Source of the DNA: Amphiscolops sp. MND2022
Taxonomy: Eukaryota
DNA: 64,000 nt
Assembly: GCA_964187785.1 (NCBI GenBank)
Contig: OZ076409.1
Span: forward strand, 41,666,001 to 41,730,000
Reading direction: 5' to 3'
In this document: in pieces, positions 1 to 64,000 of the stretch
How positions within the stretch are numbered: the first letter of the stretch is position 1
How the letters are laid out: the number at the start of each line of letters is the position of its first letter
Made by a program: the position numbers and the translations under genes
The notes under the pieces: model-generated
Seen by the model: the letters and a program-made list of their open reading frames with translations, nothing else
Databases searched by the model: none
Told to the model about the DNA's origin: nothing

Positions 1-103
1 CGTACAGCTGAAAATCAAATCTTATTCAGTTTGTGAAGAACTTTTCATTTTCATTCTCAACCGGAAGTGAAATCAATCACTCTTGATTTAAACATTGTTG
101 AAA

Positions 104-1588
104 ATGGTCAAACCATTGGATTCATACGTTGTTTGCAAAATCGTTACACTTCGGGAAAGGGGTTTATCAAAGAGATTAAAGAAAAGTTGGGCCTTAAATC
201 TCGATCGACAGCTCAAACAGCTTATCAGCGTTTTTGAGAACGAACTCTTATGTGGCGAAAAAACCTCCAGGCCGGCCAGAAAAGCTCAGCAAAAAAGAGC
301 GAACACTAATATTTTGAAGAGTGGAAAAGACCCAAAAACAACATTAGAACGAGTAAGAGTACTGCAAATCTTTTTCAACGTCAACAACAAGACGTACAAT
401 TCGAAGAATCCTGAAGAAGTACGGAATTGTTTCTAGAAAAGCCGCAAAAAAGATCAACTTGAACAAAACACAAAGACTGATCAGAAAACGTTGGTGCTCG
501 AGTATGGTGAAAAAGCCCCTTGGTTTTTATCCAGCTTCAATTTTCCACCGAAAATGAGAAAAAGATTTGGAATTTTTTGAAAAAAAATAATTGAAAAAAA
601 TCTCAAATTGCCGGAAAAACCAAAACGAAATAAAAAGTTTCATCAAATCAATCAATTTCACAGTGAACTGATAGCCCTTTTGATGGCCCTCCCAATGATA
701 CAAAACGGGAAAATCGAACGTCGGCACTAACCTAAGGCTCAAAAAGCGCAAAGTTTAGAAAATCTGCTAGGGACTTTTATGAAAAGACAAAAAACTTCGA
801 AACACCAAAATATCACAAAATTTGCAAGGGGACCTTTTAGTCACAATCGGTTTCGTATGTTACGTTAAAAAAGGAGAAATGAAAGGGGGGACCCTCTGCA
901 CTACGTTAGATGCATTTTCGCTGCCCAGATTTGGGTGATACTGTAAACTTGAAGAATGTTGTTTTTTTTTCACTCGAAATTTTGCATTTTCGTTCTGAGT
1001 TTTGGTTGGATGGAAACTAGGCTTCTGGGAAAACGTCGTATTTTCAGACGAAACTCGTGTGCGCTTGAATATTGACGGCGTTGTGCGCGTGTTCAAGAAA
1101 ACTGGTCGTCGCTTTTGCCCCAAAAACACCCAAGAACTAAGCACAGGCAGAAGATCTATGATGTTTGAGGGGGCATCAGATCAGATGGCAGGAAAATGCT
1201 ACTTAAATGTCCAGCAACACTTAACAGTTACGGATAATTGGAGACTTTAAAGCAATACGATCGACATTTGATCATACAGGAATTGGTGTTCCAGCAAGAC
1301 AACGCCCCAGTACACAAAAGTGAAGTTGTTCGCAATTTTCTAGCCCGAAAGCAACGGGAGGTGCTGGATTGGCCAGCTTACAGTCCTGACCTGAATCCTT
1401 TTGAAAATCTTTGAGCCATTTAAAAAAAAATCTTGCGAGGTCAGATTGTTAGCTGGGAGATTTTAGAAGAAAAGGTTATGGAAGCGTGGAACAACATAAA
1501 CCCTGAAGTTGTTCGCAACTTGTACTTATCGTATGGGAATCGCCTGGTGAAGGTAATCAAAAACCATGGAAGTTTGACGGGATTTTGA
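104..1588 (+). pseudogene. Tc1-family transposase pseudogene (frameshifts, stops, ~500-bp insertion)
   Basis: Motifs WENVVFSDETR (~1026-1058), ELVFQQDNAPVHKS and VLDWPAYSPDLNPFENL* (the conserved W is mutated to TGA). There are 34 residues between the second D and the E. N-terminal remnant in ORF 95..436. Confidence 0.9.
519..1021. mobile_element. Insertion in the Tc1 transposase with imperfect terminal inverted repeats, carrying a fragment (~700-905) of the satellite/HINE family
   Basis: Splits the transposase between MVKKP and FWENVVFSDE. Ends are CTTGGTTTTTATCCAGC and (rc) CCTAGTTTCCATCCAAC, 12/17 matches. Internal AAGGCTCAAAAAGCGCAAA and TTACGTTAAAAAAG...GAAAGGGGGGACCCT match the satellite monomer. 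Confidence 0.55.
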
Positions 1589-1846
1589 TTTATGATTTAT
1601 TTCAGCAAATGTTTCAAAAACTCTGTTCTGAGTTTTTTTTAAAAAAAAGTTGGTGTACGTAGCTTTTTGATACCATAGTGTAAATGGGCTAAAGATATGC
1701 AATTGTAAGAATGCTGATCTTTAGGATGCATTGTAGAAATGTTTTATTCTACACCTGAGAAATTCTATCAACAGCAAACACATTCAAGAGAGGCCTTTCA
1801 GTGATATATGAAGAACAATTATACCTTTGAATATCCGCCTACTAAA

Positions 1847-1869
1847 TCTCTCTCTCTCTCTCTCTCTCT
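1847..1869. repeat. (TC)11 microsatellite
   Basis: Direct reading. Confidence 0.95.
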
Positions 1870-3218
1870 AAGATAAATAACGTTGCAACAAATAGGTATT
1901 CTGAATAATTTCAGGAAAGGTGTGTATGAAAACCCTGAAGAGTCCCAAAATATCGAAAAATCCTTTGGTCTTATGTATTTTTGCAAGTATAGTAAAATGA
2001 AAAAACAAGACGCCAGATGACCAACAGTATGTTTTTCGTCCTAACTCTTCTACAAACGACACAGTGCGACGCTCAAGAGTAGCGAATGTGCTATCCCAAT
2101 GCATAGAGGTTTGAAGAAAAAAGTATTTAACTTTTTCTGATTAATGTCATCCCATTAAAAAAAGCATTCACTTCTAAAACGCACTTGATACCTAATTGTT
2201 TTGTTGTGGAACTGTGTGGATAAGAATACGTGTTTGTTATAATTTTGCACGAAGAGTCACTAAAAACCTCAAAATTTGGAAAAATGTTCATGTTTCCAAC
2301 AATTTTGGGATCATTTTCAGGAACTTTTTGTGCAAAAAATTGCAAATAATTCTTCCAAAATGCCTTTTGAATACCAAGATAAGTGGTTAAAAGTTTACAC
2401 AATTCCGATTGTCTCACTTGCAGGAAAACGTCAGAAACTTTTGGAATTTGTGTAATTGTGCAGTGGAAGACGGCTAGCTTTTGCTTTAAAAGGCGTACTG
2501 CATAGCTTGCTATTTCGTACGACAATTTTTGGCACTTGTTGGAGTCTCTTTGAGGCATTTTTTTTAACTCAAACTGCAATTATCGGTAATAAGAAGCATA
2601 CTGAATAACTACTCTATTCGTCGTTGAGTTTTTCAAAAAACTAATCCACGAAGCTTCTCAGAGGTTCCACAGAATTTTCATAGGATAGTTCAAAATATCA
2701 AATGTTCAGAGTGGCAAACTTTCCATGAAAAAAAAACAAATTGTATAGCTAGTTTTTACTTTTCAGATTTCAAACGATCTAATTCACGAAAGAATATGTC
2801 CTAAAGTTTGTAAAAAATGTGAGAAATCACCAAGTTTTTGGGCCATTTTGGGGCTTCTTTCTAAGCCTACTGGATAAGGCGTTTGTTTGCAGTTGAAAGT
2901 TTTGATTTTTCAAACGAACGAAACCTTTCAAAATATTCACACGATCTGCATAGAAACGTTTAAAAGCTGGAACTAAGTGTTGAAGCGAAACACTGCAACT
3001 CTCTCTTCAAAAATGCACTTTGCATAGCTAGTTTGTACTGCTGTAGATATCTCATCTTTATACGAATTGACCTTCAATGACGCTTCCAGAACAAGGATTT
3101 TAAAGCCGATCACAACATGTCATACGATTGTTTCGGATGGAACTGAAAAGTCTCGTAAAGCACAAGGGAGTTTCAGTCTCTCAAAAGCCTCGACCTTTGA
3201 CTTCATGTCCCATCTCCA

Positions 3219-3674
3219 TTTTTAGTCGGCGCCTTTCGTGAAAAGAGTCGACTATAATCATGGCTTTTCGTCAGTGTTTTTAAGACCACCTGAAGTGAGC
3301 AAAATAGTTCTATAAAATTTCAAAGTTCACCTGTTGGCCCAGGGAACGGAACCAAGAAGGTTTCCCGCGTAACATACAATACCGGACGAGACCAAAGGGT
3401 CCCCCCTTTAGATTTTTTTCGGCACTGTGCGACCTTTTTTAAAAAACTTTTTTCACCACAGGGTCCCCCTTCAATTTTTTTGGAGTTTTGCAACAGAATG
3501 GCAGTTGAAAAATCCCCATGGGTCCTCCCTTTCAGTTTTTTCGGCATTGTGACACTTATAAAAAATTTGTTCTCATGAAAGGTTCCAAATTCACCAATAC
3601 TTTGACATTTTGAAGTCCTTTTGCTATTTTTGTGCCGTAGATATGGCGCCGACATGTGCCGATCCCGGCTTGTT
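3219..3674 (+). mobile_element. Complete solo Helentron-type non-autonomous element (HINE/DINE-1-like)
   Basis: 5' end: TTTTT, subTIR AGTCGGCGCC, then a nearby partial inverted repeat (GAAAAGAGTCGACT). 3' end: subTIR GGCGCCGAC, hairpin GCCG-ATCC-CGGC, then TTGTT. T-rich ends, no TSD. The body is homologous to the reverse complement of the satellite monomer. Confidence 0.75.
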
Positions 3675-4288
3675 GATAAGAGTGGTTGCTGTAAGAAAAT
3701 CACATGGATTGAACTTGACTTTTTTGTTGCAAACCATTCATTTTTTAAAATTCGGTGTAATGGAATTCTGTGAATAATTAGTCACCTGGCATAATTAGTC
3801 ATTGTCGAAATATGATTTAAGTCATTCATCAATGTCAAGAGTTTTGAATGACAATTCCAATTTTCTTCTACAATTTTTTGATGACCACATACGAAGATTT
3901 TGAATGAACATGCCCCTGAGGAAATCAACCGCCACAATAAAGGAAAAACTTCACATTGCAAAATATAAAATGAAGTCAGGGGCAACCAGGTTTTCGGAAA
4001 CATTGGAGTGAGAAAACTCTATTTTATTGACATTAACCATCACAAAAACAATGTTCAGCAAAGACTTGAAGACTTTGAGGAGAGAACGTGTGAAATGACG
4101 CTAAACGTGCAAAAGAACACACCGTACTGGATCTCAATTTCATCTACAATTCGATGATTTTTCCCTGAAGAGGGACATCTCACATCAGCACATCTTACAT
4201 ATGCACATCAGCGAAAGACATGCAAAGATAACGCCAATGCTCAGTTCACAAACTATCACAGCTAATCATTAGAGTGCACAGGCAAGCC

Positions 4289-4570
4289 TTATTTGCTCAA
4301 AGCGCAACATAGTGCTTTCAATATCTCGGATTCCACGACCATACCTTTAACCGTGCAAAATTGGCAAATTACGTCATTTGTCCCGGATTCCACGGATTTA
4401 GTCGTGGATTCCAGTAACAAATGCTTAGCTGTACGAACTGGCGGCATGCAGCGGTGTCCCGGATTCCACAAAAACGTAAGATTTGCGAAATGAACCAATC
4501 AGATTGCAGAAATCATAAATTTCCTGGATTCCACGATTTTATGCTTGACGCGATACGCGGCATCTCTTCT
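4289..4570. repeat. Small putative interspersed repeat with five GGATTCCA(C) motifs and terminal mini-hairpins
   Basis: GGATTCCA at ~4328, 4385, 4406, 4461, 4526. AAAGCGC-N6-GTGCTTT near the start and CGCG-ATA-CGCG near the end. No second copy in the window. Confidence 0.35.
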
Positions 4571-4856
4571 TGAATTAAATTCAAGTGGAAAACTGTACAA
4601 ACATAATATTATGCACAGGTTTGTTTTTCAAGTTTACTGAATGATCTTTCGACTTTCAAATAGGATGCGGTTGTATTTTGCACCTTAACAAGTTGAGCAG
4701 GATTGTGATTGGACTTGTTTCGCAACATGTTTTTCATATCCTCCTTCTATTTTCGATTAGAACTTTTATGAAAAGAACGTAGCGATTTTCAAAGAAGTGC
4801 ATTGGCGAAACTTTCATAAGCAGCACGTAGTCTATCTTAATTGTTCTCTCAGTTAT

Positions 4857-6273
4857 TGTCACAGCCCGCTCCCGGCTGTTATCGCTTTAAACGCGATTGA
4901 TTTGGTTAAATATACTGGTGTGAACTAATTGGAATGCTTTTTGTGACGTCATCAACACAACTACGCTAGCAGTACGTTATTATTTGGAATGATTTTGAGA
5001 CGTCACTAATTGGAATGATTTTCTAATGCGCAACGTAACGTCTCCGTAAACCGCTGGTCAGCTATAGCTATTTTTATTACGTACGGAGCGCTTACGGAGC
5101 AAATTGTAAGATTGTCAGCCGCCAGTTTGCTATAACTAATCTTAATACGTACGGAGCGCTTACGGAGCAAATTGTAAAACTGTAAAGCTATACCTACTTT
5201 TTATACGTACGGAGCGCTTACGGAGCAATTGTAAGATTGTAATTATCAAATTAGGGTCTTAAAAACAATTTAGTAGAAAATTTCCTCCGGAATTGATGAT
5301 TTTCAAAGATTTTGTGAAACGAATGCAACGTAAGGGCAACGTCATATTATTGGATGTTTTCTTTTGAATGAAGTTTATACTAATATTTTTATTGAGTGTT
5401 CTGCATTTATACTATGAAATCGAAATTGTCAATCGAAGTAATAACGTGTTAATGTCACTAATCGATGTTCTGATTAGCGTTTTCTCAAGTGTGGAATTTG
5501 TTGTTGACCGAATGGTCTCCGTTGTTTTAGTATTTATGTGATTGTATGTTTACCTTAGATATATTTACGTCGTTTTATGTTCGTGCTAATAATAATGGCA
5601 ATAACTTGAAACTGTTATTCCGGTATCATTTGTTCCTTTTCATCAGTATTCAAATGTTTCCGCTCTCAAAATTATTTGCTCCGTTTTAGTTGCGTTGCCA
5701 TTTTTGCTAGTCATACTTTTATCTTGAATATTTGGATTCCCAACTTGGAAATTGACTAATTAATCACGCCGGAATGCCTCCGTTGTTGAAAATATCAAGC
5801 AGGCTCTCATTTTGCCGCCATTTTCACGTCCAAACAGGAAATGTATCGTTTGAACAAAAATGATTTCAACAAATGTTACGGAAGGGCGACGCAACTAGGA
5901 ATTTCGATACCTGATTTTGTGACGCGGGACTGAAATAATATGAAACAACTGGGTTTTTGCATGAACAAACCCAATTTTTACGATACCTAGGAATTTTTAG
6001 GTGAGGAACAAATGATGCTAGGAAAGTATAAATGTGTTGGTTTTGTAAATTGAATCAGTTAGTTAAAAAGTTAATTGTGATCATTGTTGCATTGTTTTAC
6101 TCCGTTGTTGAAACGATTTTGAAAATTCAAATTCTTTCAATCTCCTTGTCTCAACTCAAATATGAAAACTCGAAGTCAGAAAAGCCTTAAAATATATTCA
6201 TTGCACCTACATCAATTCCTATAAACAATTAAAACGACTACCCAAAATAACACTCCGTTAGGTAGTCGTAACA
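4857..6273 (+). repeat. 5' LTR
   Basis: TGTCACAGCCCG...GTCGTAACA; roughly 20 substitutions versus the 3' LTR by eye. Confidence 0.95.
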
Positions 6274-6286
6274 TGGTGACAGGAGT
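6274..6286 (+). promoter_or_regulatory. Primer-binding site, tRNA-Leu-like
   Basis: TGGTGACAGGAGT immediately after the LTR; 12/13 match to the complement of the metazoan tRNA-Leu(CAG) 3' end (TGGTGTCAGGAGT). Confidence 0.65.
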
Positions 6287-7829
6287 TAAAACGATTCCAC
6301 AAACGACCAAATCAACATCAAGAGATGCGCAACAGGAACAGAACAGAAGCAAGGACGACAGCCGAATTCAAATGGAACTCGGATAGCGAAGAGATTACGA
6401 ACTGAAATCGTAAGTGATTACTTTAGAATGGAACATTTAGAAATACGTTTTGACCTCGAAAATGAGAAGTCAGTAACAGAAATTCACCTTCAAAAATTGT
6501 GCCAGCATTGAACATGTGATTGTGGTCGAAAAGGACTCGTGTAATTATTACTTTCTCCAGAAAAATGGAACAAAGTACCTCCAACTTTTTTCACCTAATT
6601 CGTTCCCGACTGAAGACTCCAAGCCAACGACTGCATGACGTGATAATCAAGACAGTGGAAAAACTCTCTGAAACTATATTAATTGTCGACTGATAAATGC
6701 AGGAATGCCTCCTAGCAATCACATGCAATCCTTGTTACCGTGTTCTCTACGTTACACAACTCTCCGAAAACGTTCCGTAATACAGCCACAGATCATTGAG
6801 CCAGTACAGAGTGAAATAGACTATATCTCTGTCAGTTTTATTCCAAACGAGGGGGGAAACATCTCGCTCGAACGAGATGTAGCAAATTTTAACCGGATCA
6901 GTATAACACTGAGCAGCGACAGAAAGAACATCTTCATGGACGGAAGGCTGACGTGGGGTGACTGAGACAGAAATCCAGGACTTGGGACTATGAATTCTTC
7001 TCATTCGACAGCAACAGTAAAAGAAATAGAACTGAGAGAAAAGACATCGGGAGCTACTTCAGTTACAGTTTGGCCGAGGTTGGTAGCCAAGATGGTGGAA
7101 ACGGAAGGCGACGTTGTTGTGCCGGACGAACGAAACACGCCCGAAATCCCAAAAGGAACAACTGCCGAAGTGTCAAGTTGAGGTACTGAAAATCAAGATC
7201 TGGATTCAGACGCGTCAGGTAATCGGGTAGGACTCAAAGGCTGATCACCAAAACAATAGTCCAACAACCCATGGAAGTCAGAAAGATTTTACCAACCTGA
7301 AGCAACGAGCGCAATTTCCACCTCCGAGAGTACAACGTCATCGTCGGAGTAGTTGTAGTTTATCCCGTTTCCACTAACAAAGCCTGCCACAGGAACAGCA
7401 GTAGAACGAACAATTTCGGCGTCTCCCATTGAAAACAGCAGAAGTTTCTTCGAAACAACATAAAAGAAAAGAACAACTGAAAGAAAAATCAAGAAAAGCA
7501 CTTTGAAAACAGTGACGTCACATCGACGTAATTGCTTCGGACAGGATTGACAACGTCATAACGACGTAGCTGAAGAAGAAACGGAGAAAGAAAATCAGAA
7601 AATTGTTTATTCACGTTTCGGCCAATAACAGCGCAGACGGAAGCAAAACGCTTTCAAAAATTCAGGTGAACCGCAACGAAGGAAGAAAATCAACAAATAG
7701 GAATTCTGTGAAAGTACTGACCCCAAAAGACTACGAATATCAGTCGGAAATTGAGAAACCTCGCTGACTTAAGAAAGAAGTGAAACGACAAAAACCCGCA
7801 TATCGTCTTCTTTCCTTCCCGAGTGGTCC

Positions 7830-9246
7830 TGTCACAGCCCGCTCCCGGCTGTTATCGCTTTAAACGCGATTGTTTTGGTTAAATATACTGGTGTGAACTA
7901 ATTGGAATGCTTTTTGTGACGTCATCAACACAGCTACGCTAGCAGTACGTTATTATTTGGAATGATTTTGTGACGTCACTAATTGGAATGATTTTCTAAT
8001 GCGCAACGTAACGTCTCCGTAAACCGCTGGTCAGCTATAGCTATTTTTATAACGTACGGAGCGCTTACGGAGCAAATTGTAAGATTGTCAGCCGCCAGTT
8101 TGCTATAACTAATCTTAATACGTACGGAGCGCTTACGGAGCAAATTGTAAAACTGTAAAGCTATACCTACTTTTAATACGTACGGAGCGCTTACGGAGCA
8201 ATTGTAAGATTGTAATTATCAAATTAGGGTCTTTAAAACAATTTAGTAGAAAATTTCCTCCGGAATTGATGATTTTCAAAGATTTTGTGAATAGAATGCA
8301 ACGTAAGGGCAACGTCATATTATTGGATGTTTTCTTTTGAATGAAGTTTATACTAATATTTTTATTGAGTGTTCTGCATTTATACTATGAAATCGAAATT
8401 GTCAATCGAAGTAATAACGTGTTAATGTCACTAATCGATGTTCTGATTAGCGTTTTCTCAAGTGTGGAATTTGTTGTTGACCGAATGGTCTCCGTTGTTT
8501 TAGTATTTATGTGATTGTATGTTTACCTTAGATATATTTACGTCGTTTTATGTTCGTGCTAATAATAATGGCAATAACTTGAAACTGTTATTCCGGTATC
8601 ATTTGTTCCTTTTCATCAGTATTCAAATGTTTCCGCTCTCAAAATTATTTGCTCCGTTTTAGTTGCGTTGCCATTTTTGCTAGTCATACTTTTATCTTGA
8701 ATATTTGGATTCCCAACTTGGAAAATGACTAATTAATCACGCCGGAGTGCCTCCGTTGTTGAATATATCAAGCAGGCTCTCATTTTGCCGCCATTTTGAC
8801 GTCCAAACAGGAAATGTATCGTTTGAACAAAAATGATTTCAACAAATGTTACGGAAGGGCGACGCAACTAGGAATTTCGATACCTGATTTTGTGACGCGG
8901 GACTGAAATAATATGAAACAACTGGGTTTTTGCATAAACAAACCCAATTTTTACGATACCTAGGAATTTTTAGGTGAGGAACAAATGATGCTAGGAAAGT
9001 ATAAATGTGTTGGTTTTGTAAATTGAATCAGTTAGTTAAAAAGTTATAAGCGATCATTGTTGCATTGTTTTACTCCGTTGTTGAAACGATTTTGGAAATT
9101 CAAATTCTTTCAATCTCCTTGTCTCAACTCAAATATGAAAACTCGAAGTCAGAAAAGCCTTAAAATATATTCATTGCACCTCCATCAATTCCTATAAACA
9201 ATTAAAACGACTACCCAAAATAACACTCCGTTAGGTAGTCGTAACA
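7830..9246 (+). repeat. 3' LTR
   Basis: Direct repeat of 4857-6273, same length. Confidence 0.95.
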
Positions 9247-9362
9247 GTTATGGTTTCCAAACGCCTGTTCCCAACCATTGACTGTATTCACTAAACGCGA
9301 TTGATGCATAGGAGCAGCACTGTGAGCATCGACGTGTTTTCTTGTCGCAACTGATATTGTTC

Positions 9363-9562
9363 NNNNNNNNNNNNNNNNNNNNNNNNNNNNNNNNNNNNNN
9401 NNNNNNNNNNNNNNNNNNNNNNNNNNNNNNNNNNNNNNNNNNNNNNNNNNNNNNNNNNNNNNNNNNNNNNNNNNNNNNNNNNNNNNNNNNNNNNNNNNNN
9501 NNNNNNNNNNNNNNNNNNNNNNNNNNNNNNNNNNNNNNNNNNNNNNNNNNNNNNNNNNNNNN
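9363..9562. other. Assembly gap (200 N)
   Basis: Run of 200 N; the round size suggests a scaffolding placeholder. Confidence 0.99.
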
Positions 9563-9729
9563 TGAGCAGCGCAACTTTTGTTTGCTATGAAAACAAAACA
9601 CAAAGTAAAGTTTGAATAAACACCAAATAAACGTAATTAAATAGAATTCTGCCCTTTTCTGCGCTTTAAAATTAATTCTGCCTATTTGTTCAAATTCTGC
9701 CGGTTCTGCCTTTGCTGCCCTTCTGCCCT

Positions 9730-11218
9730 TTTTGGTTGCCCAGATGATGACCAACAAGAACTCGAAAGAAAGTTTGGAGAAGCAACAACAATTGTCAATG
9801 CTTACATATAACACACCTTGGACTACCAACTACCAATCAAAGGTCACTCAGAGTCATGAATCAATCAGAGTCAAGGGAACGATCCGTAACCTGCAGCTTT
9901 TAAAACACAAAGCTGAACTCGAGCGAACAACAAACAATGCCATCAAGAAATTATCCACCCAAGCCCTTATGAGATTGCAACGATTCATCGTCAATCGCCA
10001 CATCGACCGACCAATTATGATAACCTTCTGCAACTGGTTGAAAACGATAGTAGCTACTAGAAAACAAGGTTGACCAACAGCTACATACATTACATACATT
10101 CACAACACATGCCAGTAACGGCAAAGGCTTCAAAAACCAATCAGTGACAACTTGCCCTCGAGGAGACAGACACCACCAAGTTTTCAAAAGCATAATTTCA
10201 ATCGATCAAAGACCGGAAGAAGTAAGAAGTACAGATGACTACACGAAACAATGATCTCTGTTTTAACTGCTTGACCTAAGACCACCGCATCACAACACCT
10301 TACTTCACAGAGACTTCCAAACAGCCCGTAATTTATTCCTTCTCACCGGAAAACAAGGATACAGATCAGAGCAGTTAACAAGCATCTCATAACAAAACCC
10401 CAAATCACAGAGAACAAACTGCATCTGTTCACCTTACACAAACCGAAAGAACCAACGACTGCGATCGAATGTACACGGCAGCTGAAACCTACAGAACAGA
10501 AACCCGTCAACCAACAGCCACTTTGCTGACTCTACCAATCAACCGGCGCAGTCAACATTGTTTTAAAAATGTGGATGGTGTACACGACAGTTGAAAATCG
10601 TCAAGCTTCGTCACAAAGATCATAGCAGAAAAACTAAAACTCACCTTGAAGACAACAACACTGAAGATTAAAAGTTTCAACGTAACACAGACCAACAACA
10701 GTACCGTACTTGACCTGCAACTATCTGACATCAAGAACAGAGGAACACACAAGTGGAGAATTGTCTACGTAGTTTACAACGATCAATTGGCAACAGTTAA
10801 AGAGCACGAACGAACAATCGACTAATGTGGACATCTCGAAGACATCCAAAGGACACAAATCACCAGCCTGAACGCAGAAGCATTTCTTGGATGTGAAGAA
10901 GTTATTGAAAACGGGAAGGATACAAACAGCTAACAAACAAACCGATGTCGACTTGAACTGCCATGCATCGACAGTTGCTGGACCGAATCAGCATTTTACA
11001 CCAACAATTGACGTCTTCTTCAGACGTCAAAACTTCATGGAACGAAGAAACGTTTGGACCCAGAGCACCAACCGGAAACCCAACGACCAGCGACAAAGAC
11101 AAATTGTTCAGAATACTTGCGGCAAGATACGAAACACGACTTTTCTTGAAGCCACCCGAAGAACCGCCAAACCATCGCGTCTACGCCGAAAACCAATTGG
11201 ATTCTTCACATAGGAAAT
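9730..11218 (+). pseudogene. Decayed BEL/Pao LTR retrotransposon gag-protease-pre-RT region
   Basis: Gag-like RFIVNRHIDRPIMITFCNWLKT; zinc knuckle remnant DLCFNCLT*DH (~10253-10285); protease-like SSFVTKIIAEKLKL (~10600-10640); Pao-typical RYETRLFLK..P.NHRVYAENQLDSSHRKF. Multiple frameshifts; truncated by the repeat at 11219. Confidence 0.75.
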
Positions 11219-11686
11219 TCAAATACTTCGTTACCTTCCGATTTTTTTCCAGCTTTGTGGTGCTACTGAGACATGTGATAAGAAGCAAACTGTCCAGAGA
11301 CTTTTCTGGACTTTTGCAATATGCAACAAATCAAGGCTGCAGTACTTACTCCCAGGTCAAAGTATAGTCAAAAGGACGTTGACTGGGTGTTGTGCTGTCA
11401 ATGGTTGTGCCAAAATTTACCTAGCAATCACGAGTTCTCCGATAGCCTACCTTTCAGAAAGGAATCCGTTAGTACTGAGTACATAATGTTTGGGTATTTC
11501 TGACTAATTGTGGTCCCTAACAAATTTAGAAGGGCCAACGTAAAGCAAACATTACATGTCGTTCAAAACAGCCGATTCAAATTACTAGTTTATAGTGCTG
11601 TTACAGCCAATATGTATGAAACTTGATTTGAAGAGGTAAGCAAATTTGTTGTATGGCTCGGTTGCTTCGCTTCCTTCGCCAAGTAG
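11219..11686. repeat. Dispersed repeat copy A (direct repeat of 18929-19395)
   Basis: Colinear from TCAAATACTTCGTTACCTTC to TTCGCCAAGTAG; the spurious ORFs 11321..11503 and 19030..19212 are near-identical. Confidence 0.9.
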
Positions 11687-11689
11687 GAA

Positions 11690-14600
11690 TTGAGCGCTTC
11701 AAGAAATGATAAGTTTTCCTAGCAGCCACCAAGTTCTTTCGAATATGGTTGTCCCATGTAATATTGTGTTAAATGGTGATTCCAAGGTCTCCAATTGAGT
11801 CAACCGTGGGGACATTTTTGCTGTTAAGAAACAGAGGATCCGATGACGCTGAATTTCCCTCGAAAGTGATTGACTTGCACTTGTCAATGTTATATTCCAT
11901 TTCATTCCTGTAGGCCCATTCATTAGAGTGATCAATATCCCTTTGTAAATCAGGTTTGGTCAAAGGAGACATTAATTTACTATCATCTGCAAACAAATAG
12001 CATGAGGTATTGACAATTTTGTCGAGAAGATCATTCATGAAAATGATGAAAAAAAGAGGTCCGAGGATACTGCCTTGAGGTAATCTGCTGTTATTTTCCA
12101 CCATCTGAAGAGGGAGCCATTTTTTGATACTCCTTGCGACCTTGAGTATAATAAGATCAAAAAATCTTCATCAAAGCTAAAATTTGCCAGTATTTTCAGC
12201 AGAATACGATGTGGAACAAAATTGAAGCCCTTCGAAAGTCGAAGTAGATAGCATAACTAGAAGCATTAATATGTTTTTATTTGTACAAATCGTCTAGATA
12301 TGGTAAGAGTTGGGTAATTGGAGAGCGCGTCTTTTTAAAACCATGTTGTTCATCACAGATTGAGGTTCGCACTTGCGGGTATTTGTGCCGGAAGAGCTAT
12401 TTTTCGAAAACAAGTGAGAGCTGTGGGCCGATAATTTTCCACGCTTTCGGGGTTCCCAGATTTATATATCGGCGTTATAAATGAGCATTCCCAATCACTT
12501 GGCCATCTTCTTGCCTTTATTATAACAGTAAAAAAAATGTGTGGCCAGTAGAGCAGAATATCTGGGCATGAATTCAGCAAGAAAGTAGGAATAGGGACTG
12601 AGCTCAATGAACAAGTTTTAGTTTTCGAGAGTATATCTGCGATTTCAGAGTGAATTATGGTAAAATCATTCAAACGGATTGTAGGTAGTTCAGATGGTTG
12701 CAAAGGTATATTTTAACTTTTCTGGAAGACAGGGCTGAAATAATTATTGAACAGCTTAGCAATTTCGTTACTGGTGTTTGCTTTTAGTGTGTTCCAGTTC
12801 ATTTGATTTGGCAAGCGGTTCGAAGAGAGAGAACGTCGAAACTCGAAGCAAGAAGGAGTGGAGACAGGAGATAGACTTTCAAGGAGGACTGTTTTGTCTA
12901 ATTCAACTGATGAACTAATCTCTTGTTTTATCCTTTCAATGGTACCATTTCGGTAGTTACATTTTTCAGCTATACAAGATAATAATTGAGTGAATTGAGT
13001 GGGAGGAATAGAAATACGGATACTGTGATCGGCGAGTAGTTTTGACTTTGCAAGACATATTTAGAGCGTACATCAATGTTTGTCGCCACAATGAGAAATA
13101 TTCTTCCATAGAAACCTCACTGAAGCTACAATTTGGTAGTGCCAGTAATGTGTCGAAACCATTGGATAAATGACAGTTGATCAGAGTACTAGAAAGAGAT
13201 GACAAAGCGTAAAATTTTGTTGAATTTGTAGCTGGCTCTGAATGGGGCATAGGAAGGTTTATCAAAGCAAAAACAAGGTAATGGTCGGAGTAGAGATGGG
13301 AGTCAACATAAACATTGAATAGCTCGGAATGTGAGGTTAGAATTTTATCCAGAGTGCTACCAGACTTATGAGGGTGGGGTATTTTTGGATCGAATTTTTG
13401 TGTGAGCGAAAAGCGAGATCGCAAATGGATAAAAAATTGATACCTAATCGTTCCGTTTTTGCAAGGTTTTTGCTCTTTCAAAGCGTTTAAAAATTTTTAG
13501 GTACTTTTCCCCACCTAATACGGGGTCATATATAGCGTATGCACGCTCGCCCTCACCGTCGCAAAGACCAGATCCCACTACGATCGCTTCGCGATCTCCG
13601 TTCACGCTAGGTCTTTGCTCCTGTTCGACCTCGCTTAGCAAGATGGGAACATAAGCGGCCCCCAAGGGGCGCAGGGGACTAGAGAAAAAGGGGGCACATC
13701 CGACGGCCAAAAACATTGTTATTTGAAAACCCTAAGTGTTTGAAAGCCTTCATTCGATATCATTATCGTTGACCTTTTTACTTTGATCTCAGTGACAGTA
13801 TGCATATTCGCGCAAATTCATTCGATCCAAACGCCCACCGCCACTCATGAGTAAGCTCGAAAACTAAAGGATTGAGATTCATCATTTGAAATTGAACTAC
13901 GAAGTTTTTGGAATAGTCGCTCTGATCAGGCACAGTTGTCCAGCAAACATCATTCAGATTGAGGTCTCCTGAAATGGAGAAGGAGCTGAGATAATTGTTT
14001 TCAAATTTAGCATAACACGAGGAGACCCAATCAGTCAAAAGGTTCGCTTCAATTCGACATGGAGATGTCGATGGCGGATTGTAAATTAAAAGGAACAAGT
14101 GAGAACCCTGGATGGTTGTGACAGCATACTATCGAAATAGTGACAGCAAAACCATTGATTTGGCCAATTTTCATATAGCGGCCAGTTGTTTTCAGTCAAG
14201 TCAGAGTAGTTGAGGCAGAAATCATTTTTGGCAGCAACGAGGAAAGAGGAAACCACCGTGTACCCAAGTTTCAGTGACAAAAACCAAATCAGGTGAGTGG
14301 AAACTTGAAGAAGTTGGTAGTTTCAATCGTTGCTGGAGACTGATAACACTTTGTGCATTCAAGAGGCAAACTTTCATCTGCAGTCACTTCTGGAAAGTAA
14401 CTTTAGTTCCGTTTCTGCAGAGCTTAAGACCTTTCACATAGATTTCATCTCGTGGTACTCCGTCAGTATTGATCATTTCAAGGTGGATTCTGGAAACTGG
14501 TTGTCTACAAACTCGTTAGGACCAGTTTGTAGATTACCAGTCTGTAGAATTCTGGAATTGAAGAAAAACAATGAGACCAATAATGAAGGAATGATGCAAA
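11690..14600 (-). pseudogene. Decayed L2/CR1-group LINE ORF2 (APE endonuclease + reverse transcriptase), interrupted at 13373-13842
   Basis: APE motifs LLNAQS, VTETW, IYNPPS, GDLN, HKSGSTLD, SDHYLV. RT motifs ITPIYKSG..ENYRP, QHGF, PQGSILGPLFFIIFMNDL, LFADDSKL, DLGIT. Many frameshifts. Confidence 0.9.
13373..13842. mobile_element. Non-autonomous DNA transposon with 9-bp TSD (Mutator/foldback-like) inserted in the LINE endonuclease
   Basis: Flanks are ACTTATGAG (13364-13372) and ACTCATGAG (13843-13851). Ends are GGTGGGGTATTTTTGGATCGAA and (rc) GGCGGTGGGCGTTTGGATCGAA. Removing the insert rejoins LVFELTH to KSGSTLD. Confidence 0.7.
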
Positions 14601-15327
14601 GTATAAAACGTGCTTCGGATATGTCTTTATTGCCTCTAGTGCCATGCGTATATACACTTTTTGCCGAATCCCTTTTAGCCGAATCCCACTTTGCCGAAAG
14701 CATGGGACATTTTGCCGAGTTTTTTTCGGCAAAGTGGGCATCGAAAATCGGCAAAGTGGGCAAGGCAGTTGTCTACATCTGCAACAACAGACTTTTAAAG
14801 CTTTAACGTGTTTCAAAGTATAAAACGTGTCTCGGATATGTCCCCATTTCCTCTAGCGCTCCGCGGCACCTTGGGCCGCTTATGTTCCCATCTTGCTAAG
14901 CGAGGTCGAACAGGAGCAAAGACTTAGCGTGAACGGAGACCGCGAAACGATCGTTGTGGGAGCTGGTCTTTGTGACGTTGAGAGCGAGCGCGCATACACA
15001 GCATATGCCCCACATTATGATAGTCAATCGACTTGAGGCAAACAAAGAACGTTTTCGACCCGAAGGCTTCGATCAAATTCGATCGCTTTCCATTCGATCC
15101 TTGCAATTCGATCAAAAGGTTCGACCTCTGTCCTTTCGACCAAAAAAATTCGACCCATTTACAGCCACCCAAACGAAGCTGACTCACGCTTTCTGACATG
15201 GGTGGCTGTAATAAGGTCGAAATTTTCTGGACGAAAGGACAGAGGTCGAACGTTTTGATCGTATTGTAGGGATCGAATTGTAGGGATCGAATGGAATGCG
15301 GTCGAATTTTATCGTACTTGTTGTATG

Positions 15328-17320
15328 CAGGGACTGCGATACATATCGATAGTATCGAACGATAGTATCGATATATCGATACTCGATACCGATACTTTTG
15401 AGAGCGACGATACTTCGATACCGATACCGATACCAATTTCCCAAAATTTTTCCTGATAATAATGATTAATTCATAATAATATTCAACTATTCAAATACAC
15501 CTAAACATTTGTCATCTATTTCAGATAACCGAATGGAATCAGATTTGAGCTCTGATGATGAGGTAACAACAATCGGTGCAGGTGATTCAGATGTGGAACA
15601 AATAAACTCTGGCGGTGATTGGCGGCTACCGATAAAAGAAACCGATGTTAACAGGAGGTTTTTTATTGAATTTATAGATGGCAGGAAAACAACCCGACGC
15701 AAATGCCGAGACTGTGGATGCGTTATTGAGAGTTCTGGAAACACAACCAACATGCGCAAGCACATCCGATCTTGTAAGAAGCGGATGGTTTCAAACCAAG
15801 GTATACTGCCAATCAAGGTCGGTGCACCGGAGAAGAAAGGATATTCTATCATTGCAAAGCTTGTATATGTGGACAATTTCCCGATCACAAAGGTTGCAAA
15901 CTCTGCCCAGCTGAAGACTATGTTTGAAAAATTAAACTATGATAAGGTTACGTATCAGTCGTTGAACTGCTATCTTGAAGAACTATATCACCGTGCGGTG
16001 TCTAAAATGAAATCAATTCTGGCTCAACGGAGTAAAGCTGATCTGATGTCAATCACCTTCGATAAATGGACTGCGATAGGCGATAACAAATTTATTGGCG
16101 TTTACGTGTACCATAAAGTCACTAAATACTGTCTTGGTCTTATCCATTATGAAGGCGTTTGTAGATCGTCCGATATAATCAACCATCTCGGTGAGCGGCT
16201 AAAGATTTTCGGGTTAGAGTTGTCCGATATGGATTACATGGTGACAGACTGTGGCTCCGACGTGCAAAAAGTGGCACAAGATGCTGATATATTCAATTTT
16301 CCTTGCCTGTGTCACATCATAAATCTGATTGTAAAGCGTCTACTAATCGAAAACTTTGATGATTTTGCTGATGAAGATGACTTTGAATTCATCACCGACT
16401 CAAGGTATCGACTCAACTACTCTGATATCATTTTGAAAGTTCGCAGTACCGTAAAGGATATTTTGTCTAAGCCAACTTTGTGCGATCGACTCAAAGCCGC
16501 ACAAAATATACAGGGTAATACGCCACTGAAGTTAGTTGCTGAGAATGCAACAAGATGGAACAGTCTCTTTGACATGCTTGAACGTTTCGTGTCTTTGAGA
16601 AATTCAGTCGAGCTCATTGTTGACTTGCATGATTTTGATTGGGCCAAGGTCTCTGAGTTGATCAATCTGTTAAAGCCTCTTAAGGAATGTACCATGGATC
16701 TACAAGATTCGAAGGCTAATGTAAAAACAGCAGTTAGTATCCTTAAATTCCTAAGACAGAAATCTTTGAGTAATGATTTGCTGGGAAAAGCGATTAAGAC
16801 AGTTTGGGACAAGTGGATCCGCCCAAATCAAGTGGCTGATGCGCTGTTACACGGTGATGGCACCTTCTACGACTACATAAGACGTAAGAAAATGCCAGTT
16901 GTTGAGGACACAGAGCACTCATATGGAGCTGATGCCAGTTCAAGTTATAAAACTTTTAAGGACCAATGTCAAAATTCCAGTGAATTTGATATAATAGACG
17001 CGCTCGATGGGTTTATTCCTGCAAATGTCGACGCAGAGCGTCTTTTTTCTTGGGGACGGCTCTCCAAGAACTATTTGCAATGCCAAATGAGCCCTGATAA
17101 CCACTCACGAAACGTGTTTTTGAATAAATGCCAACACTTGATATGATGTAAGACGTGATGTTAATTTAAATGTTTCCGATACTTTTTCTCCGTTTTTTGA
17201 TAAAACGATACTTTTTTTCGATACCGATACCGAATTTCAGATTGAAACGATTCCGATACCGATACTTCAAAAAAACGGACCGATACCGATACCAGAAATA
17301 GGGTGGTATCGTACTCCCTG
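15328..17320 (+). mobile_element. Intact compact hAT DNA transposon (1993 bp)
   Basis: TIRs CAGGGACTGCGATAC and (rc) CAGGGAGTACGATAC, 13/15 matches. Perfect 8-bp TSD GTTGTATG (15320-15327, 17321-17328). Clusters of CGATAC/GTATCG subterminal repeats at both ends. Confidence 0.95.
15533..17146 (+). CDS. hAT-superfamily transposase, ~537 aa from the first ATG, with BED zinc finger
   Basis: BED-like CRDC...TTNMRKHIRSC; catalytic SITFDKWT, VTDCGSDV and DAERLFS; PCLCHIINL (CxxH); TRWNS. Uninterrupted frame. Confidence 0.93.
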   Translation: MESDLSSDDEVTTIGAGDSDVEQINSGGDWRLPIKETDVNRRFFIEFIDGRKTTRRKCRDCGCVIESSGNTTNMRKHIRSCKKRMVSNQGILPIKVGAPEKKGYSIIAKLVYVDNFPITKVANSAQLKTMFEKLNYDKVTYQSLNCYLEELYHRAVSKMKSILAQRSKADLMSITFDKWTAIGDNKFIGVYVYHKVTKYCLGLIHYEGVCRSSDIINHLGERLKIFGLELSDMDYMVTDCGSDVQKVAQDADIFNFPCLCHIINLIVKRLLIENFDDFADEDDFEFITDSRYRLNYSDIILKVRSTVKDILSKPTLCDRLKAAQNIQGNTPLKLVAENATRWNSLFDMLERFVSLRNSVELIVDLHDFDWAKVSELINLLKPLKECTMDLQDSKANVKTAVSILKFLRQKSLSNDLLGKAIKTVWDKWIRPNQVADALLHGDGTFYDYIRRKKMPVVEDTEHSYGADASSSYKTFKDQCQNSSEFDIIDALDGFIPANVDAERLFSWGRLSKNYLQCQMSPDNHSRNVFLNKCQHLI

Positions 17321-17784
17321 GTTGTATGGCTCGGTCGCTTCGCTCTCTTCGCCAAGTAGCAACATTGAGGCATGGCCATATGGCACGTCGCTCCGCTTCG
17401 TTTCGCTCCTGCATTCAGGACACTAGGGGTATGTGAACATATCTGACTACGTTATAAAATTTTCGATCCGAGTTGTTTCGATCCCATTCAAAAATTTGGT
17501 ATGTCGGCCTGAGGACTAACTCTGATTTTCGATCCCATTCCTTCGACCTACTTCCGCCCACCCTATGACATGACTACTATTTTCTGTTCACAACATCGTC
17601 TATCGTGCAAACATGCGAGCAATACATTTTGATGTGGGAAATAATTTATTTCTGCGTAGGTGGATATTCTGTGCTCAAATTTTCGGGGACAGATAAATTT
17701 TCTGGCCTTATGCTGGGGGTGGGGAGTGTGGGTTGGTGCATTAGCAAACAAGATCCCCCAATAAGAACTCATTAGGAAGTGAGA

Positions 17785-18490
17785 TTACTCTAGTGAAACA
17801 GGCGCTGAGTTCCATCAAAGTTCCCGCAATTCTGGAACCAAATTGTCTGACCCGATCAGACGGAAAGCGCCCAGACGGAATTACCCTTGCGCCCTGGGAG
17901 GATGGCAAGCAATTAGTTTGGGATGTTACTTGTGTCGATCTTCTTGCCCCCAGCAGAATAGAGAACGGTTCTATTGCCAACCCGGGCACAGCCGCTGAGG
18001 ATGCAGAGGATTTGAAAACAGCTAAGTACGTTTGTTTGACTGACGAAGGATACATCTTCCAACCCTTAGCCTTTGAAACTCAGGGAGGAGTCGGACCTTC
18101 TACGTCCACGTTCTTGAACCTGTGTAAAAAATTGTGCGTGTTCAACCAGGAAAATAGAGCCGGGTCGTTTTTCAGGCAGAGACTCTCTCTCTCAATCCAG
18201 GCAGGCAATGCGGCCAGTGTAGTTGGAACGGTTCGGGACGAAGACCACTTAAGCAAACTTTACTACTTGTAAATCTGTGTTCAATGACCGTTTTTTTAAT
18301 CTAGAAATTTATGTGTTCTTTGCTCCATAATCGTTACCTTTTCACGAGCCTCAGTGAGTTTCTGAATTGAAATGTCCTCGATCCATTGAACTCTCAGGTT
18401 GCATCTCGTTTCTCAATTCTTTTTGTTTCCTATCTTGGTTGGAGTTTTTTTGCCTGTCGCCCAGGCTGGGGGCACATGATGAATAAAGAA
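17785..18490 (+). mobile_element. 5'-truncated CRE-clade non-LTR retrotransposon (3' end and 3' UTR)
   Basis: RLE-domain coding fragment followed by ~210 bp of UTR-like sequence ending near AATAAA (18482-18487). Boundaries approximate. Confidence 0.7.
17793..18272 (+). pseudogene. C-terminal restriction-like (PD-D/ExK) endonuclease fragment of a CRE-clade element
   Basis: LEP..L.RSDGKRPDG.T..PW..GK.LVWDVTCVD, AE..K..KY, F.PLAFET.G..G, QRLS..IQ.GNAA. No RT upstream. Confidence 0.85.
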
Positions 18491-18928
18491 GCGTTTTTTT
18501 AAACGCTGATTGATGACGACGATCCAATTCTGATTGACACTCATTAAGAAGTGAGTCATATACTACGATTCCTATCCTAAGAAATGAAATGTTGATAAAA
18601 ACTCATATGTGAGTCATATACTGTTGAAGTGAGTCATATTCTGTGAGTTAGTTAATTACTAAGCCATATGTTGATTTGGGGAATAAGAGAAAAGACTACT
18701 TTTTCTTTTTTGCTACTGAGATAGTGGCTGGTATGGGGTTCCCTACTTTCGTCGCAGACCACGGGTGTGTGTCTTCTCGCCCCAACATGATGATACACAT
18801 GGCACTTGATTGATGACGAAGATCCATGATATCTGATAGAGGGGGAAAAAGATAAAAAGACCCCGATTTATTTGTATTCCATTCATTTTCAAAGTTCATT
18901 TGTTTTTTTTTCAATATGATTCAAACGA

Positions 18929-19582
18929 TCAAATACTTCGTTACCTTCTGGTTTTTTTCAGTTTTGTGGTGCTACTGAGACATGTGATAAGAAGCAGACT
19001 GTCCAGAGATTTTTCTGGACTTTTGCAAAATGCAACAAATCAAGGCTGCAGTACTTACTCCCAGGTCAAAATATAGTGAAAAGGACGTTGACTGGGTGTT
19101 GTGCTGTCAATGGTTGTGCCAAAATTTACCCAGCAATCACAAGTTCTCCGATAGCCTACTTTTCAGAAAGGAATCCGTTAGTACTGAGTACATAATTTTT
19201 GGGTATTTCTGACTAAGTGTGGTCCCTAGCAAATTTAGAAGAGCCAACGTAAAGCAAACATTACATGTCGTTCAAAACAGCAGATTCAAATTACTAGTTT
19301 TTAGTGTTGTTACAGCCAATATGTATGAAACTTGATTTGAAGAGGTTAGCATATTTGTTGTATGGCTCGGTCGCTTCGCCTCCTTCGCCAAGTAGCAACA
19401 TTGAAGCATAGCCCTATTGACACGTCGCTTCGCTCCTGCATTTAGGACACTCGGGGTATGTCAACATAGCTGACTACGTTATAATAATTCCGACAAAATA
19501 TACCGGGACCACACTTATTTTATAGGGACCACACTTAGTGAGGAGAAATCGCTTGGGACCACACTTGGTCAGGAGTACGGTT
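18929..19582. repeat. Dispersed repeat copy B (longer), ending in three GGGACCACACTT motifs
   Basis: Matches 11219-11686 and 17321-17457. GGGACCACACTT at ~19505, 19524 and 19555, with an inverted copy at ~19215. Confidence 0.8.
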
Positions 19583-19613
19583 TTTGGTGAAAAGTGTTCA
19601 GCTATTGGACTTC

Positions 19614-22600
19614 TTAAACAAACGGGAAAGTCACAGTGCCGAGAAAGGAACTTTCAGCTCGCAAAACTACTTTTTCGTGAGCCTAAATTCTCAGCTATGA
19701 AAGCGGGAAGGTACCCTTTGACCAAATGACAGTTTGGGAAAAAACAGATGAAAATGTTTAAAGTATGATAAAGTATTGGGAATAAAACAGCTCTTCGGTT
19801 AAGTTGGAAATATAAGGTCTCACAATACCGTAAAAATCCAAAGTGGACACCCTTTGACTTCAACTGATTCTGTTGTATCAACCCTAGATATCCTAACAAT
19901 CAAAATGGGGACCTTTTTTATTTTTTCTGCGATAGCAGGAATATTATTGAATTCTCAAGAATTCAACTTTTTTCAGTACAATTTTTGTCGTGATATCGAG
20001 TACCTACTGAAAAATTCAGATATTTTGTTTGGCAGTGAGTGGTAAGCGTGAGAATTGAATTTCTCGTTTTTCGTGCGATGAAACTAGCTAGTGGTTGAGA
20101 GTTATTGAGATGAAGCGAACGAGTGTTCGTAATTATGCTTTCTTACGCCGAGTAATTGAGATAAAGCGAACGAGTGTTATTGGGTTGCGTTATTGTCAAA
20201 AGGGACTTCTTTACGACACACTCGAAAAACTTTAATTCTCCTATTCCGCGTGATGGGTTTTTCCGCAATTTTGCTTTCTGTTGTTGCCTTTTCCTCTTAT
20301 TATCTCCCACAGCAAGCTACGCTGTTGAATTTGTAGTCAATTGGTCAAGACATGGTCGGCTTTAAGCTCTCATCTTGAAATGACTTGCTTCGCCAAAAGC
20401 AGTTTCCCATAATCATACCAATAAACTCCATTAGAGAACTAGCTCAGAACACAATATTGAGTTATTCCGCAGCAACAGTGGCCGAATTCTCTTATCATTA
20501 GACAATGATCACCAAAAACTTTGACATTTTATCACTTCATATCCGGAGAAACGTGAGAAAATGTTCGGAATATCAATAGGAATAGTCAACAAGACGGACA
20601 CGTCTAAAGTCGGCGCTCAAGAAAGCAAAGCTTTTAAAACATGCCAGAGGACGTTTCCATGACAAATTTAGAAAATAGTTTCGAAACACCGGTTTATAAT
20701 CTCGGATATAGCGTGCTGAGGCAAGTGCGAGCGCCTTTTTTGATCCTACGCCTCCTCATCAGTAAAACGCAAATTCTTCTGATATAACGTCAAAAGTCGG
20801 ACATAGCGTGCTGGGACAAATGGGAGTGTTTGTTTTCGAACTCGGGCATCCTCCGTAGTAAAACGCAAATTACTTACAATAAAAACTTCCGATGATCCTT
20901 TGGAAGAAATTTTCGATAGTGCCGAAAGTTCTAGAAGGGCCCTTCTAGACCTTTGTGGGATTTTATCTAAGACCTTTTGGGATTTTTACCATTTGGTGAC
21001 ACTGAAAAGTTCTCTGAAAAAAATCTCACAAAGCTGATAAATCGGGGAGTCTCATACTGCCGAAAAAAGTGGAAAGGGGCTATTAAACAAACGGAAAAGT
21101 CACAGTGCCGAAAAAGGAACTTTCAGCTCGCAAAACTACTTTTTCGTGAGCCTAAATTTTCAGCTATGAAAGCGGGAAGGTACCCTTTGACCAAATGACA
21201 GTTTGGGAAAAAACAGATGAAAATGTTTAAAGTATGATAAAGTATTGGGAATAAAACAGCTCTTCGGTTAAGTTGGAAAAATAAGGTCTCACAATACCGT
21301 AAAAATCCAAAGTGGAGACTCTTTGACTTCAAATGATTCTGTTGTATCAACCCTAAATATCCTAACAATCAAAAGGGGGACTTTTTTATTTTTTCTGCGA
21401 TAGCAGGAATATTATTGAAATGTCAAGAATTCAACTTTTTTCAGTACAATTTTTGTCGTGATATCGAGTACCTACTGAAAAATTCAGATAATTTGTTTGG
21501 CAGTGAGTGGTAAGCGTGAGAATTGAATTTCTCGTTTTTCGTGCGATGAAACTAGCTAGTGGTTGAGAGTTATTGAGATAAAGCGAACGAGTGTTCGTAA
21601 TTATGCTTTCGTACGCCGAGTAATTGAGATAAAGCGAACGAGTGTTATTGGGTTGCGTTATTGTCAAAAGGGACTTCTTTATTTGCACGACACACTCGAA
21701 AAACTTTAATTCTCCTATTCCGCGTGATGGGTTTTTCCGCAATTTTGCTTTCTGTTGTTGCCTTTTCCTCTTATTATCTCCCACAGCAAGCTACGCTGTT
21801 GAATTTGTAGTCAATTGGTCAAGACATGGTCGGCTTTAAGCTCTCATCTTGAAATGACTTGCTTTGCCAAAAGCAGTTTCCCATAATCATACCAATAAAC
21901 TCCATTAGAGAACTAGCTCAGAACACAATATTGAGTTATTCCGCAGCAACAGTGGCCGAATTCTCTTATCATTAGACAATGATCACCAAAAACTTTGACA
22001 TTTTATCACTTCATATCCGGAGAAACGTGAGAAAATGTTCGGAATATCAATAGGAATAGTCAACAAGACGGACACGTCTAAAGTCGGCGCTCAAGAAAGC
22101 AAAGCTTTTAAAACATGCCAGAGGACGTTTCCATGACAAATTTAGAAAATAGTTTCGAAACACCGGTTTATAATCTCGGATATAGCGTGCTGAGGCAAGT
22201 GCGAGCGCCTTTTTTGATCCTACGCCTCCTCATCAGTAAAACGCAAATTCTTCTGATATAACGTCAAAAGTCGGACATAGCGTGCTGGGACAAATGGGAG
22301 TGTTTGTTTTCGAACTCGGGCATCCTCCGTAGTAAAACGCAAATTACTTACAATAAAAACTTCCGATGATCCTTTGGAAGAAATTTTCGATAGTGCCGAA
22401 AGTTCTAGAAGGGCCCTTCTAGACCTCTGTGGGATTTTATCTAAGACCTTTTGGGATTTTTACCATTTGGTGACACTGAAAAGTTCTCTGAAAAAAATCT
22501 CACAAAGCTGATAAATCGGGGAGTCTCATACTGCCGAAAAAAGTGGAAAGGGGCTATTAAACAAACGGAAAAGTCACAGTGCCGAAAAAGGAACTTTCAG

Positions 22601-25478
22601 CTCGCAAAACTACTTTTTCATGAGCCTAAATTTTCAGCTATGAAAGCGGGAAGGTACCCTTTGACCAAATGACAGTTTGGGAAAAAACAGATGAAAATGT
22701 TTAAAGTATGATAAAGTATTGGGAATAAAACAGCTCTACGGTTAAGTTGGAAAAATAAGGTCTCACAATACCGTAAAAATCCAAAGTGGAGACTCTTTGA
22801 CTTCAAATGATTCTGTTGTATCAACCCTAAATATCCTAACAATCAAAAGGGGTTTTTAAATATTTTTTCTGCGATAGCAGGAATATTATTGAAATCTCAA
22901 GAATTCAACTTTTTTCAGTACAATTTTTGTCGTGATATCGAGTACCTACTGAAAAATTCAGATAATTTGTTTGGCAGTGAGTGGTAAGCGTGAGAATTGA
23001 ATTTCTCGTTTTTCGTGCGATGAAACTAGCTAGTGGTTGAGAGTTATTGAGATGAAGCGAACGAGTATTCGTAATTATGCTTTCGTACGCCGTGTAATTG
23101 AGATAAAGCGAACGAGTGTTATTGGGTTGCGTTATTGTCAAAAGGGACTTCTTTATTTGCACGACACACTCGAAAAACTTTAATTCTCCTATTCCGCGTG
23201 ATGGGTTTTTCCGCAATTTTGCTTTCTGTTGTTGCCTTTTCCTCTTATTATCTCCCTGTTAGTAGAATTAGCTACGCTGTTGAATTTGTAGTCAATTGGT
23301 CAAGACATGGTCGGCTTTAAGCTCTCATCTTGAAATGACTTGCTTTGCCAAAAGCAGTTTCCCATAATCATACCAATAAACTCCATTAGAGAACTAGCTC
23401 AGAACACAATATTGAGTTATTCCGCAGCAACAGTGGCCGAATTCTCTTATCATTAGACAATGATCACCAAAAACTTTGACATTTTATCACTTCATATCCG
23501 GAGAAACGTGAGAAAATGTTCGGAATATCAATAGGAATAGTCAACAAGACGGACACGTCTAAAGTCGGCGCTCAAGAAAGCAAAGCTTTTAAAACATGCC
23601 AGAGGACGTTTCCATGACAAATTTAGAAAATAGTTTCGAAACACCGGTTTATAATCTCGGATATAGCGTGCTGAGGCAAGTGCGAGCGCCTTTTTTGATC
23701 CTACGCCTCCTCATCAGTAAAACGCAAATTCTTCTGATATAACGTCAAAAGTCGGACATAGCGTGCTGGGACAAATGGGAGTGTTTGTTTTCGAACTCGG
23801 GCATCCTCCGTAGTAAAACGCAAATTACTTACAATAAAAACTTCCGATGATCCTTTGGAAGAAATTTTCGATAGTGCCGAAAGTTCTAGAAGGGCCCTTC
23901 TAGACCTTTGTGGGATTTTATCTAAGACCTTTTGGGATTTTTACCATTTGGTGACACTGAAAAGTTCTCTGAAAAAAATCTCACAAAGCTGATAAATCGG
24001 GGAGTCTCATACTGCCGAAAAAAGTGGAAAGGGGCTATTAAACAAACGGAAAAGTCACAGTGCCGAAAAAGGAACTTTCAGCTCGCAAAACTACTTTTTC
24101 GTGAGCCTAAATTTTCAGCTATGAAAGCGGGAAGGTACCCTTTGACCAAATGACAGTTTGGGAAAAAACAGATGAAAATGTTTAAAGTATGATAAAGTAT
24201 TGGGAATAAAACAGCTCTACGGTTAAGTTGGAAAAATAAGGTCTCACAATACCGTAAAAATCCAAAGTGGAGACTCTTTGACTTCAAATGATTCTGTTGT
24301 ATCAACCCTAAATATCCTAACAATCAAAAGGGGTTTTTAAATATTTTTTCTGCGATAGCAGGAATATTATTGAAATCTCAAGAATTCAACTTTTTTCAGT
24401 ACAATTTTTGTCGTGATATCGAGTACCTACTGAAAAATTCAGATAATTTGTTTGGCAGTGAGTGGTAAGCGTGAGAATTGAATTTCTCGTTTTTCGTGCG
24501 ATGAAACTAGCTAGTGGTTGAGAGTTATTGAGATGAAGCGAACGAGTATTCGTAATTATGCTTTCGTACGCCGTGTAATTGAGATAAAGCGAACGAGTGT
24601 TATTGGGTTGCGTTATTGTCAAAAGGGACTTCTTTATTTGCACGACACACTCGAAAAACTTTAATTCTCCTATTCCGCGTGATGGGTTTTTCCGCAATTT
24701 TGCTTTCTGTTGTTGCCTTTTCCTCTTATTATCTCCCTGTTAGTAGAATTAGCTACGCTGTTGAATTTGTAGTCAATTGGTCAAGACATGGTCGGCTTTA
24801 AGCTCTCATCTTGAAATGACTTGCTTCGCCAAAAGCAGTTTCCCATAATCATACCAATAAAATCCATTAGAGAACTAGCTCAGAACACAATATTGAGTTA
24901 TTCCGCAGCAACAGTGGCCGAATTCTCTTATCATTAGACAATGATCACCAAAAACTTTGACATTTTATCATTTCATATCCGGAGAAACGTGAGAGAATGT
25001 TCGGAATATCAATAGGAATAGTCAACAAGACGGGCAGGTCTAAAGTCGGCGCTGAAGAAAGCAAAGCTTTTAAAACATGCCAGAGGACGTTTCCATGACA
25101 AATTCAGAAAATAGTTTCGAAACACCGGTTTTTAATCTCGGATATAGCGTGCTGAGGCAAGTGCGAGCGCCTTTTTTGTTCCTACGCCTCCTCATCAGTA
25201 AAACGCAAATTCTTCTGATATAACGTCAAAAGCCGGATATAGCGTGCTGGGACAAATGGGAGTGTTTGTTTTCGAACTCGGGCATCCTCCGTAGTAAAAC
25301 GCAAATTACTTACAATAAAATCTTCCGAGGATCCTTTGGAAGAATTTTTCGATAGTGCCTTTTTCTAGACCTTTTGGAATTTTTACCGTTTGGTGACACT
25401 GAAAAGTTCTCTGAAAAAAATCTCACAAAGCCGATAAATCGGGGAGTCTCATACTGCCGAAAAAAGTGGAAAGGGGCT
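19614..25478. repeat. Four tandem ~1.47-kb units
   Basis: Units start TTAAACAAACGG at 19614, 21083, 22557 and 24038 (periods 1469, 1474, 1481). Each holds one Helentron-type 3' end (ACAAGACGG...GTCTAAAGTCGGCGC at ~20589, 22063, 23544, 25025). Confidence 0.95.
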
Positions 25479-27075
25479 CTTCTGCTTTGAAATGGTTTTG
25501 TATTTCGTGTTAGAGGCTTTGTATGCGTTCAAAATCAGGTACTAAATAATTAGTACCTGTGGTAGAAGTGCACAAAAAGTCGACCATGCAGAGTGAGGCT
25601 GACAAAAAATGGTCGGTCTCTTCCTTAGAAGAACAAAACAGGAACGTCTAAAGTCAGCGCTATATCTAAGGCTCAAAAAGTTTTCAAGAATGAAATAAAA
25701 TGCCCAGGACGTATTCAGGAAAAGCTTTGGAAACAGTTTCGAGACACCCAAAGTGTGCCTTTCATTCTCGATTTGGCTGGGAAATCACTTTTTCCCCGAC
25801 TGGGAACAAAAAATTTTTTTGAAAAGACTTCGTACTTTTTTCTTTCGAAAAATATCGCATAGTGCCGAAAAATGAAAAGGGGGGACCCTTTGGGATTTAT
25901 TAACATACATTATGTTGCAAAATATCAAGAAACTCGAAGGGGGACTAGTTTGAGACATTAAAAACTTTTCGATAAATTTCGCACAGTGCCGAAAAAAAAA
26001 TGAGAGGGGGGCCCTTTGGTCTCGTCCGGTTTTGTAGGTTACGTAAAAAATGAAAGGGAGGACCCTTTGCACTAAGTTTGCATTGGCCGGACTTGGCCTG
26101 AGTAGCTTTAGTAGTTTCTGTAAAAATGGGTACATAGACGGTGAGGTCTGTGGTCTGACGAAAAAAATCTAGCCACTGTAATAGGGCTCTTTTCACTAGA
26201 AAAGCGCCGACTAAAAATATATTTTGGTGTAATTGGATTTTTTCAGAATATAACAATTTTTGGTACCAGGTTATGCTATGCAGCTAACAATTTCATTTCT
26301 CAACTGTCGGGGTATTCACAAAATTATCACAAAAAGCAGAGATAATACAAATATTGCACAAATGTAAGAAAAGTGGTTTTCATATTTTATTAGATAATTA
26401 GAGAACATAAGTTTATTGAGAAATAATTAGAAATTCTAGATAAAACAGTCACAAGATTTTGGTGTAAGTATCAGTGTCATGTATAATTACTTCCTTATCA
26501 CACTCTAATCCAAAAGGGCTGCAGAGAAAATTATCTTAGTGTAGCGCATAAAATGAACTTTGAAATTTCTAATTGTAGTAAATTATAAATTGTTCTTGAA
26601 GGATAATTTTGGTTTTTGTAACCTTATGACAAACCTGATATGAGTTGTCACTTTTCTAATTGATATGAGTTATTGCTTGATATAAGTTGTCGTTTTTTAA
26701 ATTTGATATGAGTTGTCGTCTGATATGAGTTATTGGCTATTGTGGGGTCATTTAGAGTCACTATCTAATTTTAAAGAAAAACTTTCTGATTTGGCTATTG
26801 TGGGGTCATTTAGAATCACTATCTACTTTTAAAGGAAAAACTCTTGAGTTTTTTTTTTCAAAAAGCGTCTTGGAACGTTTTGGATATTGTTTGGATATAT
26901 TCAGGAAAATAGTTGAAAAATACAAAAGTTGTGGAAAATTGCTGAAAATTAAAAATATATGGAATTTATTTTGGGTCGTTTTTAGTAGGTGGTCTTTTTT
27001 AGTAAACAAGACGAGAACATCTAAAGTCGGCGCTATATCTAGGGCTCAAAAAGCGCAAAACATTTTTTGAAAAAC
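25281..27075 (+). repeat. Left arm of a long inverted repeat flanking the satellite
   Basis: Reverse complement of 60857-62446, including the non-satellite core 26218-27000. Confidence 0.9.
25632..26217 (-). mobile_element. HINE-like element copy within the left arm
   Basis: 5' end ...AAAGCGCCGACTAAAAA at 26201-26217; decayed 3' end AACAAAACAGGAACGTCTAAAGTCAGCGCT at 25632. Confidence 0.7.
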
Positions 27076-30000
27076 TTTTCTTCCGGAAAATGTCGCATAG
27101 TGCCGAAAAATGTAAAAGGGGGCACTCCTTTGGATTCATTAACATACATTGTGTTGCAAAATATCAAAAACTCGAAGGGGGAACCTTTGGGGACATTAAA
27201 AAATTTTCGAAAAAAGTCGCACAGTGCCGAAAAATGTAAAAAGGGGCACTCTTTTGGATTTATTAACATACATTGTGTTGCAAAATCGAAGGGGGAACCT
27301 TTAGGGACATGAATAAAAATTTCGAAGAAAATTCGCACAGTGCCGAAAAAATCGAAATGGGCCCTTTAGTCTCGTCCGGTTTTCTAGGTTACGTTAAAGT
27401 TAAACACTGAAAGGGGGCCCTTTGCACTGAGTTTGCCTTGTCCAGACCTGGCCTTAGTGGTTTCAGGAGTTTCTCTAAAAAGTGGACCGATCAGAGTGAT
27501 GTCTATGGTCTGAAGAAACAAGACGGGAACGTCTAAAGTCGGCGCTATCTATAAGGTCCAAAAAGCGCTAAGTTTTTAAAAACTGAAAAGAAAATTTTTG
27601 AGGACAAAAAACTATCATTCAGAAAAATCTGACAATGCCGAAAATTGGAAAGGGGGACCCTTTGGGTTTTTTCAATAACCATTCAGTTGCAAAAAAAATA
27701 TAAAAAAAGAAGGGGGCCCTTTGGAGACATTAGTAAATTTTGGGAAACACGTCTCATAGTGCCGCAAAAAATCGAAAGGGGGACCATTTAGTCTCGTCCG
27801 GTTTTGTAGATTACGTTAAAAAAGTAAAAAATGAAAGGGGGACCCTTTGGGGACATTAAAAAATATTCGAAAAAAAGTCGCACAGTGCCGAAAAGTGTAA
27901 AAAGGGGCACTTTTTTGGATTTATTAACATACATTGTGTTGCAAAATATCAAAAACTCGAAGGGGGAACCTTTAGGGACATGAATAAAAATTTCGAAGAA
28001 AATTCGCACAGTGCCGAAAAAATCGAAATGGGCCTTTTAGTCTCGTCCGGTTTTCTAGGTTACGTTAAAGTAAACACTGGAAGGGGGGCCCTTTGCACTG
28101 AGTTTGCGTTGTCTAGACCTGGCCTTAGTGGTTTCAGGAGTTTCTCTAAAAAGTGGACCGATCAGAGTGATGTCTATGGTCTGAAGAAACAAGACGGGAA
28201 CGTCTAAAGTCGGCGCTATCTATAAGGTCCAAAAAGCGCTAAGTTTTTAAAAACTGAAAAGAAAATTTTTGAGGACAAAAAACTATCATTCAGAAAAATC
28301 TGACAATGCCGAAAATTGGAAAGGGGGACCGTTTGGGTTTTTTCAATAACCCTTCAGTTGCAAAAAAAAATATAAAAAAGAAGGGGGCCCTTTGGAGACA
28401 TTAGTAAATTTTGGGAAACACGTCTCATAGTGCCGCAAAAAATCGAAAGGGGGACCATTTAGTCTCGTCCGGTTTTGTAGATTACGTTAAAAAAGTAAAA
28501 AATGAAAGGGGGACCCTTTGGGGACATTAAAAAATATTCGAAAAAAAGTCGCACAGTGCCGAAAAGTGTAAAAAGGGGCACTTTTTTGGATTTATTAACA
28601 TACATTGTGTTGCAAAATATCAAAAACTCGAAGGGGGAACCTTTAGGGACATGAATAAAAATTTCGAAGAAAATTCGCACAGTGCCGAAAAAATCGAAAT
28701 GGGCCTTTTAGTCTCGTCCGGTTTTCTAGGTTACGTTAAAGTAAACACTGGAAGGGGGGCCCTTTGCACTGAGTTTGCGTTGTCTAGACCTGGCCTTAGT
28801 GGTTTCAGGAGTTTCTCTAAAAAGTGGACCGATCAGAGTGATGTCTATGGTCTGAAGAAACAAGACGGGAACGTCTAAAGTCGGCGTTATCTATAAGGTC
28901 CAAAAAGCGCTAAGTTTTTAAAAACTGAAAAGAAAATTTTTGAGGACAAAAAACTATCATTCAAAAAAATCTGACAATGCCGAAAATTGGAAAGGGGGAC
29001 CCTTTGGATTTTTTAAATAACCCTTCAGTTGCAAAAAAAATATAAAAAAAGAAGGGGGCCCTTTGGAGACATTAGTAAATTTTGGGAAACACGTCTCATA
29101 GTGCCGCAAAAAATCGAAAGGGGGACCATTTAGTCTCGTCCGGTTTTGTAGATTACGTTAAAAAAGTAAAAAATGAAAGGGGGACCCTTTGGGGACATTT
29201 AAAAATTTTCGAAAAAAAGTCGCACAGTGCCGAAAAATGTAAAAAGGGGCACTCTTTCGGATTTATTAACATACATTGTGTTTCAAAATATCAAAAACTC
29301 GAAGGGGGAACCTTTAGGGACATGAATAAAAATTTCGAAGAAAATTCGCACAGTGCCGAAAAAATTGAAAGGGGCCCTTTAGTCTCGTCCGGTTTTCTAG
29401 GTTACGTTATAGTAAACACTGAAAGGGGGCCCTTTGCACTGAGTTTGCCTTGTCCAGACCTGGCCTTAGTGGTTTCAGGAGTTTCTCTAAAAAGTGGACC
29501 GATCAGAGTGATGTCTATGGTCGGAAGAAACAAGACGGGAACGTCTAAAGTCGGCGCTATCTATAAGGTCCAAAAAGCGCTAAGTTTTTAAAAACTGAAA
29601 AGAAAATTTTTGAGGACAAAAAACTATCATTCAGAAAAATCTGACAATGCCGAAAATTGGAAAGGGGGACCCTTTGGGTTTTTTCAATAACCCTTCAGTT
29701 GCAAAAAAAATATAAAAAAAAGAAGGGGGCCCTTTGGAGACATTAGTAAATTTTGGGAAACACGTCTCATAGTGCCGCAAGAAATCGAAAGGGGGACCAT
29801 TTAGTCTCGTCCGGTTTTGTAGATTACGTTAAAAAAGTAAAAAATGAAAGGGGGACCCTTTGGGGACATTAAAAAAATTTTTGAAAAAAAGTCGCACAGT
29901 GCCGAAAAATGTAAAAAGGGGCACTCTTTCGGATTTATTAACATACATTGTGTTTCAAAATATCAAAAACTCGAAGGGGGAACCTTTAGGGACATGAATA

Positions 30001-33000
30001 AAAATTTCGAAGAAAATTCGCACAGTGCCGAAACAATTGAAAGGGGCCCTTTAGTCTCGTCCGGTTTTCTAGGTTACGTTATAGTAAACACTGAAAGGGG
30101 GGCCCTTTGCACTGAGTTTGCCTTGTCCAGACCTGGCCTTAGTGGTTTCAGGAGTTTCTCTAAAAAGTGGACCGATCAGAGTGATGTCTATGGTCTGAAG
30201 AAACAAGACGGGAACGTCTAAAGTCGGCGCTATCTATAAGGTCCAAAAAGCGCTAAGTTTTTAAAAACTGGAACGAAAATTTTTGAGGACAAAAAACTAT
30301 CATTCAGAAAAATCTGACAATGCCGAAATATGGAAAGGGGGACCCTTTGGGTTTTTTCAATAACCCTTCAGTTGCAAAAAAAATATAAAAAAAGAAGGGG
30401 GCCCTTTGGAGACATTAGTAAATTTTGGGAAACACGTCTCATAGTGCCGCAAAAAATCGAAAGGGGGACCATTTAGTCTCGTCCGGTTTTGTAGATTACG
30501 TTTAAAAAGTAAAAAATGAAAGGGGGACCCTTTGGGGACATTAAAAAATTTTCGAAAAAAAGTCGCACAGTGCCGAAAAATGTAAAAAGGGGCACTCTTT
30601 CGGATTTATTAACATACATTGTTTCAAAATATCAAAAACTCGAAGGGGGAACCTTTAGGGACATGAATAAAAATTTCGAAGAAAAGTCGCACAGTGCCGA
30701 AAAAATCGAAAGGGGCCCTTTAGTCTCGTCCGGTTTTCCAGGTTACGTTAAAGTAAACACTGAAAGGGGGGCCCTTTGCACTGAGTTTGCCTTGTCCAGA
30801 CCTGGCCTCAGTGGTTTCAGGAGTTTCTCTAAAAAGTGGACCGATCAGAGTGAGGTCTGTGGTCTGAAGAAACAAGACGGGAACGTCTAAAGTCGGCGCT
30901 ATCTATAAGGTCCAAAAAGCGCTAAGTTTTTAAAAACTGAAAAGAAAATTTTTGAGGACAAAAAACTATCATTCAGAAAAATCTGACAATGCCGAAAATT
31001 GGAAAGGGGGACCCTTTGGGTTTTTTCAATAACCATTCAGTTGCAAAAAAAATATAAAAAAAGAAGGGGGCCCTTTGGAGACATTAGTAAATTTTGGGAA
31101 ACACGTCTCATAGTGCCGCAAAAAATCGAAAGGGGGACCATTTAGTCTCGTCCGGTTTTGTAGATTACGTTAAAAAAGTAAAAAATGAAAGGGGGACCCT
31201 TTGGGGACATTAAAAAATATTCGAAAAAAAGTCGCACAGTGCCGAAAAGTGTAAAAAGGGGCACTTTTTTGGATTTATTAACATACATTGTGTTGCAAAA
31301 TATCAAAAACTCGAAGGGGGAACCTTTAGGGACATGAATAAAAATTTCGAAGAAAATTCGCACAGTGCCGAAAAAATCGAAATGGGCCTTTTAGTCTCGT
31401 CCGGTTTTCTAGGTTACGTTAAAGTAAACACTGGAAGGGGGGCCCTTTGCACTGAGTTTGCGTTGTCTAGACCTGGCCTTAGTGGTTTCAGGAGTTTCTC
31501 TAAAAAGTGGACCGATCAGAGTGATGTCTATGGTCTGAAGAAACAAGACGGGAACGTCTAAAGTCGGCGCTATCTATAAGGTCCAAAAAGCGCTAAGTTT
31601 TTAAAAACTGAAAAGAAAATTTTTGAGGACAAAAAACTATCATTCAGAAAAATCTGACAATGCCGAAAATTGGAAAGGGGGACCCTTTGGGTTTTTTCAA
31701 TAACCCTTCAGTTGCAAAAAAATATATAAAAAAGAAGAGGGCCCTTTGGAGACATTAGTAAATTTTGGGAAACACGTCTCATAGTGCCGCAAAAAATCGA
31801 AAGGGGGACCATTTAGTCTCGTCCGGTTTTGTAGATTACGTTAAAAAAGTAAAAAATGAAAGGGGGACCCTTTGGGGACATTAAAAAATTTTCGAAAAAA
31901 AGTCGCACAGTGCCGAAAAATGTAAAAAGGGGCACTCTTTCGGATTTATTAACATACATTGTGTTTCAAAATATCAAAAACTCGAAGGGGGAAGCTTTAG
32001 GGACATGAATAAAAATTTCGAAGAAAATTCGCACAGTGCCGAAAAAATTGAAAGGGGCCCTTTAGTCTCGTCCGGTTTTCTAGGTTACGTTATAGTAAAC
32101 ACTGAAAGGGGGCCCTTTGCACTGAGTTTGCCTTGTCCAGACCTGGCCTCAGTGGTTTCAGGAGTTTCTCTAAAAAGTGGACCGATCAGAGTGAGGTCTG
32201 TGGTCTGAAGAAACAAGACGGAAACGTCTAAAGTCGGGGCTATCTATAAGGTCCAAAACGCTAAGTTTTTAAAAACTGAAAGAAAAATTTTTGAGGACAA
32301 AAAACTATCATTCAGAAAAATCTGACAATGCCGAAAATTGGAAAGGGGGACCCTTTGGGTTTTTTCAATAACCATTCAGTTGCAAAAAAAAATATAAAAA
32401 AAGAAGGGGGCCCTTTGGAGACATTAGTAAATTTTGGGAAACACGTCTCATAGTGCCGCAAAAAATCGAAAGGGGGACCATTTAGTCTCGTCCGGTTTTG
32501 TAGATTACGTTAAAAAAGTGAAAAATGAAAGGGGGACCCTTTGGGGACATTAAAAAATATTCGAAAAAAAGTCGCACAGTGCCGAAAAGTGTAAAAAGGG
32601 GCACTTTTTTGGATTTATTAACATACATTGTGTTGCAAAATATCAAAAACTCGAAGGGGGAACCTTTAGGGACATGAATAAAAATTTCGAAGAAAATTCG
32701 CACAGTGCCGAAAAAATCGAAATGGGCCTTTTAGTCTCGTCCGGTTTTCTAGGTTACGTTAAAGTAAACACTGGAAGGGGGGCCCTTTGCACTGAGTTTG
32801 CGTTGTCTAGACCTGGCCTTAGTGGTTTCAGGAGTTTCTCTAAAAAGTGGACCGATCAGAGTGATGTCTATGGTCTGAAGAAACAAGACGGGAACGTCTA
32901 AAGTCGGCGCTATCTATAAGGTCCAAAAAGCGCTAAGTTTTTAAAAACTGAAAAGAAAATTTTTGAGGACAAAAAACTATCATTCAGAAAAATCTGACAA

Positions 33001-36000
33001 TGCCGAAAATTGGAAAGGGGGACCCTTTGGGTTTTTTCAATAACCCTTCAGTTGCAAAAAAAAATATAAAAAAAGAAGGGGGCCCTTTGGAGACATTAGT
33101 AAATTTTGGGAAACACGTCTCATAGTGCCGCAAAAAATCGAAAGGGGGACCATTTAGTCTCGTCCGGTTTTGTAGATTACGTTAAAAAAGTAAAAAATGA
33201 AAGGGGGACCCTTTGGGGACATTAAAAAATTTTCGAAAAAAAGTCGCACAGTGCCGAAAAATGTAAAAAGGGGCACTCTTTCGGATTTATTAACATACAT
33301 TGTGTTTCAAAATATCAAAAACTCGAAGGGGGAACCTTTAGGGACATGAATAAAAATTTCGAAGAAAATTCGCACAGTGCCGAAAAAATTGAAAGGGGCC
33401 CTTTAGTCTCGTCCGGTTTTCTAGGTTACGTTATAGTAAACACTGAAAGGGGGCCCTTTGCACTGAGTTTGCCTTGTCCAGACCTGGCCTTAGTGGTTTC
33501 AGGAGTTTCTCTAAAAAGTGGACCGATCAGAGTGATGTCTATGGTCGGAAGAAACAAGACGGGAACGTCTAAAGTCGGCGCTATCTATAAGGTCCAAAAA
33601 GCGCTAAGTTTTTAAAAACTGAAAAGAAAATTTTTGAGGACAAAAAACTATCATTCAGAAAAATCTGACAATGCCGAAAATTGGAAAGGGGGACCCTTTG
33701 GGTTTTTTCAATAACCCTTCAGTTGCAAAAAAAATATAAAAAAAAGAAGGGGGCCCTTTGGAGACATTAGTAAATTTTGGGAAACACGTCTCATAGTGCC
33801 GCAAGAAATCGAAAGGGGGACCATTTAGTCTCGTCCGGTTTTGTAGATTACGTTAAAAAAGTAAAAAATGAAAGGGGGACCCTTTGGGGACATTAAAAAA
33901 ATTTTTGAAAAAAAGTCGCACAGTGCCGAAAAATGTAAAAAGGGGCACTCTTTCGGATTTATTAACATACATTGTGTTTCAAAATATCAAAAACTCGAAG
34001 GGGGAACCTTTAGGGACATGAATAAAAATTTCGAAGAAAATTCGCACAGTGCCGAAACAATTGAAAGGGGCCCTTTAGTCTCGTCCGGTTTTCTAGGTTA
34101 CGTTATAGTAAACACTGAAAGGGGGGCCCTTTGCACTGAGTTTGCCTTGTCCAGACCTGGCCTTAGTGGTTTCAGGAGTTTCTCTAAAAAGTGGACCGAT
34201 CAGAGTGATGTCTATGGTCTGAAGAAACAAGACGGGAACGTCTAAAGTCGGCGCTATCAATAAGGTCCAAAAAGCGCTAAGTTTTTAAAAACTGGAACGA
34301 AAATTTTTGAGGACAAAAAACTATCATTCAGAAAAATCTGACAATGCCGAAATATGGAAAGGGGGACCCTTTGGGTTTTTTCAATAACCCTTCAGTTGCA
34401 AAAAAAATATAAAAAAAGAAGGGGGCCCTTTGGAGACATTAGTAAATTTTGGGAAACACGTCTCATAGTGCCGCAAAAAATCGAAAGGGGGACCATTTAG
34501 TCTCGTCCGGTTTTGTAGATTACGTTTAAAAAGTAAAAAATGAAAGGGGGACCCTTTGGGGACATTAAAAAATTTTCGAAAAAAAGTCGCACAGTGCCGA
34601 AAAATGTAAAAAGGGGCACTCTTTCGGATTTATTAACATACATTGTTTCAAAATATCAAAAACTCGAAGGGGGAACCTTTAGGGACATGAATAAAAATTT
34701 CGAAGAAAAGTCGCACAGTGCCGAAAAAATCGAAAGGGGCCCTTTAGTCTCGTCCGGTTTTCCAGGTTACGTTAAAGTAAACACTGAAAGGGGGGCCCTT
34801 TGCACTGAGTTTGCCTTGTCCAGACCTGGCCTCAGTGGTTTCAGGAGTTTCTCTAAAAAGTGGACCGATCAGAGTGAGGTCTGTGGTCTGAAGAAACAAG
34901 ACGGAAACGTCTAAAGTCGGCGCTATCTATAAGGTCCAAAACGCTAAGTTTTTAAAAACTGAAAGGAAAATTTTTGAGGACAAAAAACTATCATTCAGAA
35001 AAATCTGACAATGCCGAAAATTGGAAAGGGGGACCCTTTGGGTTTTTTAAATAACTATTCAGTTGCAAAAAATTTTTTTAAAAAAGGGGGGCCCTTTGGA
35101 GACTTTAGTAAATTTTGGGGAAAACGTCTCATATTGCTGAAAAAAATCGAAAGGGGGACCCTTTGGGGACATTAAAAAATATTCGAAAAAAAGTCGCACA
35201 GTGCCGAAAAATGTAAAAAGGGCACTCTTTTGGATTTATTAACATACATTGTTTCAAAATATCAAAAACTCGAAGGGGGAACCTTTAGGGACATGAATAA
35301 TAATTTCGAAGAAAAGTCGCACAGTGCCGAAAAAATCGAAAGGGGCCCTTTAGTCTCGTCCGGTTTTCCAGGTTACGTTAAAGTAAACACTGAAAGGGGG
35401 GCCCTTTGCACTGAGTTTGCCTTGTCCAGACCTGGCCTCAGTGGTTTCAGGAGTTTCTCTAAAAAGTGGACCGATCAGAGTGAGGTCTGTGGTCTGAAGA
35501 AACAAGACGGAAACGTCTAAAGTCGGCGCTATCTATAAGGTCCAAAACGCTAAGTTTTTAAAAACTGAAAGGAAAATTTTTGAGGACAAAAAACTATCAT
35601 TCAGAAAAATCTGACAATGCCGAAAATTGGAAAGGGGGACCCTTTGGGTTTTTTAAATAACTATTCAGTTGCAAAAATTTTTTTAAAAAAAGGGGGGCCC
35701 TTTGGAGACTTTAGTAAATTTTGGGGAAAACGTCTCATAGTGCTGAAAAAAATCGAAAGGGGGACCCTTTGGGGACATTAAAAAATATTCGAAAAAAAGT
35801 CGCACAGTGCCGAAAAATGTAAAAAGGGCACTCTTTTGGATTTATTAACATACATTGTGTTGCAAAATATCAAAAACTCGAAGGGGGAACCTTTAGGGAC
35901 ATGAATAAAAATTTCGAAGAAAATTCGCACAGTGCCGAAAAAATTGAAAGGGGCCCTTTAGTCTCGTCCGGTTTTCTAGGTTACGTTATAGTAAACACTG

Positions 36001-39000
36001 AAAGGGGGGCCCTTTGCACTGAGTTTGCCTTGTCCAGACCTGGCCTTAGTGGTTTCAGGAGTTTCTCTAAAAAGTGGACCGATCAGAGTGAGGTCTGTGG
36101 TCTGAAGAAACAAGACGGGAACGTCTAAAGTCGGCGCTATCTATAAGGTCCAAAAAGCGCTAAGTTTTTAAAAACTGAAAAGAAAATTTTTGAGGACAAA
36201 AAACTATCATTCAGAAAAATCTGACAATGCCGAAAATTGGAAAGGGGGACCCTTTGGGTTTTTTCAATAACCATTCAGTTGCAAAAAAATATGAAAAAGA
36301 AGGGGGCCCTTTGGAGACATTAGTAAATTTTGGGAAACACGTCTCATAGTGCCGCAAGAAATCGAAAGGGGGACCATTTAGTCTCGTCCGGTTTTGTAGA
36401 TTACGTTAAAAAAGTAAAAAATGAAAGGGGGACCCTTTGGGGACATTAAAAAATTTTCGAAAAAAAGTCGCACAGTGCCGAAAAATGTAAAAAGGGGCAC
36501 TCTTTCGGATTTATTAACATACATTGTTTCAAAATACCAAAAACTCGAAGGGGGAACCTTTAGGGACATGAATAATAATTTCGAAGAAAAGTCGCACAGT
36601 GCCGAAAAAATCGAAAGGGGCCCTTTAGTCTCGTCCGGTTTTCCAGGTTACGTTAAAGTAAACACTGAAAGGGGGGCCCTTTGCACTGAGTTTGCCTTGT
36701 CCAGACCTGGCCTCAGTGGTTTCAGGAGTTTCTCTAAAAAGTGGACCGATCAGAGTGAGGTCTGTGGTCTGAAGAAACAAGACGGAAACGTCTAAAGTCG
36801 GCGCTATCTATAAGGTCCAAAACGCTAAGTTTTTAAAAACTGAAAGGAAAATTTTTGAGGACAAAAAACTATCATTCAGAAAAATCTGACAATGCCGAAA
36901 ATTGGAAAGGGGGACCCTTTGGGTTTTTTAAATAACTATTCAGTTGCAAAAAATTTTTTTAAAAAAGGGGGGCCCTTTGGAGACTTTAGTAAATTTTGGG
37001 GAAAACGTCTCATAGTGCTGAAAAAAATCGAAAGGGGGACCCTTTGGGGACATTAAAAAATATTCGAAAAAAAGTCGCACAGTGCCGAAAAGTGTAAAAA
37101 GGGCACTCTTTTGGATTTATTAACATACATTGTGTTGCAAAATATCAAAAACTCGAAGGGGGAACCTTTAGGGACATGAATAAAAATTTCGAAGAAAATT
37201 CGCACAGTGCCGAAAAAATCGAAAGGGGCCCTTTAGTCTCGTCCGGTTTTCTAGGTTACGTTAAAGGAAACACTGAAAGGGGGGCCCTTTGCACTGAGTT
37301 TGCCTTGTCCAGACCTGGCCTTAGTGGTTTCAGGAGTTTCTCTAAAAAGTGGACCGATCAGAGTGAGGTCTGTGGTCTGGAAAAACAAGACGGGAACGTC
37401 TAAAGTCGGCGCTATCTATAAGGTCCAAAAAGCGCTAAGTTTTTAAAAACTGAAAAGAAAATTTTTGAGGACAAAAAACTATCATTCAGAAAAATCTGAC
37501 AATGCCGAAAATTGGAAAGGGGGACCCTTTGGGTTTTTTCAATAACCATTCAGTTGCAAAAAAAATATAAAAAAAGAAGGGGGCCCTTTGGAGACATTAG
37601 TAAATTTTGGGAAACACGTCTCATAGTGCCGCAAAAAATCGAAAGGGGGACCATTTAGTCTCGTCCGGTTTTGTAGATTACGTTAAAAAAGTAAAAAATG
37701 AAAGGGGGACCCTTTGGGGACATTAAAAAATATTCGAAAAAAAGTCGCACAGTGCCGAAAAGTGTAAAAAGGGGCACTTTTTTGGATTTATTAACATACA
37801 TTGTGTTGCAAAATATCAAAAACTCGAAGGGGGATCCTTTAGGGACATGAATAAAAATTTCGAAGAAAATTCGCACAGTGCCGAAAAAATCGAAATGGGC
37901 CTTTTAGTCTCGTCCGGTTTTCTAGGTTACGTTAAAGTAAACACTGGAAGGGGGGCCCTTTGCACTGAGTTTGCCTTGTCCAGACCTGGCCTTAGTGGTT
38001 TCAGGAGTTTCTCTAAAAAGTGGACCGATCAGAGTGATGTCTATGGTCTGAAGAAACAAGACGGGAACGTCTAAAGTCGGCGCTATCTATAAGGTCCAAA
38101 AAGCGCTAAGTTTTTAAAAACTGAAAAGAAAATTTTTGAGGACAAAAAACTATCATTCAGAAAAATCTGACAATGCCGAAAATTGGAAAGGGGGACCCTT
38201 TGGGTTTTTTCAATAAACCTTCAGTTGCAAAAAAAATATAAAAAAAGAAGGGGGCCCTTTGGAGACATTAGTAAATTTTGGGAAACACGTCTCATAGTGC
38301 CGCAAAAAATCGAAAGGGGGACCATTTAGTCTCGTCCAGTTTAAATAACTATTCAGTTGCAAAAAATTTTTTTAAAAAAGGGGGGCCCTTTGGAGACTTT
38401 AGTAAATTTTGGGGAAAACGTCTCATAGTGCTGAAAAAAATCGAAAGGGGGACCCTTTGGGGACATTAAAAAATATTCGAAAAAAAGTCGCACAGTGCCG
38501 AAAAATGTAAAAAGGGCACTCTTTTGGATTTAATAACATACATTGTGTTGCAAAATATCAAAAACTCGAAGGGGGAACCTTTAGGGACATGAATAAAAAT
38601 TTCGAAGAAAATTCGCACAGTGCCGAAAAAATCGAAAGGGGCCCTTTAGTCTCGTCCGGTTTTCTAGGTTACGTTAAAGGAAACACTGAAAGGGGGGCCC
38701 TTTGCACTGAGTTTGCCTTGTCCAGACCTGGCCTTAGTGGTTTCAGGAGTTTCTCTAAAAAGTGGACCGATCAGAGTGAGGTCTGTGGTCTGAAGAAACA
38801 AGACGGGAACGTCTAAAGTCGGCGCTATCTATAAGGTCCAAAAAGCGCTAAGTTTTTAAAAACTGAAAAGAAAATTTTTGAGGACAAAAAACTATCATCA
38901 GAAAAATCTGACAATGCCGAAAATTGGAAAGGGGGACCCTTTGGGTTTTTTCAATAACCATTCAGTTGCAAAAAAAATATAAAAAAAGAAGGGGGCCCTT

Positions 39001-42000
39001 TGGAGACATTAGTAAATTTTGGGAAACACGTCTCATAGTGCCGCAAAAAATCGAAAGGGGGACCATTTAGTCTCGTCCGGTTTTGTAGATTACGTTAAAA
39101 AAGTAAAAAATGAAAGGGGGACCCTTTGGGGACATTAAAAAATTTTCGAAAAAAAGTCGCACAGTGCCGAAAAATGTAAAAAGGGGCACTCTTTCGGATT
39201 TATTAACATACATTGTGTTTCAAAATATCAAAAACTCGAAGGGGGAACCTTTAGGGACATGAATAAAAATTTCGAAGAAAATTCGCACAGTGCCGAAAAA
39301 ATTGAAAGGGGCCCTTTAGTCTCGTCCGGTTTTCTAGGTTACGTTATAGTAAACACTGAAAGGGGGGCCCTTTGCACTGAGTTTGCCTTGTCCAGACCTG
39401 GCCTTAGTGGTTTCAGGAGTTTCTCTAAAAAGTGGACCGATCAGAGTGATGTCTATGGTCTGAAGAAACAAGACGGGAACGTCTAAAGTCGGCGCTATCT
39501 ATAAGGTCCAAAAAGCGCTAAGTTTTTAAAAACTGAAAAGAAAATTTTTGAGGACAAAAAACTATCATTCAGAAAAATCTGACAATGCCGAAAATTGGAA
39601 AGGGGGACCCTTTGGGTTTTTTCAATAAACCTTCAGTTGCAAAAAAATATATATAAAAAAAGAAGGGGGCCCTTTGGAGACATTAGTAAATTTTGGGAAA
39701 CACGTCTCATAGTGCCGCAAAAAATCGAAAGGGAGACCATTTAGTCTCGTCCGGTTTTGTAGATTACGTTAAAAAAGTAAAAAATGAAAGGGGGACCCTT
39801 TGGGGACATTAAAAAATTTTCGAAAAAAAGTCGCACAGTGCCGAAAAATGTAAAAAGGGGCACTCTTTCGGATTTATTAACATACATTGTGTTTCAAAAT
39901 ATCAAAAACTCGAAGGGGGAACCTTTAGGGACATGAATAAAAAGTTCGAAGAAAATTCGCACAGTGCCGAAAAAATTGAAAGGGGCCCTTTAGTCTCGTT
40001 CGGTTTTCTAGGTTACGTTATAGTAAACACTGAAAGGGGGGCCCTTTGCACTGAGTTTGCCTTGTCCATACCTGGCCTTAGTGGTTTCAGGAGTTTCTCT
40101 GAAAAGTGGACCGATCAGAGTGAGGTCTGTGGTCTAAAGAAACAAGACGGGAACCTCTAAAGTCGGCGCTATCTATAAGGTCCAAAAAGCGCTAAGTTTT
40201 TAAAAACTGGAACGAAAATTTTTGAGGACAAAAAAACTATCATTCAGAAAAATCTGACAATGCCGAAATATGGAAAGGGGGACCCTTTGGGTTTTTTCAA
40301 TAACCCTTCAGTTGCAAAAAAAATATAAAAAAAGAAGGGGGCCCTTTGGAGACATTAGCAAATTTTGGGAAACACGTCTCATAGTGCCGCAAAAAATCGA
40401 AAGGGGGACCATTTAGTCTCGTCCGGTTTTGTAGATTACGTTAAAAAAGTAAAAAATGAAAGGGGGACCCTTTGGGGACATTAAAAAATTTTCGAAAAAA
40501 AGTCGCACAGTGCCGAAAAATGTAAAAAGGGGCACTCTTTCGGATTTATTAACATACATTGTTTCAAAATATCAAAAACTCGAAGGGGGAACCTTTAGGG
40601 ACATGAATAAAAATTTCGAAGAAAAGTCGCACAGTGCCGAAAAAATCGAAAGGGGCCCTTTAGTCTCGTCCGGTTTTCCAGGTTACGTTAAAGTAAACAC
40701 TGAAAGGGGGGCCCTTTGCACTGAGTTTGCCTTGTCCAGACCTGGCCTCAGTGGTTTCAGGAGTTTCTCTAAAAAGTGGACCGATCAGAGTGAGGTCTGT
40801 GGTCTGAAGAAACAAGACGGAAACGTGTAAAGTCGGCGCTATCTATAAGGTCCAAAACGCTAAGTTTTTAAAAACTGAAAGGAAAATTTTTGAGGACAAA
40901 AAACTATCATTCAGAAAAATCTGACAATGCCGAAAATTGGAAAGGGGGACCCTTTGGGTTTTTTAAATAACTATTCAGTTGCAAAAAAATTTTTTAAAAA
41001 AGGGGGGCCCTTTGGAGACTTTAGTAAATTTTGGGGAAAACGTCTCATAGTGCTGAAAAAAATCGAAAGGGGGACCCTTTGGGGACATTAAAAAATATTC
41101 GAAAAAAAGTCGCACAGTGCCGAAAAATGTAAAAAGGGGCACTCTTTTGGATTTATTAACATACATTGTGTTGCAAAATATCAAAAACTCGAAGGGGGAA
41201 CCTTTAGGGACATGAATAAAAATTTCGAAGAAAATTCGCACAGTGCCGAAAAAATCGAAATGGGCCCTTTAGTCTCGTCCGGTTTTCTAGGTTACGTTAA
41301 AGTAAACACTGAAAGGGGGCCCTTTGCACTGAGTTTGCCTTGTCCAGACCTGGCCTTAGTGGTTTCAGGAGTTTCTCTAAAAAGTGGACCGATCAGAGTG
41401 ATGTCTATGGTCTGAAGAAACAAGACGGGAACGTCTAAAGTCGGCGCTATCTATAAGGTCCAAAAAGCGCTAAGTTTTTAAAAACTGAAAAGAAAATTTT
41501 TGAGGACAAAAAACTATCATTCAGAAAAATCTGACAATGCCGAAAATTGGAAAGGGGGACCCTTTGGGTTTTTTCAATAACCCTTCAGTTGCAAAAAAAA
41601 TATAAGAAAAGAAGGGGGCCCTTTGGAGACATTAGTAAATTTTGGGAAACACGTCTCATAGTGCCGCAAAAAATCGAAAGGGGGACCATTTAGTCTCGTC
41701 CGGTTTTGTAGATTACGTTAAAAAAGTAAAAAATGAAAGGGGGACCCTTTGGGGACATTAAAAAATTTTCGAAAAAAAGTCGCATAGTGCCGAAAAATGT
41801 AAAAAGGGGCACTCTTTTGGATTTATTAACCTACATTGTGTTGCAAAATATCAAAAACTCGAAGGGGGAACCTTTAGGGACATGAATAAAAATTTCGAAG
41901 AAAATTCGCACAGTGCCGAAAAATCGAAAGGGGGCCTTTAGTCTCGTCCGGTTTTCTAGGTTACGTTAAAGTAAACACTGAAAGGGGGCCCTTTGCACTG

Positions 42001-45000
42001 AGTTTGCCTTGTCCAGACCTGGCCTTAGTGGTTTCAGGAGTTTCTCTAAAAAGTGGACCGATCAGAGTGAGGTCTGTGGTCTGAAGAAACAAGACGGGAA
42101 CGTCTAAAGTCGGCGCTATCTATAGGGTCCAAAAAGCGCTAAGTTTTTAAAAACTGAAAAGAAAATTTTTGAGGACAAAAAACTATCATTCAGAAAAATC
42201 TGACAATGCCGAAAATTGGAAAGGGGGACCCTTTGGGTTTTTTCAATAACCCTTCAGTTGCAAAAAAAATATAAAAAAAGAAGGGGGTCCTTTGGAGACA
42301 TTAGTAAATTTTGGGAAACACGTCTCATAGTGCCGCAAAAAATCGAAAGGGGGACCATTTAGTCTCGTCCGGTTTTGTAGATTACGTTAAAAAAGTAAAA
42401 AATGAAAGGGGGACCCTTTGGGGACATTAAAAAATTTTCGAAAAAAAGTCGCACAGTGCCGAAAAATGTAAAAAGGGGCACTCTTTTGGATTTATTAACA
42501 TACATTGTGTTGCAAAATATCAAAAACTCGAAGGGGGAACCTTTAGGGACATGAATAAAAATTTCGAAGAAAAGTCGCACAGTGCCGAAAAAATCGAAAG
42601 GGGCCCTTCAGTCTCGTCCGGTTTTCCAGGTTACGTTAAAGTAAACACTGAAAGGGGGGCCCTTTGCACTGAGTTTGCCTTGTCCAGACCTGGCCTCAGT
42701 GGTTTCAGGAGTTTCTCTAAAAAGTGGACCGATCAGAGTGAGGTCTGTGGTCTGAAGAAACAAGACGGAAACGTCTAAAGTCGGCGCTATCTATAAGGTC
42801 CAAAAAGCGCTAAGTTTTTAAAAACTGAAAGGAAAGTTTTTGAGGACAAAAAACTATCAGAAAAATCTGACAATGCCGAAAATTGGAAAGGGCCCTTTGG
42901 GTTTTTTAAATAACTATTCAGTTGCAAAAAATTTTTTTAAAAAAGGGGGGGCCCTTTGGAGACTTTAGTAAAATTTGGGGAAAACGTCTCATAGTGCTGA
43001 AAAAAATCGAAAGGGGGGCCATTTAGTCTCGTCCGGTTTTGTAGATTACGTTAAAAAAGTGAAAAATGAAAGGGGGACCCTTTGGGGACTTTAAAAAATA
43101 TTCGAAAAAAAGTCGCACAGTGCCGAAAAATGTAAAAAGGGGCACTCTTTTGGATTTATTAACATACATTGTGTTGCAAAATATCAAAAACTCGAAGGGG
43201 GAACCTTTAGGGACATGAATAAAAATTTCGAAGAAAATTCGCACAGTGTCGAAAAAATTGAAAGGGGCCCTTTAGTCTCGTCCGGTTTTCTAGGTTACGT
43301 TAAAGTAAACACTGAAAGGGGGGCCCTTTGCACTGAGTTTGCCTTGTCCATACCTGGCCTTAGTGGTTTCAGGAGTTTCTCTAAAAAGTGGACCGATCAG
43401 AGTGAGGTCTGTGGTCTGAAGAAACAAGACGGGAACGTCTAAAGTCGGCGCTATCTATAAGGTCCAAAAAGCGCTAAGTTTTTAAAAACTGAAAGGAAAA
43501 TTTTTGAGGACAAAAATCTATCATTCAGAAAAATCTGACAATGCCGAAAATTGGAAAGGGGGACCCTTTGGGTTTTTTAAATAACTATTCAGTTGCAAAA
43601 AATTTTTAAAAAAAAGGGGGGCCCTTTGGAGACTTTAGTAAATTTTGGGGAAAACGTCTCATAGTGCTGAAAAAAATCGAAAGGGGGGCCATTTAGTCTC
43701 GTCCCGTTTTGTAGATTACGTTAAAAAAGTAAAAAATGAAAGGGGGACCCTTTGGGGACATTAAAAATATTCGAAACAAAGTCGCACAGTGCCGAAAAAT
43801 GTAAAAAGGGGCACTCTTTTGGATTTATTAACATACATTGTGTTGCAAAACATCAAAAACTCGAAGGGGGAACCTTTAGGGACATCAATAAAAATTTCGA
43901 AGAAAATTCGCACAGTGTCGAAAAAATTGAAAGGGGCCCTTTAGTCTCGTCCGGTTTTCTAGGTTACGTTAAAGTAAACACTGAAAGGGGGGCCCTTTGC
44001 ACTGAGTTTGCCTTGTCCATACCTGGCCTTAGTGGTTTCAGGAGTTTCTCTAAAAAGTGGACCGATCAGAGTGAGGTCTGTGGTCTGAAGAAACAAGACG
44101 GGAACGTCTAAAGTCGGCGCTATCTATAAGGTCCAAAAAGCGCTAAGTTTTTAAAAACTGAAAGGAAAATTTTTGAGGACAAAAATCTATCATTCAGAAA
44201 AATCTGACAATGCCGAAAATTGGAAAGGGGGACCCTTTGGGTTTTTTAAATAACTATTCAGTTGCAAAAAATTTTTTAAAAAAGGGGGGCCCTTTGGATA
44301 CTTTAGTAAATTTTGGGGAAAACGTCTCATAGTGCTGAAAAAAATCGAAAGGGGGGCCATTTAGTCTCGTCCAGTTTTGTAGATTACGTTAAAAAAAATG
44401 AAAGGGAGACCCTTTGGGGACATTAAAAAATATTCGAAACAAAGTCGCACAGTGCCGAAAAATGTAAAAAGGGGCACTCTTTTGGATTTATTAACATACA
44501 TTGTGTTGCAAAATATCAAAAACTCGAAGGGGGAACCTTTAGAGACTTGAATAAAAATTTCGAAGAAAAGTCGCACAGTGCCGAAAAAATCGAAAGGGGC
44601 CCTTTAGTCTCGTCCGGTTTTCCAGGTTACGTTAAAGTAAACACTGAAAGGGGGGCCCTTTGCACTGAGTTTGCCTTGTCCAGACCTGGCCTCAGTGGTT
44701 TCAGGAGTTTCTCTAAAAAGTGGACCGATCAGAGTGAGGTCTGTGGTCTGAAGAAACAAGACGGAAACGTCTAAAGTCGGCGCTATCTATAAGGTCCAAA
44801 AAACGCTAAGTTTTTAAAAACTGAAAGGAAAATTTTTGAGGACAAAAAACTATCATTCAGAAAAATCTGACAATGCCGAAAATTGGAAAGGGGGACCCTT
44901 CGGATTTTTTAAATAACTATTCAGTTGCAAAAAATTTTTTCAAAAAAGGGGGGCCCTTTGGAGACTTTAGTAAATTTTGGGGAAAACGTCTCATAGTGCT

Positions 45001-48000
45001 GAAAAAAATCGAAAGGGGGGCCATTTAGTCTCGTCCAGTTTTGTAGATTACGTTAAAAAAAATGAAAGGGAGACCCTTTGGGGACATTAAAAAATATTCG
45101 AAACAAAGTCGCACAGTGCCGAAAAATGTAAAAAGGGGCACTCTTTTGGATTTATTAACATACATTGTGTTGCAAAATATCAAAAACTCGAAGGGGGAAC
45201 CTTTAGAGACTTGAATAAAAATTTCGAAGAAAAGTCGCACAGTGCCGAAAAAATCGAAAGGGGCCCTTTAGTCTCGTCCGGTTTTCCAGGTTACGTTAAA
45301 GTAAACACTGAAAGGGGGGCCCTTTGCACTGAGTTTGCCTTGTCCAGACCTGGCCTCAGTGGTTTCAGGAGTTTCCCTAAAAAGTGGACCGATCAGAGTG
45401 AGGTCTGTGGTCTGAAGAAACAAGACGGAAACGTCTAAAGTCGGCGCTATCTATAAGGTCCAAAAAACGCTAAGTTTTTAAAAACTGAAAGGAAAATTTT
45501 TGAGGACAAAAAACTATCATTCAAAAAAATCTGACAATGCCGAAAATTGGAAAGGGGGACCCTTTGGATTTTTTAAATAACTATTCAGTTGCAAAAAATT
45601 TTTTTAAAAAAGGGGGGGCCCTTTGGAGACTTTAGTAAATTTTGGGGAAAACGTCTCATAGTGCTGAAAAAAATCGAAAGGGGGGCCATTTAGTCTCGTC
45701 CGGTTTTGTAGATTACGTTAAAAAAGTAAAAAATGAAAGGGGGACCCTTTGGTGACATTAAAAAATATTCGAAACAAAGTCGCACAGTGCCGAAAAATGT
45801 AAAAAGGGGCACTCTTTTGGATTTATTAACATACATTGTGTTGCAAAATATCAAAAACTCGAAGGGGGAACCTTTAGGGACATGAATAAAATTTTCGAAG
45901 AAAATTCGCACAGTGTCGAAAAAATCGGAAGGGGCCCTTTAGTCTCGTCCGGTTTTCTAGGTTACGTTAAAGTAAACACTGAAAGGGGGGCCCTTTGCAC
46001 TGAGTTTGCCTTGTCCATACCTGGCCTTAGTGGTTTCAGGAGTTTCTCTGAAAAGTGGACCGATCAGAGTGAGGTCTGTGGTCTAAAGAAACAAGACGGG
46101 AACCTCTAAAGTCGGCGCTATCTATAAGGTCCAAAAAGCGCTAAGTTTTTAAAAACTGAAAGGAAAATTTTTGAGGACAAAAAACTATCATTCAGAAAAA
46201 TCTGACAATGCCGAAAACTGGAAAGGGGGACCCTTTGGGTTTTTTAAATAACTATTCAGTTGCAAAAAAATTTTTTAAAAAAGGGGGGGCCCTTTGGAGA
46301 CTTTAGTAAATTTTGGGGAAAACGTCTCATAGTGCTGAAAAAAAATCGAAAGGGGGGCCATTTAGTCTCGTCCGGTTTTGTAGATTACGTTAAAAAAGTA
46401 AAAAATGAAAGGGGGACCCTTTGGTGACATTAAAAAATATTCGAAACAAAGTCGCACAGTGCCGAAAAATGTAAAAAGGGGCACTCTTTTGGATTTATTA
46501 ACATACATTGTGTTGCAAAATATCAAAAACTCGAAGGGGGAACCTTTAGGGACATGAATAAAAATTTCGAAGAAAATTCGCACAGTGTCGAAAAAATCGG
46601 AAGGGGCCCTTTAGTCTCGTCCGGTTTTCTAGGTTACGTTAAAGTAAACACTGAAAGGGGGGCCCTTTGCACTGAGTTTGCCTTGTCCATACCTGGCCTT
46701 AGTGGTTTCAGGAGTTTCTCTGAAAAGTGGACCGATCAGAGTGAGGTCTGTGGTCTAAAGAAACAAGACGGGAACCTCTAAAGTCGGCGCTATCTATAAG
46801 GTCCAAAAAGCGCTAAGTTTTTAAAAACTGAAAGGAAAATTTTTGAGGACAAAAAACTATCATTCAGAAAAATCTGACAATGCCGAAAACTGGAAAGGGG
46901 GACCCTTTGGGTTTTTTAAATAACTATTCAGTTGCAAAAAATTTTTAAAAAAGGGGGGCCCTTTGGAGACTTTAGTAAATTTTGGGAAAAACGTCTCATA
47001 GTGCTGAAAAAAATCGAAAGGGGGGCCATTTAGTCTCGTCCGGTTTTGTAGATTACGTTAAAAAAGTAAAAAATGAAAGGGGGACCCTTTGGGGACATTT
47101 AAAAATATTCGAAACAAAGTCGCACAGTGCCGAAAAATGTAAAAAGGGGCACTCTTTTGGATTTATTAACATACATTGTGTTGCAAAATATCAAAAACTC
47201 GAAGGGGGAACCTTTAGGGACATCAATAAAAATTTCGAAGAAAATTCGCACAGTGTCGAAAAAATTGAAAGGGGCCCTTTAGTCTCGTCCGGTTTTCTAG
47301 GTTACGTTAAAGTAAACACTGAAAGGGGGGCCCTTTGCACTGAGTTTGCCTTGTCCATACCTGGCCTTAGTGGTTTCAGGAGTTTCTCTAAAAAGTGGAC
47401 CGATCAGAGTGAGGTCTGTGGTCTGAAGAAACAAGACGGGAACGTCTAAAGTCGGCGCTATCTATAAGGTCCAAAAAGCGCTAAGTTTTTAAAAACTGAA
47501 AGGAAAATTTTTGAGGACAAAAATCTATCATTCAGAAAAATCTGACAATGCCGAAAATTGGAAAGGGGGACCCTTTGGGTTTTTTAAATAACTATTCAGT
47601 TGCAAAAAATTTTTTAAAAAAAGGGGGGGCCCTTTGGAGACTTTAGTAAATTTTGGGGAAAACGTCTCATAGTGCTGAAAAAAATCGAAAGGGGGGCCAT
47701 TTAGTCTCGTCCGGTTTTGTAGATTACGTTAAAAAAGTAAAAAATGAAAGGGGGACCCTTTGGTGACATTAAAAAATATTCGAAACAAAGTCGCACAGTG
47801 CCGAAAAATGTAAAAAGGGGCACTCTTTTGGATTTATTAACATACATTGTGTTGCAAAATATCAAAAACTCGAAGGGGGAACCTTTACGGACATGAATAA
47901 AAATTTCGAAGAAAATTCGCACAGTGTCGAAAAAATCGGAAGGGGCCCTTTAGTCTCGTCCGGTTTTCTAGGTTACGTTAAAGTAAACACTGAAAGGGGG

Positions 48001-51000
48001 GCCCTTTGCACTGAGTTTGCCTTGTCCATACCTGGCCTTAGTGGTTTCAGGAGTTTCTCTGAAAAGTGGACCGATCAGAGTGAGGTCTGTGGTCTAAAGA
48101 AACAAGACGGGAACCTCTAAAGTCGGCGCTATCTATAAGGTCCAAAAAGCGCTAAGTTTTTAAAAACTGAAAGGAAAATTTTTGAGGACAAAAAACTATC
48201 ATTCAGAAAAATCTGACAATGCCGAAAACTGGAAAGGGGGACCCTTTGGGTTTTTTAAATAACTATTCAGTTGCAAAAAATTTTAAAAAAGGGGGGCCCT
48301 TTGGAGACTTTAGTAAATTTTGGGAAAAACGTCTCATAGTGCTGAAAAAAATCGAAAGGGGGGCCATTTAGTCTCGTCCGGTTTTGTAGATTACGTTAAA
48401 AAAGTAAAAAATGAAAGGGGGACCCTTTGGGGACATTAAAAAATTTTCGAAAAAAAGTCGCACAGTGCCGAAAAATGTAAAAAGGGGCACTCTTTTGGAT
48501 TTATTAACATACATTGTGTTGCAAAATATCAAAAACTCGAAGGGGGAACCTTTAGGGACATGAATAAAAATTTCGAAGAAAATTCGCACAGTGCCGAAAA
48601 AATCGAAAGGGGCCCTTTAGTCTCGTCCGGTTTTCTAGGTTACGTTAAAGTAAACACTGAAAGGGGGGCCCTTTGCACTTAGTTTGCCTTGTCCAGACCT
48701 GGCCTTAGTGGTTTCAGGAGTTTCTCTAAAAAGTGGACCGATCAGAGTGAGGTCTGTGGTCTGAAGAAACAAGACGGGAACGTCTAAAGTCGGCGCTATC
48801 TATAAGGTCCAAAAAGCGCTAAGTTTTTAAAAACTGAAAAGAAAATTTTTGAGGACAAAAAACTATCATTCAGAAAAATCTGACAATGCCGAAAATTGGA
48901 AAGGGGGACCCTTTGATTTTTTCAATAACCATTCAGTTGCAAAAAAAATTTTAAAAAGAAGGGGGCCCTTTGGAGATATTAGTGAATTTTGAGAAAAACG
49001 TCTCATAGTGCCGCAAAAAATCGAAAGGGGGACCATTTAGTCTCGTCCGGTTTTGTAGATTACGTTAAAAAAGTAAAAAATGAAAGGGGGACCCTTTGGG
49101 GACATTAAAAAATTTTCGAAAAAAAAGTCGCACAGTGCCGAAAAATGTAAAAAGGGGCACTCTTTTGGATTTATTAACATACATTGTGTTGCAAAATATC
49201 AAAAACTCGAAGGGGGAACCTTTAGGGACATGAATAAAAATTTCGAAGAAAATTCGCACAGTGCCGAAAAAATCGAAAGGGGCCCTTTAGTCTCGTCCGG
49301 TTTTCTAGGTTACGTTAAAGTAAACACTGAAAGGGGGGCCCTTTGCACTGAGTTTGCCTTGTCCAGACCTGGCCTTAGTGGTTTCAGGAGTTTCTCTAAA
49401 AAGTGGACCGATCAGAGTGAGGTCTGTGGTCTGAAGAAACAAGACGGGAACGTCTAAAGTCGGCGCTATCTATAAGGTCCAAAAAGCGCTAAGTTTTTAA
49501 AAACTGAAAGGAAAATTTTTGAGGACAAAAAACTATCATTCAGAAAAATCTGACAATGCCGAAAACTGGAAAGGGGGACCCTTTGGGTTTTTTAAATAAC
49601 TATTCAGTTGCAAAAAATTTAAAAAAGGGGGGCCCTTTGGAGACTTTAGTAAATTTTGGGAAAAACGTCTCATAGTGCTGAAAAAAATCGAAAGGGGGGC
49701 CATTTAGTCTCGTCCGGTTTTGTAGATTACGTTAAAAAAGTAAAAAATGAAAGGGGGACCCTTTGGGGACATTAAAAAATTTTCGAAAAAAAGTCGCACA
49801 GTGCCGAAAAATGTAAAAAGGGGCACTCTTTTGGATTTATTAACATACATTGTGTTGCAAAATATCAAAAACTCGAAGGGGGAACCTTTAGGGACATGAA
49901 TAAAAATTTCGAAGAAAATTCGCACAGTGCCGAAAAAATCGAAAGGGGCCCTTTAGTCTCGTCCGGTTTTCTAGGTTACGTTAAAGTAAACACTGAAAGG
50001 GGGGCCCTTTGCACTGAGTTTGCCTTGTCCAGACCTGGCCTTAGTGGTTTCAGGAGTTTCTCTAAAAAGTGGACCGATCAGAGTGAGGTCTGTGGTCTGA
50101 AGAAACAAGACGGGAACGTCTAAAGTCGGCGCTATCTATAAGGTCCAAAAAGCGCTAAGTTTTTAAAAACTGAAAAGAAAATTTTTGAGGACAAAAAACT
50201 ATCATTCAGAAAAATCTGACAATGCCGAAAATTGGAAAGGGGGACCCTTTGATTTTTTCAATAACCATTCAGTTGCAAAAAAAAATTTTAAAAAGAAGGG
50301 GGCCCTTTGGAGATATTAGTGAATTTTGAGAAAAACGTCTCATAGTGCCGCAAAAAATCGAAAGGGGGACCATTTAGTCTCGTCCGGTTTTGTAGATTAC
50401 GTTAAAAAAGTAAAAAATGAAAGGGGGACCCTTTGGGGACATTAAAAAATTTTCGAAAAAAAAGTCGCACAGTGCCGAAAAATGTAAAAAGGGGCACTCT
50501 TTTGGATTTATTAACATACATTGTGTTGCAAAATATCAAAAACTAGAAGGGGGAACCTTTAGGGACATGAATAAAAATTTCGAAGAAAATTCGCACAGTG
50601 CCGAAAAAATCGAAAGGGGCCCTTTAGTCTCGTCCGGTTTTCTAGGTTACGTTAAAGTAAACACTGAAAGGGGGGCCCTTTGCACTGAGTTTGCCTTGTC
50701 CAGACCTGGCCTTAGTGGTTTCAGGAGTTTCTCTAAAAAGTGGACCGATCAGAGTGAGGTCTGTGGTCTGAAGAAACAAGACGGGAACGTCTAAAGTCGG
50801 CGCTATCTATAAGGTCCAAAAAGCGCTAAGTTTTTAAAAACTGAAAGGAAAATTTTTGAGGACAAAAAACTATCATTCAGAAAAATCTGACAATGCCGAA
50901 AACTGGAAAGCGGGACCCTTTGGGTTTTTTAAATAACTATTCAGTTGCAAAAAATTTAAAAAAGGGGGGCCCTTTGGAGATATTAGTGAATTTTGAGAAA

Positions 51001-54000
51001 AACGTCTCATAGTGCCGCAAAAAATCGAAAGGGGGACCATTTAGTCTCGTCCGGTTTTGTAGATTACGTTAAAAAAGTAAAAAATGAAAGGGGGACCCTT
51101 TGGGGACATTAAAAAATTTTCGAAAAAAAAGTCGCACAGTGCCGAAAAATGTAAAAAGGGGCACTCTTTTGGATTTATTAACATACATTGTGTTGCAAAA
51201 TATCAAAAACTAGAAGGGGGAACCTTTAGGGACATGAATAAAAATTTCGAAGAAAATTCGCACAGTGCCGAAAAAATCGAAAGGGGCCCTTTAGTCTCGT
51301 CCGGTTTTCTAGGTTACGTTAAAGTAAACACTGAAAGGGGGCCCTTTGCACTGAGTTTGCCTTGTCCAGACCTGGCCTTAGTGGTTTCAGGAGTTTCTCT
51401 AAAAAGTGGACCGATCAGAGTGAGGTCTGTGGTCTGAAGAAACAAGACGGGAACGTCTAAAGTCGGCGCTATCTATAAGGTCCAAAAAGCGCTAAGTTTT
51501 TAAAAACTGAAAAGAAAATTTTTGAGGACAAAAAACTATCATTCAGAAAAATCTGACAATGCCGAAAATTGGAAAGGGGGACCCTTTGATTTTTTCAATA
51601 ACCATTCAGTTGCAAAAAAAAATTTTAAAAAGAAGGGGGCCCTTTGGAGATATTAGTGAATTTTGAGAAAAACGTCTCATAGTGCCGCAAAAAATCGAAA
51701 GGGGGACCATTTAGTCTCGTCCGGTTTTGTAGATTACGTTAAAAAAGTAAAAAATGAAAGGGGGACCCTTTGGGGACATTAAAAAATTTTCGAAAAAAAA
51801 GTCGCACAGTGCCGAAAAATGTAAAAAGGGGCACTCTTTTGGATTTATTAACATACATTGTGTTGCAAAATATCAAAAACTAGAAGGGGGAACCTTTAGG
51901 GACATGAATAAAAATTTCGAAGAAAATTCGCACAGTGCCGAAAAAATCGAAAGGGGCCCTTTAGTCTCGTCCGGTTTTCTAGGTTACGTTAAAGTAAACA
52001 CTGAAAGGGGGGCCCTTTGCACTGAGTTTGCCTTGTCCAGACCTGGCCTTAGTGGTTTCAGGAGTTTCTCTAAAAAGTGGACCGATCAGAGTGAGGTCTG
52101 TGGTCTGAAGAAACAAGACGGGAACGTCTAAAGTCGGCGCTATCTATAAGGTCCAAAAAGCGCTAAGTTTTTAAAAACTGAAAAGAAAATTTTTGAGGAC
52201 AAAAAACTATCATTCAGAAAAATCTGACAATGCCGAAAATTGGAAAGGGGGACCCTTTGATTTTTTCAATAACCATTCAGTTGCAAAAAAAAATTTTAAA
52301 AAGAAGGGGGCCCTTTGGAGATATTAGTGAATTTTGAGAAAAACGTCTCATAGTGCCGCAAAAAATCGAAAGGGGGACCATTTAGTCTCGTCCGGTTTTG
52401 TAGATTACGTTAAAAAAGTAAAAAATGAAAGGGGGACCCTTTGGGGACATTAAAAAATTTTCGAAAAAAAAGTCGCACAGTGCCGAAAAATGTAAAAAGG
52501 GGCACTCTTTTGGATTTATTAACATACATTGTGTTGCAAAATATCAAAAACTAGAAGGGGGAACCTTTAGGGACATGAATAAAAATTTCGAAGAAAATTC
52601 GCACAGTGCCGAAAAAATCGAAAGGGGCCCTTTAGTCTCGTCCGGTTTTCTAGGTTACGTTAAAGTAAACACTGAAAGGGGGGCCCTTTGCACTGAGTTT
52701 GCCTTGTCCAGACCTGGCCTTAGTGGTTTCAGGAGTTTCTCTAAAAAGTGGACCGATCAGAGTGAGGTCTGTGGTCTGAAGAAACAAGACGGGAACGTCT
52801 AAAGTCGGCGCTATCTATAAGGTCCAAAAAGCGCTAAGTTTTTAAAAACTGAAAGGAAAATTTTTGAGGACAAAAAACTATCATTCAGAAAAATCTGACA
52901 ATGCCGAAAACTGGAAAGCGGGACCCTTTGGGTTTTTTAAATAACTATTCAGTTGCAAAAAATTTAAAAGAGGGGGGGCCCTTTGGAGATATTAGTGAAT
53001 TTTGAGAAAAACGTCTCATAGTGCCGCAAAAAATCGAAAGGGGGACCATTTAGTCTCGTCCGGTTTTGTAGATTACGTTAAAAAAGTAAAAAATGAAAGG
53101 GGGACCCTTTGGGGACATTAAAAAATTTTCGAAAAAAAAGTCGCACAGTGCCGAAAAATGTAAAAAGGGGAACTCTTTTGGATTTATTAACATACATTGT
53201 GTTGCAAAATATCAAAAACTCGAAGGGGGAACCTTTAGGGACATGAATAAAAATTTCGAAGAAAATTCGCACAGTGCCGAAAAAAATCGAAAGGGGCCCT
53301 TTAGTCTCGTCCGGTTTTCTAGGTTACGTTAAAGTAAACACTGAAAGGGGGGCCCTTTGCACTGAGTTTGCCTTGTCCAGACCTGGCCTTAGTGGTTTCA
53401 GGAGTTTCTCTAAAAAGTGGACCGATCAGAGTGAGGTCTGTGGTCTGAAGAAACAAGACGGGAACGTCTAAAGTCGGCGCTATCTTTAAGGTCCAAAAAA
53501 TGCTAAGTTTTTAAAAACTGAAAAGAAAGTTTTTGAGGACAAAAAACTATCATTCAGAAAAATCTGACAATGCCGAAAATTGGAAAGGGGGACCCTTTGG
53601 TTTTCTCAATAACCATTCAGTTGCAAAAAAAATTTTAAAAAAGAAGGGGGCCCTTTGGAGATGTTAGTGAATTTTGAGAAAAACGTCTCATAGTGCCGCA
53701 AAAAATCGAAAGGGGGACCATCTAGTCTCGTCCGGTTTTGTAGATTACGTTAAAAAAGTAAAAAATGAAAGGGGGACCCTTTGGGGACATTAAAAAATTT
53801 TCGAAAAAAAGTCGCACAGTGCCGAAAAATGTAAAAAGGGGCACTCTTTTGGATTTATTAACATACATTGTGTTGCAAAATATCAAAAACTCGAAGGGGG
53901 AACCTTTAGGGACATGAATAAAAATTTCGAAGAAAATTCGCACAGTGTCGAAAAAATTGAAAGGGGCCCTTTAGTCTCGTCCGGTTTTCTAGGTTACGTT

Positions 54001-57000
54001 AAAGTAAATACTGAAAGGGGGGCCCTTTGCACTGAGTTTGCCTTGTCCATACCTGGCCTTAGTGGTTTCAGGAGTTTCTCTGAAAAGTGGACCTATCAGA
54101 ATGAGGTCTGTGGTCTGAAGAAACAAGACGGGAACGTCTAAAGTCGGCGCTATCTATAAGGTCCAAAAAGCGCTAAGTTTTTAAAAACTGAAAAGAAAAT
54201 TTTTGAGGACAAAAAACTATCATTCAGAAAAATCTGACAATGCCGAAAATTGGAAAGGGGGACTCTTTGGTTTTTCAATAACCATTCAGTTGCAAAAAAA
54301 AAAATTAAAAAAGAAGGGGGCCCTTTGGAGACACAATAGTAAATTTTGGGGAAAACGTCTCAGTGCTGAAAAAAATCGAAAGGGGGACCATTTAGTCTCG
54401 TCCGGTTTTGTAGATTCCGTTAAAAAAGTAAAAAAATGAAAGGGGGACCCTTTGGGGACATTAAAAAATTTTCGAAAAAAAGTCGCACAGTGCCGAAAAA
54501 TGTAAAAAGGGGCACTCTTTTGGATTTATTAACATACATTGTGTTGCAAAATATCAAAAACTCGAAGGAGGAACCTTTAGGGACATGAATAAAAATTTCG
54601 AAGAAAATTCGCACAGTGTCGAAAAAATCGAAAGAGGCCCTTTAGTCTCGTCCGGTTTTCTAGGTTACGTTAAAGTAAACACTGAAAGGGGGCCCTTTGC
54701 ACTGAGTTTGCCTTGTCCATACCTGGCCTTAGTGGTTTCAGGAGTTTCTCTAAAAAGTGGACCGATCAGAGTGAGGTCTGTAGTCTGAAGAAACAAGACG
54801 GGAACGTCTAAAGTCGGCGCTATCTATAAGGTCCAAAAAGCGCTGAGTTTTTAAAAACTGAAAAAATTTTTGAGGACAAAAAACTATCATTCAGAAAAAT
54901 CTGACAATGCCGAAAATTGGAAAGGGGGACCCTTTGGTTTTTTCAATAACCATTCAGTTGCAAAAAAAAATTTAAAAAAGAAGGGGGCCCTTTGGAGATA
55001 TTAGTGAATTTTGAGAAAAACGTCTCATAGTGCCGCAAAAAATCGAAAGGGGGACCATTTAGTCTCGTCCCGTTTTGTAGATTACGTTAAAAAAGTAAAA
55101 AATGAAAGGGGAACCCTTTGGGACATTAAAAAATTTTCGAAAAAAAGTCGCAGAGTGCCGAAAAATGTAAAAAGGGGCACTCTTTTGGATTTATTAACAT
55201 ACATTGTGTTGCAAAATATCAAAAACTCGAAGGGGGAACCTTTAGGGACATGAATAAAAATTTCGAAGAAAATTCGCACAGTGTCGAAAAAATCGAAAGG
55301 GGCCCTTTAGTCTCGTCCGGTTTTCTAGGTTACGTTAGAATAAACACTGAAAGGGGGCCCTTTGCACTGAGTTTGCCTTGTCCATACCTGGCCTTAGTGG
55401 TTTCAGGAGTTTCTCTAAAAAGTGGACCGATCAGAGTGAGGTCTGTAGTCTGAAGAAACAAGACGGGAACGTCTAAAGTCGGCGCTATCTATAAGGTCCA
55501 AAAAGCGCTAAGTTTTTAAAAACTGAAAAGAAAATTTTTGAGGACAAAAAACTATCATTTAGAAAAATCTGACAATGCCGAAAATTGGAAAGGGGGACCC
55601 TTTGGTTTTTTCAATAACCATTCAGTTGCAAAAAAAAATTTTAAAAAAGGGGCCCTTTGGAGATATTAGTGAATTTTGAGAAAAACGTCTCATAGTGCCG
55701 CAAAAAATCGAAAGGGGGACCATTTAGTCTCGTCCCGTTTTGTAGATTACGTTAAAAAAGTAAAAAATGAAAGGGGAACCCTTTGGGGACATTAAAAAAT
55801 TTTCGAAAAAAAGTCGCACAGTGCCGAAAAATGTAAAAAGGGGCACTCTTTTGGATTTATTAACATACATTGTGTTGCAAAATATCAAAAACTCGAAGGG
55901 GGAACCTTTAGGGACATGAATAAAAATTTCGAAGAAAATTCGCACAGTGTCGAAAAAATTGAAAGGGGCCCTTTAGTCTCGTCCGGTTTTCTAGGTTACG
56001 TTAAAGTAAATACTGAAAGGGGGGCCCTTTGCACTGAGTTTGCCTTGTCCATACCTGGCCTTAGTGGTTTCAGGAGTTTCTCTGAAAAGTGGACCGATCA
56101 GAGTGAGGTCTGTGGTCTGAAGAAACAAGACGGGAACGTCTAAAGTCGGCGCTATCTATAAGGTCCAAAAAGCGCTAAGTTTTTAAAAACTGAAAAGAAA
56201 ATTTTTGAGGACAAAAAACTATCATTCAGAAAAATCTGACAATGCCGAAAATTGGAAAGGGGGACCCTTTGGTTTTTTCAATAACCATTCAGTTGCAAAA
56301 AAAATTTAAAAAAGAAGGGGGCCCTTTGGAGATATTAGTGAATTTTGAGAAAAACGTCTCATAGTGCCGCAAAAAATCGAAAGGGGGACCATTTAGTCTC
56401 GTCCCGTTTTGTAGATTACGTTAAAAAAGTAAAAAATGAAAGGGGAACCCTTTGGGACATTAAAAAATTTTCGAAAAAAAGTCGCACAGTGCCGAAAAAT
56501 GTAAAAAGGGGCACTCTTTTGGATTTATTAACATACATTGTGTTGCAAAATATCAAAAACTCGAAGGGGGAACCTTTAGGGACATGAATAAAAATTTCGA
56601 AGAAAATTCGCACAGTGTCGAAAAAATCGAAAGGGGCCCTTTAGTCTCGTCCGGTTTTCTAGGTTACGTTAGAATAAACACTGAAAGGGGGGCCCTTTGC
56701 ACTGAGTTTGCCTTGTCCATACCTGGCCTTAGTGGTTTCAGGAGTTTCTCTAAAAAGTGGACCGATCAGAGTGAGGTCTGTAGTCTGAAGAAACAAGACG
56801 GGAACGTCTAAAGTCGGCGCTATCTATAAGGTCCAAAAAGCGCTAAGTTTTTAAAAACTGAAAAGAAAATTTTTGAGGACAAAAAACTATCATTTAGAAA
56901 AATCTGACAATGCCGAAAATTGGAAAGGGGGACCCTTTGGTTTTTTCAATAACCATTCAGTTGCAAAAAAAATTTTAAAAAAAGGGGGCCCTTTGGAGAT

Positions 57001-60000
57001 ATTAGTGAATTTTGAGAAAAACGTCTCATAGTGCCGCAAAAAATCGAAAGGGGGACCATTTAGTCTCGTCCCGTTTTGTAGATTACGTTAAAAAAGTAAA
57101 AAATGAAAGGGGAACCCTTTGGGGACATTAAAAAATTTTCGAAAAAAAGTCGCACAGTGCCGAAAAATGTAAAAAGGGGCACTCTTTTGGATTTATTAAC
57201 ATACATTGTGTTGCAAAATATCAAAAACTCGAAGGGGGAACCTTTAGGGACATGAATAAAAATTTCGAAGAGAATTCGCACAGTGTCGAAAAAATTGAAA
57301 GGGGCCCTTTAGTCTCGTCCGGTTTTCTAGGTTACGTTAAAGTAAATACTGAAAGGGGGCCCTTTGCACTGAGTTTGCCTTGTCCATACCTGGCCTTAGT
57401 GGTTTCAGGAGTTTCTCTGAAAAGTGGACCGATCAGAGTGAGGTCTGTGGTCTGAAGAAACAAGACGGGAACGTCTAAAGTCGGCGCTATCTGTAAGGTC
57501 CAAAAAGCGCTAAGTTTTTAAAAACTGAAAAGAAAATTTTTGAGGACAAAAAACTATCATTCAGAAAAATCTGACAATGCCGAAAATTGGAAAGGGGGAC
57601 CCTTTGGTTTTTTCAATAACCATTCAGTTGCAAAAAAAATTTAAAAAAGAAGGGGGCCCTTTGGAGACACAATAGTAAATTTTGGGAAAAACGTCTCAGT
57701 GCTGAAAAAAATTGAAAGGGGGACCATTTAGTCTCGTCCGGTTTTGTAGATTACGTTAAAAAAGTAAAAAATGAAAGGGGGACCCTTTGGGGACATTAAA
57801 AAATTTTCGAAAAAAAGTCGCACAGTTCCGAAAAATGTAAAAAGGGGCACTCTTTTGGATTTATTAACATACATTGTGTTGCAAACTATCAAAAACTCGA
57901 AGGGGGAACCTTTAGGGACATGAATAAAAATTTCGAAGAAAATTCGCACAGTGTCGAAAAAATCGAAAGGGGCCCTTTAGTCTCGTCTGGTTTTCTAGGT
58001 TACGTTAAAGTAAACACTGAAGGGGGGGCCCTTTGCACTGAGTTTGCCTTGTCCATACCTGGCCTTAGTGGTTTCAGGAGTTTCTCTAAAAAGTGGACCG
58101 ATCAGAGTGAGGTCTGTAGTCTGAAGAAACAAGACGGGAACGTCTAAAGTCGGCGCTATCTATAAGGTCCAAAAAGCGCTAAGTTTTTAAAAACTGAAAA
58201 GAAAATTTTTGAGGACAAAAAACTATCATTCAGAAAAATCTGACAATGCCGAAAATTGGAAAGGGGGACCCTTTGGTTTTTTCAATAACCATTCAGTTGC
58301 AAAAAAAATTTAAAAAAGAAGGGGGCCCTTTGGAGACACAATAGTAAATTTTGGGAAAAACGTCTCAGTGCTGAAAAAAATTGAAAGGGGGACCATTTAG
58401 TCTCGTCCGGTTTTGTAGATTACGTTAAAAAAGTAAAAAATGAAAGGGGGACCCTTTGGGGACATTAAAAAATTTTCGAAAAAAAGTCGCACAGTTCCGA
58501 AAAATGTAAAAAGGGGCACTCTTTTGGATTTATTAACATACATTGTGTTGCAAACTATCAAAAACTCGAAGGGGGAACCTTTAGGGACATGAATAAAAAT
58601 TTCGAAGAAAATTCGCACAGTGTCGAAAAAATCGAAAGGGGCCCTTTAGTCTCGTCTGGTTTTCTAGGTTACGTTAAAGTAAACACTGAAGGGGGGGCCC
58701 TTTGCACTGAGTTTGCCTTGTCCATACCTGGCCTTAGTGGTTTCAGGAGTTTCTCTAAAAAGTGGACCGATCAGAGTGAGGTCTGTAGTCTGAAGAAACA
58801 AGACGGGAACGTCTAAAGTCGGCGCTATCTATAAGGTCCAAAAAGCGCTAAGTTTTTAAAAACTGAAAAGAAAATTTTTGAGGACAAAAAACTATCATTC
58901 AGAAAAATCTGGCAATGCCGAAAATTGGAAAGGGGGACCCTTTGGTTTTTTCAATAACCATTCAGTTGCAAAAAAAAATTTAAAAAAGAAGGGGGCCCTT
59001 TGGAGATATTAGTGAATTTTGAGAAAAACGTCTCATAGTGCCGCAAAAAATCGAAAGGGGGACCATTTAGTCTCGTCCGATTTTGTAGATTACGTTAAAA
59101 AAGTAAAAAATGAAAGGGGGACCCTTTGGGGACATTCGAAAAATTTTCGAAAAGTCGCACAGTGCCGAAAAATGTAAAAAGGAGCACTCTTTTGGATTTA
59201 TCAACATACATTGTGTTGCAAACTATCAAAAACTCGAAGGGAGAACCTTTAGGGACATGAATAAAAATTTCGAAGAAAATTCGCACAGTGTCGAAAAAAT
59301 CGAAAGGGGCCCTTTAGTCTCGTCTGGTTTTCTAGGTTACGTTAAAGTAAACACTGAAGGGGGGGCCCTTTGCACTGAGTTTGCCTTGTCCATACCTGGC
59401 CTTAGTGGTTTCAGGAGTTTCTCTAAAAAGTGGACCGATCAGAGTGAGGTCTGTAGTCTGAAGAAACAAGACGGGAACGTCTAAAGTCGGCGCTATCTAT
59501 AAGGTCCAAAAAGCGCTAAGTTTTTAAAAACTGAAAAAAATTTTGAGGACAAAAAACTATCATTCAGAAAAATCTGACAATGCCGAAAATTGGAAAGGGG
59601 GACCCTTTGGTTTTTTCAATAACCATTCAGTTGCTAAAAAAAATTTTAAAAAAGAAGGGGGCCCTTTGGAGATATTAGTGAATTTTGAAAAAAACGTCTC
59701 ATAGTGCCGCAAAAAATCGAAAGGGGGACCATTTAGTCTCGTCCGGTTTTGTAGATTACGTTAAAAAAGTAAAAAATGAAACGGGGACCCTTTGGGGACA
59801 TTGAAAAATTTTCGAAAAAAAGTCGCAAATTGCCGAAAAATGTAAAAAGGGGCACTCTTTTGGATTTATTAACATACATTGTGTTGCAAAATATCAAAAA
59901 CTCGAAGGGGGAACCTTAAGAGACATGAATAAAAATTTCGAAGAAAATTCGCACAGTGTCGAAAAAATCGAAAGGGGCCCTTTAGTCTCGTCCGGTTTTC

Positions 60001-60610
60001 TAGGTTACGTTAAAGTAAACACTGAAAGGGGGGCCCTTTGCACTGAAATTGCCTTGTCCAGACCTGGCCTTAGTGGTTTCAGGAGTTTCTCTAAAAATTG
60101 GACCGATCAGAGTGAGGTCTGTGGTCTGACGAAAAACAAGACGGGAACGTCTAAAGTCGGCGCTATATCTAAGGCTCAAAAAGCGCAAAACATTTTTTTT
60201 GCGAAAAACTTGAAATTGACAAACTTTTTTTTTCGGAAAATGTCGCATAGTGCCGAAAAATGTAGAAGCTTTTGGGTTTTATTAACATATATTCTGTTGC
60301 AAATATCAACTCGAAAGGGGGACTCTTTTGAGACATCGAAAACTTTCGAAAAAAATTTCGCACAGTGCCGAAAAAAATTGACAGGGGGCCCATTTGTCTC
60401 GTCCGGTTTTGTAGGTTACGTTTAAAAAGTAGAAAATGAAAGGGGACCCTTTTGCACTAATTTCCGCTGACCGGACTTGGCCTTATTGTCTTAGTAGTTT
60501 CTTTTGTAGGAAAAGTGGACCAATCAGAGTGAGATTGTAGTCTGACGAAAAAAAAGCTAGCCACTGTAATAGTCGGGCTCCCTTCATTAGAAAAACGCCG
60601 ATTAAAAAAA
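27004..60610 (-). repeat. ~33.6-kb satellite of about 50 ~670-bp monomers derived from a Helentron-type non-autonomous element
   Basis: AAACAAGACGG(G/A)AACGTCTAAAGTCGGCGCTAT recurs 51 times by my count (27004, 27516, 28187 ... 59464, 60134). Most monomers are 664-674 bp, with ~607, 512 and 742-bp variants. The ORF track repeats with the same period. Confidence 0.97.
60134..60610 (-). mobile_element. Terminal array unit that is a complete HINE-like element (the only 5' end in the array)
   Basis: Ends GCTAGCCACTGTAATAGTCGGGCTC...AAACGCCGATTAAAAAAA (5' subTIR plus inverted repeat), which is absent from all internal monomers. Confidence 0.75.
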
Positions 60611-60856
60611 ACAAGCCGGTAACGGCCCAAGTCGGCGCCATATCTAAGGCTCAAAAATAACAAAAGGACTTCAAAGTGTCAAAGTATTCTCTTCTAAAGC
60701 ACCCGCACGAGATAAAAATTGATTTCAATGAAATAAAAAATTTTTTGAAGTTCCCGGTAAGTCACATAGTGCCGAAAAATGTAAAAGGAGGGACCCTTTG
60801 GGATTTTTTGAACGTCCATTCTGTTACGCCCAAAATATCAAAAAAAATGATTTCAA
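60609..60856 (-). mobile_element. Truncated HINE of a second subfamily (GCCG hairpin type)
   Basis: ACAAGCCGGTAACGGCCCAAGTCGGCGCCATATCTAAGGCTCAAAAATAACAAAAGGACTTCAAAGTGTC matches the reverse complement of 3600-3674. Confidence 0.7.
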
Positions 60857-62446
60857 GTTTTCAAAATGTTTTGCGCTTTTTGAGCTTTAGATATAGCGCC
60901 AACTTTAGACGTTCTCGTCTTGTTTACTAAAAAAAATGACCGCCCACTAAAAAATAGTTTTTCCTTTAAAAATAGATAGTGATTCTAAATGACCCCACAA
61001 TAGCCAAATCAGAAAGTTTTTCTTTAAAAATAGATAGTGACTCTAAATGACCCCACAATAGCCAATAACTCATATCAGACGACAACTCATATCAGATAAA
61101 AAAACGACAACTTATATCAAGCGATAACTCATATCAATTAGAAAAGTGACAACTCATATCAGGTTTGTCATTAGGTTACAAAAACCAAAATTATCCTTCA
61201 AGAACAATTTATAATTTACTACAATTAGAAATTTCAAAGTTCATTTTATGCGCTACACTAAGATAATTTTCTCTGCAGCCCTTTTGGATTAGAGTGTGAT
61301 AAGGAAGTAATTATACATGACACTGATACTTACACCAAAATCTTGTGACTGTTTTATCTAGAATTTCTAATTATTTCTCAATAAACTTATGTTCTCTAAT
61401 TATCTAATAAAATATGAAAACCACTTTTCTCACATTTGTGCAATATTTGTATTAACTCTGCTTTTTGTGATAATTTTGTGAATACCCCGACAGTTGAGAA
61501 ATGAAATTGTTAGCTGCATAGCATAACCTGGTACCAAAAATTGTTATATTCTGAAAAATTCCAATTACACCAAAATCTATTTTTAGTCGGCGCTTTTCTA
61601 GTGAAAAGAGCCCGACTAGTACAGTGGCTAGTTTTTTTCTTTTTTTTTCGTCAGACCACAGACCTCACCGTCTATGTACTCATTTTTACAGAAACTACTA
61701 AAGCTACTCAGGCCAAGTCCGGCCAATGCAAACCTAGCGCAAAGGGTCCTCCATTTCATTTTTTACCTTTTTTACGTAACTTACAAAACCGGACGAGACC
61801 AAAAGGCCTCCTCGGCACTGTGCGAAATTTTTTCGAAAAAATTTTAATGTCTCAAAAGAGCCCCCCTTCGAGTTTTTTGATATTTTGCAACATAATGTAT
61901 GTTAATAATTCCCAAATGGTCCCTCCTTTTCATTTTTCGGCACTATGCGACATTTTTCGAAAGAGAAAAGTACGAAGTCTTTTCAAAGAAAGTTTTTTTG
62001 TTGCCAGTCGGGGAAAAAGTGATTTCCCAGTCATGTCGAGAATGAAAGGCACACTTTGGGTGTCTCGAAACTGTTTTCAAAGCTTTGCCTGAGTACGTCT
62101 TGGGCATATTTTAAAAACTTTGCGCTTTTTGAGCCTGATTATTTAGTACCTGATTTTGCACGCATACAAAGCCTCTAACACGAAATACAAAACCATTTCA
62201 AAGCAGAAGTGCCCCTTTCCACTTTTTTCGGCAGTATGAGACTCCCCGATTTATCGGCTCTGTGAGATTTTTTTCAGAGAACTTTTCAGTGTCACCAAAT
62301 GGTAAAAATCCCAAAAGGTCTTAAATAAAATCCCACAAAGGTCTAGAAGGGCCCTTCTAGATTTTTCGGCATCATCGAAAATTTCTTCCAAAGGATCCTC
62401 GGAAGTTTTTATTCTAAGTAATTTGCGTTTTACTACGGAGGATGCC
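60857..62446 (-). repeat. Right arm of the long inverted repeat
   Basis: Reverse complement of 25281-27075 with indels (lacks ~26840-26980 and ~25555-25670). Contains a HINE 5' end at 61581-61617. Confidence 0.9.
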
Positions 62447-62525
62447 GTAGTTAATTTCTGTAAAAAGTGGACCTTTCAGTATGAGTCTGTGGTCTGAAAA
62501 AAAGGTCAGTGTAAGAGTGGGACAT

Positions 62526-63986
62526 TTTTAGTTGGCGTTTTCGAAGAGAAACCCGACTCTTTACAGTGGCTAGTCTTTTCCGTCAGTTTAATGCGATCAG
62601 TCCACTTTTTGTGCATTATGCACTTTTACCACATGTACTAAGTACTTCCTTTTCAACGCATCCAAAGCCTCTAACATGAGATAAGAAGCCATTCCAAAGC
62701 AGAAGGGTCCCACTTTTTCGACACCGAGATTTTTCCCCTTTTTTCGGTACTGTGAGACTGTTCAAATTTCTCTTTGGAGCAATAAAAGAAATTTCGGAAA
62801 TCTCGGGTGCTTCCAAAGGGGGATACCATAGTTTTAAAAGCTTTTTTCGTTACTAGTCAACTCGGAAGATTTGGGTTTACTGTTTTTTTCGGCATTGTAA
62901 AACTTTTCCCGAAATTTTTTGATGGCCCCAAAGGGTCCTTCTTTGGTTATTTTGATTTTCTGCACCCAACTGAATGATATTTAAGCCGAAAGGGTCGCCT
63001 TTTTTGCGTTTTTCGGCATTATGAGACTGTTTCATCTGACTTTTGGTTTTTTCAATATATATCCACCTATATACAGTACTGTGATTAAGAAATCGTCCCC
63101 CTATGCGCTAAGCGTCGTTATCAACCAATTAGAATTGCGTATTTGCTCTCATTTTCAATTCTGATTGGCGCATCAAATGAAATTTCCGGCGCAGAAAGAA
63201 CACTTCTGCTATTTTCCCAGTTTTGGGCAGGTTTTTGAAATATTTTCCTGAAAATTTTAAATTCATCGAATTCTGCAGATTGTATAGAATTCAATGATAT
63301 ATTTTTTGTTTCAAAAACATTCTGAATGGAAAAATAATCGCAGTTCTCCTCCGCGAAACGTTCATTTCCCATCTTAATACTTGTAAATCGACGAAATTTT
63401 ACCTTTCGAGCATGATATTTCAAAAACGGTCGATAATTTTTGAAATGTAAAAATACCCATAGATTCAGTAGATTTGTGCGAGTTATTGCCGAAAAAACTG
63501 TGGATAAAACGGTCAAAAATTGGTAAAACGGAAAAACGCCCCAAATTTGCTCAAAATCAGCTAATTGTAACTTTCTGAATTTTTGTCCCAGAAAAATTTA
63601 AAAAACACTAATGTAAACTAGATGAAATTCTAAGAAACTTTTACTTATGTTTTTCAAAATTCTCAAAAGATTTCGAGAAAATCGAGCCTAAAATCGCCCC
63701 GGGTGACGTTTTCTTAATCACAGTACTGTTTCTTTTCTCAATAGTATCCGAACTTTTGATGTTATATCCGTAATAAATTTCGTTTTACTAAGGAGGAAGT
63801 GGATGTTCGAATGAAGCGCTGACATGTGGCACAGCAGCACGCTATATCCGAACTTCTGAAGCGTTTTCCAAGCACGAAAGGCACCATTTGGGCGTTTCGA
63901 AACATTTTCGTGAGTTTTTCATGAAAAAACCGTCTTTTTTTGAGCCTTAGGTATGGCACCGACATGAGACGTTTCCGTCTTGTTAT
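62526..63986 (+). mobile_element. HINE-like element(s) interrupted by a MITE
   Basis: 5' TTTTAGTTGGCGTTTTCGAAGAGAAACCCGACT; 3' GGCACCGAC, hairpin AGACG-TTTC-CGTCT, then TGTT at ~63955-63985. Confidence 0.6.
63074..63728. mobile_element. Tc1/mariner-type MITE (655 bp)
   Basis: TIRs CAGTACTGTGATTAAGAAATCGTCCCCC and (rc) CAGTACTGTGATTAAGAAAACGTCACCC, 26/28 matches. TA on the left, TT on the right. No coding capacity. Confidence 0.85.
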
Positions 63987-64000
63987 TTCCAAAAATCTCT

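What the first reader, a model, noticed from the sequence alone, without database searches (positions are those of the whole stretch)
27004..60610. A 33.6-kb satellite that is a Helentron-type concatemer: one 5' end, about 51 3' ends
Seen: read on the minus strand, the array opens with a single 5' terminus (T-run, subTIR, partial inverted repeat; 60555-60610). Every monomer then ends in subTIR AGCGCCGACT + hairpin AGACG-TTCC-CGTCT + TGTTT. Each 3' end joins directly to the element's own internal T-run about 60 bp inside the 5' end (CCGTCTTGTTT/TTCGTCAGAC at 60124-60143). A complete solo copy of the family sits at 3219-3674. Known: this subTIR/hairpin/TT layout defines Helentrons and DINE-1/HINE elements, and these are known to seed satellites, usually from internal repeats. 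Inference: here nearly the whole element is the monomer. It arose either by rolling-circle concatemerisation or by self-insertion into its own T-run followed by unequal crossover.
Basis: partly seen in the sequence, partly recalled or inferred. Interest (0 to 1): 0.78.

Follow-up and report, generated by a model that had tools for sequence, protein, structure and literature searches.

The report
Satellite born from nested Helentron elements
This is a real, single-locus 33.6-kb tandem array built from pieces of two small rolling-circle transposons, most likely formed when one jumped into the other and the junction was then copied again and again by unequal recombination; it is a variant of a known route from transposon to satellite DNA.

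Summary
The array is real: 51 units at 27004-60608, one 5' module, 51 3' ends. The family is Helentron/HINE. Solo copies sit in T-runs, and an 11-kb autonomous Rep-helicase element with the same end motifs exists in near-identical copies.

'Concatemer of nearly the whole element' does not hold. The monomer is a chimera: the 5' half of subfamily X joined to the 3' part of subfamily Y. The array ends in an intact X body, and the head element is a third subfamily. The 3'-end-to-T-run junction is common: 469 sites outside the array. 17 of 25 sampled sites show an outer 5' module directly upstream, as nested self-insertion predicts. Monomer variants are 87% shared (star null 25%) and positionally clustered, which fits stepwise unequal exchange. 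An inverted duplication truncates the head, so 'one 5' end' is not diagnostic.

Known precedents: transposon dimers seeding satellites, and Helitron2 self-insertion. The newer point is a roughly 8-fold or greater excess of insertion into the family's own T-run. No reads were available to check the assembly.

The parts
27004..60608 (-). Tandem array of 51 HINE-derived units, found at this locus only
   Evidence: array-specific 30-mer 38 of 38 genome matches lie here
27516..60133 (-). 49 core monomers of about 670 bp: X body 1 to about 345 joined to Y body about 103 to end, crossover in the shared motif CCAAAGGGTCCCCCTT; each ends subTIR, hairpin, TT
27004..27515 (-). Tail unit (512 bp): X-type body with its own X-type 3' part; likely the original outer (host) element
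   Evidence: near-identical to the monomer up to about 350, then diverges; the same body (L175) is best match for monomer 1-100 and for tail 401-480
60134..60608 (-). Head element Z (475 bp), complete, third subfamily, decayed 5' module at 60555-60605
   Evidence: 74% to consensus; at most 85% to sampled solos
60610..60860 (-). Element E0: GC-type 3' end abutting the head's T-run; 5' part cut off at the inverted-duplication breakpoint
25275..27073 (-). Left arm of local inverted duplication (tail 3' end, spacer with a dispersed repeat, further HINEs)
60858..62452 (+). Right arm of local inverted duplication; 11 mismatches in 660 bp in the spacer, about 4-8% in HINE parts
   Evidence: homology does not extend further into 20 kb of flank on either side
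3222..3674 (+). Solo HINE of a different subfamily with the same end motifs
   Evidence: its 5' hairpin folds with z -2.9
19614..25481 (-). Second tandem array, 4 units of about 1.48 kb, each with a related HINE 3' end plus flank

Best explanation
The array is a single-locus satellite whose ~670-bp unit is the 5' half of one non-autonomous Helentron (X) fused to the 3' part of another (Y), and it likely arose when Y inserted into the T-run behind X's 5' hairpin and the segment spanning that nested junction was then likely expanded by repeated unequal exchange. SHOWN: family membership; an autonomous partner; T-run targeting; nested a-a-b-b stacks (two 5' modules, then two bodies) at many loci; a chimeric unit with its breakpoint in a shared internal motif; an intact X body at the tail; shared, position-clustered variants. 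INFERRED: the founding nested pair (aX aY Y | X); the first duplication between out-of-register copies of the ~20-bp motif, giving Y[1-103] {Y[103-end] | X[1-345]}n X[345-end]; and the loss of the original head. That loss could come from further insertions (Z, E0) at the same T-run, a deletion between near-identical 3' ends, and truncation by the inverted duplication.
For: Chimera: monomer 341-450 and 451-620 match 437-bp Y bodies at 94-97% and 89-92%, while those bodies match monomer 1-100 at only about 78-85%. Monomer 1-100 and tail 401-480 both match the same X-type body best, among 187 bodies. The alignment shows the switch point. Junction: 504 genome matches, 35 of them in the array. In the first 25 loci, 12 have a full doubled 5' module and 17 have a 5'-module tail before an inner 5' end; L143-L146 are one locus with four stacked modules further up (L158). 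Adjacent bodies were 72-90% identical in all 14 pairs computed, so they are different subfamilies. 617 doubled 5' modules of one type. Autonomous elements are nested the same way. Expansion: 443 of 510 variant cells are shared (87%; star null mean 25%, max 33%); Mantel rho 0.35, 0 of 2000 permutations as high; a 3-unit block repeats at lag 6. The signature is single-locus.
Against: The predicted head (aX aY plus a whole Y) is not there; Z and E0 are there instead, so extra steps must be assumed. 3 of 25 junction loci show a single 5' module and 1 shows none (L133, L135, L147, L154), so one-5'/two-3' structures can arise otherwise, for example by 3'-end bypass. Shared variants show how the array was remodelled, not how the first copies arose. 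X is matched only at about 80-89% by sampled elements, so the X subfamily call is loose. The Y-type matches include 20 loci that were fetched by similarity to the monomer.
Confidence: 0.72

Rival explanations
1. Same nested origin, but the first burst came from a 670-bp circle looped out between the two internal motifs. The circle carries a 3' end and no 5' module; it would roll (host machinery or the Helentron Rep) and re-integrate in place, with unequal exchange later.
For: The unit is exactly what such a circle would hold. Circular intermediates are reported for Helitron2 (PMC5148889, passages). A similar circle model is described for plant Helitrons (PMC12628747, passages).
Against: No copy of the array signature lies elsewhere in the genome (38 of 38 here). 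Variants are hierarchical, not star-like. The plant model yields many 5' ends and one 3' end, the opposite pattern.
Confidence: 0.14
2. True rolling-circle concatemer of one Helentron-type element, inserted as a block.
For: One 5' module and 51 3' ends. Near-identical full-length tandems with a 2-T junction exist in this genome (L220/L221 99%, L222 98%, L239 99%), so concatemer-like products may occur.
Against: Those tandems keep the 5' module in every unit; the array does not. The head is 74% identical to the monomers. The unit is a chimera and the tail has another subfamily's 3' part. Among computed head-to-tail pairs most are heterologous: 4 of 24 rows of the 2-T class reach 97% or more.
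Confidence: 0.06
3. The array length or the inverted arms are an assembly artefact.
For: No reads could be checked. A 200-N gap lies at 9363-9562, beside a 98.7% duplicated 1.4-kb segment. Some monomers are identical.
Against: Monomers carry many linked, position-clustered variants. The edges are distinct old elements. The arms differ by indels and 1.7-8% substitutions, and homology stops at 62452.
Confidence: 0.08

Closest known systems
Helentrons and HINE/DINE-1 elements (Thomas et al. 2014, PMC4067079; passages read); HLE2 of HELIANO (PMC11417382; passages and section 18)
   Same: SubTIRs, partial 5' inverted repeat nested with the subTIR, 3' stem-loop, T-rich target, central repeats, Rep/PIF1/endonuclease partner, DUF6570 marker. 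HELIANO also reports an HLE2 with two 5' ends in direct repeat (HelenXT233).
   Different: The subTIR here is about 10 bp (reported 12-16). The passages read do not describe a satellite whose unit spans a nested junction.
Self-insertion of FoHeli Helitron2 elements giving multiple 5' termini (Chellapan et al. 2016, PMC5148889, passages; PMC13342296, passages)
   Same: Stacked short 5' modules, explained by an element inserting into another copy.
   Different: There the product is many 5' ends with one 3' end. Here both halves of the nest are seen at hundreds of loci, and the 3' side was amplified 50-fold. No enrichment figure appears in the passages read.
TE double insertion seeding satellites (McGurk and Barbash 2018, PMC5932611; passages)
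   Same: Target-site preference makes dimers that expand by unequal exchange; tail-to-internal junctions may reflect nesting; expanded arrays often lack intact termini.
   Different: Their cases are other TE classes (0 occurrences of 'helitron' in the text). Here the unit is a chimera of two subfamilies.
Cg_HINE central repeats and DINE-TR1 satellites (PMC7492417, passages; review PMC12628747, passages)
   Same: HINE-derived tandem DNA.
   Different: Those amplify the central 100-500-bp repeats between the ends; this unit includes the 3' terminus.
Plant centromeric Helitron tandem arrays (Xiong et al. 2016; not read, seen only as summarised in PMC12628747)
   Same: Long arrays of truncated rolling-circle elements.
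   Different: Many 5' ends and one 3' end, canonical Helitrons, explained by rolling circle; the reverse polarity here.

Membership tests
Helentron/HINE (HLE2) | Subterminal inverted repeats, 5' copy near the end, 3' copy before a stem-loop | tested here: met
   AGTCGGCGC / GCGCCGACT in solo and autonomous copies; length about 10 bp, a little shorter than reported
Helentron/HINE (HLE2) | 3' stem-loop | tested here: met
   5-bp stem is the predicted fold but z -1.0; paired variants across subfamilies
Helentron/HINE (HLE2) | Partial inverted repeat of the 5' subTIR (DINE-1 type) | tested here: met
   CCGACT about 25 bp inside; solo 5' end folds with z -2.9, the decayed array head does not
Helentron/HINE (HLE2) | Insertion between T and T in T-rich targets | tested here: met
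   48 and 50 of 51 solos have T at flank positions -2 and -1; reconstructed target runs are 5 T or more in all but 2
Helentron/HINE (HLE2) | No target-site duplication | tested here: inconclusive
   Paralogous empty sites for L114, L129, L139 show only 2 extra T; longer TSDs are not seen, but a TT duplication cannot be told from two element-borne T
Helentron/HINE (HLE2) | Autonomous partner with HUH Rep and PIF1 helicase and the same ends | tested here: met
   2304-aa open frame, PF14214 1.5e-17, PF05970 1.8e-25; HxH and YxxxY motifs; copies 95-99.5% whose alignments stop at the motifs
Helentron/HINE (HLE2) | DUF6570 (HLE2 marker) | tested here: met
   PF20209 3.2e-13, above cut-off
Helentron/HINE (HLE2) | C-terminal AP endonuclease | tested here: inconclusive
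   PF03372 E 4.9e-4, 20.4 bits, below cut-off 24.5, at the C-terminus
Rolling-circle concatemer of one element | Units equal the whole element joined 3' end to 5' end | tested here: not met
   50 of 51 units lack the 5' module; the unit is chimeric
Rolling-circle concatemer of one element | Copies identical at birth, star-like divergence | tested here: not met
   87% shared variant cells against 25% null; later remodelling could hide an early burst
Rolling-circle concatemer of one element | Circular intermediate | not testable with these tools
   No runs were listed
Satellite DNA (multi-locus or centromeric) | Abundant, at several loci or at the centromere | tested here: not met
   Signature found at one locus only; centromere position unknown

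The most novel reading that the evidence does not exclude
This Helentron family targets itself. The transposase, bound to the CCGACT arm of a resident copy's 5' hairpin (which lies 14-15 bases before a T-run, like the subTIR before the true 3' end), steers new insertions into that T-run. The genome would then fill with Russian-doll stacks, each a ready seed for a junction-spanning satellite; this array is one that grew. Basis: 469 of about 11,370 3' ends of one type outside the array join a body start (4.1%), against at most 0.5% expected from T-run availability (20 module runs of 3,759 runs of 5 T or more in 400 kb), and solo targets show no strong taste for long runs.
Probability: 0.35. Interest if true: 0.6.

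Novelty: new variant of a known kind. Interest (0 to 1): 0.38.

Why it matters
It is an unusually legible case of a satellite's birth: parent subfamilies, nested junction, crossover motif, old edge elements and an apparently intact autonomous partner are all in one genome. It warns that 'one 5' end, many 3' ends' is not a rolling-circle signature for Helentrons. The intact 2304-aa element with near-identical copies makes two open points testable: Helentron target choice, and which end the T nucleotides belong to. No host function is implied.

Tried and rejected
Sequencing runs: none was listed, so array length, eccDNA and assembly are unchecked; this is no evidence either way.

Earlier scan notes: nothing shown.

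Arms as the TIRs of a foldback element or a dispersed composite: rejected. The spacer has one 98% copy, the other arm; all other hits to its main part are 75-79% and cover only that part.

Arms as a large haplotype fold-back: not supported; homology stops at 62452 across 20 kb of flank each side.

Other arrays of this monomer: none for the exact 30-mer. The DNA search scored only 39 of 8,863 candidates, so a diverged solo or array of this body is not excluded.

Partner search: of 10 long-ORF Rep loci first fetched, 1 showed both end motifs around the ORF; four with 2350-2603-aa ORFs showed none.

Long-T-run preference as the cause of nesting: not supported; 3 solo targets of about 51 are 8 T or more, against 198 of 3,759 genomic runs.

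In 400 kb of fixed-interval sample, 0 of 9 strict 5' modules were nested and 1 of 22 3' ends joined a body start. That is compatible with about 4%, but the sample is too small to confirm enrichment alone.

Literature: six searches listed no paper that, by title or abstract start, describes a HINE satellite whose unit spans a nested junction. The library lacks most subscription papers; Xiong 2016 and Dias 2015 were not read, and no supplements were opened.
Full report
OBSERVATION. Splitting window 26900-60700 at the 3' subTIR gives 51 units from 27004 to 60608, plus one more 3' end at 60610 that belongs to an abutting element. The array holds one 5' module (60605), 49 exact AGCGCCGACT and 38 exact hairpins. 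Core monomers m02-m50 are 663-674 bp (44), 606-608 bp (4) and 742 bp (1), with mean divergence 3.0%, range 0-6.2%. The head element is 74% and the tail 88% identical to the monomer consensus. The solo at 3222-3674 shares the end motifs but only 74-78% in local pieces. An array-specific 30-mer matches 38 places in the 1.07-Gb genome, all in this array.

FAMILY. The 28-mer 3' end occurs 5,245 times and its 17-mer core 11,407 times, with reversed controls at 0. In the first 30 places, 29 have a 5' motif upstream. Among 51 solo-like elements (312-842 bp), flank positions -2 and -1 are T in 48 and 50, and the 3' flank is free. Paralogous empty sites for L114, L129 and L139 show a T-run of 4-6 and a net gain of two T; others found in that call were too diverged to read. 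This matches HINE behaviour as described in PMC4067079 (passages), including the ambiguity over terminal T; a TT duplication cannot be excluded.

AUTONOMOUS PARTNER. PF14214 gave 152 matches. Of 10 long-ORF loci fetched, L036/L037 has a 5' motif at 3812, a 2304-aa open frame and a 3' end at 14757. The frame holds DUF6570, Helitron_like_N and PIF1 above cut-off, and a weak C-terminal Exo_endo_phos below cut-off; HxH and YxxxY motifs are present. Of 8 further loci, 4 are copies at 95-99.5%; three alignments end at the 3' motif, and the fourth continues into a similar nested host. The other 4 are 68-75% relatives; two of them (L062/63, L066/67, broken frames) end in the same terminal 30 bases as the array, each seen as a single copy. 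DUF6570 is HELIANO's HLE2 marker (PMC11417382, passages).

THE JUNCTION IS A NESTING SCAR. The 3' end followed within 10 bases by a body start occurs 504 times, 35 of them in the array; a 5'-module tail followed by a new 5' end occurs 617 times for one module type. In the first 25 junction loci, 12 show a full doubled 5' module and 17 a module tail before an inner 5' end. Four rows (L143-146) are one duplicated locus with four stacked modules further up; three have one module and one has none. In all 14 pairs where both bodies could be compared they were 72-90% identical, so they are different subfamilies, not copies of one template. Autonomous elements are both hosts and guests of such nests. 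Self-insertion giving multiple 5' ends is in print for Fusarium Helitron2 (PMC5148889; PMC13342296).

ENRICHMENT. Outside the array, 469 of about 11,370 such 3' ends join a body start (4.1%). In 40 fixed-interval 10-kb stretches there are 3,759 runs of 5 T or more and 28 loosely defined 5' modules, 20 with 5 T or more, so the expectation is at most 0.5%. That is about 8-fold or more. Solo targets are not biased to long runs. Caveats: composites that move as a unit inflate counts; insertions in repeats survive better; local hopping was not tested; the fixed-interval sample alone (1 of 22 and 0 of 9) is too small to confirm it. That the transposase is guided by the resident CCGACT arm is inference.

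THE UNIT IS A CHIMERA. Sliding BLAST splits the monomer into 1 to about 330 and about 340 to 671, with different best partners. Against 187 bodies, monomer 341-450 and 451-620 match 437-bp Y bodies at positions about 103-216 and 217-389 (94-97% and 89-92%), while 1-100 matches an X-type body best. That same body is also the best match for the tail's private part 401-480. The alignment shows monomer and tail near-identical up to the motif CCAAAGG(G/T)TCCCCCTT; there the monomer jumps to Y and the tail continues as X. This is what a tandem duplication across a nested Y|X junction gives. Caveats: 20 of the loci were fetched by similarity to the monomer, and only 39 of 8,863 candidates were scored there.

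EXPANSION. On 584 clean columns, 443 of 510 variant cells are shared between monomers (87%; star null mean 25%, max 33% of 300). Distance rises with position (rho 0.35, 0 of 2000 permutations), and units 4-6 recur at lag 6. This fits stepwise unequal exchange or slippage. It does not exclude an early circle-driven burst that was later overwritten.

INTERNAL CONTROL FOR CONCATEMERS. Head-to-tail junctions exist: 120 with three or more T and 109 with two T under a looser pattern. Most computed pairs are heterologous. In the 2-T class 4 of 24 computed rows reach 97% or more (L220/L221, a trimer; L222; L239), and all keep the 5' module. The array looks unlike them.

THE HEAD. Upstream of the head lies E0, whose 5' part stops at about 60860. 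There an inverted copy of the tail's last ~70 bases and ~1.7 kb of its flank begins (60858-62452 against 27073-25275). The spacer differs by 11 of 660 bases and has no other close copy; homology does not extend further. Any outer 5' modules would have been lost here, so the single 5' end says little about mechanism. How the inverted duplication formed is unexplained.

COMPARISON AND VERDICT. Membership in Helentron/HINE is met on six features and inconclusive on two. The array fails the two testable features of a rolling-circle concatemer. It works like the double-insertion route of McGurk and Barbash (PMC5932611, passages), with nesting in place of side-by-side insertion, and differs from HINE satellites made of central repeats (PMC7492417; PMC12628747). 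Six searches listed no description of this exact route, within the library's limits. Reads could not be checked. Verdict: new variant of a known kind, interest 0.38; the self-targeting reading has probability about 0.35 and would deserve about 0.6.

Noticed in passing
window 19614-25481: Second tandem array, 4 units of about 1.48 kb at 94-98%, each with a related HINE 3' end and flank; it adjoins the left inverted arm.
   Followed up: partly
window 25275-27073 and 60858-62452: Local inverted duplication enclosing the array; the spacer differs by 1.7% but the HINE parts by about 4-8%, unexplained.
   Followed up: partly
window about 26360-26730 and its copy near 61070-61430: Part of a dispersed repeat; copies elsewhere show an inverted 70-95-bp end match, MITE-like.
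   Followed up: partly
window 15470-17146 (+): 558-aa open frame with a BED zinc finger (Pfam 2.3e-5); hAT-like transposase by recalled resemblance, not tested.
   Followed up: partly
window 11769-13496 (-): Fragmented reverse-transcriptase frames; RVT_1 1.2e-12 for 11769-12164; likely a decayed LINE.
   Followed up: partly
window 4857-6273 and 7830-9246; gap 9363-9562: 98.7% direct duplication of 1.4 kb next to a 200-N gap; possible assembly overlap.
   Followed up: no
L220/L221 (G000:C1:41.27 Mb), L222, L239: Near-identical full-length head-to-tail HINE tandems with an exact 2-T junction: candidate true rolling-circle products, or same-subfamily double insertions.
   Followed up: partly
G000:C1:5126616-5133217: Four nested-HINE units at a period of about 1.92 kb, each with a doubled 5' module: another small array.
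   Followed up: no
L058/L059 and L060/L061: Autonomous copies with internal tandem duplications of about 3.4 kb and 2 kb.
   Followed up: no
G000:C1 about 73.5-76.5 Mb; L044-L051: Many 2350-2603-aa Rep-like frames with weak PF14214 scores, clustered on C1, without this family's ends: a separate Helitron-like family.
   Followed up: no
L129, L019: Elements inserted in the opposite orientation into the A-run of another copy's 5' hairpin loop.
   Followed up: no
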